DNA from: Rhynchobatus australiae | Taxonomy: Eukaryota | Reading direction: 5' to 3' | DNA: 64,000 nucleotides | Assembly: GCA_034780895.1 (NCBI GenBank) | Contig: JAUZTB010000088.1 | Location: 336,274-400,273 of the forward strand | Shown: positions 1-64,000 of the stretch, one piece after another | Layout of the letters: the number at the start of each line of letters is the position of its first letter | Position numbering within the stretch: position 1 is the stretch's first letter | Notes under the pieces: model-generated | Databases searched by the model: none | The model's input: the letters and a program-made list of their open reading frames with translations, nothing else | What the model was told of the DNA's origin: nothing | Translations under genes and position numbers: made by a program

Positions 1-120
1 TGTTGCACCAACACGTTTATTTATGGGGTGACTCAGTCCAGGTTCAGAGAGCAGTTCATCAACGCAGCGAAATATCCAGTCACCTTAATTATTCGATTTA
101 TAAATAAACAAAATAGCTGA
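1..120 (+). CDS. 3' end (TM7 + C-tail) of GPR139-like GPCR copy A, truncated by the window edge
   Basis: Frame 1 reads CCTNTFIYGVTQSRFREQFINAAKYPVTLIIRFINKQNS* (TGA 118-120). This nearly matches the C-terminus of the intact copy (CCTNTFIYGVTQSKFREQFLNAAKYPLTLIIRLIKK). The upstream part lies outside the window, so intactness is unknown. Confidence 0.85.
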   Translation, partial: CCTNTFIYGVTQSRFREQFINAAKYPVTLIIRFINKQNS

Positions 121-263
121 GTTCCACCCAGGGACTGGTCGCCGTGAGAGAAGCACAACACAGGAGCAGAACCCTCAGCACACGTCGGCCGCGCCCACCA
201 CCAACCAGGCTTTTCAAAACTGAGCCTACTCTTTTATTTTATTTCCTCCATATTTCCCTCGGC

Positions 264-333
264 CGCACCGGGCAAACTGCGGGTGTGGTTCTGACAGCAA
301 CCGGCGTTCTGTACTGTTTCAAAACTATCCCCG
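264..333 (+). pseudogene. Orphan ICL2/TM4 fragment of a GPR139-like gene
   Basis: Reads RTGQTAGVVLTATGVLYCFKTIP, homologous to RTEKIAAVVLTTSGVMLCLKNIP (8114-8183) and CTGKTAVVVLISTSVLFCFSNVP in the intact copy. Confidence 0.7.
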
Positions 334-479
334 TTCTCCGTTCTCTGCCGCTCCCCTGCTGCGATCCACCTTCTACCCAGCGTCAAGGTCTGCTCCGCCA
401 TTCTATCATAGTTGATCCGTTTCTCAACCTCAATGTCCGGCCTTCTCGCAGCAACCCTGAGCCCCGATACTGAGAAAGA

Positions 480-1890
480 GCTAGTCAGTCTCCACCTTTA
501 ATACACCCGATGACTGGGCCACCACAGTGGTCCGTGGCAACATATTCCACAGTTACTCCACACTCATTGAAGGATTCCCACCCCACCCCCCCCCATCTCA
601 GTTCAAAAGGGACATTACTTAATTCTAACAAATGTGCCCTCGGAACCAAGACTTTCCTTTCTCCATCCGGTAGGTTTCAATGAGATCCCTCCACATCCTT
701 CTGAACTCCCTCGAACTCAGGCGCAGGGGCATCAAACAGCTCCTGATACGTTAAGCCGTTTGGACCTCTGATCATTCTGGTGAACCTCCACTGGACACCC
801 TCCCGGTCCAGCACACCCTTGCTTCAATACCGGGCCAAAAATTGCTCATCATGCGCCAAATGTCATCAGACCAACGATTTCCAGAGCCTCATTGGTGCAT
901 TGTTGTTTTTTTTCTGTTCGTTTCGAAAAGCATGCCAACATTGCATTTGTCTTCTTTGCTACCGATTCAATCTGCAAGTTAACCTTGAGGGAATTATGAA
1001 CCAGGACTCCCAACTCCCAATGAATGTCTGATTTCTGAATTAGCTCCCCATTCGGAAAATAGCCAACATATTCTTCCTTTCAAAGTGCATAAGCCCACAC
1101 TTCCATGCTCTGTATTCTATCTGCCACTTCCGTTCCCACATTGTGAACCTCTCAAAGTCCTTCTGCAGACACCTTGCCTCCGCGAATCCACCTCTCCCTC
1201 CACCTATCTTGTTATCGTTTCCACACTTGGCCACAATGTCATCAGTTCCTTCATCCTGATCGTTAACGTACAAAGCGAGAAGCTGCAGTTCGTACACTGA
1301 CCACTGCGGAACTCCACCAGTCACCGGCAGCCATCCTGAAAAATACCTCTTTATGCCGACACTCTGACTTCTGCCAGTCAGCCAATCTTCTGTCCATACT
1401 CGTACCTTGCCTGTAACATCATCAGTTCTGATCTTGTTTCGCAGCCGTGTGTGAAGCACCTTGTCAAAATCCTTCTGAAAATCCTAGCAAATAACATCCA
1501 CCTACTGTCCTTTGTCTAACCTGCTTATTGCCTGCTCAAGGAATTAAAACAGATTTATCGGGGAAGATATCCCATGAAGGAAACCCTGATGACTTCGTTC
1601 GCTTTTACCATATATTTAGAAATTTCATCCACAATATTCAACTCTGTAATCTCCCCAACCACCAAGGTCAGGCTTAAAGGCCAATAATTTTCAGCCTTTT
1701 GATTCCCTCCCTTGTGCCAGCGGTGTTACGTTTGATATTGTCCATTCCTCTGGGATGCTCGCTGACTGCAGGGATTCTTGAGACATCACTACTTAATGCC
1801 CCACAATTCCACAGCGATCTCTTTCAGATCCCTGGGGTGCAGGCCATCTGGTCCAGGTGTCTCATCCACCTTCAGGCCTTCTGGCCTCCC
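480..1890 (-). mobile_element. Decayed CR1-clade LINE (RT region and 3' part)
   Basis: ORF 1040-1459 has W..DWLTGRSQSVGI...SGWLPVTGGVPQ.SV and 'KCGNDNKIGG' (degenerate FADDTKIGG), followed by KWQIEY...KC..MHF. These are typical CR1 ORF2 motifs. Confidence 0.85.
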
Positions 1891-1899
1891 CAGCACCTA

Positions 1900-2950
1900 C
1901 AGCGCAGTAGAAGGGTCAGGACCCTGGGGAGTGTTATGGAACAGGTGTGGACCCAGGTGGCCAGGTGCATCGTTCGCTGATAGCGGCGTCACAGGTTGAC
2001 AGGCTGGTGAAAAGACGTTTTACACGCTGGCCTCCATCAGCCAGGGCAATGGGTACAGGAGTTGGGAAGTTATGTTGCAGATGCTTCAGACGTTGGTGAA
2101 GCCGAAATTGGAATACTGCGTCCTGTTTTGATCACCGTCTAAAAGTAAAGATGTTATAAAACTATAAAGAGTGCAGTATTTTTTTACAGATCTTGCCTAA
2201 CTTACAAGGAGGGTTTGGTGCCTGAGTTACAAGGAGGGTTTGCGTAGACTGGGACTTTATTCACTTGAAAGTCGGAGATTGAGGGGTGACCTGACAGAGG
2301 TATATACGTTCATGAAGAGACACAGGCATGGTGAAATCACGTCGTCTTTTTCCCAGCGGGTGCGTGCGACAAACAAGAGGGCATAGGTTTATTATCAGAG
2401 ACGAGACATTTAAATGGGTCATCAGGGGCAGCGTCTTCACCCAGTGGGTGGTATGTGTTTGGAAATAGCTCCAATAGTGGCTGAGCCAAGCTCATTAGCA
2501 ACGTTTAGAAGCCATCTAGACAAGTACACGGAGATGACAGGTTTATCGGGCAATGGCCCAACGCGGGCTGACGGGACGAGCTCGCTGGACAACACAGCCG
2601 GTTTGGACAGGTTGAGCAGAGGGGCCTGTTTCCTTGCTGTTTGACTCTATGAGGGTTTTAAAGGGGATCTCAGGGAGTAAATCTGTCGCACAAAGTGGAC
2701 GGGGAGAGCGGAGAACCGGTGGGTGGAAGTGGATATCCTTTTCCAGTATTGGGGGATTCAAGACGAAGGGGGCGTCGGCTGAAGATGAGACGAATGAGTT
2801 CCAAAGGGAATCGGAGAGGAACTTTTCTCTGCACACGGAAGGGTTTAAGTCTGCCACAGCAGGCTGCGGCTCAGAAGGAATCGTTGCATTGAAGAGGCAT
2901 TCAGATTGGAATTTGAGTCGACATAGCATCGAAGTATGTGGATGTTGATG
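1900..2950 (+). mobile_element. Decayed CR1-clade LINE 3' fragments (two adjacent)
   Basis: Contains LEYCV.F.SP, RLRGDLTEVY (gattgaggggtgacctgacagaggtata) and the 3' tail ggggcctgtttccttgctgtttgactctatga. Confidence 0.8.
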
Positions 2951-2954
2951 GGGT

Positions 2955-3420
2955 TAGTGCAGTCCCTGGTTCCTACCAACCGTCCACCCACAGAAACACC
3001 AGTTCTCCCTCCTCAGCTACGAATCGAGTCCCCAGGTCCCTCTGCCCGTCCATGCACCGAGTTTTCGGTTCCCTATCCCCGTCCGTGCACCGAGTCCCCG
3101 GTCCCCTCTCACTGTCCACGCACAGGGTCTCCGCTTCCCTCTCCTCGTCCATCCAGCAAGTCTCTGGTTCCCACTCCCGGTCTTCCCTCCAGCTCTCCGG
3201 TTCCAGCTCCCCCGACTAGTCTCTGTTTCCCGCTCCCTTCCGCTCTCCCGACTCCTTTTCTGGCTACCCCTCCACCACCGAGTCCCTGCTTCCTGCTCCC
3301 CGTACACCCACGGAGTCTCCGCTTGCAGCTTCCCGCTCACCCAGCTTGTCTCTGGTATCTGGTCCCCGTCCACCCTCCGCTTCCCGCTTTCATTAAAATC
3401 GCCAGTTCTGTTGGCACCTT
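2955..3420. repeat. Degenerate C-rich minisatellite (units like ccgagtcccc ggtccc ctct)
   Basis: The motif gagtccc(c/t)ggt(t/c)cc recurs about every 30-35 nt. A similar block occurs at 38560-38640. Confidence 0.65.
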
Positions 3421-4399
3421 TCCCTTGAAACTTTTCTTCTGTTTCCTGCAAACCATTGCAATTGACCAAGTTAACGGAACAAATCCCAATTGCACCGTGC
3501 AACATAATAAAACAAAAGTAAATTGAACGGTCGCTGGGGAATTAATAGAGAAACTTAAAAGCGCCCAGAATATCTGGGAATGTCAAACCAGTTTCTGGAG
3601 GAACTCAAATCTGGAGGATTCCAAATTGCAGTTTACTCCAAAAAATCTGGGTCACGCAATACCTCATTTGCGCCATCGGTTTGCGTTCCAATTACTATAC
3701 TCTATGTTCAGTACATTCATGGATGATCTCCTATGCCTCCGCCGCAACATGTGTCCAGTCTGCAGTTAAGTGTGGAATTGGTGGCAACTCGATACCGTCA
3801 TACCTCCACAAATATATATCCGTATCAGTGTGTGGAATCGTGAGGATTCCCTTTGTTAACGACTGGTCGAGGCAAAGTTTGACCTCCAACAACCAGTCGG
3901 AATACTCTTCACAGGTACAGCGACCTCCGGCTGTCAGCCATCCCCCTCTATAATGTTCTGCAGATGCTCAGAGGCATCCTTGACTTGAAAGCTGAGAGGC
4001 AATACACCATCCTGCCTCCACAGAGTTTCCTGTCTGTTTCCCTCACGATCGAGTTGAACTCGCCCTTCCAATTTCGGAATTCTCTCCTCATTTAGCAAAT
4101 AGTCGACATCTTTATTCTTGCAAACAAGTGCAAAGCCCCACACTTCCTTACGCAGTATTTCATCTCCTCTGCACCCTTTCCAGTGCAAACACACCGCCAG
4201 TCCACCCTGCACCATCTCCAGGACAATCGTTTCTCCAATCTGGTCTGCACCATCTCCAGTGTGATCCTGTCTTACTTTCTTTTGCAGGCAACAGATCAAA
4301 ACTGTGGATAATTCTCCAGTTGCTATGTTGTTCGTACCAAAGTGGAAACTTTCTCGTTATCTCATTCGGCCGAGGGCTGTCAGTCAAAGGACTAATGCG

Positions 4400-5300
4400 A
4401 AAAAGCGAGCACCTGTTGGTCGTAGGCCTTCTCCGTATATTCCCGAATCTGCCCACGACCTCGCTGTCCTCAGTTACCAGAGGGCGGTGGGGCTGGCCTA
4501 ATGCTGTTTGGTTGTTCCCTTGTCAGTCAGCCCGCAGTCTTCGACTTGCTCTTTCGTTATTGGCTGAGGTGCAAGTGCATGGCGGGGTTTGGAAACCTGC
4601 CGCTTGCCTAATGGTCTGAGTCCTCGTTGATCCGGCTGAGTGTCCGTCCCCGCTCAATTGTCATTGACTGACAGGTACAGCAACCAATCAACTCGAAACC
4701 GCTCCTTTGACCCACAGGCCTCTCAGCCAGTGAGAATCCAGGTGGCGGGCGGGTCCACGTTGCGATTGTCCGGCCGGGGAGCCCACAGCGTTTAACCGGT
4801 TCCACCCGTTCCTTTCATCCTCTCACCTGCTCCCTCGCCATTGCGGATCCCGGCGAACAGTTCCAGTCGGTGCTGGCCGGCATCTTGGTCCACAAGGGCG
4901 GAAATGCCTTCTCATTCGACGGCGGTTGTGCGTCTGGACTGAGGAGCGGTGAGGAGGGGATGGTCCAGTGGGAAACAAGTAGGGTGGTGGCCGCGGGAAC
5001 GTGGTGAGTGGCAACGACGAAAGGACAGCAATTCCCAGACGGACTCGCGTCACCGCCAGCTCGGCGGCTTCCTCCACCCAACCGCTCCGCCGGCCGGAGT
5101 TGTAGCTCCGCGGTCGGTGGGGTGAGAGGCCATCGTGTGTGAGGACTGGATCGCGGGGCACTCCCGGATTTGCAGTTCTCTAGGGAAGGGGCGAACGCTG
5201 GCGGTGGGCGGCCGGGGGACTACTTCACATGAAAGCCTCCGGGCGCCCGGCGTAACCGCTGGAGGATGCTTCGGGTATCTGCAGGAAGATAGAGAAGGGG
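4400..5300. promoter_or_regulatory. CpG-island-like promoter block of a duplicated USP5 exon 1
   Basis: High GC and dense CpG relative to the flanks. CCAAT boxes at about 4559 (ATTGG) and 4684 (CCAAT), GC boxes at about 4482, 4581 and 4745. ZNF143/THAP11-like ACTACA..TCCC variants at 5025-5039, 5096-5105(rc), 5165-5177(rc) and about 5217. Confidence 0.7.
4840..4924 (+). pseudogene. USP5: Degenerate USP5 (isopeptidase T) coding exon 1
   Basis: gccATT(GCG...) reads (I)ADPGEQFQSVLAGI-------LVHKGGNAFSFD, versus vertebrate USP5 [37 protein letters not shown]. The start ATG is mutated to ATT, about 7 codons are deleted and the donor is degenerate. Confidence 0.7.
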
Positions 5301-5779
5301 AAAGGGGAGGGAGTGAGTGAGGGAAGGAGCTTCACTCGCCACAGTTACGGCAAAGTCACTGCGGGCTGCAGTGGTCAGGGAGAAAATTCATTGTTACACT
5401 TTCTCCGTTCTGGGATTATTGCACAGTCACTGTGGAGCTGTATTGTGTGGGAGGAACTTCAGTGTTGCAATGTCTGCAATTCTGGGATCAGTGCACAGGA
5501 ACGGTGGGTCTGATGAGGTGGGAAGGGCAGTTTTGCACCGTCCCCAGTTCTGTGATCAGTACCGATTCACAATGGGAACTGTGGACGATGAGGAATTCAG
5601 TGTTCCACCACCCCAGGTCTGGGATCAGTGCACAGTCACCATACAGTCTTTCCTTGTGACTCAGGCCCTACACTCCTGAAAACATTCTCGTTAATCTTCC
5701 CTGCCAATTTATTCATGGCTGGGCGCCCAGAACTGCACACAATGCTTCAGGTGTGATCTCACCACAATAGAATGTGGGC

Positions 5780-6395
5780 CACAGGCACAAGACCTTCATC
5801 CCACGTTATTGTGCAGGGGGATGGGAAACAGAGTGATAGGTCTGAGCTTGCTTCATTTACTGTACAAGTAGATGCAGAGTGTAGAAAGACTGTGAGGAGG
5901 GACAGGCAATCGAAGGGCAAAGTTGCAGTCAGTTGAATGGGCCGGTGTGTCTATTAAATACGAGAAGTATCAGGAGCAAGGCTATGGAGCATTTCAAATG
6001 GGATAGGGGCGGAGGTAAAAGAGGCGGGGAAGTGGATCTGCTGATCAGGGACAGTGTCAGGGCTGTAGAAAGGGAGGATGTCAGTGAGTCAAGGTGGGTG
6101 GAAGTCAGAAACAGAAAGGTACCGATCACTCCATTGGGAGTATGGTACAGAAACCACCCCCCCCCCTCCGCCCAGTAGCAGCAGAGATGCTTAGGATCAG
6201 ATAGGGAGGCAGAATTTGGAGAGGTGGGAAAATACCGGCTGTTGTCATGGGTCATTTCAACTTCCCTAATGTCGATTGACACCTCCTTAGTGTGAAGACG
6301 GGATTTACTCGATGTGTACGGGAAGGATTCCTGACACAGAATGTGGACAGGCTGAGGAGAGGAGAGGCCATACTGGACCGAGTACCAGGCCACCT
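5780..6395 (+). mobile_element. CR1-clade LINE fragment (start of ORF2 endonuclease)
   Basis: Contains LLNTRSIRSK, DRGGGKRGGEVDLLIRDSV, WVEVRNRK...GVWYR and gtcatgggtcatttcaacttccc (V.MGDFNFP-like). Confidence 0.8.
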
Positions 6396-6631
6396 ACTGG
6401 AAATTCTCAGAGACTCAAAGGAAGTATTTCACGGTGTGCTTTGAAGTACATCTGACAAAAAAATAAATAAATGTATCTTAACTCACAACCTGTGACAGCG
6501 CGCATTTCACTTGACGACGTAATTGATTTGTTAATAATTTCAACATCTGCATGTTTAACTCTGCTGTAGTCTCAGCATTTCATTCCGAGAGATGACTTGC
6601 CGCACAAAGATACTCGTCACTGAATGAGAAA

Positions 6632-8731
6632 ATGGGCAGAGAAAAGTACTACAGTGTGGAGAAAATACTGTACGTGATCGTTGCCGTCACTGGTCAGTGA
6701 ACGGAGTAAGTCATGTTTTGTATCTCCACGTGTTAACCTGCGTACACCTGTTCATGACCCCGTTACTTCTGATCCTTGTACAAAACTACATCAGTGATGT
6801 CGATCCTGTCAATTCAGTTTTCTGATTTTTTATTCTCGTTTCCTGGCACCGAAACGAAACGTCTTTTTGCTCTAACTCACGGGATCCACTCGACTGTTTA
6901 TTTATTTATTTAATTGCAGCGTGGAAACAGGCCCTTCCGGCCCAACGAGTCCACGCCGCCCATTTTTAAACACCAATTTAACCTACCGGTACGTCTTTGG
7001 AATGTGGAAGAAAACCGGAGCACCCGGAGGAAACCCACGCAGACTCGGGAGAACGTACAAACTCATTGCGGACCGCGGCGGGAATCTAACCCGGGTCTTT
7101 GTCGCTGTAACAGCGTCGTGTTAACCACTACGCTACCTAACCGCCCCATTTGATGTTCTTGCTTAAGTGACCCCTTGCCCAGTGTTTTCCCAGTGCTCGG
7201 GACAGGCACTCCTCCGGGAAGGTGTGACTGGTAGGGTTTTACATTGCGTAGTTCACTGTTACTGAGTTATTAATCAGAGTGAACACCTGATCCTGTGGAC
7301 ACACCTCACGGTGGAGTCTGTCACTGGCGAATTCCACTGTCTCTTGGTCAGATATTGGGTACGATCACCTTAATAAGAGTCCACGGATCTACCGGAGTGT
7401 CATTATCGAACTGTAGTCACCGTGGAATGAATCCATTAACGGAGCCACCCTGCTGCCGGATCCCTGCCTTCCCTCTGAATCCTTCCTCGGTCCCATCAGA
7501 TGCTGAGTTTCCAGGACATTAAATCTGTGAAACCGGCTCGATCAGAGACTGTAACCAGGATTAATTGTTACAACAGTCGTTCCACCTCTTTCAGCGGATT
7601 GCAGCTCGCTTTCTCCCGACTGTTGAACTCACCCTTTAATTTATCACCTCACTACTGAAGCACCCAGGTTGGACACGGTTGGATCCGTGTCTGATGTGAT
7701 CAGGTTTGCAGCCACGTCCCCACTCCCAACACTCCTGATCTTCAGCAGAAACCGAAGCCGGAGCTCTGACCCAAGGATGTGTTCAGTAATGCCCAGTGTC
7801 TGCTGTCTTCTCTCTCTGGGGTGAATTTACTGGCAATTTGATCCTGTCCCGGGGAAAGTGCGGCCTCTCCACCTGCACCACTCGCTACCTAGTGGTCATG
7901 GCAACGGCGGATCTACTGGTCATTGTCACTGAGGTCATTTTGTATCAGATCAAATATTGTTACTTTTCGTTGAGTTTTTTGGACATCACCCCTGTGTGCA
8001 GCGTTATTCATGCACTGAAGCTTTCATCGACAGACTGTTCAGTCTGGTTCACCGTCACTTTCACCTTTGATCGATTTGTCGCCATTTCTTGCCAGAAGCT
8101 GAAAACAAAATATCGTACCGAGAAAATTGCGGCTGTGGTTCTTACAACAAGCGGCGTTATGCTGTGTTTGAAAAACATTCCCCGCTACTTCGTACGGGAA
8201 CCCAGAGAGACAATTGATAACGTACCGTGGTTCTGTGTACTAATGGAGTGCTATTAGACTGACCCCGGGTGGATGGGATATGATTGGTTCGACACAGTTT
8301 TAACTCCGCTGCTCCCTTTCACTGTAATTCTGCTGCACAGGGCTCTGCCAGTCGGGCACATCTTAGTGGTCAGTCGTGTCCGTGAGGGGCTGAGGGGTCA
8401 GAGCAACGGGGAGAACCGCAGTGACCCGGAGATAGAGAGCAGGAGGAGGTCTGTGGTTTTATTCTTCACCCTCTCCGGCATCTTCATCCTCTTGTGGCTG
8501 ACGGTGGTTGTAAATTTATTCTATTATCGGATCACAGGAATAGGAGATGCCAATGACACTCAGTGGATCTTCAACTACGTTGTGGTTTTGCTGAGAAATT
8601 TGAGCTGCTGCACGAACACATTTATTTACGCGGCGATTCAATCCAAGTTCAGGGAGCAGGTGAAGAGCGCGGTGAAATATCCGCTCACCTCAGTGTTTCA
8701 GTTCATTCGTAAAACCGCCCCCCACCCATGA
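6632..8731 (+). pseudogene. GPR139-like GPCR pseudogene copy B (exon 1 6632-6692, exon 2 7822-8731)
   Basis: Exon 1 reads MGREKYYSVEKILYVIVAVT-G|gtcagt. Exon 2 reads VNLLAI.ILSRGKCGLSTCTTRYLV...DRF...NTFIY...KYP. Lesions are an acceptor AG changed to GG (ctgggg|tgaat at 7821), a 1-nt deletion (ATT-TGATC, about 7838) and a premature TAG at 8255-8257. Confidence 0.9.
6897..7148 (-). mobile_element. tRNA-derived V-SINE (HE1-like) with CR1-type 3' tail, in the intron of copy B
   Basis: The reverse complement shows an A-box (tagcgtagtgg), a B-box (ggttagattcc), the V-domain gtttgtacgttctccc...gcgtgggtttcctccgggtgctccggttt, the tail gggccggaagggcctgtttcc and (aaat)n. Confidence 0.85.
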
Positions 8732-9382
8732 GCACTACACAGATGCGGCTGCAGTGCCCCCTGTCCTGGCTCCAGCTCCTCACTCACCGCCTGATCGCCC
8801 AGATGTCAGTCCCCGGCGGATTGTCCCAGCACCGAGATGTCAAGACCATCACCGCGATACCTCTCATAGTTCCTCAAGGGTCCCATCTCCCTCGATGGTC
8901 TCATCTGCTTCCGCCGTGGGGACAGGTCAGTTCGAAGTTCCTCACTGGCATCAGGAGTTCCGATCCACCTCCACGGTGGTGATTGGTCTGGTGCAAACTT
9001 GGCCCTGGTACCAGTAATCCTGATCCAACTCAGCACTAGGGACCAACATTATCTTCGCCCCTGGACCAGAGGTTTTAAACACACACCCCCCACCCACACC
9101 CCGTGTGGTCCGTCTGGTAAAAACTTTCCCTGAGACCACTCACTGTCTGATCTCCCTCAGTGTGGTCCGCCCTTGGAATTTCCCTATCGCGACCCTAGTT
9201 TGTTCCAGGCACTAAGAGCGACCGCACCGTCCCGACACTGATCCAGCTTCACAAATTTATTTCCAAAGTTAAAGAGAGCACACCCCTCCCCTCTCCCTGC
9301 CCCTACACCCCACACATCCCATTCCCTGTCGATGCCAGTCTTTTGGCTTGGTCTGTCCAATAATTAGGTGGATGGAAGTTCC

Positions 9383-9478
9383 TCAGCTTGTGACGCTTTG
9401 GTAGAAATACATGTAGCCGATGACCCAGGGCGGCGTTTTCCTCAGGAACAGACTTTCTGATCATTGTATATCATCCAC
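9383..9478 (-). pseudogene. USP5: USP5 pseudogene, terminal coding exon
   Basis: Acceptor ccacag, then (R)[11 protein letters not shown][+2 nt]KTPPWVIGYMYFYQSVTS*, versus USP5 [31 protein letters not shown]. Confidence 0.9.
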
Positions 9479-9479
9479 C

Positions 9480-10200
9480 TGTGGAGGGAAGAGAGAGAGA
9501 GCGGGGTGAGAGGGGGAAGAGGGAGGACTGCTATGGGAGAGAGAGGGAGAGTTGTGGAACAGAGGTGGGAGTGTGAATGGGGATAGAGGAAGACGTGTCG
9601 AGCAGAGGAAGGAGTGTGATGGCTTGAGAGGGTGAGCAGAGAGAGGACAATGTGCAGAGTAGAGGGAGAAGTGCGATGGTGAGAGAGAGAGGGGAGACAG
9701 GGAGAGGTGAAGTGCAGAGGGAGGAGTGCGATGATGAGAGAAGGTGTCGATCAGAAGGACAAGTGCAATGGGGAGAGGGGGAGTGGTGTAGACCTGAGGG
9801 AGAAGCGTAGAGCAGAAGGAGGGTGCGATGGGGAGAGGGGGAGTGGNNNNNNNNNNNNNNNNNNNNNNNNNNNNNNNNNNNNNNNNNNNNNNNNNNNNNN
9901 NNNNNNNNNNNNNNNNNNNNNNNNNNNNNNNNNNNNNNNNNNNNNNGCGTAGAGCAGAAGGAGGGTGCGATGGGGAGAGGGGGAGTGGTGTAGACCTGAG
10001 GGAGAAGCGTAGAGCAGAAGGAGAGTGCGATGGGGAGAGGGGGAGTGGTGTAGACCTGAGGGAGAAGCGTAGAGCAGAAGGAGGGTGCGATGTGGAGAGA
10101 TGCGGTTTGCAGAGCAGAATGATAAAGAGTGCGGGATGACACAGAGGGCCGGAAAGGAGGCGAGAGAGGGTGTGGGAGGGATCGCCGCGGTATGGGATTG
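9480..10200. repeat. GA-rich low-complexity intron with a 60-bp tandem repeat flanking the gap (9765-10095)
   Basis: The unit gcgtagagcagaaggagggtgcgatggggagagggggagtggtgtagacctgagggagaa appears on both sides of the N-run. Confidence 0.9.
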
Positions 10201-10211
10201 TCAGCACTCAA

Positions 10212-10296
10212 CTACCTTCCTTCTTAATGTGACACACGCAGTGCCCACACATAGTCTACGTCCCCATGTGACTGATGAAGGCGCAGAGCTGGTATT
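10212..10296 (-). pseudogene. USP5: USP5 pseudogene, penultimate exon (His-box)
   Basis: Acceptor ctgcag, then 85 nt reading (K)[26 protein letters not shown](R), versus [29 protein letters not shown]. It has a premature TAG, and the donor GT is changed to TT (ttgagt). Confidence 0.92.
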
Positions 10297-10527
10297 CTGC
10301 AGGAGTAAACAGGTATTAGTGGGATGGGACCATCCGTGGATACACATGGAGGCGGTGTTGGGAGAGGGGCGTGTACACCAGACACCAGTACACAGGGGGA
10401 TGGTGGGGAGAGGTGTGAATACAGCAGACACAAGTACATCGGTGCTAACAGGAGTGTGTGCACACCAGGCGTGAGTACACACAGACAGACACACACAGTG
10501 GTGGCGTTAACACTCACAGCTACTCGC

Positions 10528-10681
10528 TGCTCTGTCCGTCGCGGATTTTGGGTCGTGTGAGCGTGCATTCCGAGATGGAGTCGGCTGCTGTGCACCCCTC
10601 AGACACGTCCATGGTTGCCTCCGCGTCGAGGTCATCGATGTGGCTGAAGATCCATTCCACTGCTCGCAACAGGCTGTTGTT
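10528..10681 (-). pseudogene. USP5: USP5 pseudogene exon (end of second UBA domain and linker)
   Basis: Acceptor tcatag, then 154 nt reading NNSLLRAVEWIFSHIDDLDAEATMDVSEGCTAADSISECTLTRPKIRDGQS, versus NNSLERAVDWIFSHIDDLDAEAAMDISEGRSAADSISESVPVGPKVRDGPG. The donor is gcgagt, and the phase is compatible with the next exon. Confidence 0.92.
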
Positions 10682-10684
10682 CTA

Positions 10685-11352
10685 TGAGAGAGGCAGAGAC
10701 TGAGGGAGTGTGAGAGGGTGTGTGAGGATGTGTGTTTGAGAGAGAGAGAGGTCATGTGAAAGGATGAAACAATGTGACAGAGAGAGCGTGAGGGAGTGTG
10801 AGAGAGACAGACAAGGATAGAGCGTGAGAGAGAGGGGGAGAGAGTGTGAGAGACAGAGACGGAGGGAGAGTGTGAGAGAAAGTGCGAGAGAGAGGGAATG
10901 CGTTTGAGACACAGAGACACAGAGCGAGAGAGATGGAGAGTGGGAGTGTGTTTGAGAGAGAATGATAATAAGAGAGGGAGGAGGTGAGAGAGTGATGGTG
11001 GATGGGAGAGGGAGTGGGAGAGCTGGGACAGTAGTGAGGGAGGAGAAAAGTGGGTAGAAGCGGAGGAGGGCGGGGAATGGTGAGTAGGAGGTGGGTTGAG
11101 TCGAGCGAGGTGTGAAGGTGATATAGGTTGATGGGGATGGAGTGGGAGGTGATCAAGGTGTGAGGGTGTTCTATGAGGTGAGGGAAGTGGAGCTACGGGT
11201 GAACGGAACAAATAGTGAAGGAGATCGATGTGTGAAGGTGTTTGAGGGGGAGGGAGAGCGATGGGTGAAAGGGATAGACGGTTGAAGGATTTTGCGTGGG
11301 GGGGTGAAAGGCAGCAAGTGGGAGGTGATCGAGGGTCAGGGGAGTGAGGGGT
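10685..11352. repeat. (GA)n/(GAGT)n-rich low-complexity sequence (USP5 intron remnant)
   Basis: Purine-rich simple repeats that produce the spurious Ser/His/Leu-rich ORFs. Confidence 0.85.
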
Positions 11353-11516
11353 GAATAGATCTTCCACCATGTCAGGATTCACTGAGTCATTTCAGCTGTT
11401 GCACGAACAAGTTTATTTCCACGGTCACTGAGTCCAAATTGAGGGAGCAGGTGAAGCGCGCGGTGAAGTATCCGGTCACGTCATTGCTTCAGTTCATTGA
11501 TCAGGCCGCGTCCTGA
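11353..11516 (+). pseudogene. GPR139-like 3' fragment copy C (TM7 + C-tail)
   Basis: Reads ...LSHFSCCTNKFISTVTESKLREQVKRAVKYPVTSLLQFIDQAAS*, and the following 3' flank aligns with that of copy B. The 5' part is missing. Confidence 0.85.
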
Positions 11517-12284
11517 GCGCAACTCAGAGGAGACCGCAAAGTCTCCAGTCTGGGCTTCAGCTCCTGACATTCGCCGTCTGATATTCCACGTACCGGACGG
11601 ATATCCCAGCGACGCCAGCTCCGGGAACTCAAACCAATCACAACGGGCTCGCCCATCCGAATCCGTCCAGGCAATTGGAGGGTGATGTAACCATTGGCCA
11701 AACATGTCCGGAAATAATTCCCAGATCCCCTCTTGTGACCAGGCTCAGGAACCCACGAAGGGTAAATCCCGTATTGCTGCCACTCCCCGATAAATTCCCC
11801 ATGGTCCCGCACTCTGTGCAGATTGTCATTGAGATCCTTGTTATTACCTTCACATTCAGTCAGGTCAGTGCACTTCTCCCCATAAAATACAAAGACGATG
11901 AACCCACAACCACGATCGACAAGAAGACAAGAACACACGTAAACGGAGAAATAATTGGCCACGTGCCATCAACACCGCTCTGCCTTCACGATTGTGGGAG
12001 CAATACACAAATGTCACAAACAGGTTCGTCTTCGATTGTCTGAATGTCATTATTTAATGAAGAAAACGATATCGCAGATCACGTCTCTGTATCACTATTG
12101 ACCAATGGGAGATCTTGTGAAATTAAAATAAAGAGTGCAGTGCCAGCCGCGATGTGGAGAAACATTTGATGGCCCTTGGAAAATGCTCTCACTTCAAAAG
12201 TATTTTGGTCGATGCATGATCTCACAATAAAATTCCTTTGCTCTCGTTGTATACTTTCAGGATATTGCGTCTGGAAATCTAAAT

Positions 12285-13140
12285 ATATTTGGTGGTGCTG
12301 TGGATAGTGTAGTAGGTTGCTGTAGATCGCAACAGGATATTGATAGAACGCACAATTGAGCTGAGAAGTGGAAGATGGAGTTCAACCAGGAATAGTGTGA
12401 AGAAATACACTTCGGGAGATCGAATTTGAAGGCAGAATGCTAGGTTAACGTCGGGATCTTGAATGATCTTGGATTCCACGTTGATAGATCCCTAAAAGTT
12501 TCAGCGCAGGTCGATAGGGTTGTTAAGAACGCGAATGTTGTGTTGGCCTTCATTCGTCGGGCTATTGAATTCAAAAGCCGCGAGGTAATGCTGCAGTTCT
12601 ATAGGACTCTGCTCAGCCCACACTTGGAGTATTGTGTTCAGTTCTGGTCGCCTCATTACAGAAATTATGTGGAAGATTTAGGAAGGGTGCGGAGAAGATT
12701 TACCAGGATGTTGCACGGATTTGAGGATGTGTTTTATGAGCATAGGTTGAGCGATATTGGGATTTTCTCTTTGGAAGGAAGGAGGATGAGAGGTGACTTG
12801 ATAGAGGTGCACAAGACAATAAGAGGCATAGATCGAGAGGGCATTCAGAGACTTTCTTTTTTCCGAGGATGAAAATGGCTGACACGAGAACATTTCTCAT
12901 TTTCATTCTGGGAAAAACAGGTCAATATTTAACGTGATTCGAGGAAGGTATAAGGGGGAATGCAAGAGCTTGGTACTTTACATAGAGAGTGGTGGGTGAG
13001 TGGAACGCACTGCCGGCAGGTGTTGTGGGGCAGATCGATCAGGGACATTTAAGAGACTCTTAGATAGCCACATGAATGACAGAAAAATAGAGGCCTGTGC
13101 GAGAAGGAAAGGTGAGACAGATCTTCGATAGGTCCAAGAA
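12285..13140 (+). mobile_element. CR1-clade LINE 3' fragment (relatively well preserved)
   Basis: ORF 12459-12872 reads DLGFHVDRSLKVSAQVDRVVK...HLEYCVQFWSPHY...RRMRGDLIEV. Confidence 0.9.
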
Positions 13141-13164
13141 CAAGGTCTTGCGCTCCAAGAACAG

Positions 13165-13570
13165 AACCAAGGTATTGGTCACGGCAGGTTGTCATGTGAT
13201 GTAGAAAGAAACGTTTTTTTTTCAGACAGGGCATAAAGCTTGTCGCCCCTAAAACCGTAGCTGCAGTTTCCTGCTGCAATATTTTGTTTACAGCAGCGGG
13301 CAACAAATGGCGACAAATCGATCCAAGGTGAAGGTGACGGTGCACCAGACAGAAGAGTGCGTGGCTTCAGAAGACAGCACGGGGATAACGCTACACACAG
13401 TGGGATGTGCAAGAAAGAGCCTGTGAAATAATGATAATTGTTCTGAAACAAAATGACCTCAGTGACAATGAGCAGTAGATCCGCCGTTGCTATGGCCACC
13501 AGGTTGTGAGTGGTGCAGGTGGAGAAGCCGCAGTTTTCTTGGGACAGGATCACAATCGCCAGTAAATTCC
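13165..13570 (-). pseudogene. GPR139-like pseudogene copy D (exon 2, TM1-ECL2 only)
   Basis: Reads NLLAIVILSQENCGFSTCTTHNLVAIATADLLLIVTEVILFQNNYHYF..., then a frameshifted W.TVTFTLDRFVAI and PWFC. The acceptor is decayed and the copy is truncated by the CR1 at 12285-13140. Confidence 0.85.
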
Positions 13571-14239
13571 CAATAAAAAGAAATAATCACATGTTGGGAA
13601 CTAGTAAATATGCATTCACAGGTTCCGAGCACAGGACAGAATGAATCTGCCAGAAAGTAGCAGAAGGGTTTTCAAATGGTCATTGTTTCTGTATGTTTGT
13701 ACATTCCAAACTCGAAGTTTCTTCCAACCTCCCAGTTCCCGACTGCAACAGCTGCCAACAAGACTCGGTGGTTCCCCGGAGGCGTTTTACCCCATTCCCA
13801 GCCTTAACGATCCTGAAAGCGCGTGGTGAACCTTTGTTTTACAGATTTCACTGGGACTGGCCGATGACTCAGGCCTCTTGAAACTCAGCATCGGAATGCG
13901 AGGGGAGGAGACCTTCACAATAAGGCAAGCAAGGTCTGGGTTCCGGCACCTGGTGGGTTCGCTGCGAAAATTCGTCACTGACAGATACATCGGTAAATAT
14001 CTAAAGTTTGTGCGCCACTGCTATTTACTCGCAATGGGACTCATCGCTTCAGAATCAAGAGTTAACCTCTCGGTGGTTACTCGCAATCTGTCAAATTTTC
14101 TGATTCAAAATCCTCTCACTCTCTTCCTCAGAGAACTGTCTGAACTGAGGTATGGCACAAAGTACGAAATGCTCGTCCAAAGGCAACGATGAGTGACACA
14201 GGTTCTCCTTGTCGACCAGAAGGAGATTTATTTTGTTTT

Positions 14240-16760
14240 GATTGAGACAGGTTCTGTTTTACAGACTTCATTTTGATTGAGAAGTTTCCAAAGATGATCG
14301 ATGAGAGTCGGCAGTGGATGTTTTGTACATGGACTTTATTTAAGCCTCGAAAAGATTGACCGTGGTAGATGGGGTGATCCAGAAAAATCAGACGATACTG
14401 ATTAAATGAGAAGAGATCGTATCCGTCCAAAATTTTCTTGGCTACAGCAAATAGAGTGTGATTGCGGAGGTGTGTTATTCTGGCTGGAGGCCTGCAACCC
14501 ACGGTGTTCTGTAATGATCAGTGCTGGGAACTCTTGTGTTTGTAATACACGGAAATGGTTTGGACGAAAATAAGTGTGTTTGCAGAAGACATAATAATTA
14601 ACCGAGTTGTGGATGGTGATGATGGTCATCAAAGGATGCAGCAGGACACAGAGCAGTTGGACATTTTGGCAAAGAAATGGCAGGTGGAGGTTAATTGCAC
14701 AACTGTGAGTTCATGTAATTTGGAGGTCAAATGTCAAAGGAAAATATTCAGCAAAATGCAGGACGCTTGGAAGCATTGAGTGATCTTGGTCTGGATATCC
14801 ATAAATGCATGAATATCACAATAAAATTTGATGGCGTGAGAAGGAAGTCATGCGGCATTCTTGCCTTCATCAGTCGGAGCACAGAGTATTCAAGTTTGAA
14901 AGTCATGTTGCAGTTCTATTGAAGTTTGGTTCGGCCAAATTTGCAGTACTGTGTGCAGTTCACTCGCAACATTCCGGAAAGCAGGTGGAAACTTTAGAGA
15001 AGGTGCAGAAGATTTTCCCGAGATGGCGGCTGGATTATCTTTAACAAGAGGTTGGACAAAATTGTTTTTTTTTCTTTTCTGGTTGGAAATTTATAAAATC
15101 ATGAGTGGCTTAAATTGGGTAGGCATATTATTTTTTGTAAGGATTAAATTTCAAAGACGATTGAGAGCACAACTTTCTCGGGGATTGGTTTAAAGGAGAT
15201 TGACGTCGCGAGCTTTTGTTTGCACAGAGAGCGGTAAAGCACATGCAATGATATCGTTGAGGAGCTGTTTGGACAGGCACATGAACAGGATATATATCAT
15301 GCGCAGGGAGGTGTAATTGGTGTAAATTGGCATCACGATCGGACCGGACATGGTGGGCCGAGGGGCATGTCCCTGTGTGCACTGTTTATGTTCTGTTTGG
15401 TATTAATCTGATGAAGCTCATTATTGAATGTTTCCAGCAACTGAGCCCCGCAGCTTCCGCGGCTTGAAATGTCGAAACACTCTGTACCCCCACCTCTGTC
15501 TGAAGACAAGTCCTCTCAGCTCTCTTGAACGATTGACTCTTTGCATTGGACCAGTGACTTACGTGTCTAGTATAATTCCACAGACTGATATTATCAATCA
15601 ATACCACTCAGTTTGCTGTGGTTTTCACACTCCCACGTGGAAACTTAAATGTTTACAATTCAGATAAGAATAAAAAAGAGTCACGTGCAAGTAGAAGAAT
15701 TATATTTTGCTGATTCACCAGCGTGTATGTTTCCTGTGAACTGCAATGAGACGGAGGTGTTAGATATCCTGGAAGGCAGAAGGATTGATGAATCATCAGG
15801 TCGGGATAACCGGATAATACCAGAGCACAGTGAAAACACGAAGGAAAAGGTGGCTGAGGGCCGAACGGAAATATTGTCCTGTTCGTTTGCCAGAGACGAG
15901 ATACCAGAATACTGTTAGGCTGCTTGTGTTGTTGGCTGGAGAAAGGCAGTAGGAAGAAACCAGGTCACAAGAAGCCGGTGAGATTGACCACAGTACGAAG
16001 GAAATTATTGAAGAGAATTCGAAGAATTAGCATTCAGGACATTTGGAATGGCAGGGACTGTTTCGGAAAATGTTGAAGTTGAGTCTATTGTCATTTGCAC
16101 AAGTACATGTACTTGCACGTGCGCAATGAAAAACTGGCTTGCAGATTCCCATGCGGGAGAAATCTTGTCTCACTAACTTCAGGGTTTTTCTGGAGGTATC
16201 AAAGTCAATGGATGGTGGTAGATTTTGTTTTTGTGGACTTTCGTGAGGCATTTGACAATGCCACCTGGTGGGCTGGTCCCGAAGGTTAAGGGACGTGTGA
16301 ATCAATACGAGCTGCCTGCCGGGGTTGATAATTGTCTTGATTATTGCGGGAAGACGTCGTGGTGTTTTTTTTATTTTGATGAGAAGTCTGTGACTTATGG
16401 TGTTCGCAGGGATAGGTGATTTCTGTGAGAGGTAGTGGCTACTTCGATGTGAATGGAATAATCAAGAATAATCAAAATCTACGTCCGGCACGAAAATTGC
16501 TGGTGATTTTCACAGAGAGGAACGTTGCCTAAGGCTATAACAGTAGAAAACCGTGGCCGAGAATCAGGCGGAGTGCTTGTCAGAAATAATGTAATCCCAG
16601 CAAATTGAGATGATGCATTTTGGGAGGTCAATTGCGGAAGATAAATACATTAAATGGGAGGAGCAAGTCAGGAATGTTGATGGACAGGATGACCTTGAGG
16701 TCCAAACGCAGTTCCATGGAAATGGCATCACAATTCAATGGTATGGTGAAGGCTGCAGCG
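14240..16760 (+). mobile_element. Successive heavily decayed CR1 fragments
   Basis: Contains ISVFAED, KKWQVE, gggccgaggggcatgtccctgtgtgc (tail), KSCLTN (aaatcttgtctcactaact) and VFVDFREAFD. Confidence 0.75.
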
Positions 16761-17104
16761 GGGTCAATTTCCGTGATCCTCGTCTGAACAGATACGAAGG
16801 TGTTAACAACAGATGTTTGTTCAGTGAGTGTTATTAACGTCAGTCTACGAGGAGACCGATTGCGTCACCCGCGGGTTACGATTTATGTTCAAGGATTCCT
16901 TTCGATGAAATATAACAATGTCAGTGGGAGCAGTCCATCCGCCAACGATAGAGAGCAGCAACTCCACAGAGAAAGAAGATAATTGGGAAGCTGCGAACAA
17001 TAACGCGGGGTGTTACATGAATGGTTCGGAATCAGTGAATAGCAGAGTGTGAAATTCCAGTCAGCGATGCGAATTTGGGAACAGTGAAGTGAGGTGTTGC
17101 AGGA

Positions 17105-19130
17105 ATGGGTCGGGATCTGGAAACAGTCAACTGGGATGTGACAGCTATCAGGAAGAGTGTCTTTTACTTTACTGACAATATTTTCTGTGTAATTCTCAGT
17201 TAAAATGGTATCATCGCATCTATTACTTACTCCGGACTATTCAGGCGGTCTACTATCCCATCCTCGCCCTTGTTGAAGTTCCAGGTAAGTGTCAGTGCAA
17301 ATGCACGACCAACAAGCAGGTGAGATGCAGTATTTAAGGGATCTGAGAAAGATGTGTGATAAGTGGACAAGCACTTACATTTTCCTGTTATTGATGCTGA
17401 AAGTCCTCACTGACTATGCTTCGGTTGCGCGAGGTATACCTGGTCCGTGGATGATGTTTATCGACTGGATATTTGTCCTTCATTTCTCCAGGTTGTTTCT
17501 GTCAATATTGCAAACAGGTTCACAACAACTTCCATTAATGCAGTCAACAATTGCTAACTGCATTACGGTTCCTGTAATTCACATTATCCTCACTGTGGCC
17601 GTGGGTCTGTTGATTTGAATTAGGCCGTCAGGATTGTCCTCTGCAAACGGTAAACTGATTTTATTCTATTGCTCATGATCTCATTTCATTCTTGCGAAGC
17701 TGGTAGTTTCCAATCACCTCCATCCTCCTCCCGAGAACTACGTGCGGCTGAGTCAGAATTTTCCGCCGAGGACCCAGACCATCTTCACGCCAATATCGAG
17801 AGTGGCTGCGTGATAATCCTGACGGAAACATGTGATGACCTACACGCACTGGAATAGATCACCGAGCAATGGTCAGAATCAGAAACCTTCACTGATTTAA
17901 TGCACGGGCAAGGTCAATGTATTACCAGTTCCTTCACTGAAACTCAGTCAGTGAAGACTTTTGAGATTTATAAACTTGAACACCTTATGTATTGTTCATT
18001 TATCAGACATCTTTAACGGACCCGAAACCTCTTGTTCTCAGCTGCTGATCGAGGTGATGCAGTTATTTTAGAGTTAAGGTTGATTTTTCAGAATTATAAT
18101 CGCTGTCTACGGCAGACAACACCGGTACCAGATAAAGTATCCGCCAACTATGAATCCAAGAACAGTTTGTACAGTTGATTTATCTCTGTGAACTTGCGGT
18201 CTTCTCTCCAAGTCGGTTGTCATGTTTTCGTTCATTTCCCTCGTCACAGTGAAAGCGCTGATCATTGTGGTCCTGTGCCGGGGAAAGGGCGATCTATCCA
18301 GAGGCGTCACTCGGTACCTTGTTGCGAGTCGGATCAAATGCTCGTGGTCCTCGATCTGACATTGAGGCAGATTCAGATTGCTTATCGGGAGGAATTTCGT
18401 TTCCTAAATGCTATCCCAGTGTGCGACATCCACGCCGTCCTACATTATGCAGCCACCGACTGTTCGGTCTGGTTCACCGTCACTTTCACCTTTGATCAGT
18501 TTGTGGCCATTTGTTGCCAGAAGCTTAAACCTAAATATTGCACCAAGAGAACGGCGGCAGTCGTCCTGGGGACTGTGACTGTGCTCAGCTGCTTAAAAAA
18601 AAACATTTTTTTGGTAGTTTATACTCAGCGGCGGTTAACGTTTGCATAATGTCCCGTGGTTTTGCATGGGCAGAATGTTTTTTCGTGAGTTCGCTGGCTT
18701 GGACTGTAGTCGAGTTCCTCCATTACGTCCTCACGTCTGTGATCCCATTTGTCTTCATACTCCTGCTCAATGCTTTGACCACCAGGCACGTGTTATTGGC
18801 AACCAGAGCTCTCAAGTGGTCCCAAGAGTGGGGAGAATCCCAGAGACACGGAGATGGAGAGTCGCAGAAATTCCCTTTTTTTACTGCTGGTCATCTCGGG
18901 CAATTTCATCCGGTTGTGGGCGATAATTACGGCGTATCGTATGTAAGACCGGCTGTGTGTTTCCAATAATTTGGATACTACGAGACCTGTTGGCTACATT
19001 CGGGAGCTGGGTGACATGCTGCAGCTGCTGAGCTGCTGCACAAGCACGGCTCTTTACGCCGTGACCCAGACTAAGGGAGCAGCTGAAGCAGCTGGTGAGA
19101 TCACCCCTCTCTTTCGTTGTAAAATGCACT
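17105..19130 (+). pseudogene. GPR139-like pseudogene copy E, long-exon-1 subfamily (exon 1 about 17105-17284, exon 2 from 18250)
   Basis: Exon 1 ends LRTIQAVYYPILALVEVP-G|gtaagt and has an internal frameshift. Exon 2 after cacag reads VKALIIVVLCRGKGDLSRGVTRYLVA.../LHYAATDCSVWFTVTFTFDQFVAICCQKLK.../VIPFVFILLLNALTTRH.../LSCCTSTALYAVTQ, with several frameshifts. Confidence 0.88.
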
Positions 19131-19289
19131 CAGCGTCGACGTCCCGAGGTATCTCTGCTCCCTCCATCTAATCCGCTTCATAATCCCTCACTCCCCAACT
19201 TTCCGCGGAGCTGAACCTGCAGCGAAGCTCTCCTGGGTATTTGTGACCCCTTCCTTACCCGGTCTCTCAACCTGTTCCCTCCATTCGCC

Positions 19290-19600
19290 TCCATGAATAT
19301 CTCTGCCGTCCACGTGCGCCTCGTCTGCTTCACTCCGCCCCACAGTGGCCGCAGCATTATACATCCCTCCATCACCAACAGCCCCACAATCCCACCAGCA
19401 ACAGCAGGAACCCACCACCCGCAGTATCCCCAACGCCTCCAGCACCAACACCACCCCCTACTGCGACCAACATCCCACTACCTTACCACCCACAACATCA
19501 ACGCCCTCAAAGGCAACACCCAACACCAACATCACCATCCCGGTTACTATCAACCCATCACTGCGCAGATTTCTCTCTCTCTTTCTCTCTATCGTTTCCT
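19290..19600. repeat. CA-rich low-complexity tract
   Basis: Repeated cacc/caac/ccac motifs explain the His/Thr/Pro-rich ORFs. Confidence 0.7.
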
Positions 19601-20569
19601 TGTAACGTCTCTTCCCACAATACCTCTCCCTGTCGGTACAGAACAAGCCTCCAACAAACATACCCTCAGCACAGGATCTGGATTAAACAAATGAGTCAGT
19701 CTTTTGGAACTATAAAGGAGTTGGAAGGAATCATAATGACCACCACAGAGACGGTCAGTGCAGGCACCCGTGCCGGCCAGGCTCCCGTGCTGCTCCAATC
19801 AATACCCTTTTTTTCTCGAATCGGCATCTTGGCCGGGTTACTGTCCAGTCGACAGAGAGGGTGGGAGAACGACCGACTACAGGATAAAGCAATCCCTCAC
19901 AGCAGACTTTGTCAGTGCTGGACACTGGGTTCTGTATGCAGACATAATAAGTGAATCTGGATCCACGAGGGGAGTAGGATGAAAAGGCTGACTGTTATTT
20001 GAATTGAGAGAGTTTGCAAATGAATTCAGTTCGGAGGAATTGATACTTTCTTACCAGTGCAACACTGGGAAAGTTATCAATAATTCGCAGCGATGAGCAA
20101 GGCAGATGTCATTTTGCCATTTATGACGAGGAAGCTGGAATTTAACAACAGTGAAGTATATTCACAAATGCACTGCGTATTGGTGAGGCCACTCTGGATA
20201 ATTGTGTGTCGCTTCAGTCCCTGTGTTTATAACAAGAGTACACTGGCGCATAAAGAAAACAGATGAAACTGCAGATGCAGGAAACTGAAACATAAGCAAA
20301 CAACAGAAATGATGGAAGAACCCAGCCAATCAAGAAGCAAAGAAAAAATAGTTACTGTGCTGGGTCAATGACGCTTCCTCGGAACTGGGAGAAGAGCAGA
20401 CTGTTTACAGGTTTCGAAACAGAGCAAGGTGCAGGAGTGATGTCAGGATAAATGGAGAGACGGTGAGCCATACCACGTGAAATGGACCATGAGCACTGAA
20501 TAGAGAACAGACATCAGGCAATTCAGCCAACTATATCCGTGCCGAATTAAACTTGATGCCAATTTAAAC

Positions 20570-22750
20570 GAATGGAATCTCCTGGCATTTTCTCCAGATC
20601 CCTTCATTCGCAGTTCATGTGTCTGAATGCGTCATGAACATTGCGACAGCACTGGCTTCTGTCACCGCCGTTGATGATGGAACACCACCGCCGTAATACA
20701 GACCGAAAACTGTTTATATTGAAACAAATGTCTCGTAAAGATCCTTAAACTTTCTCCCCTTCCAGCCTTAAACATATTCGTTTTTGTATTTCACTTTCGC
20801 ACCTTGAGAACAAAGAATCTGACCATCTACCCTAATAGAGTAATAGAGTTATAGAACAACGCGGAAAGAGCCCCTTCGGCACATCTCGTTCAGGCTGACT
20901 TTGTTGCCCAGGGAGGAGGTCCCATCTGTCCCAGTTTGGCTCTGAAACCTCAACACCTCTTCTATCCATGTACTGATCTATATTTCTTTTCAATCGTTCA
21001 AATGTTCCCGTTTTAATCACTACTTCTGGAAGCTCGTTACGAACACACATCATCCTTTGCTTGAAGTAGCTGCCCCTGATGTCCCTTAAAAATCTGTCGC
21101 ATCCTATTTTAGGATTACACCTTGTTTTTCTCGCAACCCTCATCTGGGAAAATACGACAATGTTCTTTAGATTTGTCTATGCCGCTGATGATCATATGGA
21201 CCCCTATCAGGCCACCGCTCAATCCCCTACTATCCAGGGCATACAGTGTTCGTTTATGTAACTTCCCTGTGTAACTCTAGCAGCATGCCAGTGAATGTTT
21301 TCTGCACTCCTTTTTTAATAATATCTATGTTATAACGGGGTTACAACATCTGTACACAATACTACAAGTGCGACCTTACACATATGTAATATAACTGCAA
21401 AATAACTTTCCAGCTCTTCTACTCAATGCCCCAGTTGATAGAGGCGAGCGTATAAATTTCTTCACCAACGTGTCCAACTGTAATGTCGCTTTCAGCGAAC
21501 TATGTTCTTGCAATCCTCGGCCCTATCATTCACTATGTCAGCCCTACGCTGGCCCTATCATTCACTATGTCAGCCCTACGCTGGTTTGATCTCACAATAT
21601 GTAATAACTCACATTTATCGGTATTGAAAACCCTTTGCCTATCCTTCGCCCACACATCAAACTGATCAAGATCATCTGTCAATCTGGCATCATCTTCTAC
21701 ATTCTCTTCAGCACCACCTATTGCATTGTCATCCACAAACTTGCTAGAATGTCTTGTATATTCAACGTCAAATGGTTTATACGCATTACTAACAACAAAG
21801 GTCCCAGCACCGATCGTTGAAGCACACCACGAGACACAGGCCTCTAATCTGAGAAACAATCGTTAACCATCACTCTCTGCTTCCTCCCACTGAACCAGTT
21901 ATGCATGCAATACGCTATCTCCCACTGGATCCCATGCTATCAAATCTTCCAGACCGACCTGCTGTGAGGTACCTTGTCAAAAGCCCTGCTGAAGTCAATG
22001 TGAACAACATCCACTGTTCTACTCTCATCTACGTTCTTGATTCCCTCCTGAAAGAACTCCAAAAGATTCGTCAGGCACGACATCCCATTCCCACCCCCGT
22101 CACTTTTGTTTCACAATGGTAAATTTAGCATCCAGGACTTTGTACCCCCTCCTGTTCAGTTGCAATCCGTCTCGACTGTACACGTCACCGCTACCCAGAG
22201 GACAACCAATGATCCAAGGACCTGAATCCCTGCTCCCTGTACCACCTCTTCGTCCATGGATTTATCTGAGCCATTTTTCTATTTGTAGCCTCACTAGCAC
22301 GTGAAACTGGGACTAATACAGAGATTACTACCCTTGAGGACGTGCTTTCTAGGTACTCTCCTAACTCCCTGTGTTCAGTGTGCAGGTCCTCATCCCTCTT
22401 TCTATCCACAGCATTGATACCAACATGCACAACGACCTTTGGCTGTTCACCCTCTTTCTTGAGAGCTTCCTGCACACGCACCGAGACGTCCCAGACCATT
22501 CGCCCTGGAGGAAACACACCATCCCAGCATCTCTTTGTGTCCACAGGACCTTCTGTCTGACCACCTAGTTATCGACTACAGCCCTGCATTTCTCTCCCTT
22601 ACCCGCCGAGTCTCAGAGCCGGCCTCAGTGCTCCCAACCAACGATCTGATCCAGGTAACATTCTGGTGAACTCCTGAACCGTTTCCAAAGCCTGCACCTC
22701 CTCCCTGTGATGTGGCAACCTGGCCTGCAGGTGATACTCCAAAGGTGGTC
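20570..22750 (-). mobile_element. CR1-clade LINE pieces including the ORF1 esterase (SGNH-like) fragment and RT
   Basis: 22191-22544 reads PKVVVHVGINAVDRKRDEDL...RELG..L..TSSRVVISVLVPV.RAS. 21533-21859 has SKFVDDNAIGG. Confidence 0.85.
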
Positions 22751-22759
22751 TGTCAAACT

Positions 22760-25035
22760 TTGCTTCTGACAGGCTGAGGAGGGGTATGAGCAGGAGGAGT
22801 TTTAAAAGTCCTTTTCAAATAAGCTGCAGTTGGTTTAGTGTCCGAAGTGGTGACACCAAATGAAGGGCCGGTCGCCTGTTGGGGAGCATCCATTGTGAAG
22901 GGACCATTTTGAGAACGGCCGAATTGAGGTTGAAGCGCGACTGGTTGATATAAGTGCTGGCGTTGGTGAGTATCGCGTATCGGCGTGGAGGGCGAGCGGC
23001 AACAAGGTGAGGTAATGTAAATATTTTCCTTTCTCTTAGGTCTTCTAACTGACTCAGGAGGCAGCAATGGCAATCATTGGACTGCTGGGTTCTTTCTGCG
23101 TGATATGGGAGATCATGGGCATGTTGTGTTCCAGCGACGTTTGTTACCTCCATTGTCCGCTAATTTATTGACTTTGTTTTTACAAATACTTGATCTGTTT
23201 CTTTTAGTTCGGTGAGTGTCCCTGATGACCATGTCTGCAGGAAGTGTGTCTTGATGCAGCTCCTCTCAGACCGCATGGATCCGTTGCAGCGATAGTTGGA
23301 TTCAGTGAGGTGCAGACGGGAGACATTTATGGGTGGAAGTTGCAGAGAGGTGGTCACATCACAGATGCAGCAAGATAGATGAGTGACGGTCACGAAGAGG
23401 AGGCGGGTGGTGTGTGGATCTCCTGCGGTTGTTCACTTTTCAAAGAAGTAGACTCATTTGCATACTGTTGAGTTGATGTCCTCTCAGGAGAAAGTGTCAG
23501 CAGGAGGCCGATCAGTGGCATCATTAATGTCACTGTTGGTGACAGCAGGTTAGGCCACGGACCAGGCTACCAATATTTGTAGGAAGGTTTAAAACAAGGG
23601 CACCGACGGGCGGCTCTGTGGTCGCGGGCGGTTTTCTAGGATTGTACGTGTCATGGTCAAGGATGTCTTTGAGAAGGCACAGGCGATGTTAAATGGGAAT
23701 GTGAGCAGCCAGAGGCCGTAACGCACATTGGTACCAGCGACGTAAGTAGGATGAGATATGATGTTATAAAAGCAGGGCCTCAAGGGCTGTAATGTTAGGA
23801 GTGCTCGCTGTAACACGTGCGACCGATGAAAGAAACAAGAGGACGATTGAGTTGAGTAATTGGATAAGGATCTGGTGCCGAAGGGAGTGCTTCAAGCACA
23901 GGTATCTATGTGCTCTTTCCAGGTCAAATGTGACGTGCACAAGAGTGCAGCCTTTTCCCAAAACTGGAGGGCCACAGATGTCGCCACCGCGAGATCTGCA
24001 AATGCCAATCGGGAGGGATCAAACTAAAGTGGCCGAGAGCTGGGAACCAGAGCAACAAGTCAGCGGCCGGAGACATTGATGGGAAGGTCGAGGTTAGGTC
24101 ATGTGGTCTGAAAGGAGGGGATGCAGAGCAGTTTAACGAACAAAGCACGGTTCATGGGCGGATATATTTGTTTCAATGAAAGGACAATTACGGGTCAAGC
24201 AGATGAATGCAGCGGCTGGATCAGTGCATGGAGCTACGATAGCGTCGCCACGACAGAGACGGTTGTGCGAAGGGCAGGAATGGCGGATCAGAATTTCAAA
24301 ATTCAACATGCTTCAGGCGTGAGAGGAGCGGGGAATGCAAGAAATGTGGGGAATATGCACCGCTGAACAGGGAGAATGCACATCGGTACTTAAAAAGGAC
24401 ATCCTGGAGGCGATGTTGTAGAGCTCAGGAATCAATGTCATGAAATCACGATGATGCCGCTGTACTATAGATCTACCAGCGGGAGATAGAGGAGAATATC
24501 TGTCGTCAGATCATGGAAATCTCAGAAGTTCCAGGTCAGTCGAAGTGGGACTCCCTTCGTGCAGACGCAGAGATGGGGCAGAACTTGCTGGGTGCGTCCA
24601 GGATCGTGTCTTGATCGTGTTTGCATATAATCCATCCAGGAAAGGGCTACACCAGAGTTTATATTCGGAAACGAGCCTGACCAGGTGATCGCAGTTTCAG
24701 TGGGAGATCATTTTGGGAACAGTGATCAAATCCGTAAGTTTTCAGATAGTTATGGTAAGAATAAGACCTGAACTTGGGGGTAAGTGCTAAAATGGGATAG
24801 CTTAATTTTCACTGTCAGGAGATATAGGGAGGAGACGTTATTTTATAAGTGCACCTCTGATACAAGGACTTGTTCAAAAGTTAGCTGGTCAGGACTCTGA
24901 GGACCGTCATGTTCATGTGAAGAAGGAGGACAAGGCTGGCACTGTTCGGGATCGTTGGATGACGAGGGAAATTTAAAATTTAGTCAATAAGACAAAGAAA
25001 GCCCATGTGAGGTTCAGGAAGCTGAGCTCTGACAG
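22760..25035 (+). mobile_element. 5' portion of a CR1-clade LINE (5'UTR, ORF1 zinc-finger/esterase, ORF2 endonuclease), decayed
   Basis: Contains PDDHVCRKCVLMQLL (about 23220), W.RIWCRRE.F, YICFNERTI...ISAWSYD.VA.TET and VGDHFGNSD (about 24700). Confidence 0.8.
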
Positions 25036-25242
25036 GCCTATAAATACACGCTGTCGAGTTTCACCCCGAGTTGCACCGGGGCACACCTCCTGCAAAGATA
25101 TTCGCCAGGGATATTTCTGTCTTCTGCATCACACAGGAAGATGAGCTGGATACTCACAGGAGAAACGTACTTGTCCACTAAATGCCGTTATTGTGCCTTT
25201 TGACAACTGCTGGATTCAAGATATAGGAAAGGGGAATAATCT

Positions 25243-25340
25243 CTCCGGCCGTTACATCACCCTCGGCCGCTTCCTTACCCTCGGCCACTCCCTCATCCTC
25301 AGCCGCTCACTCAACATCAGCTACTCCCTCATCATCAATC
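25243..25340. repeat. 18-bp degenerate tandem repeat (about 5 units)
   Basis: Units ctcggccgcttccttacc / ctcggccactccctcatc / ctcagccgctcactcaac / atcagctactccctcatc. Confidence 0.7.
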
Positions 25341-25919
25341 GGTGGCTCACTCGTCGTCCACACGGAGTTATCGGCTACCTGACAAATGACGTGAGCGCAA
25401 CAGGAGCGGGGCTTAACCCGCTGCCAGCACATCAGTAGTACCTGTCAACACGCATCAGAGGGCTTGAATTCAGCTGCTGTCAGCGTTCATCATGGGCGGG
25501 CCTCACATGCTGTGAAAGACCATCAGGGCGTGGCTTAGCTAGCTGACACAAACAGCGACAGAAGCTACCAGCTGTCAACCCACATCATTGGAGGGTGTAC
25601 CAGCCCCTGCCACACTCCGGCCCTTGTGTCATTCTGCTTTGTCTGGAAAGAAAACCCTTGCTTTTACTTAGCACCTGAACCCGGAGAGGTGGGAGACAAG
25701 TGTTACCTGAGAAGAAGGCAGGTTGCACTGCCCCCGGAAGGGCGTATTGGGACTAGGAAGAGAAGCTGCAGAAAAGATTCACAACAATATGTGTTGAAGC
25801 CTTATAAACTCTGGTGTGAACGCCGCCGGACTACAGTGTATATTATGGTCGCCACTCTGCATTAAAGGATGTCTTTGAGCACGAGACGGCACAGAACAGA
25901 TTCACAAAGATGTTGGAGT

Positions 25920-27130
25920 CATTGATGTAGAGTCTTACAATGATAAAGCACGGAAACAATCCATTGGGCCCAGCTCGTCTGTGCCGACCAGGATGTCCAG
26001 TTGCGCTGATCCAATCTGCCTGCCTTTAACCCAAAGTTTCATAAGGACCTGTCAGGGATTCGGTGGTGTGAGCTGTCAGCATATAATGGGTGGCCATTTT
26101 TTTCACTGGAGCGAAGGAGGCCTTGGGGACAATTTACAGAGGAGAATAAAACCACGAAGGCCAAAGAAAGGGTTGATGGAAAGATATTTTCCCCTGGCGG
26201 TGGGGAGACTAGAACTAGAGCACAGCGGATTTTGGAAAGAAGGTAAGATTTAAGTGGGGTCTGAGATCCAAGGTTTCCACATGGAAGGTGGTTGGCGGTG
26301 GGTACGTGGAACGAGCTGCAAGAGGAACTGGTGGAAGAGGAGAAAATTACAACGTTCGAGGGACACGGACACGTAACTGGTTAGCGAAGGTTCAGAGGGA
26401 TAGGAGTCCAACGCAGGCAAGTGTCAGAGGTTGGCGCTTTGATCAGCATGCAGGAGTGAGACCGCAGGGCCTGTTCCCGTGCTTTATATCTCCATGAATC
26501 TCCGTAAACATTTCCTTCGTAAAAGTTGCTGTGGTGTCATTACCCACCACCGCCACCAGTGCATTCCAGCGATCAACCGCTCTTATTGAAAAAAAATATT
26601 TGCATGGCCAAGATCATGCACACTTTCCTCCCCAACCATAAAGCTCCGTCCTCCAGTGCTTGATATCTCCACCCTGGGGAAAGGGCACTGACTCTCTTGC
26701 ATTTCAATGTCTGTCATAATTTTATAATCTTCCATCAGTTGGCTCATCGATCTTCAAGTCTACATAGAAAACAATTAAAGTTTGTCCAGCCTCAGAATGA
26801 ATACTCTCGACTTCAGGCCACATCAGGTTAACTATTTTTGTACCCTCGCTGAAGTTTCCATATCCTTCCTGTAATCCGGCCACCAGGACCACAGAGAAGA
26901 CTCCATATGTGGTCTGACATAAGCTGGAACATCACCTTTCACCGTTGAAACTTAACACGCCAAACAATGGAGACACTTAGGCCGTGCGCCTTATTTGGCA
27001 CCCTGTGAACTTCTGTTGCGATTTCCGTGGAGTCATGGTCTTGCACCCTAAGATCTCTCTGTGAGTCAATGTTCCGTGGGCTCATGGAATTTACTGCATA
27101 CATTACATTTGTCTTCCGAAGTGCAACACC
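25920..27130. mobile_element. CR1 3' fragments in both orientations
   Basis: Has the tail gggcctgttcccgtgctttat (about 26470, +) and reverse-strand 3' ORF2/UTR sequence at 26520-27130. Confidence 0.7.
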
Positions 27131-28830
27131 TCATTCTTGTCCGGATTATTCTCGGTCTGCTATTTCTCAACGGATATTTACAACGAATCTATATCCTGAT
27201 GAATTATTTCAAAACCTTCCTGACTTTACATCACCCATTAAGTTTTTGCATTGCCTGCAATCATTAATGAGAGCACCTACGTTTTCGGAAAACATCACTG
27301 ATTGTCTTAGTCCCAACATCCTCATGTTGATACTATTGATCCAGACCCACACTGATCATAATGATGATGTCACTGCAAATGTAGCAACTTCACTAACACT
27401 CTGATAATGTTACTGCTGATTCACATCTGTCCCTCTTCACACTGATCGTGTCTCTGTGGATCCAAATGTATCATTGACCTCATTTTTCATATCACTGTTG
27501 ATACAAACCATCAGTGACCACACTTATAATATCTCCTTTAATTCAGGCGCTTCACTGACAACACTGATAATACGATTGCCTCTGCATGATCATCACCTGT
27601 GCACACTGTATACTGTAATCGGATTTAACCATCAAATATGTTAAAGCAATTCTTCTGCTTCAATGATTTCATCGTGTATTTTTTTTAATCCATCCCGTAA
27701 TTGGATATCAAATTTCTGGATTTGGCCACCACGAGAGACCTCGACACCTTTCCAAATGATTTACTGAATTCTATGCAGAAATATTCCACTGCCCTACCTT
27801 CATCAATCACCACTGTCACCCCATGAGAACACTCAATTAAGGTTCTAAGGTGTGAACTGTCCAGCAGAAAGCCATGCCGATTGTCTCTAATCGGTTCACG
27901 TTCTTTCACATGCATGAAAAGTACATCAGGTCCATCAGTAGCCTATAGGATGAGTAGCATCTAATCGCATCGTGCACCACCAGCCTCCTGTGGATATATA
28001 TTGACCACCAAACCCTTGTCTGGAAATTAGGTGAATTAAACACCAACAGGTACTAAATTTTCCTGAAGGTTCGCAGTTTTATCAGCAAAATAACATATAT
28101 CTCCGGCACATACATCACTTTCTTTGTTTGCCCCTCGTTATTTATTCATTTGTTTCAGTTTCCACGTGCAACAGACGTGCACACGATGAGAGGTAGAAGC
28201 ACTGATTGTGCTTGTCTCTGTCAATACTCTGAAATATGAGAGTGCGATGGGTTCTCGGAATCCATATCTGGTCAGCCCAGAAGGATTCGATCGGCAGTTA
28301 ATCCCAGCCCCATAAACAACCTTGTTGTTTAGTCTCTGGATTTGAGTTTTGATCTACCCACAGTCAAGTTTGAGACAGAACATTGAGCAAAGTACTGTAC
28401 AGTGAACAGAGATACAGCTGGGATTCAGTGGCTGGAACTAATATTCCTCCTCGGGAATCTAATGATCTTGTTTCTCCTCTATTTCAGGGCGATGCAGAAA
28501 ACAGCGTTATTCAGCCGTCCCTTTCTCCCGTCCAACGCCATCAGTTACATTTTCAGTGTTATATATTATTGTTTCAATAATATGGCTGAAGGAAGTTTGT
28601 AACATTTGTTGCCACTTTCGGTTGCAAAGAAAATAAATGGATCCACCATCTTTGGCAAGCAAAATATAGCATAAAGATATATTTAGTGCTCATTACAGAT
28701 GATATTAATTAGAGATACTGAAAATATATAGTTAACCCGTTCACTTAAGCATTTTCAATAATGTCAAATAAAAGGTTTATTATGTAATCAAGTATAATTG
28801 CGGCAATAGGAGTTAGAATTAAAATAGATC

Positions 28831-30497
28831 TTTCATGGTTCTGAGTTCTGGCCCTCAATTTAGCTCCTTTAATGCCTTATTGTACGACACATGGACTCCA
28901 TGCTGGACTGATTACATAACGGCACACACCTGAGCCCCATCAGGGCCGAGCATAAGTCCCTGGGTTTCTCTCGCACTGGCTGTTAGAGTAATGGTCTACC
29001 TTTGGGTATACTTTGGCTCCCAGCTGCTTAGAGTGGTCCAATCTAGAGCAGTCCTGTGTTCTCTATTCCTGTTTGAAGATCCAGTTCGTGTTGGGATTCC
29101 TCTTCAGATCTCTAAGGCAAGATTCTTTCCAGTTGATGCCTGTGTTTTGTCCTGAAGAAGTCCCCTGGCTCTTGTATCAGTGTGCCAAACTTGCGTTCTC
29201 TGTGAGCTTGTTCTTTGTTCAACATTGCGACAGAATACTCTGGCCAGCATGAACCCAGCAGACAGGAATCCCCTGTATAAAGCCCTCGCCAGCCAGGGCT
29301 CACTTCTGGGTCAGCATGACCAGGAGCTCCGAGGGGTTGTGGCAGACTTCGATATCCCTACTGCGACTGTTGGGCAGCTCAGTGAACAGGTCAGCAGAGT
29401 CTCTGCTCTCCTTGTCTCTGTCAATCCTGGAATCCTGCCTGACCAGCCTGGGCCATCAGTAGGAACACCAGTGTACCAGCCTGGGCCATCAGTATGAACA
29501 CCAGTGTACCAGCCTGGGCCATCAGTAGGAACACCAGTGTACCAGCCTGGGCCATCAGTAGGAACACCAGTGTACCAGCCTGGGCCATCAGTAGGAACAC
29601 TAGTATACCAGCCTGGGTAGAAGAAGGTTTGGCTCTCGGCTAGGGACATCTCCCAGTAAGATGAGCCCAAGCAACTAGCTGCTCGCTTCTTGGGACCTTT
29701 TAAAATTGAACGGATCGTTAAACCCACAACAGTTGCCTGAATTGCCTGAGACCATGAGGATACATCCCACATTCCACGTGTCTCAAGTGAAGCCGGTGAC
29801 CAGCAGTTCATTGTGCCCTCCAGCCAGGCCCCCTACGCCACCCCCCCCACCAGATTGTTGATGACTACCCAGCGTACACTGTCCGACGTTTACTAGATGT
29901 AGGCCGCCGGGGTAGGAGCCTGCAGTACTTGGTCGATTGGGAGGGATACAGTCAGGAGGAACGTTCCTGTGTTCCCCGCTCCTTCATTTTGGACGCCTCC
30001 CCAATTCGGGACTTCCATTGGAACCATCCAGACAAGCCCGGTGGGTCGCCACCAGGCTCCCGTTTGGGGGGGGGGTGTGGTGGGGTCGGGAGGGGCGTTT
30101 ACAGTCATGGTTCTGAGTTCTGGCCCTCAATTTGTCTTCATTAATGCCTTGTTGTCCAGCACAAGGATTCCATGCTGGACTGATTACACACCTGAGCCCC
30201 ATCAGGGGCCTAGCATAAGTACCTGTGTTCCTCTCGCACTAGTTTCCAGAGTATTGGTCTACCTTTGGGTATACTTTGGCTTCTAGCTGCTAGAGTGGTC
30301 TCCTCTAGAGCAGTCCTGTGTTCTCTACTCCTGTTTGAAGATCCAGTTCGTGTTGAGTTTCTTCTTCCGATCTCCGAGGCAAGGTTCCTTCCAGTTGCTG
30401 TCTGTTTTGTCATGAGGAAGTATCCTGACTTCAGTCTTGCATCAGTGTGCCGCATTTGGGTTCTCCGCGAGCTTGCTCTTTGATCAACATTGTGACA
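28831..30497 (+). mobile_element. Internally deleted Ty3/Gypsy chromovirus (Sushi/Tf2-like) LTR retrotransposon
   Basis: The LTRs (28831-29232 and 30103-30497) align with each other and both end ...GACA. The gag start reads MNPADRNPLYKALASQGSLLGQHDQEL (29249). The integrase end has KVWLS...[12 protein letters not shown] and a chromodomain [29 protein letters not shown]-rich PPT lies at about 30066-30095, and the near-TSD is AGATC/AAATC. Confidence 0.92.
29443..29617 (+). repeat. 33-bp tandem repeat, about 5.3 copies, at the gag/integrase deletion junction
   Basis: Unit ccagcctgggccatcagtaggaacaccagtgta (QPGPSVGTPVY), nearly identical between copies, with no spacers. Confidence 0.95.
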
Positions 30498-30589
30498 AAA
30501 TCATCACCAAATGGCGTGCTGTTAAATCATGATGGCCACAGACCAATATAACCTCTTGAGCCACGGAAATGAAAGTGTTGATCATGTAT

Positions 30590-32405
30590 GTACACAGCGC
30601 GGTAACAGGTTACTCGGCCCAATTCGTCGACGGCTACCAGACGTCTACCTCATCCGGTTCCATTTGCCTGTCTTTGGCATATGGCCCTCACAACCTTTCC
30701 TATCTATGTGTTTGTCTTCAGGCCTTTTAAACGTTTTAACTGCAGCCGTCTCTTCTGAAAGCTTTTTCCACATATTCACCAACTGATGTGTGAAAATATT
30801 GTCCCACAGGTCCACTTTAAATTTTCCCCTCTCTCCGTAACCTCTTCCCTCCAGTTTTGGACTTCCATATCCTGGAATAAAGACTGCGGTCTCAATCTTA
30901 TCCTCCCCCCCCTCCAATGTACCACTATAATATCGACGCTCAGTATCTGACGCTCCAGAAAAAAATCCCAACCAAACCAGACTGCCATTAAAACTTGTTC
31001 ACCTGACTGAGTAAAGAACTACTTATATCATGACCACAATAACCATCTCCCTTGCCTCCCACACTGTCCTGCGACAAATTCCATCAGGTTCTGCGACCTG
31101 TTTGATCTGATTTTTTTTTACAATACACCCAATATCTCCTTCTTCCGAACATCGACGTGACGTAGAAAATCAGCATTCCCTTCCCTGATCTCCCCAACAC
31201 CCATATCATCCTCCATTGTTACTCCTAAACGGCTGGTGAGATGTGCTTGTGCTACTGGGGAAGGTTTAAACTAGCCGAGCAGAGGTTGGTTCTGCAGGTG
31301 TGCCTGCTGCGAAAGTAGAGGTAAATGTAAAATGTGAAGCGAGCCATTCAAGCAGGCAGGCAGACGGGACAGGACAGGAAGTGATGCAGGCCTGATATGC
31401 TGACCTGCATTTATTTTAATACACGAAACCTGTCAGTTAACGCAGATGAACTTCGGCCTGGATAGGTACATGGGACTACAATGTTATAACACTTACAAGA
31501 ACATGGTTGTGGGGTAGGCAAGACTGAGAGCTGAATGCTCCCGGTACAGAATAAGACGAGGTAATAAAGGAGTGGGAGCTGCATTTTGTTTGGTACGTTA
31601 AACATGCAAGAGTACGTCAATGGAACAAGCTCATGGGCTCACGATGTTTGTGCCGAAAGCAGGATCCTTGCCCCTCGAATTTCTGCATATTTCTTTGCCA
31701 ATCTGAAAGCTTCTTAAAGGCCACATTGTATCAGCTTCCACCACTCCCTCTGGCAGGGCATTTCAGGCACCCACGACACTCTGGATAAAACCTTACAGCA
31801 CACATCTCTTTTGAACTGCTCCTGTCTCATCTGTAATGCATGACCTTTCTCATCTGACATTTCGACCGCAGGAATAATATTCCTACTGGCCACTCTGCAT
31901 ATACCTCTCATAGTTTTATACATTGCCATCAGTTCTCCCTCAACCTCCGACCTTCCAGAGAAAACAACCCATGTTTGTCCAAACTCTCCTGGGCAACAAC
32001 ATCTCATCCAAGCAAGCCTCCACATCTTTCCTGTAATGGGGAGACAATAACTGCACACAGCAGTCCAAGTGAGGCCAAACTAAGGTTTTGTGCAACTGCA
32101 GCATGACTTCCTGACTCTTGTAATTAATGCACTGAACGAAGAAGGCAAGCATTCTCTTTGGCTTCTATCTCCTTGCATTGTATCTTTCAGGGACGTTTGG
32201 ACTTGGACCCCAAGATCCCTCTGTACATCAATGCAAACGTTCCCCTTGCACTTATATCACAAACAGTAGAGTTCCCAGCACTTATCGCTGCAGAAAAGTG
32301 TTGGTCACAGAGCTCCAACCAGAATAACATCCTTCCACCACCACTTGAGCCCTCCATAGGGAAATCCAGTTCTGAATCTAAATTACTAATTCACCGAGGA
32401 TGTCT
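30590..32405. mobile_element. Mixed CR1 fragments (mostly minus strand)
   Basis: Contains MLAFF...YKSQEVMLQLHKTLV.PHLDCCVQL.SPHYRKD (31940-32152 -), a CR1 tail at 30590-30900 (-) and an EN start at about 31400 (+). Confidence 0.78.
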
Positions 32406-32407
32406 TC

Positions 32408-32765
32408 TCTCCTCTTCCTTCGAGTAGAAGATATAGGAGCCTATGGGCACATATCACAGATTTCAGGACAGCTTCTACCCCATTGTGATACGACTATTGA
32501 ACGGTTTCCTGATACAATGAGATGGACTATAACCTCATGATCTACATTGTTGTGACATTGCACCTTATTACACAGCACTTTCTCTGTCGCTGTGACACTT
32601 TACTCTGTACTGTTATTGTTTTTTTCCTGTACGACATCAATGCACTCTGTACTGCCTCAATGTAACTGCGCTGTGTAATGAATTGACCTGTACGAACGGT
32701 ATGAAAGAAAAGCTTTTCACTGTACTTCAGTACGCGAGAATAATAAACCAACACCAAAACCAATA
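32408..32765 (+). mobile_element. Rex1/Babar-type LINE 3' end
   Basis: Reads RRYRSL.AH..RFQDSFYP.VIRLLN, followed by a 3'UTR ending taataaaccaacaccaaaaccaat. Confidence 0.7.
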
Positions 32766-33289
32766 TTAATCTTCCTGATTACGCTACCATGAGGGATCTT
32801 CTCAAATGCCTTACCAATGTAAAGTTCTCGTTTCGTACTTCGCCGACCTCCTCTGACACCAAACACCAATTCAATCCTTTATCCTTTCGCGGTCCGACCT
32901 GTGATTTGCTTTTTCTCGTTAATGTTGTGGTAGATTGCTCTGTGCCTTTGGTATGTCTTGTTCCCTCCACATATTTCATAGACATTAATTTGTTCTGACA
33001 TTATTCCAAAGTGAACCTCTCCCAACAATGTCTCTTTTCTAGTTTTCAGTTCTCTGTGCTTGTCCCTGCTTTAATTTTCTTACGGTTGTCCAATCCCCCA
33101 TCTCCCGTGACATCCCACGGGTTTTTAACATGTCACGCCAATTGCAACATGTTGCCTCTAAACTTTCTAATTACTTCACTTCGGTTATTCTTCCCTGTCG
33201 GATGCCGCGCTGCCTGCAAGTACTTGCTCTCAGTCCACTTTATCTTACATCTGTCCTGTGATATTGAAATCGCCATTACCACAATGGGC

Positions 33290-36200
33290 ATATTGGAAAC
33301 GATTCGTGGGGGTGGAGCTTGAGTTACAAGCAGAGACTGGGTCAGGTGTTTTCTGCCTGCAACGAAGGAGGCCAAGGTGAGATTTTAAGGTGGAATTTGA
33401 AATCGTATCGGTCCAAGATAAGGTTGATGGTCACAGTATTTACCCAAAGATAGGGTAGAGAACAACTGGAGGGCACAGGTTATTAGGGAGAGGGGCAAGA
33501 TTTAAAGGATATCTTCGAGGAGGGATTCTCAGCCAACGTGGTGGATGGAACGAACGAGCTGTAAGAAGAAGTGGTTGAAGCGCGTACAATTACAACGTTC
33601 AAAGGACTCGGACATGTACGTGAAAATGAAAGCTTCAGAAGGATCCAAGTCCAGCGCAGGCAGATGGGGCAGGCAGGCACCTTGGTCGACATGAACGTCG
33701 GGCCGAAGTACCTGTTTCCGCCTGTGAAACTACGCTTCCCTAAACTCTTCTCGAACATTGACGTGGTGCCTGCTTCCCTTACGTCCCCGAGAGCGAGTCT
33801 GGCCCCAGCAACACTCTGCGTGAAATAATTGCATCGTTAATCTCACGAACGTTTTCCTCCTCAAACCCTGCAGATAGACACGCTTGTATTTGACATCTAC
33901 ACCATGGGTAAAGGGGTAATGAATCTACCCCTTCCAAGACCCCTCATAACTTCATGCGCTTCTGTCTGTTCGCTGCTCAGTACACGTTCGTCCAAAGTCA
34001 GACCAGCAGCTGCAGCAAACGGGCCCAGTCACGGAGAGAAAATGTGCAGAGAAGCAGCGGAACCTGAGCAACACGGCAGCAGGTGGAATTATTGAGAAGT
34101 CGAAATTCCATCACGTTTGTCCAATAATGAAAACAAGCAGGGGCTGGACACCGAGGACAGCAGGAATTATGGGAGAAGGTGTATTGATTCTCATGCAATA
34201 AGTGTAACAGGTACCATTGCTGAGCTCAGGAGACGAGATTAATGCAGGGAACTGCGATGTTACAGCCATTAAGATAAACTTGGTTGAGAGAAGGGCAGCA
34301 CAGGACCTCCGCGTTCCAGTATTGAGACGTTTTAGACCTTACTGTTATCCAATTGCCCAGTGTATCCAATCTCTCGCAGTACCTAAAGTCCTCCAATTCA
34401 GGCAACACCTCAGTGAGTCTGCTCTTCACTCTCTGCAGTGGAATCTCGCCTTCTTCTCCTATTACCACAACGTCCCCACGCCGATAATCCATGTCGCGAC
34501 CTCTGAAGGTGACCTTGCCATATGCCTTCATCACCATAATATCGACCTATTTTTTTCCCTTTCAGGGAACTATGGACTTGGAGCAATCGGTCTCTCGTTT
34601 CGTCAAGATGCTTTTTATGTCCCAGCTTCTAATGCATTTGTTTGTGGGATGAAATTCCACCTACAAACGCTCCGCTTAAGTTTCTCACGGATTGTGTCAT
34701 ATTGCCGGATAACCTTCTTACTATCCACAACATCAACAATGTTTCTGTCGTCCCCAACCTTTGTAGTCATTGGAAATCGGGTGATGATTGGACATGAGTG
34801 AGAGCGCCCGAAATGTTTCATGAATAACAGCATTCTTCAAGCTAGATGAAAAACATCAAACCCAATCCAAAAAAAAGAATCATTTTCATCAACTGAAACG
34901 ATTAGCGAGCAGAAAAATTGTGCTGTTTCCCAGGATTAAGATCATGCACAGATTTTATTCTATAATTTATTCCCAACACAGAATAAATCTGTTGTCTTTT
35001 TAAGTTTTGCTTTGTCAATTCTCGCTTCTTGTCCTGTGGCTCTTTAAATATAATGCAAGACCAATCTCCACTATCAAGTCCGTTGACCATTTCTGCTGCG
35101 GAAATAAATCTCGTCTTTACCTGTCCCTGCTGGAGAGAGATAACACACGATCCCCTCGCTGGAAAAGCTGACGGTGCGCAATTTCAAGATGTTGCATATT
35201 TCGCGATATTCTGTGATTCTGAATTCATGAATTGTTGGAGAAAGGTCATGCCGACGTCACATTGTTGTGGGGATGTTTCAGATTAGATGACTTTAAATGT
35301 TTAATTTGTGGTGAGACTGTTTTTTTTAAGTCATTGTTGGTGTAGTCTTGGAATGATCAGATTTGTATTGTTCAAGTCACTTCCTGGAACAGCAGATGTT
35401 ATGTTATCCTCAGATCTTTTGGGGTGACCTCTGTCCAATTCGCCCATGCCGGGACTGGAGGGCTTGAGTTATCGTGAGAGATTGGATAGGCTTGTACCGT
35501 TTTCTCCGGGGCGAAGGAGTCTGACGGGTTACCTGAAATACATTTGGGAAATCATGAAGATTACAGATCAGATGAAGTATCTCCTTTCCCCCTTCATTGT
35601 GAGCCTAAAATTAGAAGACGTGTGTTCAAAACGAGAAAGTGAATCTGTCGGGCAAGTTTTTCAAACTTGGTTGGTGTCCAGAACGAGCTTGCAGAGGAAG
35701 TGTTGGGGGGTGGTATAACAGTAACGTTTCAAAGACATTGGGACAGGTACATGAACAGGAAAGGTTTCGAAAGATATTGGGCCAAATACTTTAAAAAAAT
35801 GGGACGAGCTGAGCATGAAGACGCCTAGAATGAAGGGGTTCAAGCATGTGTAATAACATGAAAAGAAACATGGACATGTACATGGATGGGAAAGTTTTCT
35901 CGGCCCAATGGGCAAACGCGGACAAGTGGGACAATGTCAGATCGGCGTCGAGATCGGCATGGACTGGTTGGGCGGAAGGGACAGTTTGGTTGCTGCCCAT
36001 GACTCCATGGCTGAAAAGGATATGTTTAGTTCTGCAGAGCACAACAGCTGAGGTGGATCCAACAGTTGTGGTGACGATGGACTTTCAAAATGCTTTCAAT
36101 ATATCCCACATCAAACATAGGTGTACAAAATCGTAGAATATACGTTAGGATTGGCGTCAGTCACTGATGTGGGTAGTGGACTGGTCGGCGGACGGAAACA

Positions 36201-36610
36201 AGGAGGAAGAATGAAGCCGTCTTTTCTGAGTGGCAGGCGGTAACAGATGTACCGAACAGCCGACAGCGTTCCGCGCGGTATGTCAACGATTAAGAGAATC
36301 TGCAATACATCCGTCTTTGCAAGAGTTTCAGAGCTGATTCAGAGATCCAGCTTTGTTATTTTTGTCATTTGACCCGCTGGATCAACCTTCGTGTCGTTGA
36401 AAAACCATCCCTCAATTGCCAAGAGACAACATCTCCCGCGCTTCATTCACGAAACTGCTTTGTTCCCTCCTCTAAACACTCGATGAAATTAGTGAGAGAG
36501 CACTCCTTCCTCACAAAGCCATTCCAGCTATCTTCAATTAGTTCCTGCCTCGCCGAATGTAAATGTATCCTGTCCCCTAAAATTCCATTAAGTTACTACA
36601 CTGCCTCTGA
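33290..36610. mobile_element. Several short CR1 fragments interspersed with unique sequence
   Basis: Includes MPGLEGLSYRERLDRL..FS.GRRSL.G (35446 +), LPELEDFRYCERLDTLG (about 34400 -) and tails at 33700 and 35970. Confidence 0.7.
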
Positions 36611-36779
36611 CGTGTGCATTCGTCGGCGAACAGAATCTCATTTGAGAATTGGCAATATTGTCATGGAGCGACAGAATTTCTGCAGATCATGTCTGCGCCT
36701 TGGGGAGACACTCCCTGTCCAGGTGAACACGTCACAAAGTTGACTCCAACCCACTGGACACATGGTCAGTCGACAGAAA

Positions 36780-37180
36780 AGTTGGAATCTCTGTACATGG
36801 GGATGCTGGCTGGACAGAGGAAGTTTAACGACGTGACAGTGTTATATGTAATCAGACAAAACTCTCACCGGCCAATCCCAACCTCCGGTGTGATCTGTGT
36901 GAAGTCCGCACCTTCCCCCTGTGACAGCGGGTGTTTCCGCTGCGAGATCCGTACCTCTCCATCCACAAGTAAACGGTTTGCTCGGTTAATTGAAACATGT
37001 ACATTAACAATCGTATGTAAGTATCTTGTAGAAAGCGGAGTGGTGGAGAATTGAGCTCAGACGGGAATGTGGAGGAAATAAAATAAAAGGGTAAGTATAT
37101 TGTAAAAAAAAGTGTGGTTAGTGGTCGGCGTGGACCAAGTATGCCTAGCGGTCTTTTGCCGTCCTGTGTCTCTCTAAGAG
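36780..37180 (+). mobile_element. Degenerate V-SINE just downstream of the intact GPCR stop codon (antisense to it)
   Basis: Has a degenerate V-domain tctgtgtgaagtccgcaccttccccctgtgacagcgggtgtttcc and a CR1-like tail ggcgtggaccaagtatgcctagcgg. Confidence 0.55.
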
Positions 37181-37200
37181 CACACGTCCATGGGTGCAAT

Positions 37201-38114
37201 TCAGACATTTTGTATTTTTTTAATCAATCGAATAATTAAGGTGAGCGGATATTTCGCTGCGTTGAGGAACTGCTCTCTGAACTTGGACTGAGTCACCCCA
37301 TAAATAAATGTGTTCGTGCAGCAATTTACAGTGATCAACATCAAACCACACTGTTCCCATATGTACTCGTAAAAGTTATAGTTCTTGGTATCCACTCCGG
37401 CAAATGTGTAGTAAAGGAATTCGACAACTGTAACCGACGACAGGAGGATGAAGCTGCCGGAGATGGTGAAGAGTAAGATCACAGACCTCCTCCTGCTCTC
37501 CATCTCTGGGTCACTGCGGTTCTCCCCCTTGTTCTGACCCCTCAGCCCCTTACGGACACGGCTGGCCACTAAAATGTGTCTGACTGTCAGAGCGTTGAGC
37601 AACAGGATGAACACAAATGGGAGCAAAGGCGTTCGAACGGTATCCAGCCAATCATATCCCACCCATCCGGGATCCGTGTAGAGGCTCGTCTTCGAAATGC
37701 AGTCCCAGGGTACATTGTCGATCACCATCCTGGGTTGATATATAAAGAAAGAAGGGACATTGCTGAAACAGAACAGAACGCTGGTTGATATCAGAACCAC
37801 AACCGCAGTTTTCCCGGTGCAATATTTTGTTTTCAGCTTCTGGCAACAGATGGCGACAAACCGATCAAAGGTGAAAGTCACGGTGAACCAGACAGAACAG
37901 TCGATGGCTGCCAATCCCAGGACAGAGATAACACTGCACACGGGGGTGATGTCCAGGAAAGTCCCAGGGAAATAATAATAACTGATCCGCCACAGTATGA
38001 CGTCAGTGACGATGGTCAATAGATCCGCCATTGCCATGGCCACCAGGTAGCGGGTGGTGCAGGTGGAGAGGCCGCACTTTCCCCGGGACAGGATCACAAT
38101 CGCCATGGAATTCA
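37201..38114 (-). CDS. Exon 2 of the intact GPR139-like class A GPCR (copy F)
   Basis: A polypyrimidine tract and cccag acceptor precede 914 nt open to TGA. It has a 7TM pattern with AMAMADLL (TM2), C3.25 in PVCS, FTFDRFVAIC (DRF), LLPFVFILLLNALTVRHI (TM5) and NCCTNTFIY (TM7), resembling GPR139/GPR142. Confidence 0.93.
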
Positions 38115-40706
38115 CTGGGAGAACAGAGTAAAGAAGGAGAGGAATTACTGACTAACCGCTCTGTGGTGTCGGGGCAGAGAGTTGTGGGGGAAATGACAAC
38201 CATAGGACTTTGGTTTGCGAACAGCACAGCCCTTGAGGTACAAAATATGTAAAACGCAAATCACAGACGTCGGAAACACGCGTATTGGAGAAGAAAGTGA
38301 TCGTAGCGAGTGAGTAGCAGGGTTTGTGCAGAGGTACTTTCAACGGATCGGAGCCAGGACTTCAGCGAAATCATTGCAAAATTCCCATCATCCACCATCC
38401 GATTATTCGTGGATCCCGAATACTGCGCAGCTTGCTCAACGGTAGTGATTATCGCCTTCGCTTCCAGCCAGGTTCAAGTATAGACACCATGCTCCGGAGC
38501 AAACGTGCCACCGCTTCCACTCAATTTAATTGTTCTCTGGAAACGTGTCTCCGTCTACTCCTCGATTCCCGGGTTCCGCGTTTCCCCCACCCACCGGAGT
38601 CCCGGTTCCTGCGCTTCATTAAAACTCCTCAACTTCCATTGACCGCGAGTCATAGACCCACGGAGTCACAGAACAACACTGCACGGATACAGCCCTTCGG
38701 AAGAAAGTGCCCATGCCGGAGACAGTATATACTCACCCAGTTCCAACTCATGCATTCAGCCCTCATCCCTCTCAGCCCTGTCCTTCCATGTCCCGATGCA
38801 ATTGCGTCTTAGCTGCTATCCTGGTACACTCGGATCCAAATAATTTACATCAATATCAAATAACAATGATCCCAACAGCGACCACGGCGGCACACCACGA
38901 AACACCCTCCACCATTCCAAGAATCAGCGTTCAACCACCACCCTCTGTTTCCTTACTCCGAGCCAATCTTGAATCCACCGAAACAGTTCTCCCTGGATTC
39001 CCTGGCACCAATCCTTCCATTTCAGCCAACTATTCGGAACCTTTTGGAAGGCCTTGCAAAGTCGAAATAGACAACATCTATTTACAAATCGTGCCTTTTG
39101 ATTACCTTTTCAATTATCTCTACATATTTCGACAGGCACGATATTCTACTCACAAAGCCATGCTGACTCCTTCATTCCAAATGTTGGTAGACCCTGTCCC
39201 TCAGAATTCCTTTCAGTAACTTCCCCACCACTGATGTCAGACTGACCAGCCTGTAGTTCACTGGCTTGTCCTTGCTCCGCTTTCAACTTCCTTGATACTG
39301 AACTAGTACTGTTCTCCGCTCTCTCTTTGGATTTGGGGGTCAACAAGAAAAGATAAATGAATTTATTCCACTGTGTATCATCTTCTTAGAACAAACTATG
39401 TCAACATTTTGTCGTGCGATTGACAGAATGCTCTCGGACAGTCGAGACAATCTGTTCGACATCACCAAAGCCTGAACCCTGCAGGAGTAGCGGTACTGAA
39501 CTGGAACACTGCCTATCTATTCCATCATACACAAGACCCAGAAATCAAAGGAAGGGACACGATACCCAGCGGTATGAACACCACTGAATCTTAATTCAAA
39601 ACTACCTGCTTACGTTTTGAGCCATGAGTGTGCTCTACTCCTTACAAGCAGTGTATTTTTAGTCAAAAACAATGGGGTTTTGCAGCTCAGATATCGGTTC
39701 ACAGTCAGCACAATCCCACCGGGACAGATGTCTTGAGTCAACATCTGCAAACGAATGGGTAAGGGAAGTGTAACGCAGAGGATGAACCGTCAGCTGGCGG
39801 CTTCTGTCCTTGAGCTGTGATCCTTGAACACGTATTCTCCTGCGTTGAAGGGTCCTGCATAGTTCCCCTTTTTGCATTGCACAGTTGCTGCCTTATCCGC
39901 TGAGTGTTTCAGGTATATTCCACTGAAGTGATTAAAGTGTTCGAATTCCTGCCGAAAGTCGGTGCCGATAATTCAAACACTTGCCACTTGGTTATTCTGA
40001 ACGACTGCAGCATTATGCTGAATGCTTTGTTGCTTGTTTTTCTAGAGCGGACATCACCCGCCCTTTACTTCGTTTGAAGACAAACGAACTCTAGGGCCAG
40101 CAACGTTGGCTTACAACTCCATCGTTACTTCACGAGTAAAAGGGAGTGGCATCAAACCCTGCTGTACTAAAACTCACACAGCCCGTCCCTCGTTTGAATG
40201 TTCGGATTTGCTGATATTTCAACATCTGTCTGAAACGTGGTTTTCCGGGCTTCCCTGAATCTCAGTGGGTGTCCGTTCCTTCGCTCACTTCAAACCTGCT
40301 GGCTAATTTCTTACAATGCTCTGCTACGTCTTTAAATTTGGAATTAAAATAATGTTGTGGTATTGATGAAGGACAACACCAAATGGCCTGGAGACTCCGA
40401 AGCGCCGGATAATCGAAACTTTATTTGACTGCGGCATTGCATTTATAAATCAATAATACATGCTGTCAATCCAAAACATCATTCCATCTCCCCCTTCTTC
40501 CACTCTGCATCAGTTTCAACAGTCGGTTTAAATTCAGCCGGTGATACAGACTAAAGCGCAAAGGAAATTGAAAACGGACAGGTAAATTACTCCTGATGTC
40601 TGCACGACATTCACGGATACACCTGAATCACGACGATCTCGGTTCCGAAACGAATCCAACACCGCGCAAAACAAAATTGCAAACGTGACTTTGCCTCTGC
40701 TCTTAC

Positions 40707-40773
40707 CAGGAACACCAATAACGGCAATGTTCAAGTAAAATATTTTCGTGATACTGTAAAATGTGGCAAGCAT
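40707..40773 (-). CDS. Exon 1 of the intact GPR139-like GPCR (copy F); spliced product 326 aa
   Basis: Reads MLATFYSITKIFYLNIAVIGVP-G|gtaaga, and this phase-1 donor matches the phase-1 acceptor at 38115. The intron is 2592 nt and the exons total 67+914=981 nt. Confidence 0.88.
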
Positions 40774-40856
40774 GTTGTGTGAGAATCAGTCTGTTTTCTA
40801 GTTGACCGTGATCTCTCTGAAGGAAACACTGAGCCAATGCATCTCCACGGCCATTA

Positions 40857-40863
40857 ATTTATA
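40857..40863 (-). promoter_or_regulatory. Candidate TATA box of copy F
   Basis: TATAAAT lies about 85 nt upstream of the ATG. The intervening 5'UTR (ctcagtgtttccttcagagagatcac) is homologous to that of copy B (ctcagcatttcattccgagagatgac). Confidence 0.55.
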
Positions 40864-41910
40864 CTCTGATATGTTCCGCTCCAACAAACTGACAATTCAA
40901 AATCGTTCAAGGACGACGTCTCTTTCAGCACCTGGGGAAACAGAACATTATGTCATTTTGGATAAATCCCAATTGTGATGAGGTATTCACAGTTTGTACC
41001 GAAATTGCAAAATCTCAAAGACGAACCAATGACGATACGAGAAGTCAGTACAGGTTGCTGTGAAAGACTATGAGACTCACATCGCGGTTTTATGTTTGAT
41101 TCTTGTTGACGGTGTCCAGTACTCTGCTCCGCTTACCCTTTTATCCATCTCCAATACCACACTGTCCTCACGAAGCTGTTCAATTTCCCTCTGGAATTAT
41201 CCTCGGTTTGAGATCACTCTAATACAAACTAACAAAAAATATATTTTTTCACTATCTTTTCAGGCGAATGGAACATCCAGTCCGACGCAGAACCCAAACG
41301 AGATGCACGCAATCTCTGAAATAATGAAACAGCTCCCATCAAGATCCTCAGCGGTCTGAAGGAAACTAATTATACCAGCATACACAAGACCTCGAATCTG
41401 TATAAATATTTATACTGACAGAACCTCTACACTAACCGCATTTGCTCCAAAAATGTGATGCATATCTCAAAGGTTTGCAAATGAACAAAATTAGTGACGC
41501 TGTTGACGGGAAGGTTCATAGATTTATTTGACCTATTTCACTACTTGAACTCACTCTCTCCCAACTGTAACACTGCAATGCGTTGTTGCTTTTCCCTTTG
41601 TACAACCTCAATGAACTTATGAATGGAACGATCTGTCTGGAGGATAGGCAAACAACGCTGCAGCTCGGCATGTGTGTTACGTACCATCAACAAAAGAAAC
41701 ACACCAAGACATGTATAAATGTTTAAAAAACTACTTATTAATAACTACTTATGATAATAAATAAAATAAAAGTAAAAATGTTAGAATGTTAGAAGTAAAA
41801 ATGTTAAACCNNNNNNNNNNNNNNNNNNNNNNNNNNNNNNNNNNNNNNNNNNNNNNNNNNNNNNNNNNNNNNNNNNNNNNNNNNNNNNNNNNNNNNNNNN
41901 NNNNNNNNNN

Positions 41911-42210
41911 GGACAAGCAGCATCTTTTTTTCCCATTATTGAGCGATCCAATACCAGAGGGCATGCATTTAAGGTGAGGGGGGGTAGGTTCAGAAGAGAC
42001 GCAAGGGGTAAGTTTTTTACTCGGAGTGGTGGATCCCTGGAATGTGTTGTCTGATAAGGTGGTGGAAGCAAATTCATTGGTGGCTTGGATGAGCACATGA
42101 ATGAGAGGAAAATGGAGGGATGTGGGCATTCTGTAGGTAGGAGGGATTAGCTATGTCGGTACAACATTGTGGGCCATAGGACCTGTTCTGTGCTGTACTG
42201 TTCCATGTAT
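41911..42210 (+). mobile_element. CR1 3' end
   Basis: Contains ccagagggcatgcatttaaggtgagggggg and the tail gggccatagg-acctgttctgtgctgtactgttc. Confidence 0.8.
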
Positions 42211-43327
42211 CACTATTTTAATGTCATTTATGGACTCTCACTTTAAGGGGGACCATGTCCTTGCAACCACTGATCTGAAGTTTCAAACAGCTGCATTTTT
42301 GCATATTTATTGGAGCTCTCCAGTGGCATTGCTCAGTGACTGAATTGTAAAATGACGTCAGGAGTGTAACTAATGGGGAAAGTGCCTGACAGAAAACCTT
42401 GGAGTTCCTATTAGAGATTTGTGTATTTCATGTGGATTGAGTTATTACTGGTCCATCTTGATGGGTTTTATGGCAATATTCCGCCTTAAATCTGTAAAGA
42501 GGCAGCGTTGCACCAAGCTAATTTTAAAATTGATTCTCTGCTTCATAGATGCTAATTCCCAACCTGTAGGTATCACAGGCACAGCCACCATTTATTGCCC
42601 CTCCCCGGCTGCCTCAAGAAGGGGCAGTGGGTCTTCTTGAACTGTTGCAGCTGCCCTCACTGTCCCAAAGTGGGAAATTCCAAGATTTAGTCAGGAGGAT
42701 GGTATTTTGGGAAGTGAAGTGTGAGGAGAACTCGGAGCGTCTACAAAGGTTAAGTGAATGAGGATGAAGGTGGCAGGTGCTTTGTAATTTGGAGGCAACT
42801 TTAGGCTTGTCATTTTCATAGGAAGACAAAATTACCTCAAAAAGGTACACTGAACCAACAATGCGCACGTGGCAAAGGCCCAAGGCATGGGAGGGCTCCG
42901 GTTCAAGGCTGATCACATCGTGTGCAGTGGTATTGGTTTTGCACACTGTGTACATAAGTCTTTCCTCTATCTGCTTCACCTCTGTTGTGGGGCCCAGAGC
43001 TCCAGGGGGCCAATGGGGTGCAGGAAGAGGGTAAATTGGGGTTGTGAATTTGGGAGGGGGAGAGACTTGCCTTCTGAAGGGTCCAGGCATTGAATCTGCA
43101 TGGCAATGGACAAGTTTAGCCAATTCCTCTCTAACATCTGCAAAAGCAGCCTTTGTGTGAGTTGGGAAACCGCTTTTACACGTGACTCTTGCTGTCTACA
43201 AGCCGTGCCTCTGAAAATTAATAAACGACGTCCAAGCATTGGTTGAATGCTGCTCGATGCACTGTGTGTCCAGGCCTCTCTGTCTGAAAGATGGAAATAC
43301 ACTTCAATGCTCTGACTGAAAGTGACT

Positions 43328-43550
43328 CACCTCTGTGTTTGGGAGACACAAGAGACGGCAGATACTGGAATCTGGAGCAGCCAACAATCTGCTGGAAGAA
43401 CTCAGTGGCCCGAGCAGCATCTGTGGGAGGAAAGGAATTGTTGACGTTTCAGGTCTCAACCTTGCATCGTCCCGAAACGTCGACAATTCCTTCCTTCCCA
43501 CGGATGCTGTTTGACCTACCAAGTTCTTCCAGCAGATTATTTGTTGCACC
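43328..43550. mobile_element. Penelope-like-element-derived inverted repeat (hairpin)
   Basis: Arm 43377-43452 (aatctgctggaagaact...gcatctgtgggaggaaaggaattgttgacgtttc) is inverted against arm 43472-43548 (gaaacgtcgacaattccttccttcccacggatgc...agttcttccagcagatt). Related decayed copies occur at about 20260-20390, 39810-39920 and 44780-44950. Confidence 0.75.
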
Positions 43551-43799
43551 TCTGTTCTTTAGGTAGGTACAATTGATTTGTCAGTCAAATTCATTTGCAC
43601 AAAGCTCAAATGTGCAATAGAGTTTCTTGCTCACTGCCACTTTTTTATTAGATAGTGAAAAACTATTAAATATTGTACAGAGAAATCTGGGTGTCATGGA
43701 GACATACAGCACAGATACAGATCCTTTGGCCCATCTTGTCCATGTTGACCTTTTTGCCCAACTACACGAATCCCATTTGCCTGCATTAGGGTCAATAGA

Positions 43800-45435
43800 G
43801 GTGAAGCGCAAAGTTAAAATTCAGCTACAGCTGGTGCTAACGAGGCCAGTGGTGTGGTGCTCTTTCTGCAGAGGATTCTTGTACAAGATGCAATTGTACA
43901 GGATTTTCATTGTATTGCAGACCTAAGGAAGGATAAACTTGCCTTGAAGCCTCTGCAGCGCAGTTCACCAGGTTGCTTCCTGTGACAAGAGGCTCATCCT
44001 GTGAGGAGATATCAAGTACAGTTGGCCCAGACTCACTGGAGTTTGGGTGACTCCCATTTAAACACAGGATCCTGAGTTGGATTGACAAGGTTTCCATTTG
44101 AAAAGCTCTCGCTGTGACAGCAAAGACCAGAGCAAGAGTGTTTTTCTGGGTCAGCCACTAGTAATTGAGATGAGATATTTCTTACTGTAGAGGGTTGTAG
44201 GTTTTTGAATTCTCAGTCCCAAACCATATAGGAGGAGGACATCTTGACCCGTGAGATGACACTGGCAGAGCGTCCCCCATTAATTTCTCTCAAAGGGTTG
44301 GGGAAGGCTGTCTTTGAGTACATTCAAAACAAATTTTTGGACACCAAGTTAATCGAGGGATAAGGGTATCAGGTGGACTAGAGGAAGATGTGATCTCGTT
44401 GAATGTTGGAGCGGATCGATGAGTCAGTGAAGCTTGCCCTAGCTTGAAGGATCTTGCATCTATTCAAGCTGGCATCGTAAGTGCGGCTAATATGGATGTG
44501 GAAATGTGAAGTCCAGGAAAATTAAGGGACTCTTCTGAGATTGGAGTTAGAGTACGATCTTCTCTCTATGTCTGACCTCAAGCCGAGGGAGGTTTAACAA
44601 TATTGGAGGTGTTATACGACTTAAGTTGATGTTAATATGTGAGTGAATAGCTTATTCTGAATCTAGCATTACATTCTAACTGCCCTGGTAAATGATTGAG
44701 GGAAAATTTAACCAATGGCTCAGAATAGAGGAGGGAACCAAGTTAGTTATTTATCCACCTGTCTTGCCTTTAGAGGCAATACAGAAAATGCTGGAAACAC
44801 TCAGTAGGTCAGGCACCATCTGTGGAGAGATGAGATCTGTGGATGTTTTTAGGTGAGGAGCTTTCGTTAAAGGTCTTCAACTGGAAAACGAACCCTCCTC
44901 TGAGCAGGGATTGAACACTTCCAACCTTTTCTGCTTTTGTTTCAGACTGTCACTCTCCAAGGAGTCAGCAGCAGAAATAGTTAAGATGTGGAAAATTACA
45001 GACCGCTCAGCTAATTACAGAAACAACATGGCATTGCTGAGGTTTCTTTTTGTTTAGGATCACATGAATTGGCCATTTGACCTGACAAGTCATTCAGTTA
45101 CTAATAGAAGCTCTAACTTCATTCAGATTCACTAGAATGACAGTAGGGCTTAAAGGGTTTAATTAGGAAGACAGTTTGCACAGTCTGGGCATGTACAGGC
45201 TTGAGTGTAGAAGATGGTGATTGAGCTGGGGTCTCTAAGATGGTGCAGAGACTTGATTTGGTTTTACTCTTTTGACCCAAACCTCTAAAGTGTAGGAAGC
45301 AAGGCCAAGCAAATACAACCCTAATATGAGAACCCAGCCTCATCGGGGCAATTTCAGGAAGTGTGTTCTTCACATAACAGTCGATATCTGGTACTTTGCA
45401 CTCAAGTACACTGCTGATGCCAGGGATCAATTGAA
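43800..45435 (+). mobile_element. Old CR1/L2-type fragments
   Basis: Contains ttgccttgaagcctctgcagcgcagttcaccagg, aaacaggatcctgagttggattgacaagg and caggaagtgtgttcttcacataacag, which are CR1 3'-type sequences. Confidence 0.55.
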
Positions 45436-45973
45436 AATTTGAGGACAGAGGTTAAACAGGACCCAGGGGTCGGACATCAGTTTTTTGATTGTCTGGTAAG
45501 TAAACTGGGAGGTTGGGGAGCCTGGTTAGACAAAATTGCAACGGCTGTGGGTATAACATTGTTTATGTCTGCATTTATTCTGTGCTGTTCCCTTCCACTT
45601 TTCAAGTCCTTTCCAGTGCGGACTGCAGTGAAACAGTTTCCGATGCTTCTGGCAAGGGCTGCGATCAACAATCCTGAGAAGGAAGTTGCAACAACATACT
45701 TCCATGATCTGGCTCAGGGGATATGCCGAAGGAGGACGACGACGATGCGTATATTGGGAATAGGTTGTGAGGGCCTCAGGGTCTTTTATCCCGTCTCCGT
45801 CACAGAGGGATATGTTTTTGGCCCTCTCGTTCAGGACATGAAGGTTGAATTCATGGGACTTGTGCACGAAAAGGACATCATCGCTGTTTTTAGGATGATT
45901 GGCTTTAGTCTTTTGGTGTCGTGCGCCTTGAATTCCCTCTCTAAGTGAGACCATTCGGTCTCAAAGAGGGAAA
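45436..45973 (+). mobile_element. Endogenous retrovirus remnant: env TM C-terminus and 3' UTR/PPT
   Basis: Reads LRTEVKQDPGVGHQFFDCLVSKLGGWGAWLDKIATAVGITLFMSAFILCCSLPLFKS...KQ. This is the Trp-rich MPER, membrane anchor and CC.LP pattern of fish (epsilon-like) ERV envs. The PPT aaagagggaaa is at 45963-45973. Confidence 0.75.
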
Positions 45974-46737
45974 TATAGAATAACTAAAAGAGGGACAGCA
46001 GAATATAGAAAATAGACCGGACACTTTTTTTATTCATAGTACATTCTCTGTTTTTAAGATAGTTGCCGGTGTCCTGAAGATGGCTGCTGGTCTTGTTAAT
46101 ATTGCCCCTGGGCCTCTTTTGTCTCTAGCCCGAGTGCGGGAAACTCTCAGTGCGCGAACATGTAGCAGATAGTCAGCACATTCCCAGGAAGACACTGTTG
46201 ATTTATTGTGCAGCTAATGGCTGTTAAGGCCACAGCGACAAATGATTTTATGTCTGTCTTATAATAGTTCCTCTGCTGAAAGTTTTGATAAAAGAGTAAT
46301 TTGGGGTCCAGGATGTCTTAGGACAAGTAAGCAATAGTGTCACATTTTGATGTGTTATTACTGATAGCCTTGTAACTACTAAGCGTAGTATTGTCGATAG
46401 ATTGATCAAATTGTTGTTTAGGGCCCTCGTGCTCATAAATAATTGGGGCCAATAATTAAGCCAGGAACGCACCTATGGCAGGATGAGCAAATGGTTGAAG
46501 GATGGAATTGTGAAGATAAGAGAGAACATGATGAATTGTAAAGCTGCAATTGCGCCATTAAAAAGGTATAAAAAAGCCACTGATCTGAGCTCCTGGGCAG
46601 TCAGAGAGAGCGGTAAACAGAGGGTAACTGCTGGCCAGCTGTATGATTGTCACAGCTTTTCTTTGCAAATAAAAGTTTAACTTCTTGAGGAATCGTCTGT
46701 ACCTCCTGGCCATTTTAAGTTTCGGTGAACCACAACA
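45974..46737 (+). mobile_element. Probable 3' LTR of the same ERV
   Basis: Starts right after the PPT, with TATA (tataaaaa about 46567) and AATAAA (about 46668), and ends ...accacaACA. Confidence 0.6.
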
Positions 46738-47902
46738 AACCAAGAAAGAGTCTAAATCGCGCAGTTAGAGGCACATTAAAGTTAAGGTGAGGTACCAGGA
46801 GAGAATGGGAAGTGCCCAGATGGAGGAATAAAATTCAAAAAGAGAGCCAATATGATAACAGTCAGAAATGGACAGTTCAGAAACAGAGAAAATGTCAGCG
46901 TGAGCTCTCAAAAGGCACCGGTTTCCTGCGCCAACCACATATCCCTTGATTCCCTCAATATGTGAAACCATCGCCCTCTGTCAATAAAAACTGATCTTAT
47001 TCTGTCTTTTACCTTCGTCAGGTCGACACTGTTGTGACACCGATTGCTGCAGACTCACAGTTCAATATCTGACAAAAGCCACACGAATACACAACGCTTA
47101 TTCCTGCGCCCATATCCAGCATTTCTGATGCCTCCCAACAATGACCGACGAATCAGATTGCAGGGGAGTCTGAAGGTGAGATTGTCTGATGTCAAATCCA
47201 AAATCCACATCCCCGCAACACCCTCCTGAACAGCATTGCTGGAATTTCGTCACTGGCTCCAGCGGTTCTGTAGACAGGTCCAGCGCCACCCTCTGGTGAC
47301 CGTCAGTAAAGGTCGACCTTCGGACGACCCACAATCTTCAACACTGACTCAAAATGGAATGAAACAATCTAAACAGCATTTGTAATATTGCATGTTGGTC
47401 AATAAACATTCCACCAACTGTTTTAATGTTTCAGGTCATTCTGTCTTTGAGCGCATAAGCATCTCTCCTGCAGAGAAAAGCAACGGTTAGTATTTAAATG
47501 GTGAGAACATTTGACGTTCAACAACGAACAAGCAATGTAAGTTTTACCATCTCTCTGCAACTCAGTTATGAAACTTATGCCCCAACCTATTATAAAGGGG
47601 AAAGCCACGCGAGGAACAAATGTTATCACCAATTGCGATCCGCTGACGACAGTTCCATCAGCAGCGATCTCCGTGTGGAGTCACAGTGTTTCATGATATA
47701 TTCACAGAGCACGAACGAATAAATCTTTCTGCTGCATTGGGACAGGCACTTGCTTCCATAATGTGTAACGTTGAAACATCACATTACGATTGTAAATTGC
47801 TGATGATCAGAATGGTTAAATGCAGAGCAGCGGCGGCATGGTGTCGGATGTCCTTGCCTTGAACACTGTGCAAAGCTTCCAGTAACGAGATGTATATGAA
47901 GC

Positions 47903-47990
47903 GGCTCGTTGGTCTAGTGGTATGATTCTCGCTATGGGTTTGAATTTCCGATCGTGCGAAAGGTCCTGGGTTAAAATTCCGGATGGGCCT
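47903..47990 (+). tRNA. tRNA-Pro(TGG) with a 16-nt intron at position 37/38; probably a pseudogene
   Basis: GGCTCGTTGGTCTAGTGGTATGATTCTCGCTA-TGG-G[TTTGAATTTCCGATCG]TGCGAAAGGTCCTGGGTTAAAATTCCGGATGGGCC matches the vertebrate tRNA-Pro body. U33 is changed to A, the B-box GTTC to GTTA, and there are stem mismatches. Confidence 0.85.
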
Positions 47991-48034
47991 CTGTTTAAAA
48001 TATCACCTCACCATTTTGGTCTCGGCGATGAAGG

Positions 48035-48945
48035 AGGAGTTTGGCACGTGTGCCTTCAACAATCAGCGTATCAACAGCAGAGATGGGATGTCATGTTACA
48101 GCTGCACCAGACGTTGGTAAGACCTCACTTGCAGTTTGGTTCCTCTTTTCCTCTACCTTTCGCCTGCGATGTTTCCTCTTTTCTAATGTAGATTAAATCC
48201 GGCCATAAACTAGTAGATTTAATTTGCTGCTTCAGTAACCACAGAAGAGATGAGCAAAGGAACAGGCTCTTCATCCAACGATGTTGTGCGGAACCAATTA
48301 ATTTAATAACAGTCAATCTCTCCTGCCGCACATGGTCCATATTCCTGCATTCTCTGCACAGACATGAGTCGTTTCGAGAGTCTCTAAAACGCCTCGATCC
48401 TAACAGCGTGCACCCCGACCACTGCACCGAATTCCAGGCACCCACCATTCTGTTGAAAACTCTTGCTCCACATGTCTCATTTTGTTCTCTCCGCCCCAAA
48501 TTAAACGTATGCCAAACAGCATCAGATATTTCGTTTCTGAAAAGAATAGATACCAGCTGTCCACTTTATCAATACCGCTCATAATTTTATAAACTTCTGT
48601 GGGAACTCCCCGTACTTTTCACTGCTCCAGAGAGAGGAAACGCACTTTGTCAAACCTCTCCTGGACAACGCATGCCCTCTACTCCAGGCACCCTCCTGGT
48701 AAAACTGAACTGAACCCTGTCCAAAGCCGACCTATTCTTTCTTTAACCTGATGACAAAATTGAATGCAATAGTCCAAATACTTACCAACCAGAGTTGTTT
48801 TACAAATTTGTAACATAATTCCCTGACTGCCGAAATCAATTCCACAACTGTTAAATTCAAGCATGCCGTGCGCCTTCTTTACCACCCTATCCGCTTTTGT
48901 AGTAACTTCCAGGGAGTAAGAGACACCAAGATACATCTGGACCAG
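48035..48945. mobile_element. CR1 3' fragments
   Basis: Contains DRVVKKAHGML.F...GI.F.SQ.IMLQ..KT.LV...LDYCIQF (48679-48936 -). Confidence 0.8.
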
Positions 48946-49149
48946 CTACCCCCGAAACTCTCCGCTCCAATTATCATTCAGTACACCCGTATCTCCATCC
49001 ATCATGGAATCCCCATGGAATATCAATCACCGTTCTTCTCTCCATGAACATAAAATCACGTCTTTTGTATAAAGCTGGATCTGGTTTCCAGGCATATTGT
49101 TGGTTTAATAGTTTCAACTGATGAGCTAAATAAATTCTCTATCGGTTAA

Positions 49150-50460
49150 CTTTTTTTTAACACTTGCCGTCCAGGAGGTAATTTGTCCTCTAATAAAGGC
49201 CTTAAGAGCATCCCATATAATAAGACTGGAAGTCTCTTCCAGCTTATTCTCTTAAAAAAAATATTTTGTTTCTCCAAAAAATGTATTTAATGCATAACAA
49301 AGTTGGATTAAAACGCAAAAATCTGTTTGTTTGAGGAAGTTGAAAGAGTGAAACACATGAGAATGATCTTAACGAGCAATCCCTTTGTATTCAGAAGATC
49401 GAACTGATGGGATCATTTGGCTAATAATAAAAATAATCAATCCTGGAATATGTATGGTGAACATGAGAAAAAAAAATACTCCCCATGTTCTGGATGTAAA
49501 AAATACGCCAAGCACCAGTAAAGCCAGATGTCATTAAAATTTTTGACTAAATAAAGCTGATTTATTGAGAGCAGCTGGTTTAGAAGATAGCCTATCTAAT
49601 CTTGAAAATAGTCAACAATTAAATTCTCCTCCTATGATTAAAGAATAGAGATTCAAATCTGGCATGAGTGAAAAAATCGTTAAAAGAAATCCTGGGTCCT
49701 CCATATTCGGGGCATAAATATTGGCAAGAACCACTAATTCATTATCTAATTTTCCTGACACTATAACAAAACGTCCTTCAGTATCAGATATTACCTTGTG
49801 TTGAACAGATGATACTGTATTGTCCATAAAATTGAAACTCAACCTCCCTTTAGATTTTGCTCGGAAAGAGGAATGAAATTGCAATACTCTCCATCGACTA
49901 AAAAGTGTGAGTTATCAGAATTACGTTTTAGAGTTTATTGTAAAAATAAATTAATTAATTTTATTTTTTATAAAGTTTATTAATTTCGGCAAAATCTTAT
50001 TTCATTTCACTCTGTGTTTTAACCTTTTCACGTTAAAACAAAGTAGATCAATAGTTTGATACATTTTAATATTATTCAGGTGCAGTTAAAAAAGAGGTTA
50101 ACAAACAGACCATAATGGAATGTAAATTAAAACCAGACAACGAGCTTTCAGATAAGGTAACCAAGCAACAGACTCGGCTGTGAACCCAAAACAGCTTCCA
50201 AAGAAGGAATCCATCTTCCATCCAATCACCCAAAGACAGAAAGCCGACGAATAGACAGCCAGCAGCGAAAGATACAGAAAACGTCCCTCCCAAAAGAAGT
50301 CCTGCTTTTTTGTTTCAAGGTTACATAATTCCACCCCAGTTAAAACAGCGAATTGAAAAAAATCCGATTTCCAAGTAATAAAATGATGTATCCGTACTAA
50401 GCCTTTTTAATAAAGTAAAAACCTCAAAACTCTATGAAATAAAACATTTTAAAAATCAAA
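49150..50460 (-). mobile_element. L1-clade LINE fragment: inter-ORF spacer and ORF2 endonuclease
   Basis: ATG at 50064 gives MYQTIDLLCFNVKRLKH.VK. Further on it reads FHSSFRAKSKG, VISDTEGRFVIVSGKL....VVLANIYAPN, LIIGGEFNC and WDALKAFIRGQI. The coding strand is A/T-rich. Confidence 0.88.
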
Positions 50461-50464
50461 AAAA

Positions 50465-53060
50465 TTGTTGTCACCCTGTTATAGGAAAAGCACAGTCAAG
50501 CTGGAGATGGTGCCGGAGAGATTTACGAGGACGCTGCCTGGACCAGAGCGCCTGAGTCACAAGGAGAGGTTGGCCACCTGGCTCTTTATTCCCTGGACCG
50601 CAGGGGACTGAGGGGTGACCTCATCGAAGTTAATGAAATCATCAGGGGTGTGGATAAGGTGGGCAGTCATAGTCTTTTCACCCAGGGTAGGAGAAACCAA
50701 AACTAGAGGGCACAGACACAAGATAAGCGGAGTGAGATTGAAATGAGAACTGACAAATAACCTCTTTACACAGAGAGCAGTGTGTTACCTGGATGAGCTG
50801 CCAGAGGACGTTGTTTAGAAGGATACAGTTGCAACACTTCAGAGCGCTTTGGATGCGGGATGGGCTTGTAGGGTTATGGGGCGAACGCGGACAACTGGGA
50901 CTAGCAGACAGGATGCTGTAGTCGATATGGATCAGTTGGGCCGATTGGCCTGTTTTCGTGCAATATTATTCCGTGACTCCACGCCCCCTGCCTTCCGTTC
51001 ATCACAACCCCGCTCCTCCCGACAGCTCGCTCTCCCTCCCTCTCTCTTCCCACCCTTCCTCCTTCCATCTCCCTTCTCCAGCGCTCCAAGATCAATTTTG
51101 TTGCTCGGGGATCTGTGAACTGTTCTCTGTTCTTTTTCACACATCGTTTGCACATGGATGAATATGTAGATGGATGGGATAAAATTGTGCAGATGACACA
51201 ATGATTGGTGGCGTTCTCGGCAGTGCAGACCGCTGTAAACGAATAGAGAGGGATACAGATCAGTTGCAGAGAAAGGCGGATAAATTGCAGATCAGGTTTA
51301 ATCCGGGCAAGTGGGAGGTTTTGCACTGTGGGAGGGGAAAGTACACAGTTAATGGTCAGAAACTTCGCGGCACTGATGTACAGAGTAATATTCGAATTCA
51401 AGTGCAAAGTTTCCTGAAAGTGGCCACGCAATCATACAGGGTGCTAAAGAAGCCGTACGGCATGGTAACATTCAAAGCGGGGCGGTGAGTAAAAATGTTT
51501 GAAAGTCATGTTGATGCTGTTTTCAACATCAGCTGTGTCGCATTTAGAGGATTGTGTTCTGTTCTGTAGGTCTCACAATGGGGTCGACGTGGCCTCTTTG
51601 CAGATGGTGCAGAAGATTTTAGCCAGAATGTTGCCTGGATTGGAGAGCAATCGCGACAAACAGAGGCTGGACAAAATTAGACTGTTTTCTCTGGAGTTTT
51701 TCAGGCTGAAAGGAGAGCTGATAGAAATGCCTCAATTTAGGAGAGGCAAATATAATCCAAATAGTCAGAGTCTTTATCCGAGTCTGAAAGTACCAAATGA
51801 TGAAGGAAATAATTCCCCATACCCTGAAGAGATAAACCGCATGTTATTGAAAGAGGCAAGAGCTGAGATTGAAGAAGCTTTGATCAAGATCTTCTGGTCC
51901 ACACCAGCACATGTAATGGCGAGGTGTTAATGTTGTTCTGGAAGTCAAGAACTGAAATAGGGATATTCCTGGAAACGAAAGACCGGTGAGTCTCACGTAA
52001 GTGGTAGGGAAGTGATTGGAGAGGATAATTCGGGATGGAATTTATGAGCATCTGTGAAACCGAAGCTTAACTGGGATCAGACATTTTGGCTTTGTACGGG
52101 GCAACACAAGTCTACGAAGTTGATTAAGTACTTGAAGGAGGTGATGAAGTTCGTTGATGAAGGTAGGGATGTGGATGTTCTCTTCATAGATTTTACTAAG
52201 ACGTTTTGGAAGGTCCCTCATTGTCGACTCATCAAGAAGATTACGTGGCCTTGAATTCACGGTGAGCTGGCCGTTTTGATTCAGAATTGGATTGCCCACA
52301 ACAGTCAGAGGGTAGTGGTCAATGGGAATTATTCTGGCTTGAGGTCCTTGCCAACTGGTGTTCCACAGAGATCAGTATGAGGACCTTTGCGATTTGTGAT
52401 GCATCAAAATAGCCTGGATGCAGATGTGGATCGGCGAGTTAGTAATTTCGCAGACGGAACAAAGATTGTTGGTGTTGTAGATAGTGTTAAAGATTGCAAC
52501 AGATACAGGGGATACAGATCTGTAGCAGAGATGTAAAAGTGGCTGTTGGGGTTTAATCCTGCAAATGCGAAGTGTACGCTTTGGGAGATCAAATCTAAAG
52601 AGGCAATACGTTGTGAATGACGTCCTGTAACAGTGATGAAGCACAGAAGGACCTGAGCGTGCAAGTGGCGACCTCCCTGAAGTGGCTGCAGAGGTTGATA
52701 GTGTGGTGAGGAAGGCATGCGGCACGCCGGCCTTCCTGGTACTGGACATGGAATATAAGATGGAACGTGAAGATGCAACCCGCATTCAGAACAGTCTGTG
52801 GGATTCTTGTAACCACAGTGCAAGAGGAATGCGATTCTGCTGGGAAGAGAGCAGATTAAAATCGATGGGATTTTGCCTGGATTGGAGGTGATCGCGGGAG
52901 ATTGGATAAACTGAGCGTCTTTTTCCTGTGAGATGATCTGAAAGAAATCTAACAGATTGTGAGTGGCACCGACAGGATTGATCCCGAAAATATTTGTTGC
53001 ATTGTCGGCCTGTCACAAACAAGGTGCCATCGGTTGAAGGTGAGTAGAAGGGCTTTTCCA
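50465..53060 (+). mobile_element. Nested CR1 fragments
   Basis: Contains DEGRDVDVLFIDFTKTF.KVPH, NFADGTKIVG, QIRFNPGKWEVLHCGR and LKGELIE. Confidence 0.85.
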
Positions 53061-53384
53061 CGGGATCTGATTGGTCATATTTTACATATATTTGGTCCCC
53101 AAATCCATGCCAAAAATAGAAAAATTTGATCCCGCATAATTCCCAAAGTGTCAGTCACCATACTCTGAATCATCCATTCCAGACTGAGCCCTCGTAATGA
53201 CGTCAGATTATATGAATCAAAATTCCCGAATTTCTATCGCCATCCTCGCATCCACAGCAAGGATTCATCTGGATCTTTCACATTGACGAAACTGTTCAAA
53301 GACTTCCGGATCACACGTCCGCACACCATTGGCACTTCAGAGAGATCCCTGACCCTATTGGTCCATCTCCATGAGCAGTAACAA

Positions 53385-53740
53385 TTTGGATTATTATTGT
53401 AACATGTACCAAGGTAGAGTGAAAACACTTGTCTTCCACACAGTCTATTCACATCAATTCCTTACAACAGGAACTTCCAGTAGTACAGGGCAAAACAATA
53501 ACTTAATGTTGTGTTACAGTTACAGAGAAAGTGCAGTGCGGGCAAAATGGTGAAGGTCATAACGACTTCGATTCTGAGGTGGAAGGTCCATCCAACCGTA
53601 CGTGGAAACCGTTCAATAGTCTTGTAACAGCGGGATAGAAGCTGTCCTTCAGCCCGGTGTTACGTGCTTTGAGGCATTTGTATCTTCTTCCCGATGAGAG
53701 GGTGGAGAAGAGTGCAGTACCGGTTGGGTGGGTATAAATC
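53385..53740 (-). mobile_element. Rex1/Babar-type LINE 3' end
   Basis: Reads HPTGTALFSTLSSGRRYKCLKARNTGLKDSFYPAVTRLLN. Confidence 0.75.
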
Positions 53741-54159
53741 CCGGACATCAGCACGCTTTTCCCTCGTTCATTTTCCGTGTTTCTCCAGTCGTCCGGATAC
53801 AAAGGGGTTAACCGTAGATGTTTGTCAGTGATTGTAATTAACGTCAGTCTGTACGGAGCCGATTGAGTCACCAGGGATTTCCCCGCGGTTTTAAAATCTG
53901 TTCCTTTCGATGAAGTCTCACGGTGTCAGTGGGAGCAACCCCTCCGTCACTGACAGAGAGTAGCGGCTACACAGGGGAAGAAGATAATTCAGAAGCTGCG
54001 AACAATAATGTGGGATGTTACATGAACCGATGTAATTTGTAAATAGTAGAGTGTCGAGTTCTGGTCGCCGCTGGGAAACTGGGAACAGTGCAGTGAGGTG
54101 TCACGGGAATCAGGAGTGTGATCTGGAATCTGGAAACAGGAGTGTGGGATGTTACAGCC

Positions 54160-54298
54160 ATGTTCTGGGGTGTTTTCTGGGCTGCGGGATTTATTTTATC
54201 GGATGATCCTTCGATATCCGTAAATGATCGGATCGTCTCTTTACTCATGACTATTCAGCCGGTATATTTTCCGATCCTCGCATTTGTTGCTGTTCCAG
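54160..54298 (+). CDS. Exon 1 of GPR139-like copy G (long-exon-1 subfamily); status unknown
   Basis: Reads MFWGVFWAAGFILSDDPSISVNDRIVSLLMTIQPVYFPILAFVAVP-G|gtaagt. It is 139 nt, phase 1 and open. Confidence 0.75.
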
Positions 54299-55437
54299 GT
54301 AAGTCCCTGTCCAACGATTCGAACAACAAACAGATGAGGAGCAGCGGTCATGAGACCCGGTAACGAGGTCTGCTGGGTGGACTGTTCATGACGTGTTCCG
54401 GTTAATAAAAGCAGAACATCCTTACTGGCTGAGCTGCGGTTGAGGGAGATGCCAGACATGGACCTGGTACGTGTGCGGGGGTCAACGCAGAATGTGGCGT
54501 TTATCTCCGTGTTCCCATCATTCGTTTCTCGAGTTTCTCTTCTCGTGTTGCTGAAACTTCCCCAACTACATTTACGTTTTTTCCATCAACCATTGCTATC
54601 TGCAATGCCGTTCCTGTAATTCACGCTCTCCTCACTGCTGCCGTGTCTGGCGACCCTAGCTGTTAGAACTATCTGCGGCAATCAGTCAACTGATATCGTT
54701 GCACTAATCATGGTCCAATTTCTGTCATAATCCTCTGGTAGATTCCCACCGCCTGAATCCCTCTGCCGGGCACTAAATGCGGATGAATCAGACTGCTCCA
54801 CCGGGGACCTGAGCAAATTTCACCAGTCTCCCGTGTGGCTGCATCATGTTCCCAACCAGTAGCAGGTGATGGCCCCGACACAGGGCGCTGGCTCACAGGT
54901 TACAAAATCGAGGGAGAACCCTCTGCTGATACATCCACAACTGACATAGTCGCTGCATAGAGAGCAGGAAGAGGGACCGGGTCTCCAACCTGCACCGACT
55001 CCGGGTCACAACAAAATGATCAGCGACGCTCTCACAGAGCACTGAGCAATGATCAGGATCAGGAGCCTCGGCTGAATCCGCACAATAACTAGGTCAATAT
55101 ATCACCTCTCCCTCAACCGAAGATCAGATACTGAGGACTTTGATCTTTATTAACAGGAACACGGAATGAATTGTTCACTCGACGTACATCTTCGCCGGAC
55201 CACGCACCCACCACTTCTCACCTGTCTGTTGGTCGAGGTGATGCCGTTATTTTCCAGTTGCTGGTTGATTTCACTGATCTACATTCCCCATCTCCAACAG
55301 ACTACCCCTGTGTGGGGGACAACCACCTCCAACTCTGAATCCAAGAACAGGTTTCTGCATTTGATTTCCCTCTCTGTGAATCTGCTGACGTTGATCCTGC
55401 CCCGCTGTCATGTTTGTGTTTATTTCCCTCCTCACAG

Positions 55438-55476
55438 TGAACGTGCTGACGATTGTGGTCCTGTCGCGGGGAAAGT
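55438..55476 (+). CDS. Start of exon 2 of copy G, cut by an assembly gap
   Basis: After cctcacag it reads (V)NVLTIVVLSRGK, then N x100. The remainder of the exon is absent after the gap. Confidence 0.75.
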
Positions 55477-55779
55477 NNNNNNNNNNNNNNNNNNNNNNNN
55501 NNNNNNNNNNNNNNNNNNNNNNNNNNNNNNNNNNNNNNNNNNNNNNNNNNNNNNNNNNNNNNNNNNNNNNNNNNNNGGTGTTTCCCTAGGAAAGTTCTGA
55601 CCATCTGCTTAATGATCTACATGTTCCCGCACTCGGGCTAGAGGCAAAAGAGGACCAGCGACCATATTAAGAAGACCAGCGGCTACCTTAAAGACACCGA
55701 CAACCATTTTAAACACTGAGCAGACTATGAATAAAAAAAGTGTGCAGTCTATTTTCTACAGTCTCTATTATATATATTC

Positions 55780-55977
55780 TATACCAGGAGCCAAAGTAAA
55801 CACGAAGGTTGTCCAATACTCTGGCAACTAGTGCAAGAGAAACCCTGGTACTTATGCTAGGCCCCTGATGGGGCTCAGATGTGTGTCATTACGCATTCAG
55901 TCCAGCATGGAATCCATGTGCTGTACAACAAGGCACAAAAGCTGCCAAATCAATGGCTGGTACTCAGAACCATGACA
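55780..55977 (-). mobile_element. LTR related to the Gypsy element at 28831-30497 (partial or solo)
   Basis: The reverse complement starts TGTCATGGTTCTGAG and shares ccatgctggactga, tgagcccatcaggggcctagcataagtacc and tactttggctcc with those LTRs. It may extend to the gap at 55577. Confidence 0.8.
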
Positions 55978-56049
55978 CCTTCTTGAGATCTTTTCCAGTT
56001 TCTTTATAATCACTAAGGACTCTGCTTGATTAGAGCTTCCTGAACCTGC

Positions 56050-57235
56050 CATAGAACACAGAACATAGAAGACAGCATAGTACAGGCCCTTCGGCCCACA
56101 TGAGCTGCCGACATTTTATCCTGTTCTAAAATCTATCTAACCCTTCCCTCCCCCATAACCGCCTATGTGTTTATCATTCATGTGTCTATCTAAGAGTCTC
56201 TTATATGTCCATAATCTATCTGCCACCAGTACCTCTAAAGGCAATGCGCTCCACGGACACTCCACTCTCCGTGTAAAAAAAATCTTACTCCTGACATTCC
56301 CCTGAGATCTTCCCCCAATCACCCTAAAATTATGTTCTGTCGTGTTAGCCATTGTCGCCCTGGGTAAAGTTGTGGTCTGTACACTCAATCAATGCCTCTT
56401 GTACACCTCTATCAGGTCACCTCTCATCCCCTTCACTCAAAAGAGAAAAAAACCTCGCTCACTCAACCTCTCATAAGACATGCTCTGCAGTCCATGAAAA
56501 ATCCTGGTAAATCTCCTCTGCAACCTCTCCAAAGCTTCCACACCCTTCCTATAAAGAGGCGACCAAACAGAACACAATACTCCAAGTATGAACCAAATAG
56601 AGTCCATTAGAGCTGTAACATTACCTCGCGTCTCTTGAACGGAAGCCCCGACTAATGAAGGCCAAAACACCATTCGCCTTCCAAGCAACCCGATCGACCT
56701 GCCCTGCAACGTAGAGGGATCTATGCACGTGAACCTGAAGATCCCTCTGTTCCTCCACACTGCTAGAAGACCTTCCATTAACCTTGTATTCTGCCTTCGA
56801 ATTCAATCTCCCGAAGTGTATCACTTCACACATGTTCGTGATGAACTCCATCTGCCACTTCTCAGCCCAGCTCTGCATTCTGTCATTATCCTATTGTAAT
56901 CTACAGCAACTTTCTTACACTATCCACAATACCACTAACCTCTGTATCATCAGCAAACTTACTAACCCACCCTTCCACATCCCATCCAAATCTTATTTAA
57001 AATCACAAAGAGCAGGGCCCCCATAACAGATCCCTGTGGAACACCACTGTTCACCGACCTCCAGGCAGAACACCCTCCATACACCAGCACACGCTGTCTT
57101 CTACGTGCGAGCCAATTCTGAATCCACGCAGCCAAGTTTCCCTGAGTACCGTGCCTATTTACTTTCTGAATAAGTCGAACATGAGGAACCTTACCAAACG
57201 CCTTACTGAAATACGTGTACACCACATAAACTGTT
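56050..57235 (-). mobile_element. CR1 LINE 3' part (RT to tail), relatively young
   Basis: Contains FSKAFGKVPH.RLIQKV, WIQNWLARRRQRV, SGVPQGSV, WAEKWQMEF and an (ttcta)-type tail. Confidence 0.9.
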
Positions 57236-57750
57236 CGACTTCGATCGGAGGACTGGAGTTTGAGGAGATTTGGTATCACATCAGTGGGTCTTGTAAATGT
57301 CTCTGGATGAAGAAGGAGAACATTCGCACTGTTTGCTGTACCGGGGGCTCCAATACACAGGATTAAAAGAGGCTGCAGCGGGTTGTGGAGTCAGCCAGTT
57401 CCATCAGCGGAATAACAACATACCACCCCACCATCGAGGATATTTACAAGAGGCGGTGCCTGAAGAATGCGGCATCCATCACTGAAGCCTCACCATGCGA
57501 GAAATGGCGTTTTCGTTCCAACCATAAAGGAGTATGAAGACCCTCACTCAACGATCCAGGAACGGCTTCTTCCCCGAGATCAGCAGATTTCTGAACGATC
57601 CATGAACGCTATCCGATTGTTGATTAATTTGTACTATATATTTATTTCATAAATACTAGTAGTTTTATGCATTTCAACTGTACTGCTGCGGCAAAACAAC
57701 AAATTGACGGCATAACAGGTGGTGATATGAAGCTGATTCTGATTGTGAAG
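57236..57750 (+). mobile_element. Rex1/Babar-type LINE 3' fragment
   Basis: Reads TIEDIYKRRCLKNAASI and ends with a tail of gctgattctgattg type. Confidence 0.65.
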
Positions 57751-57759
57751 ATGCGTGGG

Positions 57760-58835
57760 ATGCACCTTGACTTGGACGCTCGAATTCAGAAGTGGCTTGC
57801 CCATAGCATACAGAGGGTACTGGTCGATGGTATTTAATCTAGTTGCAGTTTTGTTATTGTCGCTGTTCCCTTGGGACCGTATTGGGACGTCCACTGTTTG
57901 TGATATGTCAAAGTAACCTCGGTGAAAATGCTGATGGGTGAGTTAGTAAGTTCACAGACGATACAGAGATTGGTGGTGTTCTGGATTTTGTAGAAGATTG
58001 ACAAAGGTTACGGTGTTACAGATACGTCAGTTACAGATATGGGCGGAAAATTGTCAGATGGAGTTTAATCCGGCCACATGATGGTTGTTGCACTTTTGGA
58101 GATCAAATATAAAGTGACTGTACCCTGTTAATGGCAAGATCGTCAACAGTGTTGATTGACAGAGATATCTTGGATATCCATAGCTCTCTGAAAGTGGCTG
58201 CACAGGTCCATCGGTTGGCAATAAGACGCATGGCATGTGTCCCTCTAATAGTCTAGGCACTGAGTTCAAGAGTCAGGATGATATGACTCTGCTGTTTGAA
58301 ACTCTGGTCAGGCCGCATCTGGAGTATTATATTCAATTCTGATCGCCCCGTTGCTGGACGGATGTGGAATATTTGAAGAGGGTGCCCAAGTTCCAGGCTG
58401 CTGCTTGGATTAAGGGGCGTGTGCTGCTGGGAGATTTTGGCCAAACTTGGGTTGTATTATCTGGAGCGTCGGAGTTTGAAGGGAGAACTGACAGCAGATT
58501 ATAAGAGTATGAGAGTCACAGATAGAGCAAACAGCCGGTATCTTCTTCCCAGGAAAGATCTGTCTGATACCAAAGTATATGCCTTTCAGGTGAGAGAGGG
58601 CAAATTCAAAGGAGACGTGTGTGGCAGGTGTTTTCACACAAGAGGGTGCTGGGTACCTGGATTGCTCAGTCGGTTGTGGCGTTATGAGGAAAATACGCTT
58701 GGGGCACGTCGATGTACAGAGAATGGAGGATTACGGACATTGTGTTGGCAGAAAAGATCAGGTTGGTTAAGCATTTAAAAACTTCTTTAATTCGTCCGGA
58801 ACAACATCATGGGCGTTCCTGTTCCTGTGCTGTAC
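57760..58835 (+). mobile_element. CR1 fragment
   Basis: Contains SKFTDDTEIGG, LVRPHLEYY.QF and LERRSLKGEL. Confidence 0.8.
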
Positions 58836-59254
58836 CTTGTTTTCCGACCGAGGTCTTTGGATCTATGAATTCACACCTCAAACAGCGTAAAGTAATTCTG
58901 CCGAGAAGAACCGACTTCAGATCATTCAAAGTCAAAGTCAAGGTGAAGTTTATTGTCAGATGCACAACGACACGAACGCACAGCTGCAATGAAGAAACGT
59001 ACTTGCAGTCGCATCACAGGCACATGGGGTGAGATAAGGAGCAGTCTCAAATTGAACAATTTAAACATTAATGAAACACAATTTGTTTAAGGAAAAAAAA
59101 AACTGATTCATAACAAAACAAAGTCAAAGATTTGAGACAATATTCCTTCCAGTTCACAATTCCAGGGCCGATTCTGCCTGTTCAACCCAGTGTGTTTGGA
59201 GTGGGAGAGATAGATTCACCCAGTTTATTTTGATCACATGAATAATCCCGTTTC

Positions 59255-59961
59255 ATACAGGAGTCAAAGCTGAAAAGCCACAACATGATGAAATTCCCCG
59301 ATACGAACAGCAGTAAAAGGAGGGATTTCCTGCGGCTCTAAAAATATGGAGATCTCGGACTTTTCCTTTTGCTCGGACCCCGGAGTCTCTTGCGGGCTCC
59401 GTAAACCAATAAAACGTGCCTGATTGTTGATACATTGAACAGAAGAATGAAGTCAAACAAAATCACAGTGGTCACGGCGGAACGGACAATCGCAATCGCC
59501 GCCCACATGAGAAAAATAATCAACTCGTATCTTTGAACACAAATTCATCGTACATTATCCGAAGTATGAGTGTCTTGGACCATGAAAAATCAGAAAATGT
59601 TCTTTAAATAGCTCAGCGCAGTGACACTCACCAGAACAACAGCCGCAGTTTTCTCGGTGCAATATCTCTTCTTTTTTCAGATTCTGGCAGCAAATCGCCA
59701 AATATCGATCAAAGGTGAAAGTGACGGTGAACCAGACAGAACAGTAGATGACGGCGTAAAGCAGGAGAGTGTGGGTTCTGTGCACGCAGCCGTAATCCAG
59801 GAACGCGAAAGCATCCGGAACAGCAGTCGATATCTTCCTCTGGATCAGGTCCAAGAAAACGACCAGTCGATTCACCGCTGCCATGGCCAACAGGTCGCCT
59901 GTGACGCCCTGAGAGAGACTCTTATTTCTCCGGTGAAGGACTATAATCATCAGCACGTTCA
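59255..59961 (-). pseudogene. Divergent GPR139-like pseudogene copy H (exon 2, TM1-TM6)
   Basis: After tcgcag it reads VNVLMIIVLHRRNKSLSQGVTGDLLAMAAVNRLVV...CSVWFTVTFTFDRYLAICCQNLK/ (frameshift) ...ILLFNVSTIRHVLL..ARKRLRG.../SRRKSL...SGNFIMLW. TM7 was not found and exon 1 was not identified. Confidence 0.85.
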
Positions 59962-62744
59962 CTGCGATCAAGGGAAGAACACGAAATTACACAACTGACA
60001 GAGAGCATCGTTGCATTTACTGAGCATAAAATCAAGTTGTTCCTGAGTTTAGCGACAGGGCGATGGGGAACATTGTATCTTCTGGGTGATTCTGGGCCCA
60101 AGTGTCAACATCGACTCTCAGAGACCTCCCATCAGTTCCATTAACCCACTTATTTTCCTTCACACACCCGTTACTGCGCAAAATTCTCCTGTTACATAAA
60201 TACAATGACGAATTAATCTGCCAGCAGTGCACTTTCCAATTGTTAGAGAAAGACAAAACACCGGTAGAAATACACACGTTAAACGTGAAACAGACAAACA
60301 TTTGCCTCAGAACTCCGTAGGTTCAGACACAGGTTGTCTCCGAGCCTGACCTGGTTGTGAAGCATCCAGGTTTCGTCCTGCTGATCAGTGCACGGTGCGG
60401 GGAAGTCAGAACCGATTCGTGTTCCTATTGATTGATCCGTGACTCTGGCTTTCTGAGGAGCCATCGGCTGGTTTTCCAGCCAGCAGTCCAAGGTAACTTG
60501 CGTATGACTGCCCGTTACATGGGCACTGATCTCGTAATTCACTTCACAAATGTTGAAACTGTGATGAATATATATTGAAGCAACGGTACCATATACTCAA
60601 TCGCTCTTTTTTGTTGTCTTTCTCCCTGTTTAATCTGGGACACTTCCTCGATGTTGCACCTTTCTCCAGTAATTCGATCGTCGCTGCATCTTATTCCAGG
60701 TCAATCAGCAACGACTCACTCATCCATCACATTTCTACCAAGGCACCTTCACCCGAAATTATTTCTCCAGTTCTTGATTTTCCTTCTCCCGCCCTCCCCA
60801 GTACTGCTGCACTGCAATTCCATTCCCCAGGCCTGCACAAACTACGTGCAGTTTTGCTCGCCACAATAGAGGAATGATGTGACAGCGCCGGAGATGGTGA
60901 ACAGTAGATTCACCAGAATGTTGGGCTTTTCCTTTCAGTGGAGAAGCGGTAGAAACTATGTCTAGTTTCTCTGTATTTCAGGAGGTTAATAGGCGACAAG
61001 ATTGAGGTATAAGAAGTTATGAGGAGTCAAGAAAGAGTTGACAGCGGAAAACTGACCACCATATCAGAAGTAGTCAATGTGAGATATAATCCGTGCTCAC
61101 AATCAACATGCCAGAGACAAAGTCGTGGAAACAAGAAAACCATTTATTTACGAGTCTGCAGAGTCGGGTGCCTCTCCCCCTTGNNNNNNNNNNNNNNNNN
61201 NNNNNNNNNNNNNNNNNNNNNNNNNNNNNNNNNNNNNNNNNNNNNNNNNNNNNNNNNNNNNNNNNNNNNNNNNNNNNNNNNNNTTTCACTGTTGCCGATA
61301 GGGGAATATAATTCGGAACTTCCAAGCGGGCGTTATGTTCCGTAATCTTTCCCATGTTCACGTCTGTTTTAGTCTTGGCCGACAAGCGACCCGAGCAGAA
61401 GCAAGTTTTACTGAAAAAAAACTCCGTCTTAAGCAAAAATTGTCCTGCTTTACGTTGGCTGTTGCACATGTGGAGGTGCGGAGCAACAGAGGCGTCTCTG
61501 TCATGTGAAATAAAATTTCTCGAATATGACGACTTCCCTGTGATATATTTTTCGAGGGCGGGTACGTGGAAATGATATTTCCGACATCGAAATTGGTACT
61601 GTTTGGAATCAAGACCGATAAGGGCAGGATATCCGACCTGAGGCTTGCTGTGGACGCTCCACAACTGGGCTGTCCACTTCCGTGTGATTTGCATCAAATA
61701 TATTTTATGACTTGCGATGAGACGTTCCATATAAACGTAAGCCCCTTTATACACTTTAACCAGTTCATTAGTTCATGTCTGTCATGTTACATTTTCTTGA
61801 GGTGCTGATTCCAAGACACTGCCATTAGGGACATGCTGGAGTTCGCATTTGCTGCTTTGTATCAAGGTATTTGTTTGTAAATTGCTTCATTCGTCTGATA
61901 CGTGGATGACCTGTGGAGTTCGGCAGCTGGGAACGCCTTCAGCACTCCGAATTAATTAGTATAGAACTAATTGTGGATACCTCAGTGGCATGAATAATTA
62001 TCGCCGGGGGATTAATTGATCTCGTTTTCCTGAAGGACAAACCCTGCTGTCTTTCATTGGGAAGCATTGGCTCCATCAATAATTTTAATAGGGCTGTCTG
62101 CTTTCCTATTTGAAGGTATTTGGAGATACTTTGAACAGTAATATTTTGGGTTCTCCTGTGGAGCTGCGTGTTGAATTATGTGGGGGTACACATTATGTAC
62201 ATGGAGGATAATGGTGGGCCGAAGGGCCTGTATTGTGCTGTATTGTTCCATGGATACTTCATGCGAACGAGATGCACNNNNNNNNNNNNNNNNNNNNNNN
62301 NNNNNNNNNNNNNNNNNNNNNNNNNNNNNNNNNNNNNNNNNNNNNNNNNNNNNNNNNNNNNNNNNNNNNNNNNNNNNCATTGGAAAGGAGGGTTTTCATT
62401 TCCTCACATTCGATGGAAGTTATTCGACACTCTATTTCAGGATCATCAGTTTTTCATGTTCTCAAAATCTGGACAGGAATGGTTCTTAGCTTTAGTGTCA
62501 AGGAAGTAAGGGTATCACGAGTTAAGTCGGAAAACAGGGATATTTTTTTGAAAGGGGAAGAGTGTCTGTTCGGATTAAAACAGCGCGACAGAACTGTTGT
62601 AGACAGACAGGCTACAGCGATGGACGGTGGCAAATGCTCACAAATTTTATACAATCATTTACTCAAAGTCTAGTCTCACCTCTCCGTGGTCAGCAGCCTC
62701 CTCACCCGCTCAAACTCGATAATGTCTGCAACATTTGAAAGGAG

Positions 62745-62975
62745 GGAAATATAAAGGAGAGAAGGACAGCGCGCGTTGGAGAGGGAGAAACACGTGGGGT
62801 TGGTGTACGGGGAAGCAGAGCGGGAACTGTGCAGAGGGTGAGAGAAAATCTGGGAGATAGGGCGAGAGAGACAGAGGGATGCAGAGAGAGTGAAAGATGA
62901 AGAAAGAGAGACAAAGAGAGAAAGACAGAGAGAATGAAAGAAAGAGAGAATGAAATACAGAGAAAGAAGTGCGTT
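62745..62975. repeat. GA-rich simple repeat
   Basis: A (GA)n/(GAAA)n tract. Confidence 0.8.
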
Positions 62976-64000
62976 TGGGGAGCACCCGCACTGATGCCAG
63001 CGGTGTGAATTCGCGAGACTCCTTAACACAGAGTTGAAAGGCATAACAATAACAATAGGAGGCTGCAAGGCGTAGCACTCGGGCTTCGTGCAGAGTTTCT
63101 GCACTGCACTGATATGGACGGCACGCCGGCTACACCCGGCCGAATGCCAGTAATACAGAGGAACAGTGCGAAGAGTTACAGCTCTCAACCTTCCATGTGT
63201 TGCACCTGACTGTCGGTATTTTCGAGACCCTGCAGTCCATACACAGTGGTATGTGCTCGGAGAAATAGTCTGCACGCAATGGGGCAGTGTTGGGACTTTT
63301 TGTGAAGGAAGTCAGCGATTAATGGAGACCCCAATAAACGAATTTCACGGAACAGAATTGTTGGATTTGAATGAAATACATGTCACATGCAAAACAATCA
63401 AGAGTGTGCAGGTATTTGAGAACATAATGACAAGACCGTGGAAGTGAAGGACGGAACCAAGACAGGGATTGGATGCACCAAGGATCTTCAGCCAGTGCGG
63501 CCACATTGGGATGTGGAAGGAGGAAGGGTGAGATTGTGACAATGCAGAGCAGAACCCTGGATCACGGCTCAATAATGTCCGAGGGTGTCACTCATCTTCT
63601 GTACAGAGACATCATTCTGTTTGTGTTGACACGTCCGCCCAATAACGCGCCCGAAGCCCGAAATTAATCCCCGCTTCGGGCCAATCTTTAAGCACAGTCA
63701 GAGGCTGAATTGCAAAAATAAAACAACACAATTCCGGCCAATCACACTGCTTCTGTCACTGGTCCAGTTTCGTTTCTGGTCATTGGCAACACCCGGCGTT
63801 TTGATGGATGGGACTCAGCGATGGTGAAACAATTAAATGCCGTTGTTAGATGGTGGAAAGCTTCCTTGCTGCGGATGGTCATCACCTGGAAATTCTGTTG
63901 CGAGTATATTTCCTTGCTGGTGACCTGGTGCATTCTTAGATTTGATGCTTCTTAGAATATTGACCATAGAACAATGCAACACAGAACATACCCTTCGGCC

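Follow-up and report, generated by a model that had tools for sequence, protein, structure and literature searches.

The TAAR, FPR, and MRGPR families are class A receptors that arose from single-ligand ancestors and now form clustered, fast-turning sets of genes with variable binding pockets. Nematode srw genes arose from the protostome RFamide/Wamide receptor group, an expansion that includes the MIP/sex-peptide, proctolin, FMRFamide, and myosuppressin receptors. That group is described as the sister group of GPR139/142 (PMC8557429), and GPR139 is reported to have two exons and to be 70% identical between zebrafish and human (PMC7318219). The lowest numbers of chemoreceptor genes are attributed to cartilaginous fishes (mean, 43.8), in which 20 to 62 olfactory receptor genes are known when OR, TAAR, V1R, and V2R are taken together (PMC10869828); a paucity of GPCRs has also been described for them (PMC8455134). 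Here, we analyzed a 64-kb stretch of DNA, referred to throughout as “the window,” in which a birth-and-death array of GPR139-like receptors had been predicted. We propose that the window covers a portion of one tandem gene cluster within a receptor repertoire of elasmobranchs, from a family that has more than 100 members in one shark genome under a misleading automatic name.

Nine loci derived from this family lie within positions 1 to 59961, six on the plus strand and three on the minus strand (Table 1). Searching the window with 345 family proteins (tblastn) revealed no further copy, and the reversed window, used as a control, gave 0 matches; the exon-2 stub of copy H was missed by tblastn and recovered with blastn/nhmmer. 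The original prediction of at least eight copies plus a fragment, on both strands, agrees with this total but reaches eight plus one only if remnants are counted, with four of the nine loci (B, D, E, and G) retaining at least 70% of the main coding exon and fragments a and b each spanning fewer than 50 codons. It was right that most are pseudogenized: one locus is intact (E), four are clearly broken (B, C, D, and G), a further two are fragments, and the remaining two are truncated, A by the window edge and H by an N gap. Thus, one of the seven loci decidable for intactness is intact, and six of all nine are dead or fragments.

Table 1. Receptor-derived features of the window
Feature	Positions	Strand	Description
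Copy A	1..120	+	TM7, helix 8, and stop (118-120); subfamily 1; remainder left of window
Fragment a	267..335	+	~23 codons, ICL2-TM4; blastn E 4e-16 versus gene E; 73% aa identity
Copy B exon 1	6632..6692	+	20 codons + 1 nt; TM1 motif end shortened; exon-1 profile match
Copy B exon 2	7822..8731	+	Full-length subfamily-1 pseudogene; 74% DNA identity to gene E
Fragment b	11382..11516	+	TM7-helix 8 remnant; 3' flank resembles that of copy B
Copy C	13131..13570	-	5' half of exon 2 (TM1-ECL2); subfamily 1; 3 frameshifts, 1 stop
Copy D exon 1	17140..17284	+	Subfamily 2; longer N-terminus; frameshifted; approximate start; canonical GT donor
Copy D exon 2	18250..19140	+	Full-length subfamily-2 pseudogene; 5 frameshifts, 3 stops
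Gene E exon 2	37201..38114	-	Intact; from codon before N1.50 (TM1) to stop
Gene E exon 1	40707..40773	-	ATG, 22 codons + 1 nt, GTAAGA donor; exon-1 profile E 1.4e-6
Copy H exon 1	54160..54298	+	Subfamily 2; open 46-codon frame; canonical donor
Copy H exon 2 start	55438..55476	+	Canonical acceptor; rest lost in 100-N gap 55477-55576
Copy G exon 2	59248..59961	-	Subfamily-2-like pseudogene, TM1-TM6; 1 frameshift, 3 stops

The visible part of copy A has no lesion and shares 84% identity with a protein from Mobula across 38 aa; its 3' flank is 78% like that of gene E. Copy B has a GG acceptor, one frameshift near 7840, and a stop at 8255-8257. No exon 1 was found for copy C, and no confident one for copy G. 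The best relatives of copy D are subfamily-2 shark proteins, and copies D and H can be aligned over ~1.75 kb that runs from the upstream DNA through exon 1 and the intron. A phase-1 intron ahead of N1.50 occurs in copies B, D, E, and H. Conserved TM motifs had been predicted for the array and are present, but not in every copy: E carries an exact TM3 motif, which can still be recognized in B, C, D, and G, and the TM7 motif is present in A, B, and E. Retroelement debris lies between the copies. Rfam and ARAGORN returned nothing for the window, the low-threshold ARAGORN output being noise.

That the broken copies are mostly assembly or sequencing errors, in a local array that is mostly functional or mis-joined, is very improbable. 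The 64 kb include five gaps of 100 N, and homopolymer runs host some of the frameshifts in D and G; however, in-frame stops and further lesions occur in each of B, C, D, and G, the splice acceptor is altered in B, and the copies are only 66 to 80% identical and therefore not haplotype duplicates.

The predicted 326-aa protein, the product of gene E, exists, but only as an open frame obtained once the two exons are spliced across a 2592-nt, phase-1, GT-AG intron inside TM1. We take the intron of GPR139 to lie at the same position as that of the shark and ray family. The gene E product matches Pfam 7tm_1 at 70.6 bits (cut-off, 30.5), and its best solved-structure match by sequence is human GPR139 (32 bits, E 7.7e-7). 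It carries Ser at 6.48, encoded at 37440, where all 108 of 108 subfamily-1 relatives have Trp; the only intact gene of the window has lost the otherwise invariant W6.48, which counts against the repertoire explanation that we favor below.

The family belongs to the class A (rhodopsin-like) GPCRs. All 60 of the 60 aligned members matched 7tm_1, and the core motifs of the class (N1.50, D2.50, C3.25 with the ECL2 Cys, D/E-R3.50, P5.50, N7.49, and Y7.53) are 97 to 100% conserved. An AlphaFold2 model of one relative, P0006 (pLDDT 76.5), has seven long helices and helix 8. Foldseek gave TM values of 0.6 to 0.7 to peptide receptors and ranked GPR139 10th, not separated from other peptide receptors, so this comparison shows the fold only. 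We rejected the known vertebrate chemoreceptor families (OR, TAAR, V1R, V2R, T1R, and T2R): the olfactory, V1R, and TAS2R Pfam families had no match among 60 members at E≤0.01, and position 3.32 is hypervariable and not Asp. Nematode srw was likewise rejected, with Pfam 7TM_GPCR_Srw found in 2 of the 120 matches listed and in 0 of 60 scanned members.

Far from having few genomic copies, which the original prediction had named as evidence against itself, the family comprises 2498 proteins at E≤1e-10. Among the 120 matches listed, the 119 that are named are all from sharks and rays. The horn shark, Heterodontus francisci, contributes 105 distinct proteins of the 239 matches listed, 104 of which remain distinct after merging at 97% identity, and the nearest neighbor is of the same genus for 206 of the 239 listed proteins (58 expected). 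A single 74.5-Mb scaffold carries 24 of the 62 listed Heterodontus subfamily-1 matches. The family is therefore, as predicted, large and clustered, with lineage-specific birth and death, and annotated only as “probable GPR139.”

Such turnover could also mark genomic drift, that is, a duplication-prone, repeat-rich unit of little function with most copies on their way out, a reading that we consider quite improbable and that is already largely refuted for the family. The single intact locus among the seven decidable ones would fit drift, as would the debris separating copies and the spread of Heterodontus members across at least 17 scaffolds of more than 20 Mb. The dN/dS of gene E versus copy C (0.69; 0.40 to 1.04) points the same way, but that of E versus B is 0.37 (bootstrap, 0.26 to 0.50), which argues against a neutral repeat. 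Moreover, shark and ray sequences of subfamily 1 are 67 to 77% identical, 144 columns are at least 90% conserved across 108 relatives, and variation is concentrated in the pocket, a pattern that drift would not produce. Pocket codons were saturated in one window pair. The intron is kept, so the copies are not retrocopies, and a retroposed or transposon-borne repeat was rejected on the grounds that intron and flanks are duplicated with the gene and that dN/dS is low; the neutral repeat with dN/dS near 1 that the original prediction had allowed for is at odds with selection that is purifying overall.

Gene conversion of the intracellular half is a lead only. Synonymous differences between E and B number 19 of 122 at inner versus 29 of 52 at outer positions, and at four-fold sites 11 of 63 versus 8 of 23 (p=0.14); the contrast reaches p<0.05 in two of nine other pairs. 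Across 56 Heterodontus paralogues, inner and outer distances are uncorrelated (rho, -0.01 versus 0.27 for random splits), and linkage decay with distance is no stronger than in orthologue controls.

Descent from GPR139 or GPR142 themselves, as originally predicted, is not supported. Human GPR139 scores 67 bits on the family profile, the next solved structure 43, and two unstudied single-copy vertebrate receptors 186 to 198 (clade X, 186 to 189; clade Y, 193 to 198, the highest of any sequences not in the family); four proteins that belong to neither X nor Y, three of which also lie outside vertebrate-labelled clades, score 117 to 128. GPR139 is the top PDB match for the family, X, and Y profiles alike (67, 98, and 67 bits). 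The bamboo shark keeps one gpr139 and one gpr142 gene of its own (PMC13689627, supplements 3 and 6), and the human GPR139/142 orthogroup holds just these two bamboo shark genes, with at most three genes per species, in supplement 6 of the same source. The family resembles GPR139/GPR142 in its two exons and its best solved-structure match and differs in identity (21% between one member and 7VUG, human GPR139, by structural alignment) and in agonist-site residues. Of the six positions of the GPR139 agonist site (E3x32, F3x33, H5x43, W6x48, R6x51, and N7x38), W6.48 alone is kept family-wide, and 3.32, 3.33, 5.43, 6.51, and 7.39 are not conserved, which speaks against the L-Trp/L-Phe pocket that the original prediction implied. 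Orthology to GPR139/GPR142 fails on identity, agonist-site residues, and orthogroup membership.

These scores place the closest relatives in two other orphan lineages, not in GPR139/GPR142 themselves. In a tree built without true GPR139/142, the shark and ray expansion is sister to amphibian clade Y (SH-aLRT 99.6), and clade X falls apart from it together with P0376 (SH-aLRT 99.8). Clade Y consists of amphibian single-copy “probable GPR139” genes (14 proteins listed from 14 species, including P0349 of Pleurodeles and P0489 of Xenopus), ~30% identical to gene E; it shares W6.48 and the ICL3 DPE motif with the family but has one protein per species among the matches listed, a near-invariant pocket (0.03), and a conserved P6.50. 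To our knowledge, clade Y has no assigned function. Clade X comprises jawed-vertebrate single-copy “probable GPR139” genes (Latimeria P0353, Scyliorhinus P0396, teleosts, amphibians, turtles, and squamates), with neither mammal nor bird among the 120 matches listed. It occurs in sharks alongside the expansion and, unlike the family, tracks the species tree, has a conserved pocket (R6.51, E2.61, and Q5.42), and lacks W6.48. Clade X is possibly the GPR210A/B described in PMC6504862.

As predicted, the extracellular loops are variable (entropy of ECL, 1.41, versus ICL, 0.49 bits; p=2e-6; 108 relatives). We compared mean pairwise differences at 31 pocket, 51 other outer, and 99 inner TM positions, the pocket being defined by generic class A positions transferred through alignment rather than read from a structure. 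In subfamily 1, the differences were 0.54, 0.30, and 0.16, respectively, and 0 of 5000 permutations gave a pocket value as high. The same held within Heterodontus (0.48/0.23/0.13) and within Mobula birostris (0.47/0.27/0.14). Controls showed the opposite trend (83 clade-X orthologues, 0.25/0.37/0.31; 14 amphibian clade-Y orthologues, 0.03/0.18/0.21). Pocket hypervariability was weak among 44 deep representatives (p=0.012), and an earlier entropy test of pocket versus other outer positions in subfamily 1, with TM1 included, was borderline overall (p=0.057; Heterodontus, 0.09; Mobula, 0.011). Within the subfamily-1 pocket, 3.37 (88% Asp), 5.39 (67%), and 5.42 (59%) are acidic and 4.57 is basic (81% Lys), and 3.29, 3.32, 3.33, 6.51, 7.39, 7.42, and 7.43 vary freely. 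As far as sequence can tell, this pattern is the signature of a ligand-diversified repertoire, and the family probably is such a repertoire of some kind.

The predicted repertoire-like variation is thus borne out for subfamily 1 but not for subfamily 2, whose sequences, chosen by similarity to a TM2-TM4 query, have a conserved pocket (0.23/0.30/0.16) that is not hypervariable in TM5-7 either (0.36 versus 0.43); the repertoire signature therefore does not span the whole family. Here D2.57, R2.61, H3.28, D3.37, and K4.57 (100%), H5.42 (96%), and R6.59 (99%) are near-fixed, which would suit a single endogenous ligand, or a small number of them (neuropeptide or metabolite), with genes amplified for dosage or tissue control, as would the single-copy relatives X and Y with their conserved pockets. 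We regard this reading, which fits subfamily 2 best, as improbable for the family; it leaves subfamily 1 unexplained, in which the pocket differs more than the other TM classes even within one genome.

The explanation that we favor for subfamily 1 is a diversified repertoire with one conserved signaling chassis and many differing pockets, as in the TAAR, FPR, and MRGPR repertoires, by analogy. Its ancestor would have been a single-copy GPR139-related orphan receptor, still present in amphibians if the tree lacking true GPR139/142 is a guide. Two-exon class A genes were duplicated at the DNA level together with their introns and flanking sequence, and the copies were then retained or inactivated. 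Each subfamily-1 receptor may bind its own small ligand of polar or charged character (amino acid, amine, or short peptide), given that 3.37, 5.39, and 5.42 are mainly acidic next to a basic 4.57 and other pocket positions vary, and all members would presumably signal through the same G protein.

The most likely use of such a repertoire, proposed tentatively, is the detection of external chemical cues in sensory epithelia, perhaps of the nose, mouth, or skin. In the catshark, nearly all olfactory neurons are TRPC2/Go microvillous cells that express V2R robustly (PMC10116579), so the nose may offer the family little space, and the text of the catshark organ atlas does not mention it. A somewhat unlikely alternative is an FPR- or MRGPR-like sentinel repertoire in immunity or irritant sensing, in which granulocytes, mast-like cells, or somatosensory neurons would sense peptides that signal microbes or damage. 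The hypervariable pocket and the species-specific turnover would fit a pathogen-driven race, MAS1 and relatives are described as absent from cartilaginous fishes (PMC8455134), so that the sentinel niche is open, and peptides with aromatic C-termini are reportedly used by the wider clade (PMC8557429). Against it, chemokine and purinergic receptors score far below GPR139 on the family profile, and a supplement file from a blood-cell atlas (PMC13186322) lacks the GPR139 term, an absence that is uninformative if genes carry LOC identifiers there.

Regardless of the cell type in which it acts, the family appears to rank among the largest GPCR families of elasmobranchs. It is conceivable, if still doubtful, that a GPR139-related orphan, seemingly absent from mammals, built an unrecognized elasmobranch chemosensory family with more genes than OR, TAAR, V1R, and V2R combined. 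If so, it would be a further, independently evolved class of vertebrate chemoreceptors, and the view of sharks as the vertebrates that smell or taste with the smallest receptor repertoire would be overturned. The amphibian single-copy sister gene, with its invariant pocket, would be a clean target for the ancestral ligand. Our literature search, which mainly covered openly available papers, found no description of the expansion, and the 12 of 24 whale shark supplement files that were searched gave no match; some shark supplements may list clusters.

The next look-alikes in the Atlas are protostome RFamide/Wamide-type clusters, and relative to the protostome expansion and srw the shark and ray family would be an independent vertebrate expansion. 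Like the TAAR, FPR, and MRGPR families, it combines clustered, fast turnover with variable pockets (in subfamily 1); unlike them, with which it shares homology at the class A level only, it has an intron in TM1 and no Asp at 3.32.

Six-frame, DNA, and profile searches of the window identified nine loci derived from a single receptor family, on both strands and including two remnants, while the reversed window, used as a control, gave no matches. The originally predicted multicopy array on both strands was therefore recovered. Its description as mostly pseudogenized applies to B, C, D, and G, which are broken, and to the remnants a and b; A and H, cut by the window edge and by an N gap, respectively, could each be intact or broken. 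The gene structure is two coding exons separated by a phase-1 intron that lies directly ahead of N1.50 in TM1, and gene E after splicing encodes exactly 326 aa. Copies A, B, C, and E form one subfamily (subfamily 1) and D, G, and H a second (subfamily 2), with ∼49% identity between the two. Because D and H match over ∼1.75 kb covering upstream DNA, exon 1, and the intron, and the 3′ flanks are alike within the pairs A/E and B/b, we attribute the copies to genomic duplication; retroposition is ruled out by the duplication of flanks and intron along with the genes. Five 100-N scaffold gaps (at 9847, 41811, 55477, 61184, and 62278), one of which removes most of copy H, indicate that the local assembly is fragmented. 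That the broken copies are chiefly an artefact of assembly or sequencing seems very improbable.

Receptor loci and other sequence features of the window
Feature	Position	Strand	State or basis
A	1-120	+	cut by window edge
a	267-335	+	remnant
B	6632-8731	+	stops and frameshifts
b	11382-11516	+	remnant
C	13570-13131	-	stops and frameshifts
D	about 17140-19140	+	stops and frameshifts
E	40773-37201	-	spliced frame open
H	54160-55476	+	cut by N gap
G	59961-59248	-	stops and frameshifts
Direct repeats, ~400 bp, 83% identical	28833-30501		flank chromodomain fragment and tandem repeat
33-bp tandem repeat	29442-29617		between the direct repeats
Chromodomain fragment	29800-30141		between the direct repeats
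LINE debris	12289-13128
LINE debris	22194-22568	-
LINE debris	49615-49911	-
LINE debris	56965-57390	-
Retroviral envelope C-terminal-like open stretch	45418-45945	+	by eye
tRNA-like stretch	47903-47991	+	by eye

Among the other features, the repeat-flanked segment is probably a decayed Ty3/gypsy LTR element. The LINE debris comprises a reverse transcriptase fragment (Pfam RVT_1) at 56965-57390, a copy related to it at 12289-13128, a weak piece resembling SGNH/GDSL at 22194-22568, and, by eye, an endonuclease-like piece at 49615-49911. Pfam gave no match to the envelope-like stretch, and the tRNA-like stretch, perhaps a SINE head, matched nothing in Rfam and was not called by ARAGORN with its default settings. 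In some database protein models of the family (P0048, P0117, P0155, and P0216), extensions match scattered nonreceptor stretches of the window; gene prediction has probably joined LINE fragments to these receptors.

With exon 2 of gene E as the query, 2,498 proteins (90% clusters) were matched at an E value of ≤1e-10; among the 120 listed, the 119 named ones were all shark/ray proteins, nearly all labeled “probable G-protein coupled receptor 139.” Subfamily 2 was retrieved with a piece of copy D (705 matches, the 120 listed all from sharks). The N-termini of subfamily 2 proteins such as P0126, P0144, and P0199 contain a repeat of ∼14 residues that includes an N-glycosylation sequon and differs in copy number. 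A family profile searched against 1.84 billion representatives gave 137 matches at ≤1e-30, many sharing <50% identity with E, which implies many further subfamilies. Heterodontus francisci contributes 105 of the 239 distinct proteins listed (104 once near-identical ones are merged), a lower bound for its genome; judged by the longest contig recorded for each, they occupy at least 17 scaffolds, each longer than 20 Mb, with 24 members on one scaffold. The nearest neighbor was from the same genus for 206 of the 239 (58 expected), indicating lineage-specific blooms. Gene E clusters with proteins of Mobula and of Hypanus (SH-aLRT, 99.1), which makes a ray the probable source of the window. These data bear out the proposal of a large, clustered birth-and-death family under the “probable GPR139” label.

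Genes of this family are already on record in public annotations. Full-text literature searches brought up no paper describing the expansion, with prior mention possible in subscription papers and several supplements outside our reach. Term searches of a catshark sensory atlas (PMC11979771 and its preprint), a chemoreceptor review (PMC12294341), and the accessible portions of a chemoreceptor survey (PMC10869828) and a shark/ray tandem-gene survey (10.1101/2025.06.08.657570) gave no account of it. We conclude that this elasmobranch GPCR repertoire is real, large, and apparently undescribed.

The best solved-structure match is human GPR139, which accounts for the automatic label. On the family profile, human GPR139 scores 67 bits, a distant link, versus 193 to 198 bits for clade Y (single-copy amphibian relatives) and 186 to 189 bits for clade X (relatives that occur singly in species ranging from sharks to squamates). 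A maximum-likelihood tree was built from 58 proteins, which include 23 unnamed deep representatives taken to be shark/ray and lack true GPR139 and GPR142, with an unnamed distant receptor as the root. In it, the expansion groups with clade Y (SH-aLRT, 99.6) and by itself has a support of 83, with clade X separate. In the accessible part of a published orthogroup table, bamboo shark has a single gpr139 and a single gpr142, which fall together with their human counterparts (PMC13689627). Both the scores and these bamboo shark genes argue against GPR139/142 themselves, the originally predicted source of the expansion; it appears related to them yet derived from neither. The implied Trp/Phe ligand fares no better: W6.48 is the only GPR139 agonist-site residue (sites from the accessible part of PMC7318219) retained family-wide, so that ligand is not transferable.

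Extra GPR139-like subtypes, GPR210A/B, occur in coelacanth, gar, and fishes according to a GPCR survey whose accessible part leaves sharks unmentioned (PMC6504862), and clade X may be one of them. Clade X (P0353, P0396, P0433, P0483, and others) is unstudied, with no mammal or bird members among the matches listed; two of its records bear the names of TMEM183A isoforms, which suggests that the gene adjoins TMEM183A. Clade Y (P0349, P0476, and a subset of P0484 to P0503), also unstudied, has one member per species among the matches listed and an almost invariant pocket and, as sister to the shark expansion, would be well suited to a search for the ancestral ligand. P0376 represents a third, unnamed subtype.

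Gene E deviates at 3 of 144 conserved columns, a count biased low by the choice of relatives for likeness to E. One of the three is residue 6.48, Ser where all 108 relatives have Trp, which may reflect variation, decay of the gene, or an error. In an AlphaFold2 model of a close relative, the 7TM fold is normal and ECL2 forms a hairpin; Foldseek groups the model with peptide receptors in general.

Across 108 subfamily 1 proteins (those of 295 to 400 aa out of 120 listed), variability was greater in extracellular than intracellular loops (1.41 versus 0.49 bits), as anticipated, and in outer than inner TM halves (1.42 versus 0.55 bits). In a sharper test, using 31 positions that we take to be generic class A pocket sites, mean pairwise differences at pocket, other outer TM, and inner TM positions were 0.54/0.30/0.16, a pocket-high pattern repeated within single genomes (56 Heterodontus and 15 Mobula birostris proteins). 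In the single-copy relatives the order is reversed (X, 0.25/0.37/0.31; Y, 0.03/0.18/0.21), which also shows that the pocket positions were sensibly mapped. The pocket is conserved in subfamily 2 (82 proteins), and an earlier entropy variant of the test, with TM1 included, was borderline for subfamily 1. Estimates of dN/dS for E were 0.37 (0.26 to 0.50) against the dead copy B, 0.69 (0.40 to 1.04) against C, and 0.50 (0.14 to 2.5; 38 codons) against A, and we regard drift as an improbable account of the family. Between E and B (37201-38114 versus 7822-8731), synonymous differences are far scarcer in the intracellular half (19/122) than in the extracellular half (29/52); gene conversion of the G-protein side is possible, with four-fold sites alone not significant and a linkage test giving no support.

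The family shows a conserved class A chassis and tandem birth and death, with a variable pocket in subfamily 1. We propose that every paralogue would be tuned to its own small polar or charged ligand and that all would signal via one G-protein pathway; a single endogenous ligand is doubtful. Acidic residues at 3.37, 5.39, and 5.42 with a basic 4.57 suggest amino or peptide ligands, and D3.37 and K4.57 could alternatively be a structural pair. Known agonists in the wider clade are aromatic amino acids and amidated peptides (accessible parts of PMC8557429 and PMC12208981). A role as immune or irritant sentinels, favored by the absence of MAS1-type receptors (accessible part of PMC8455134), is somewhat unlikely. 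We tentatively suggest that such ligand-tuned receptors may serve chemosensing of the outside, in favor of which we count the small known chemoreceptor repertoire (accessible part of PMC10869828). The nose in particular is a less likely site, since catshark olfactory neurons, in the accessible part of PMC10116579, are nearly all of the TRPC2/Go type and express V2Rs strongly.
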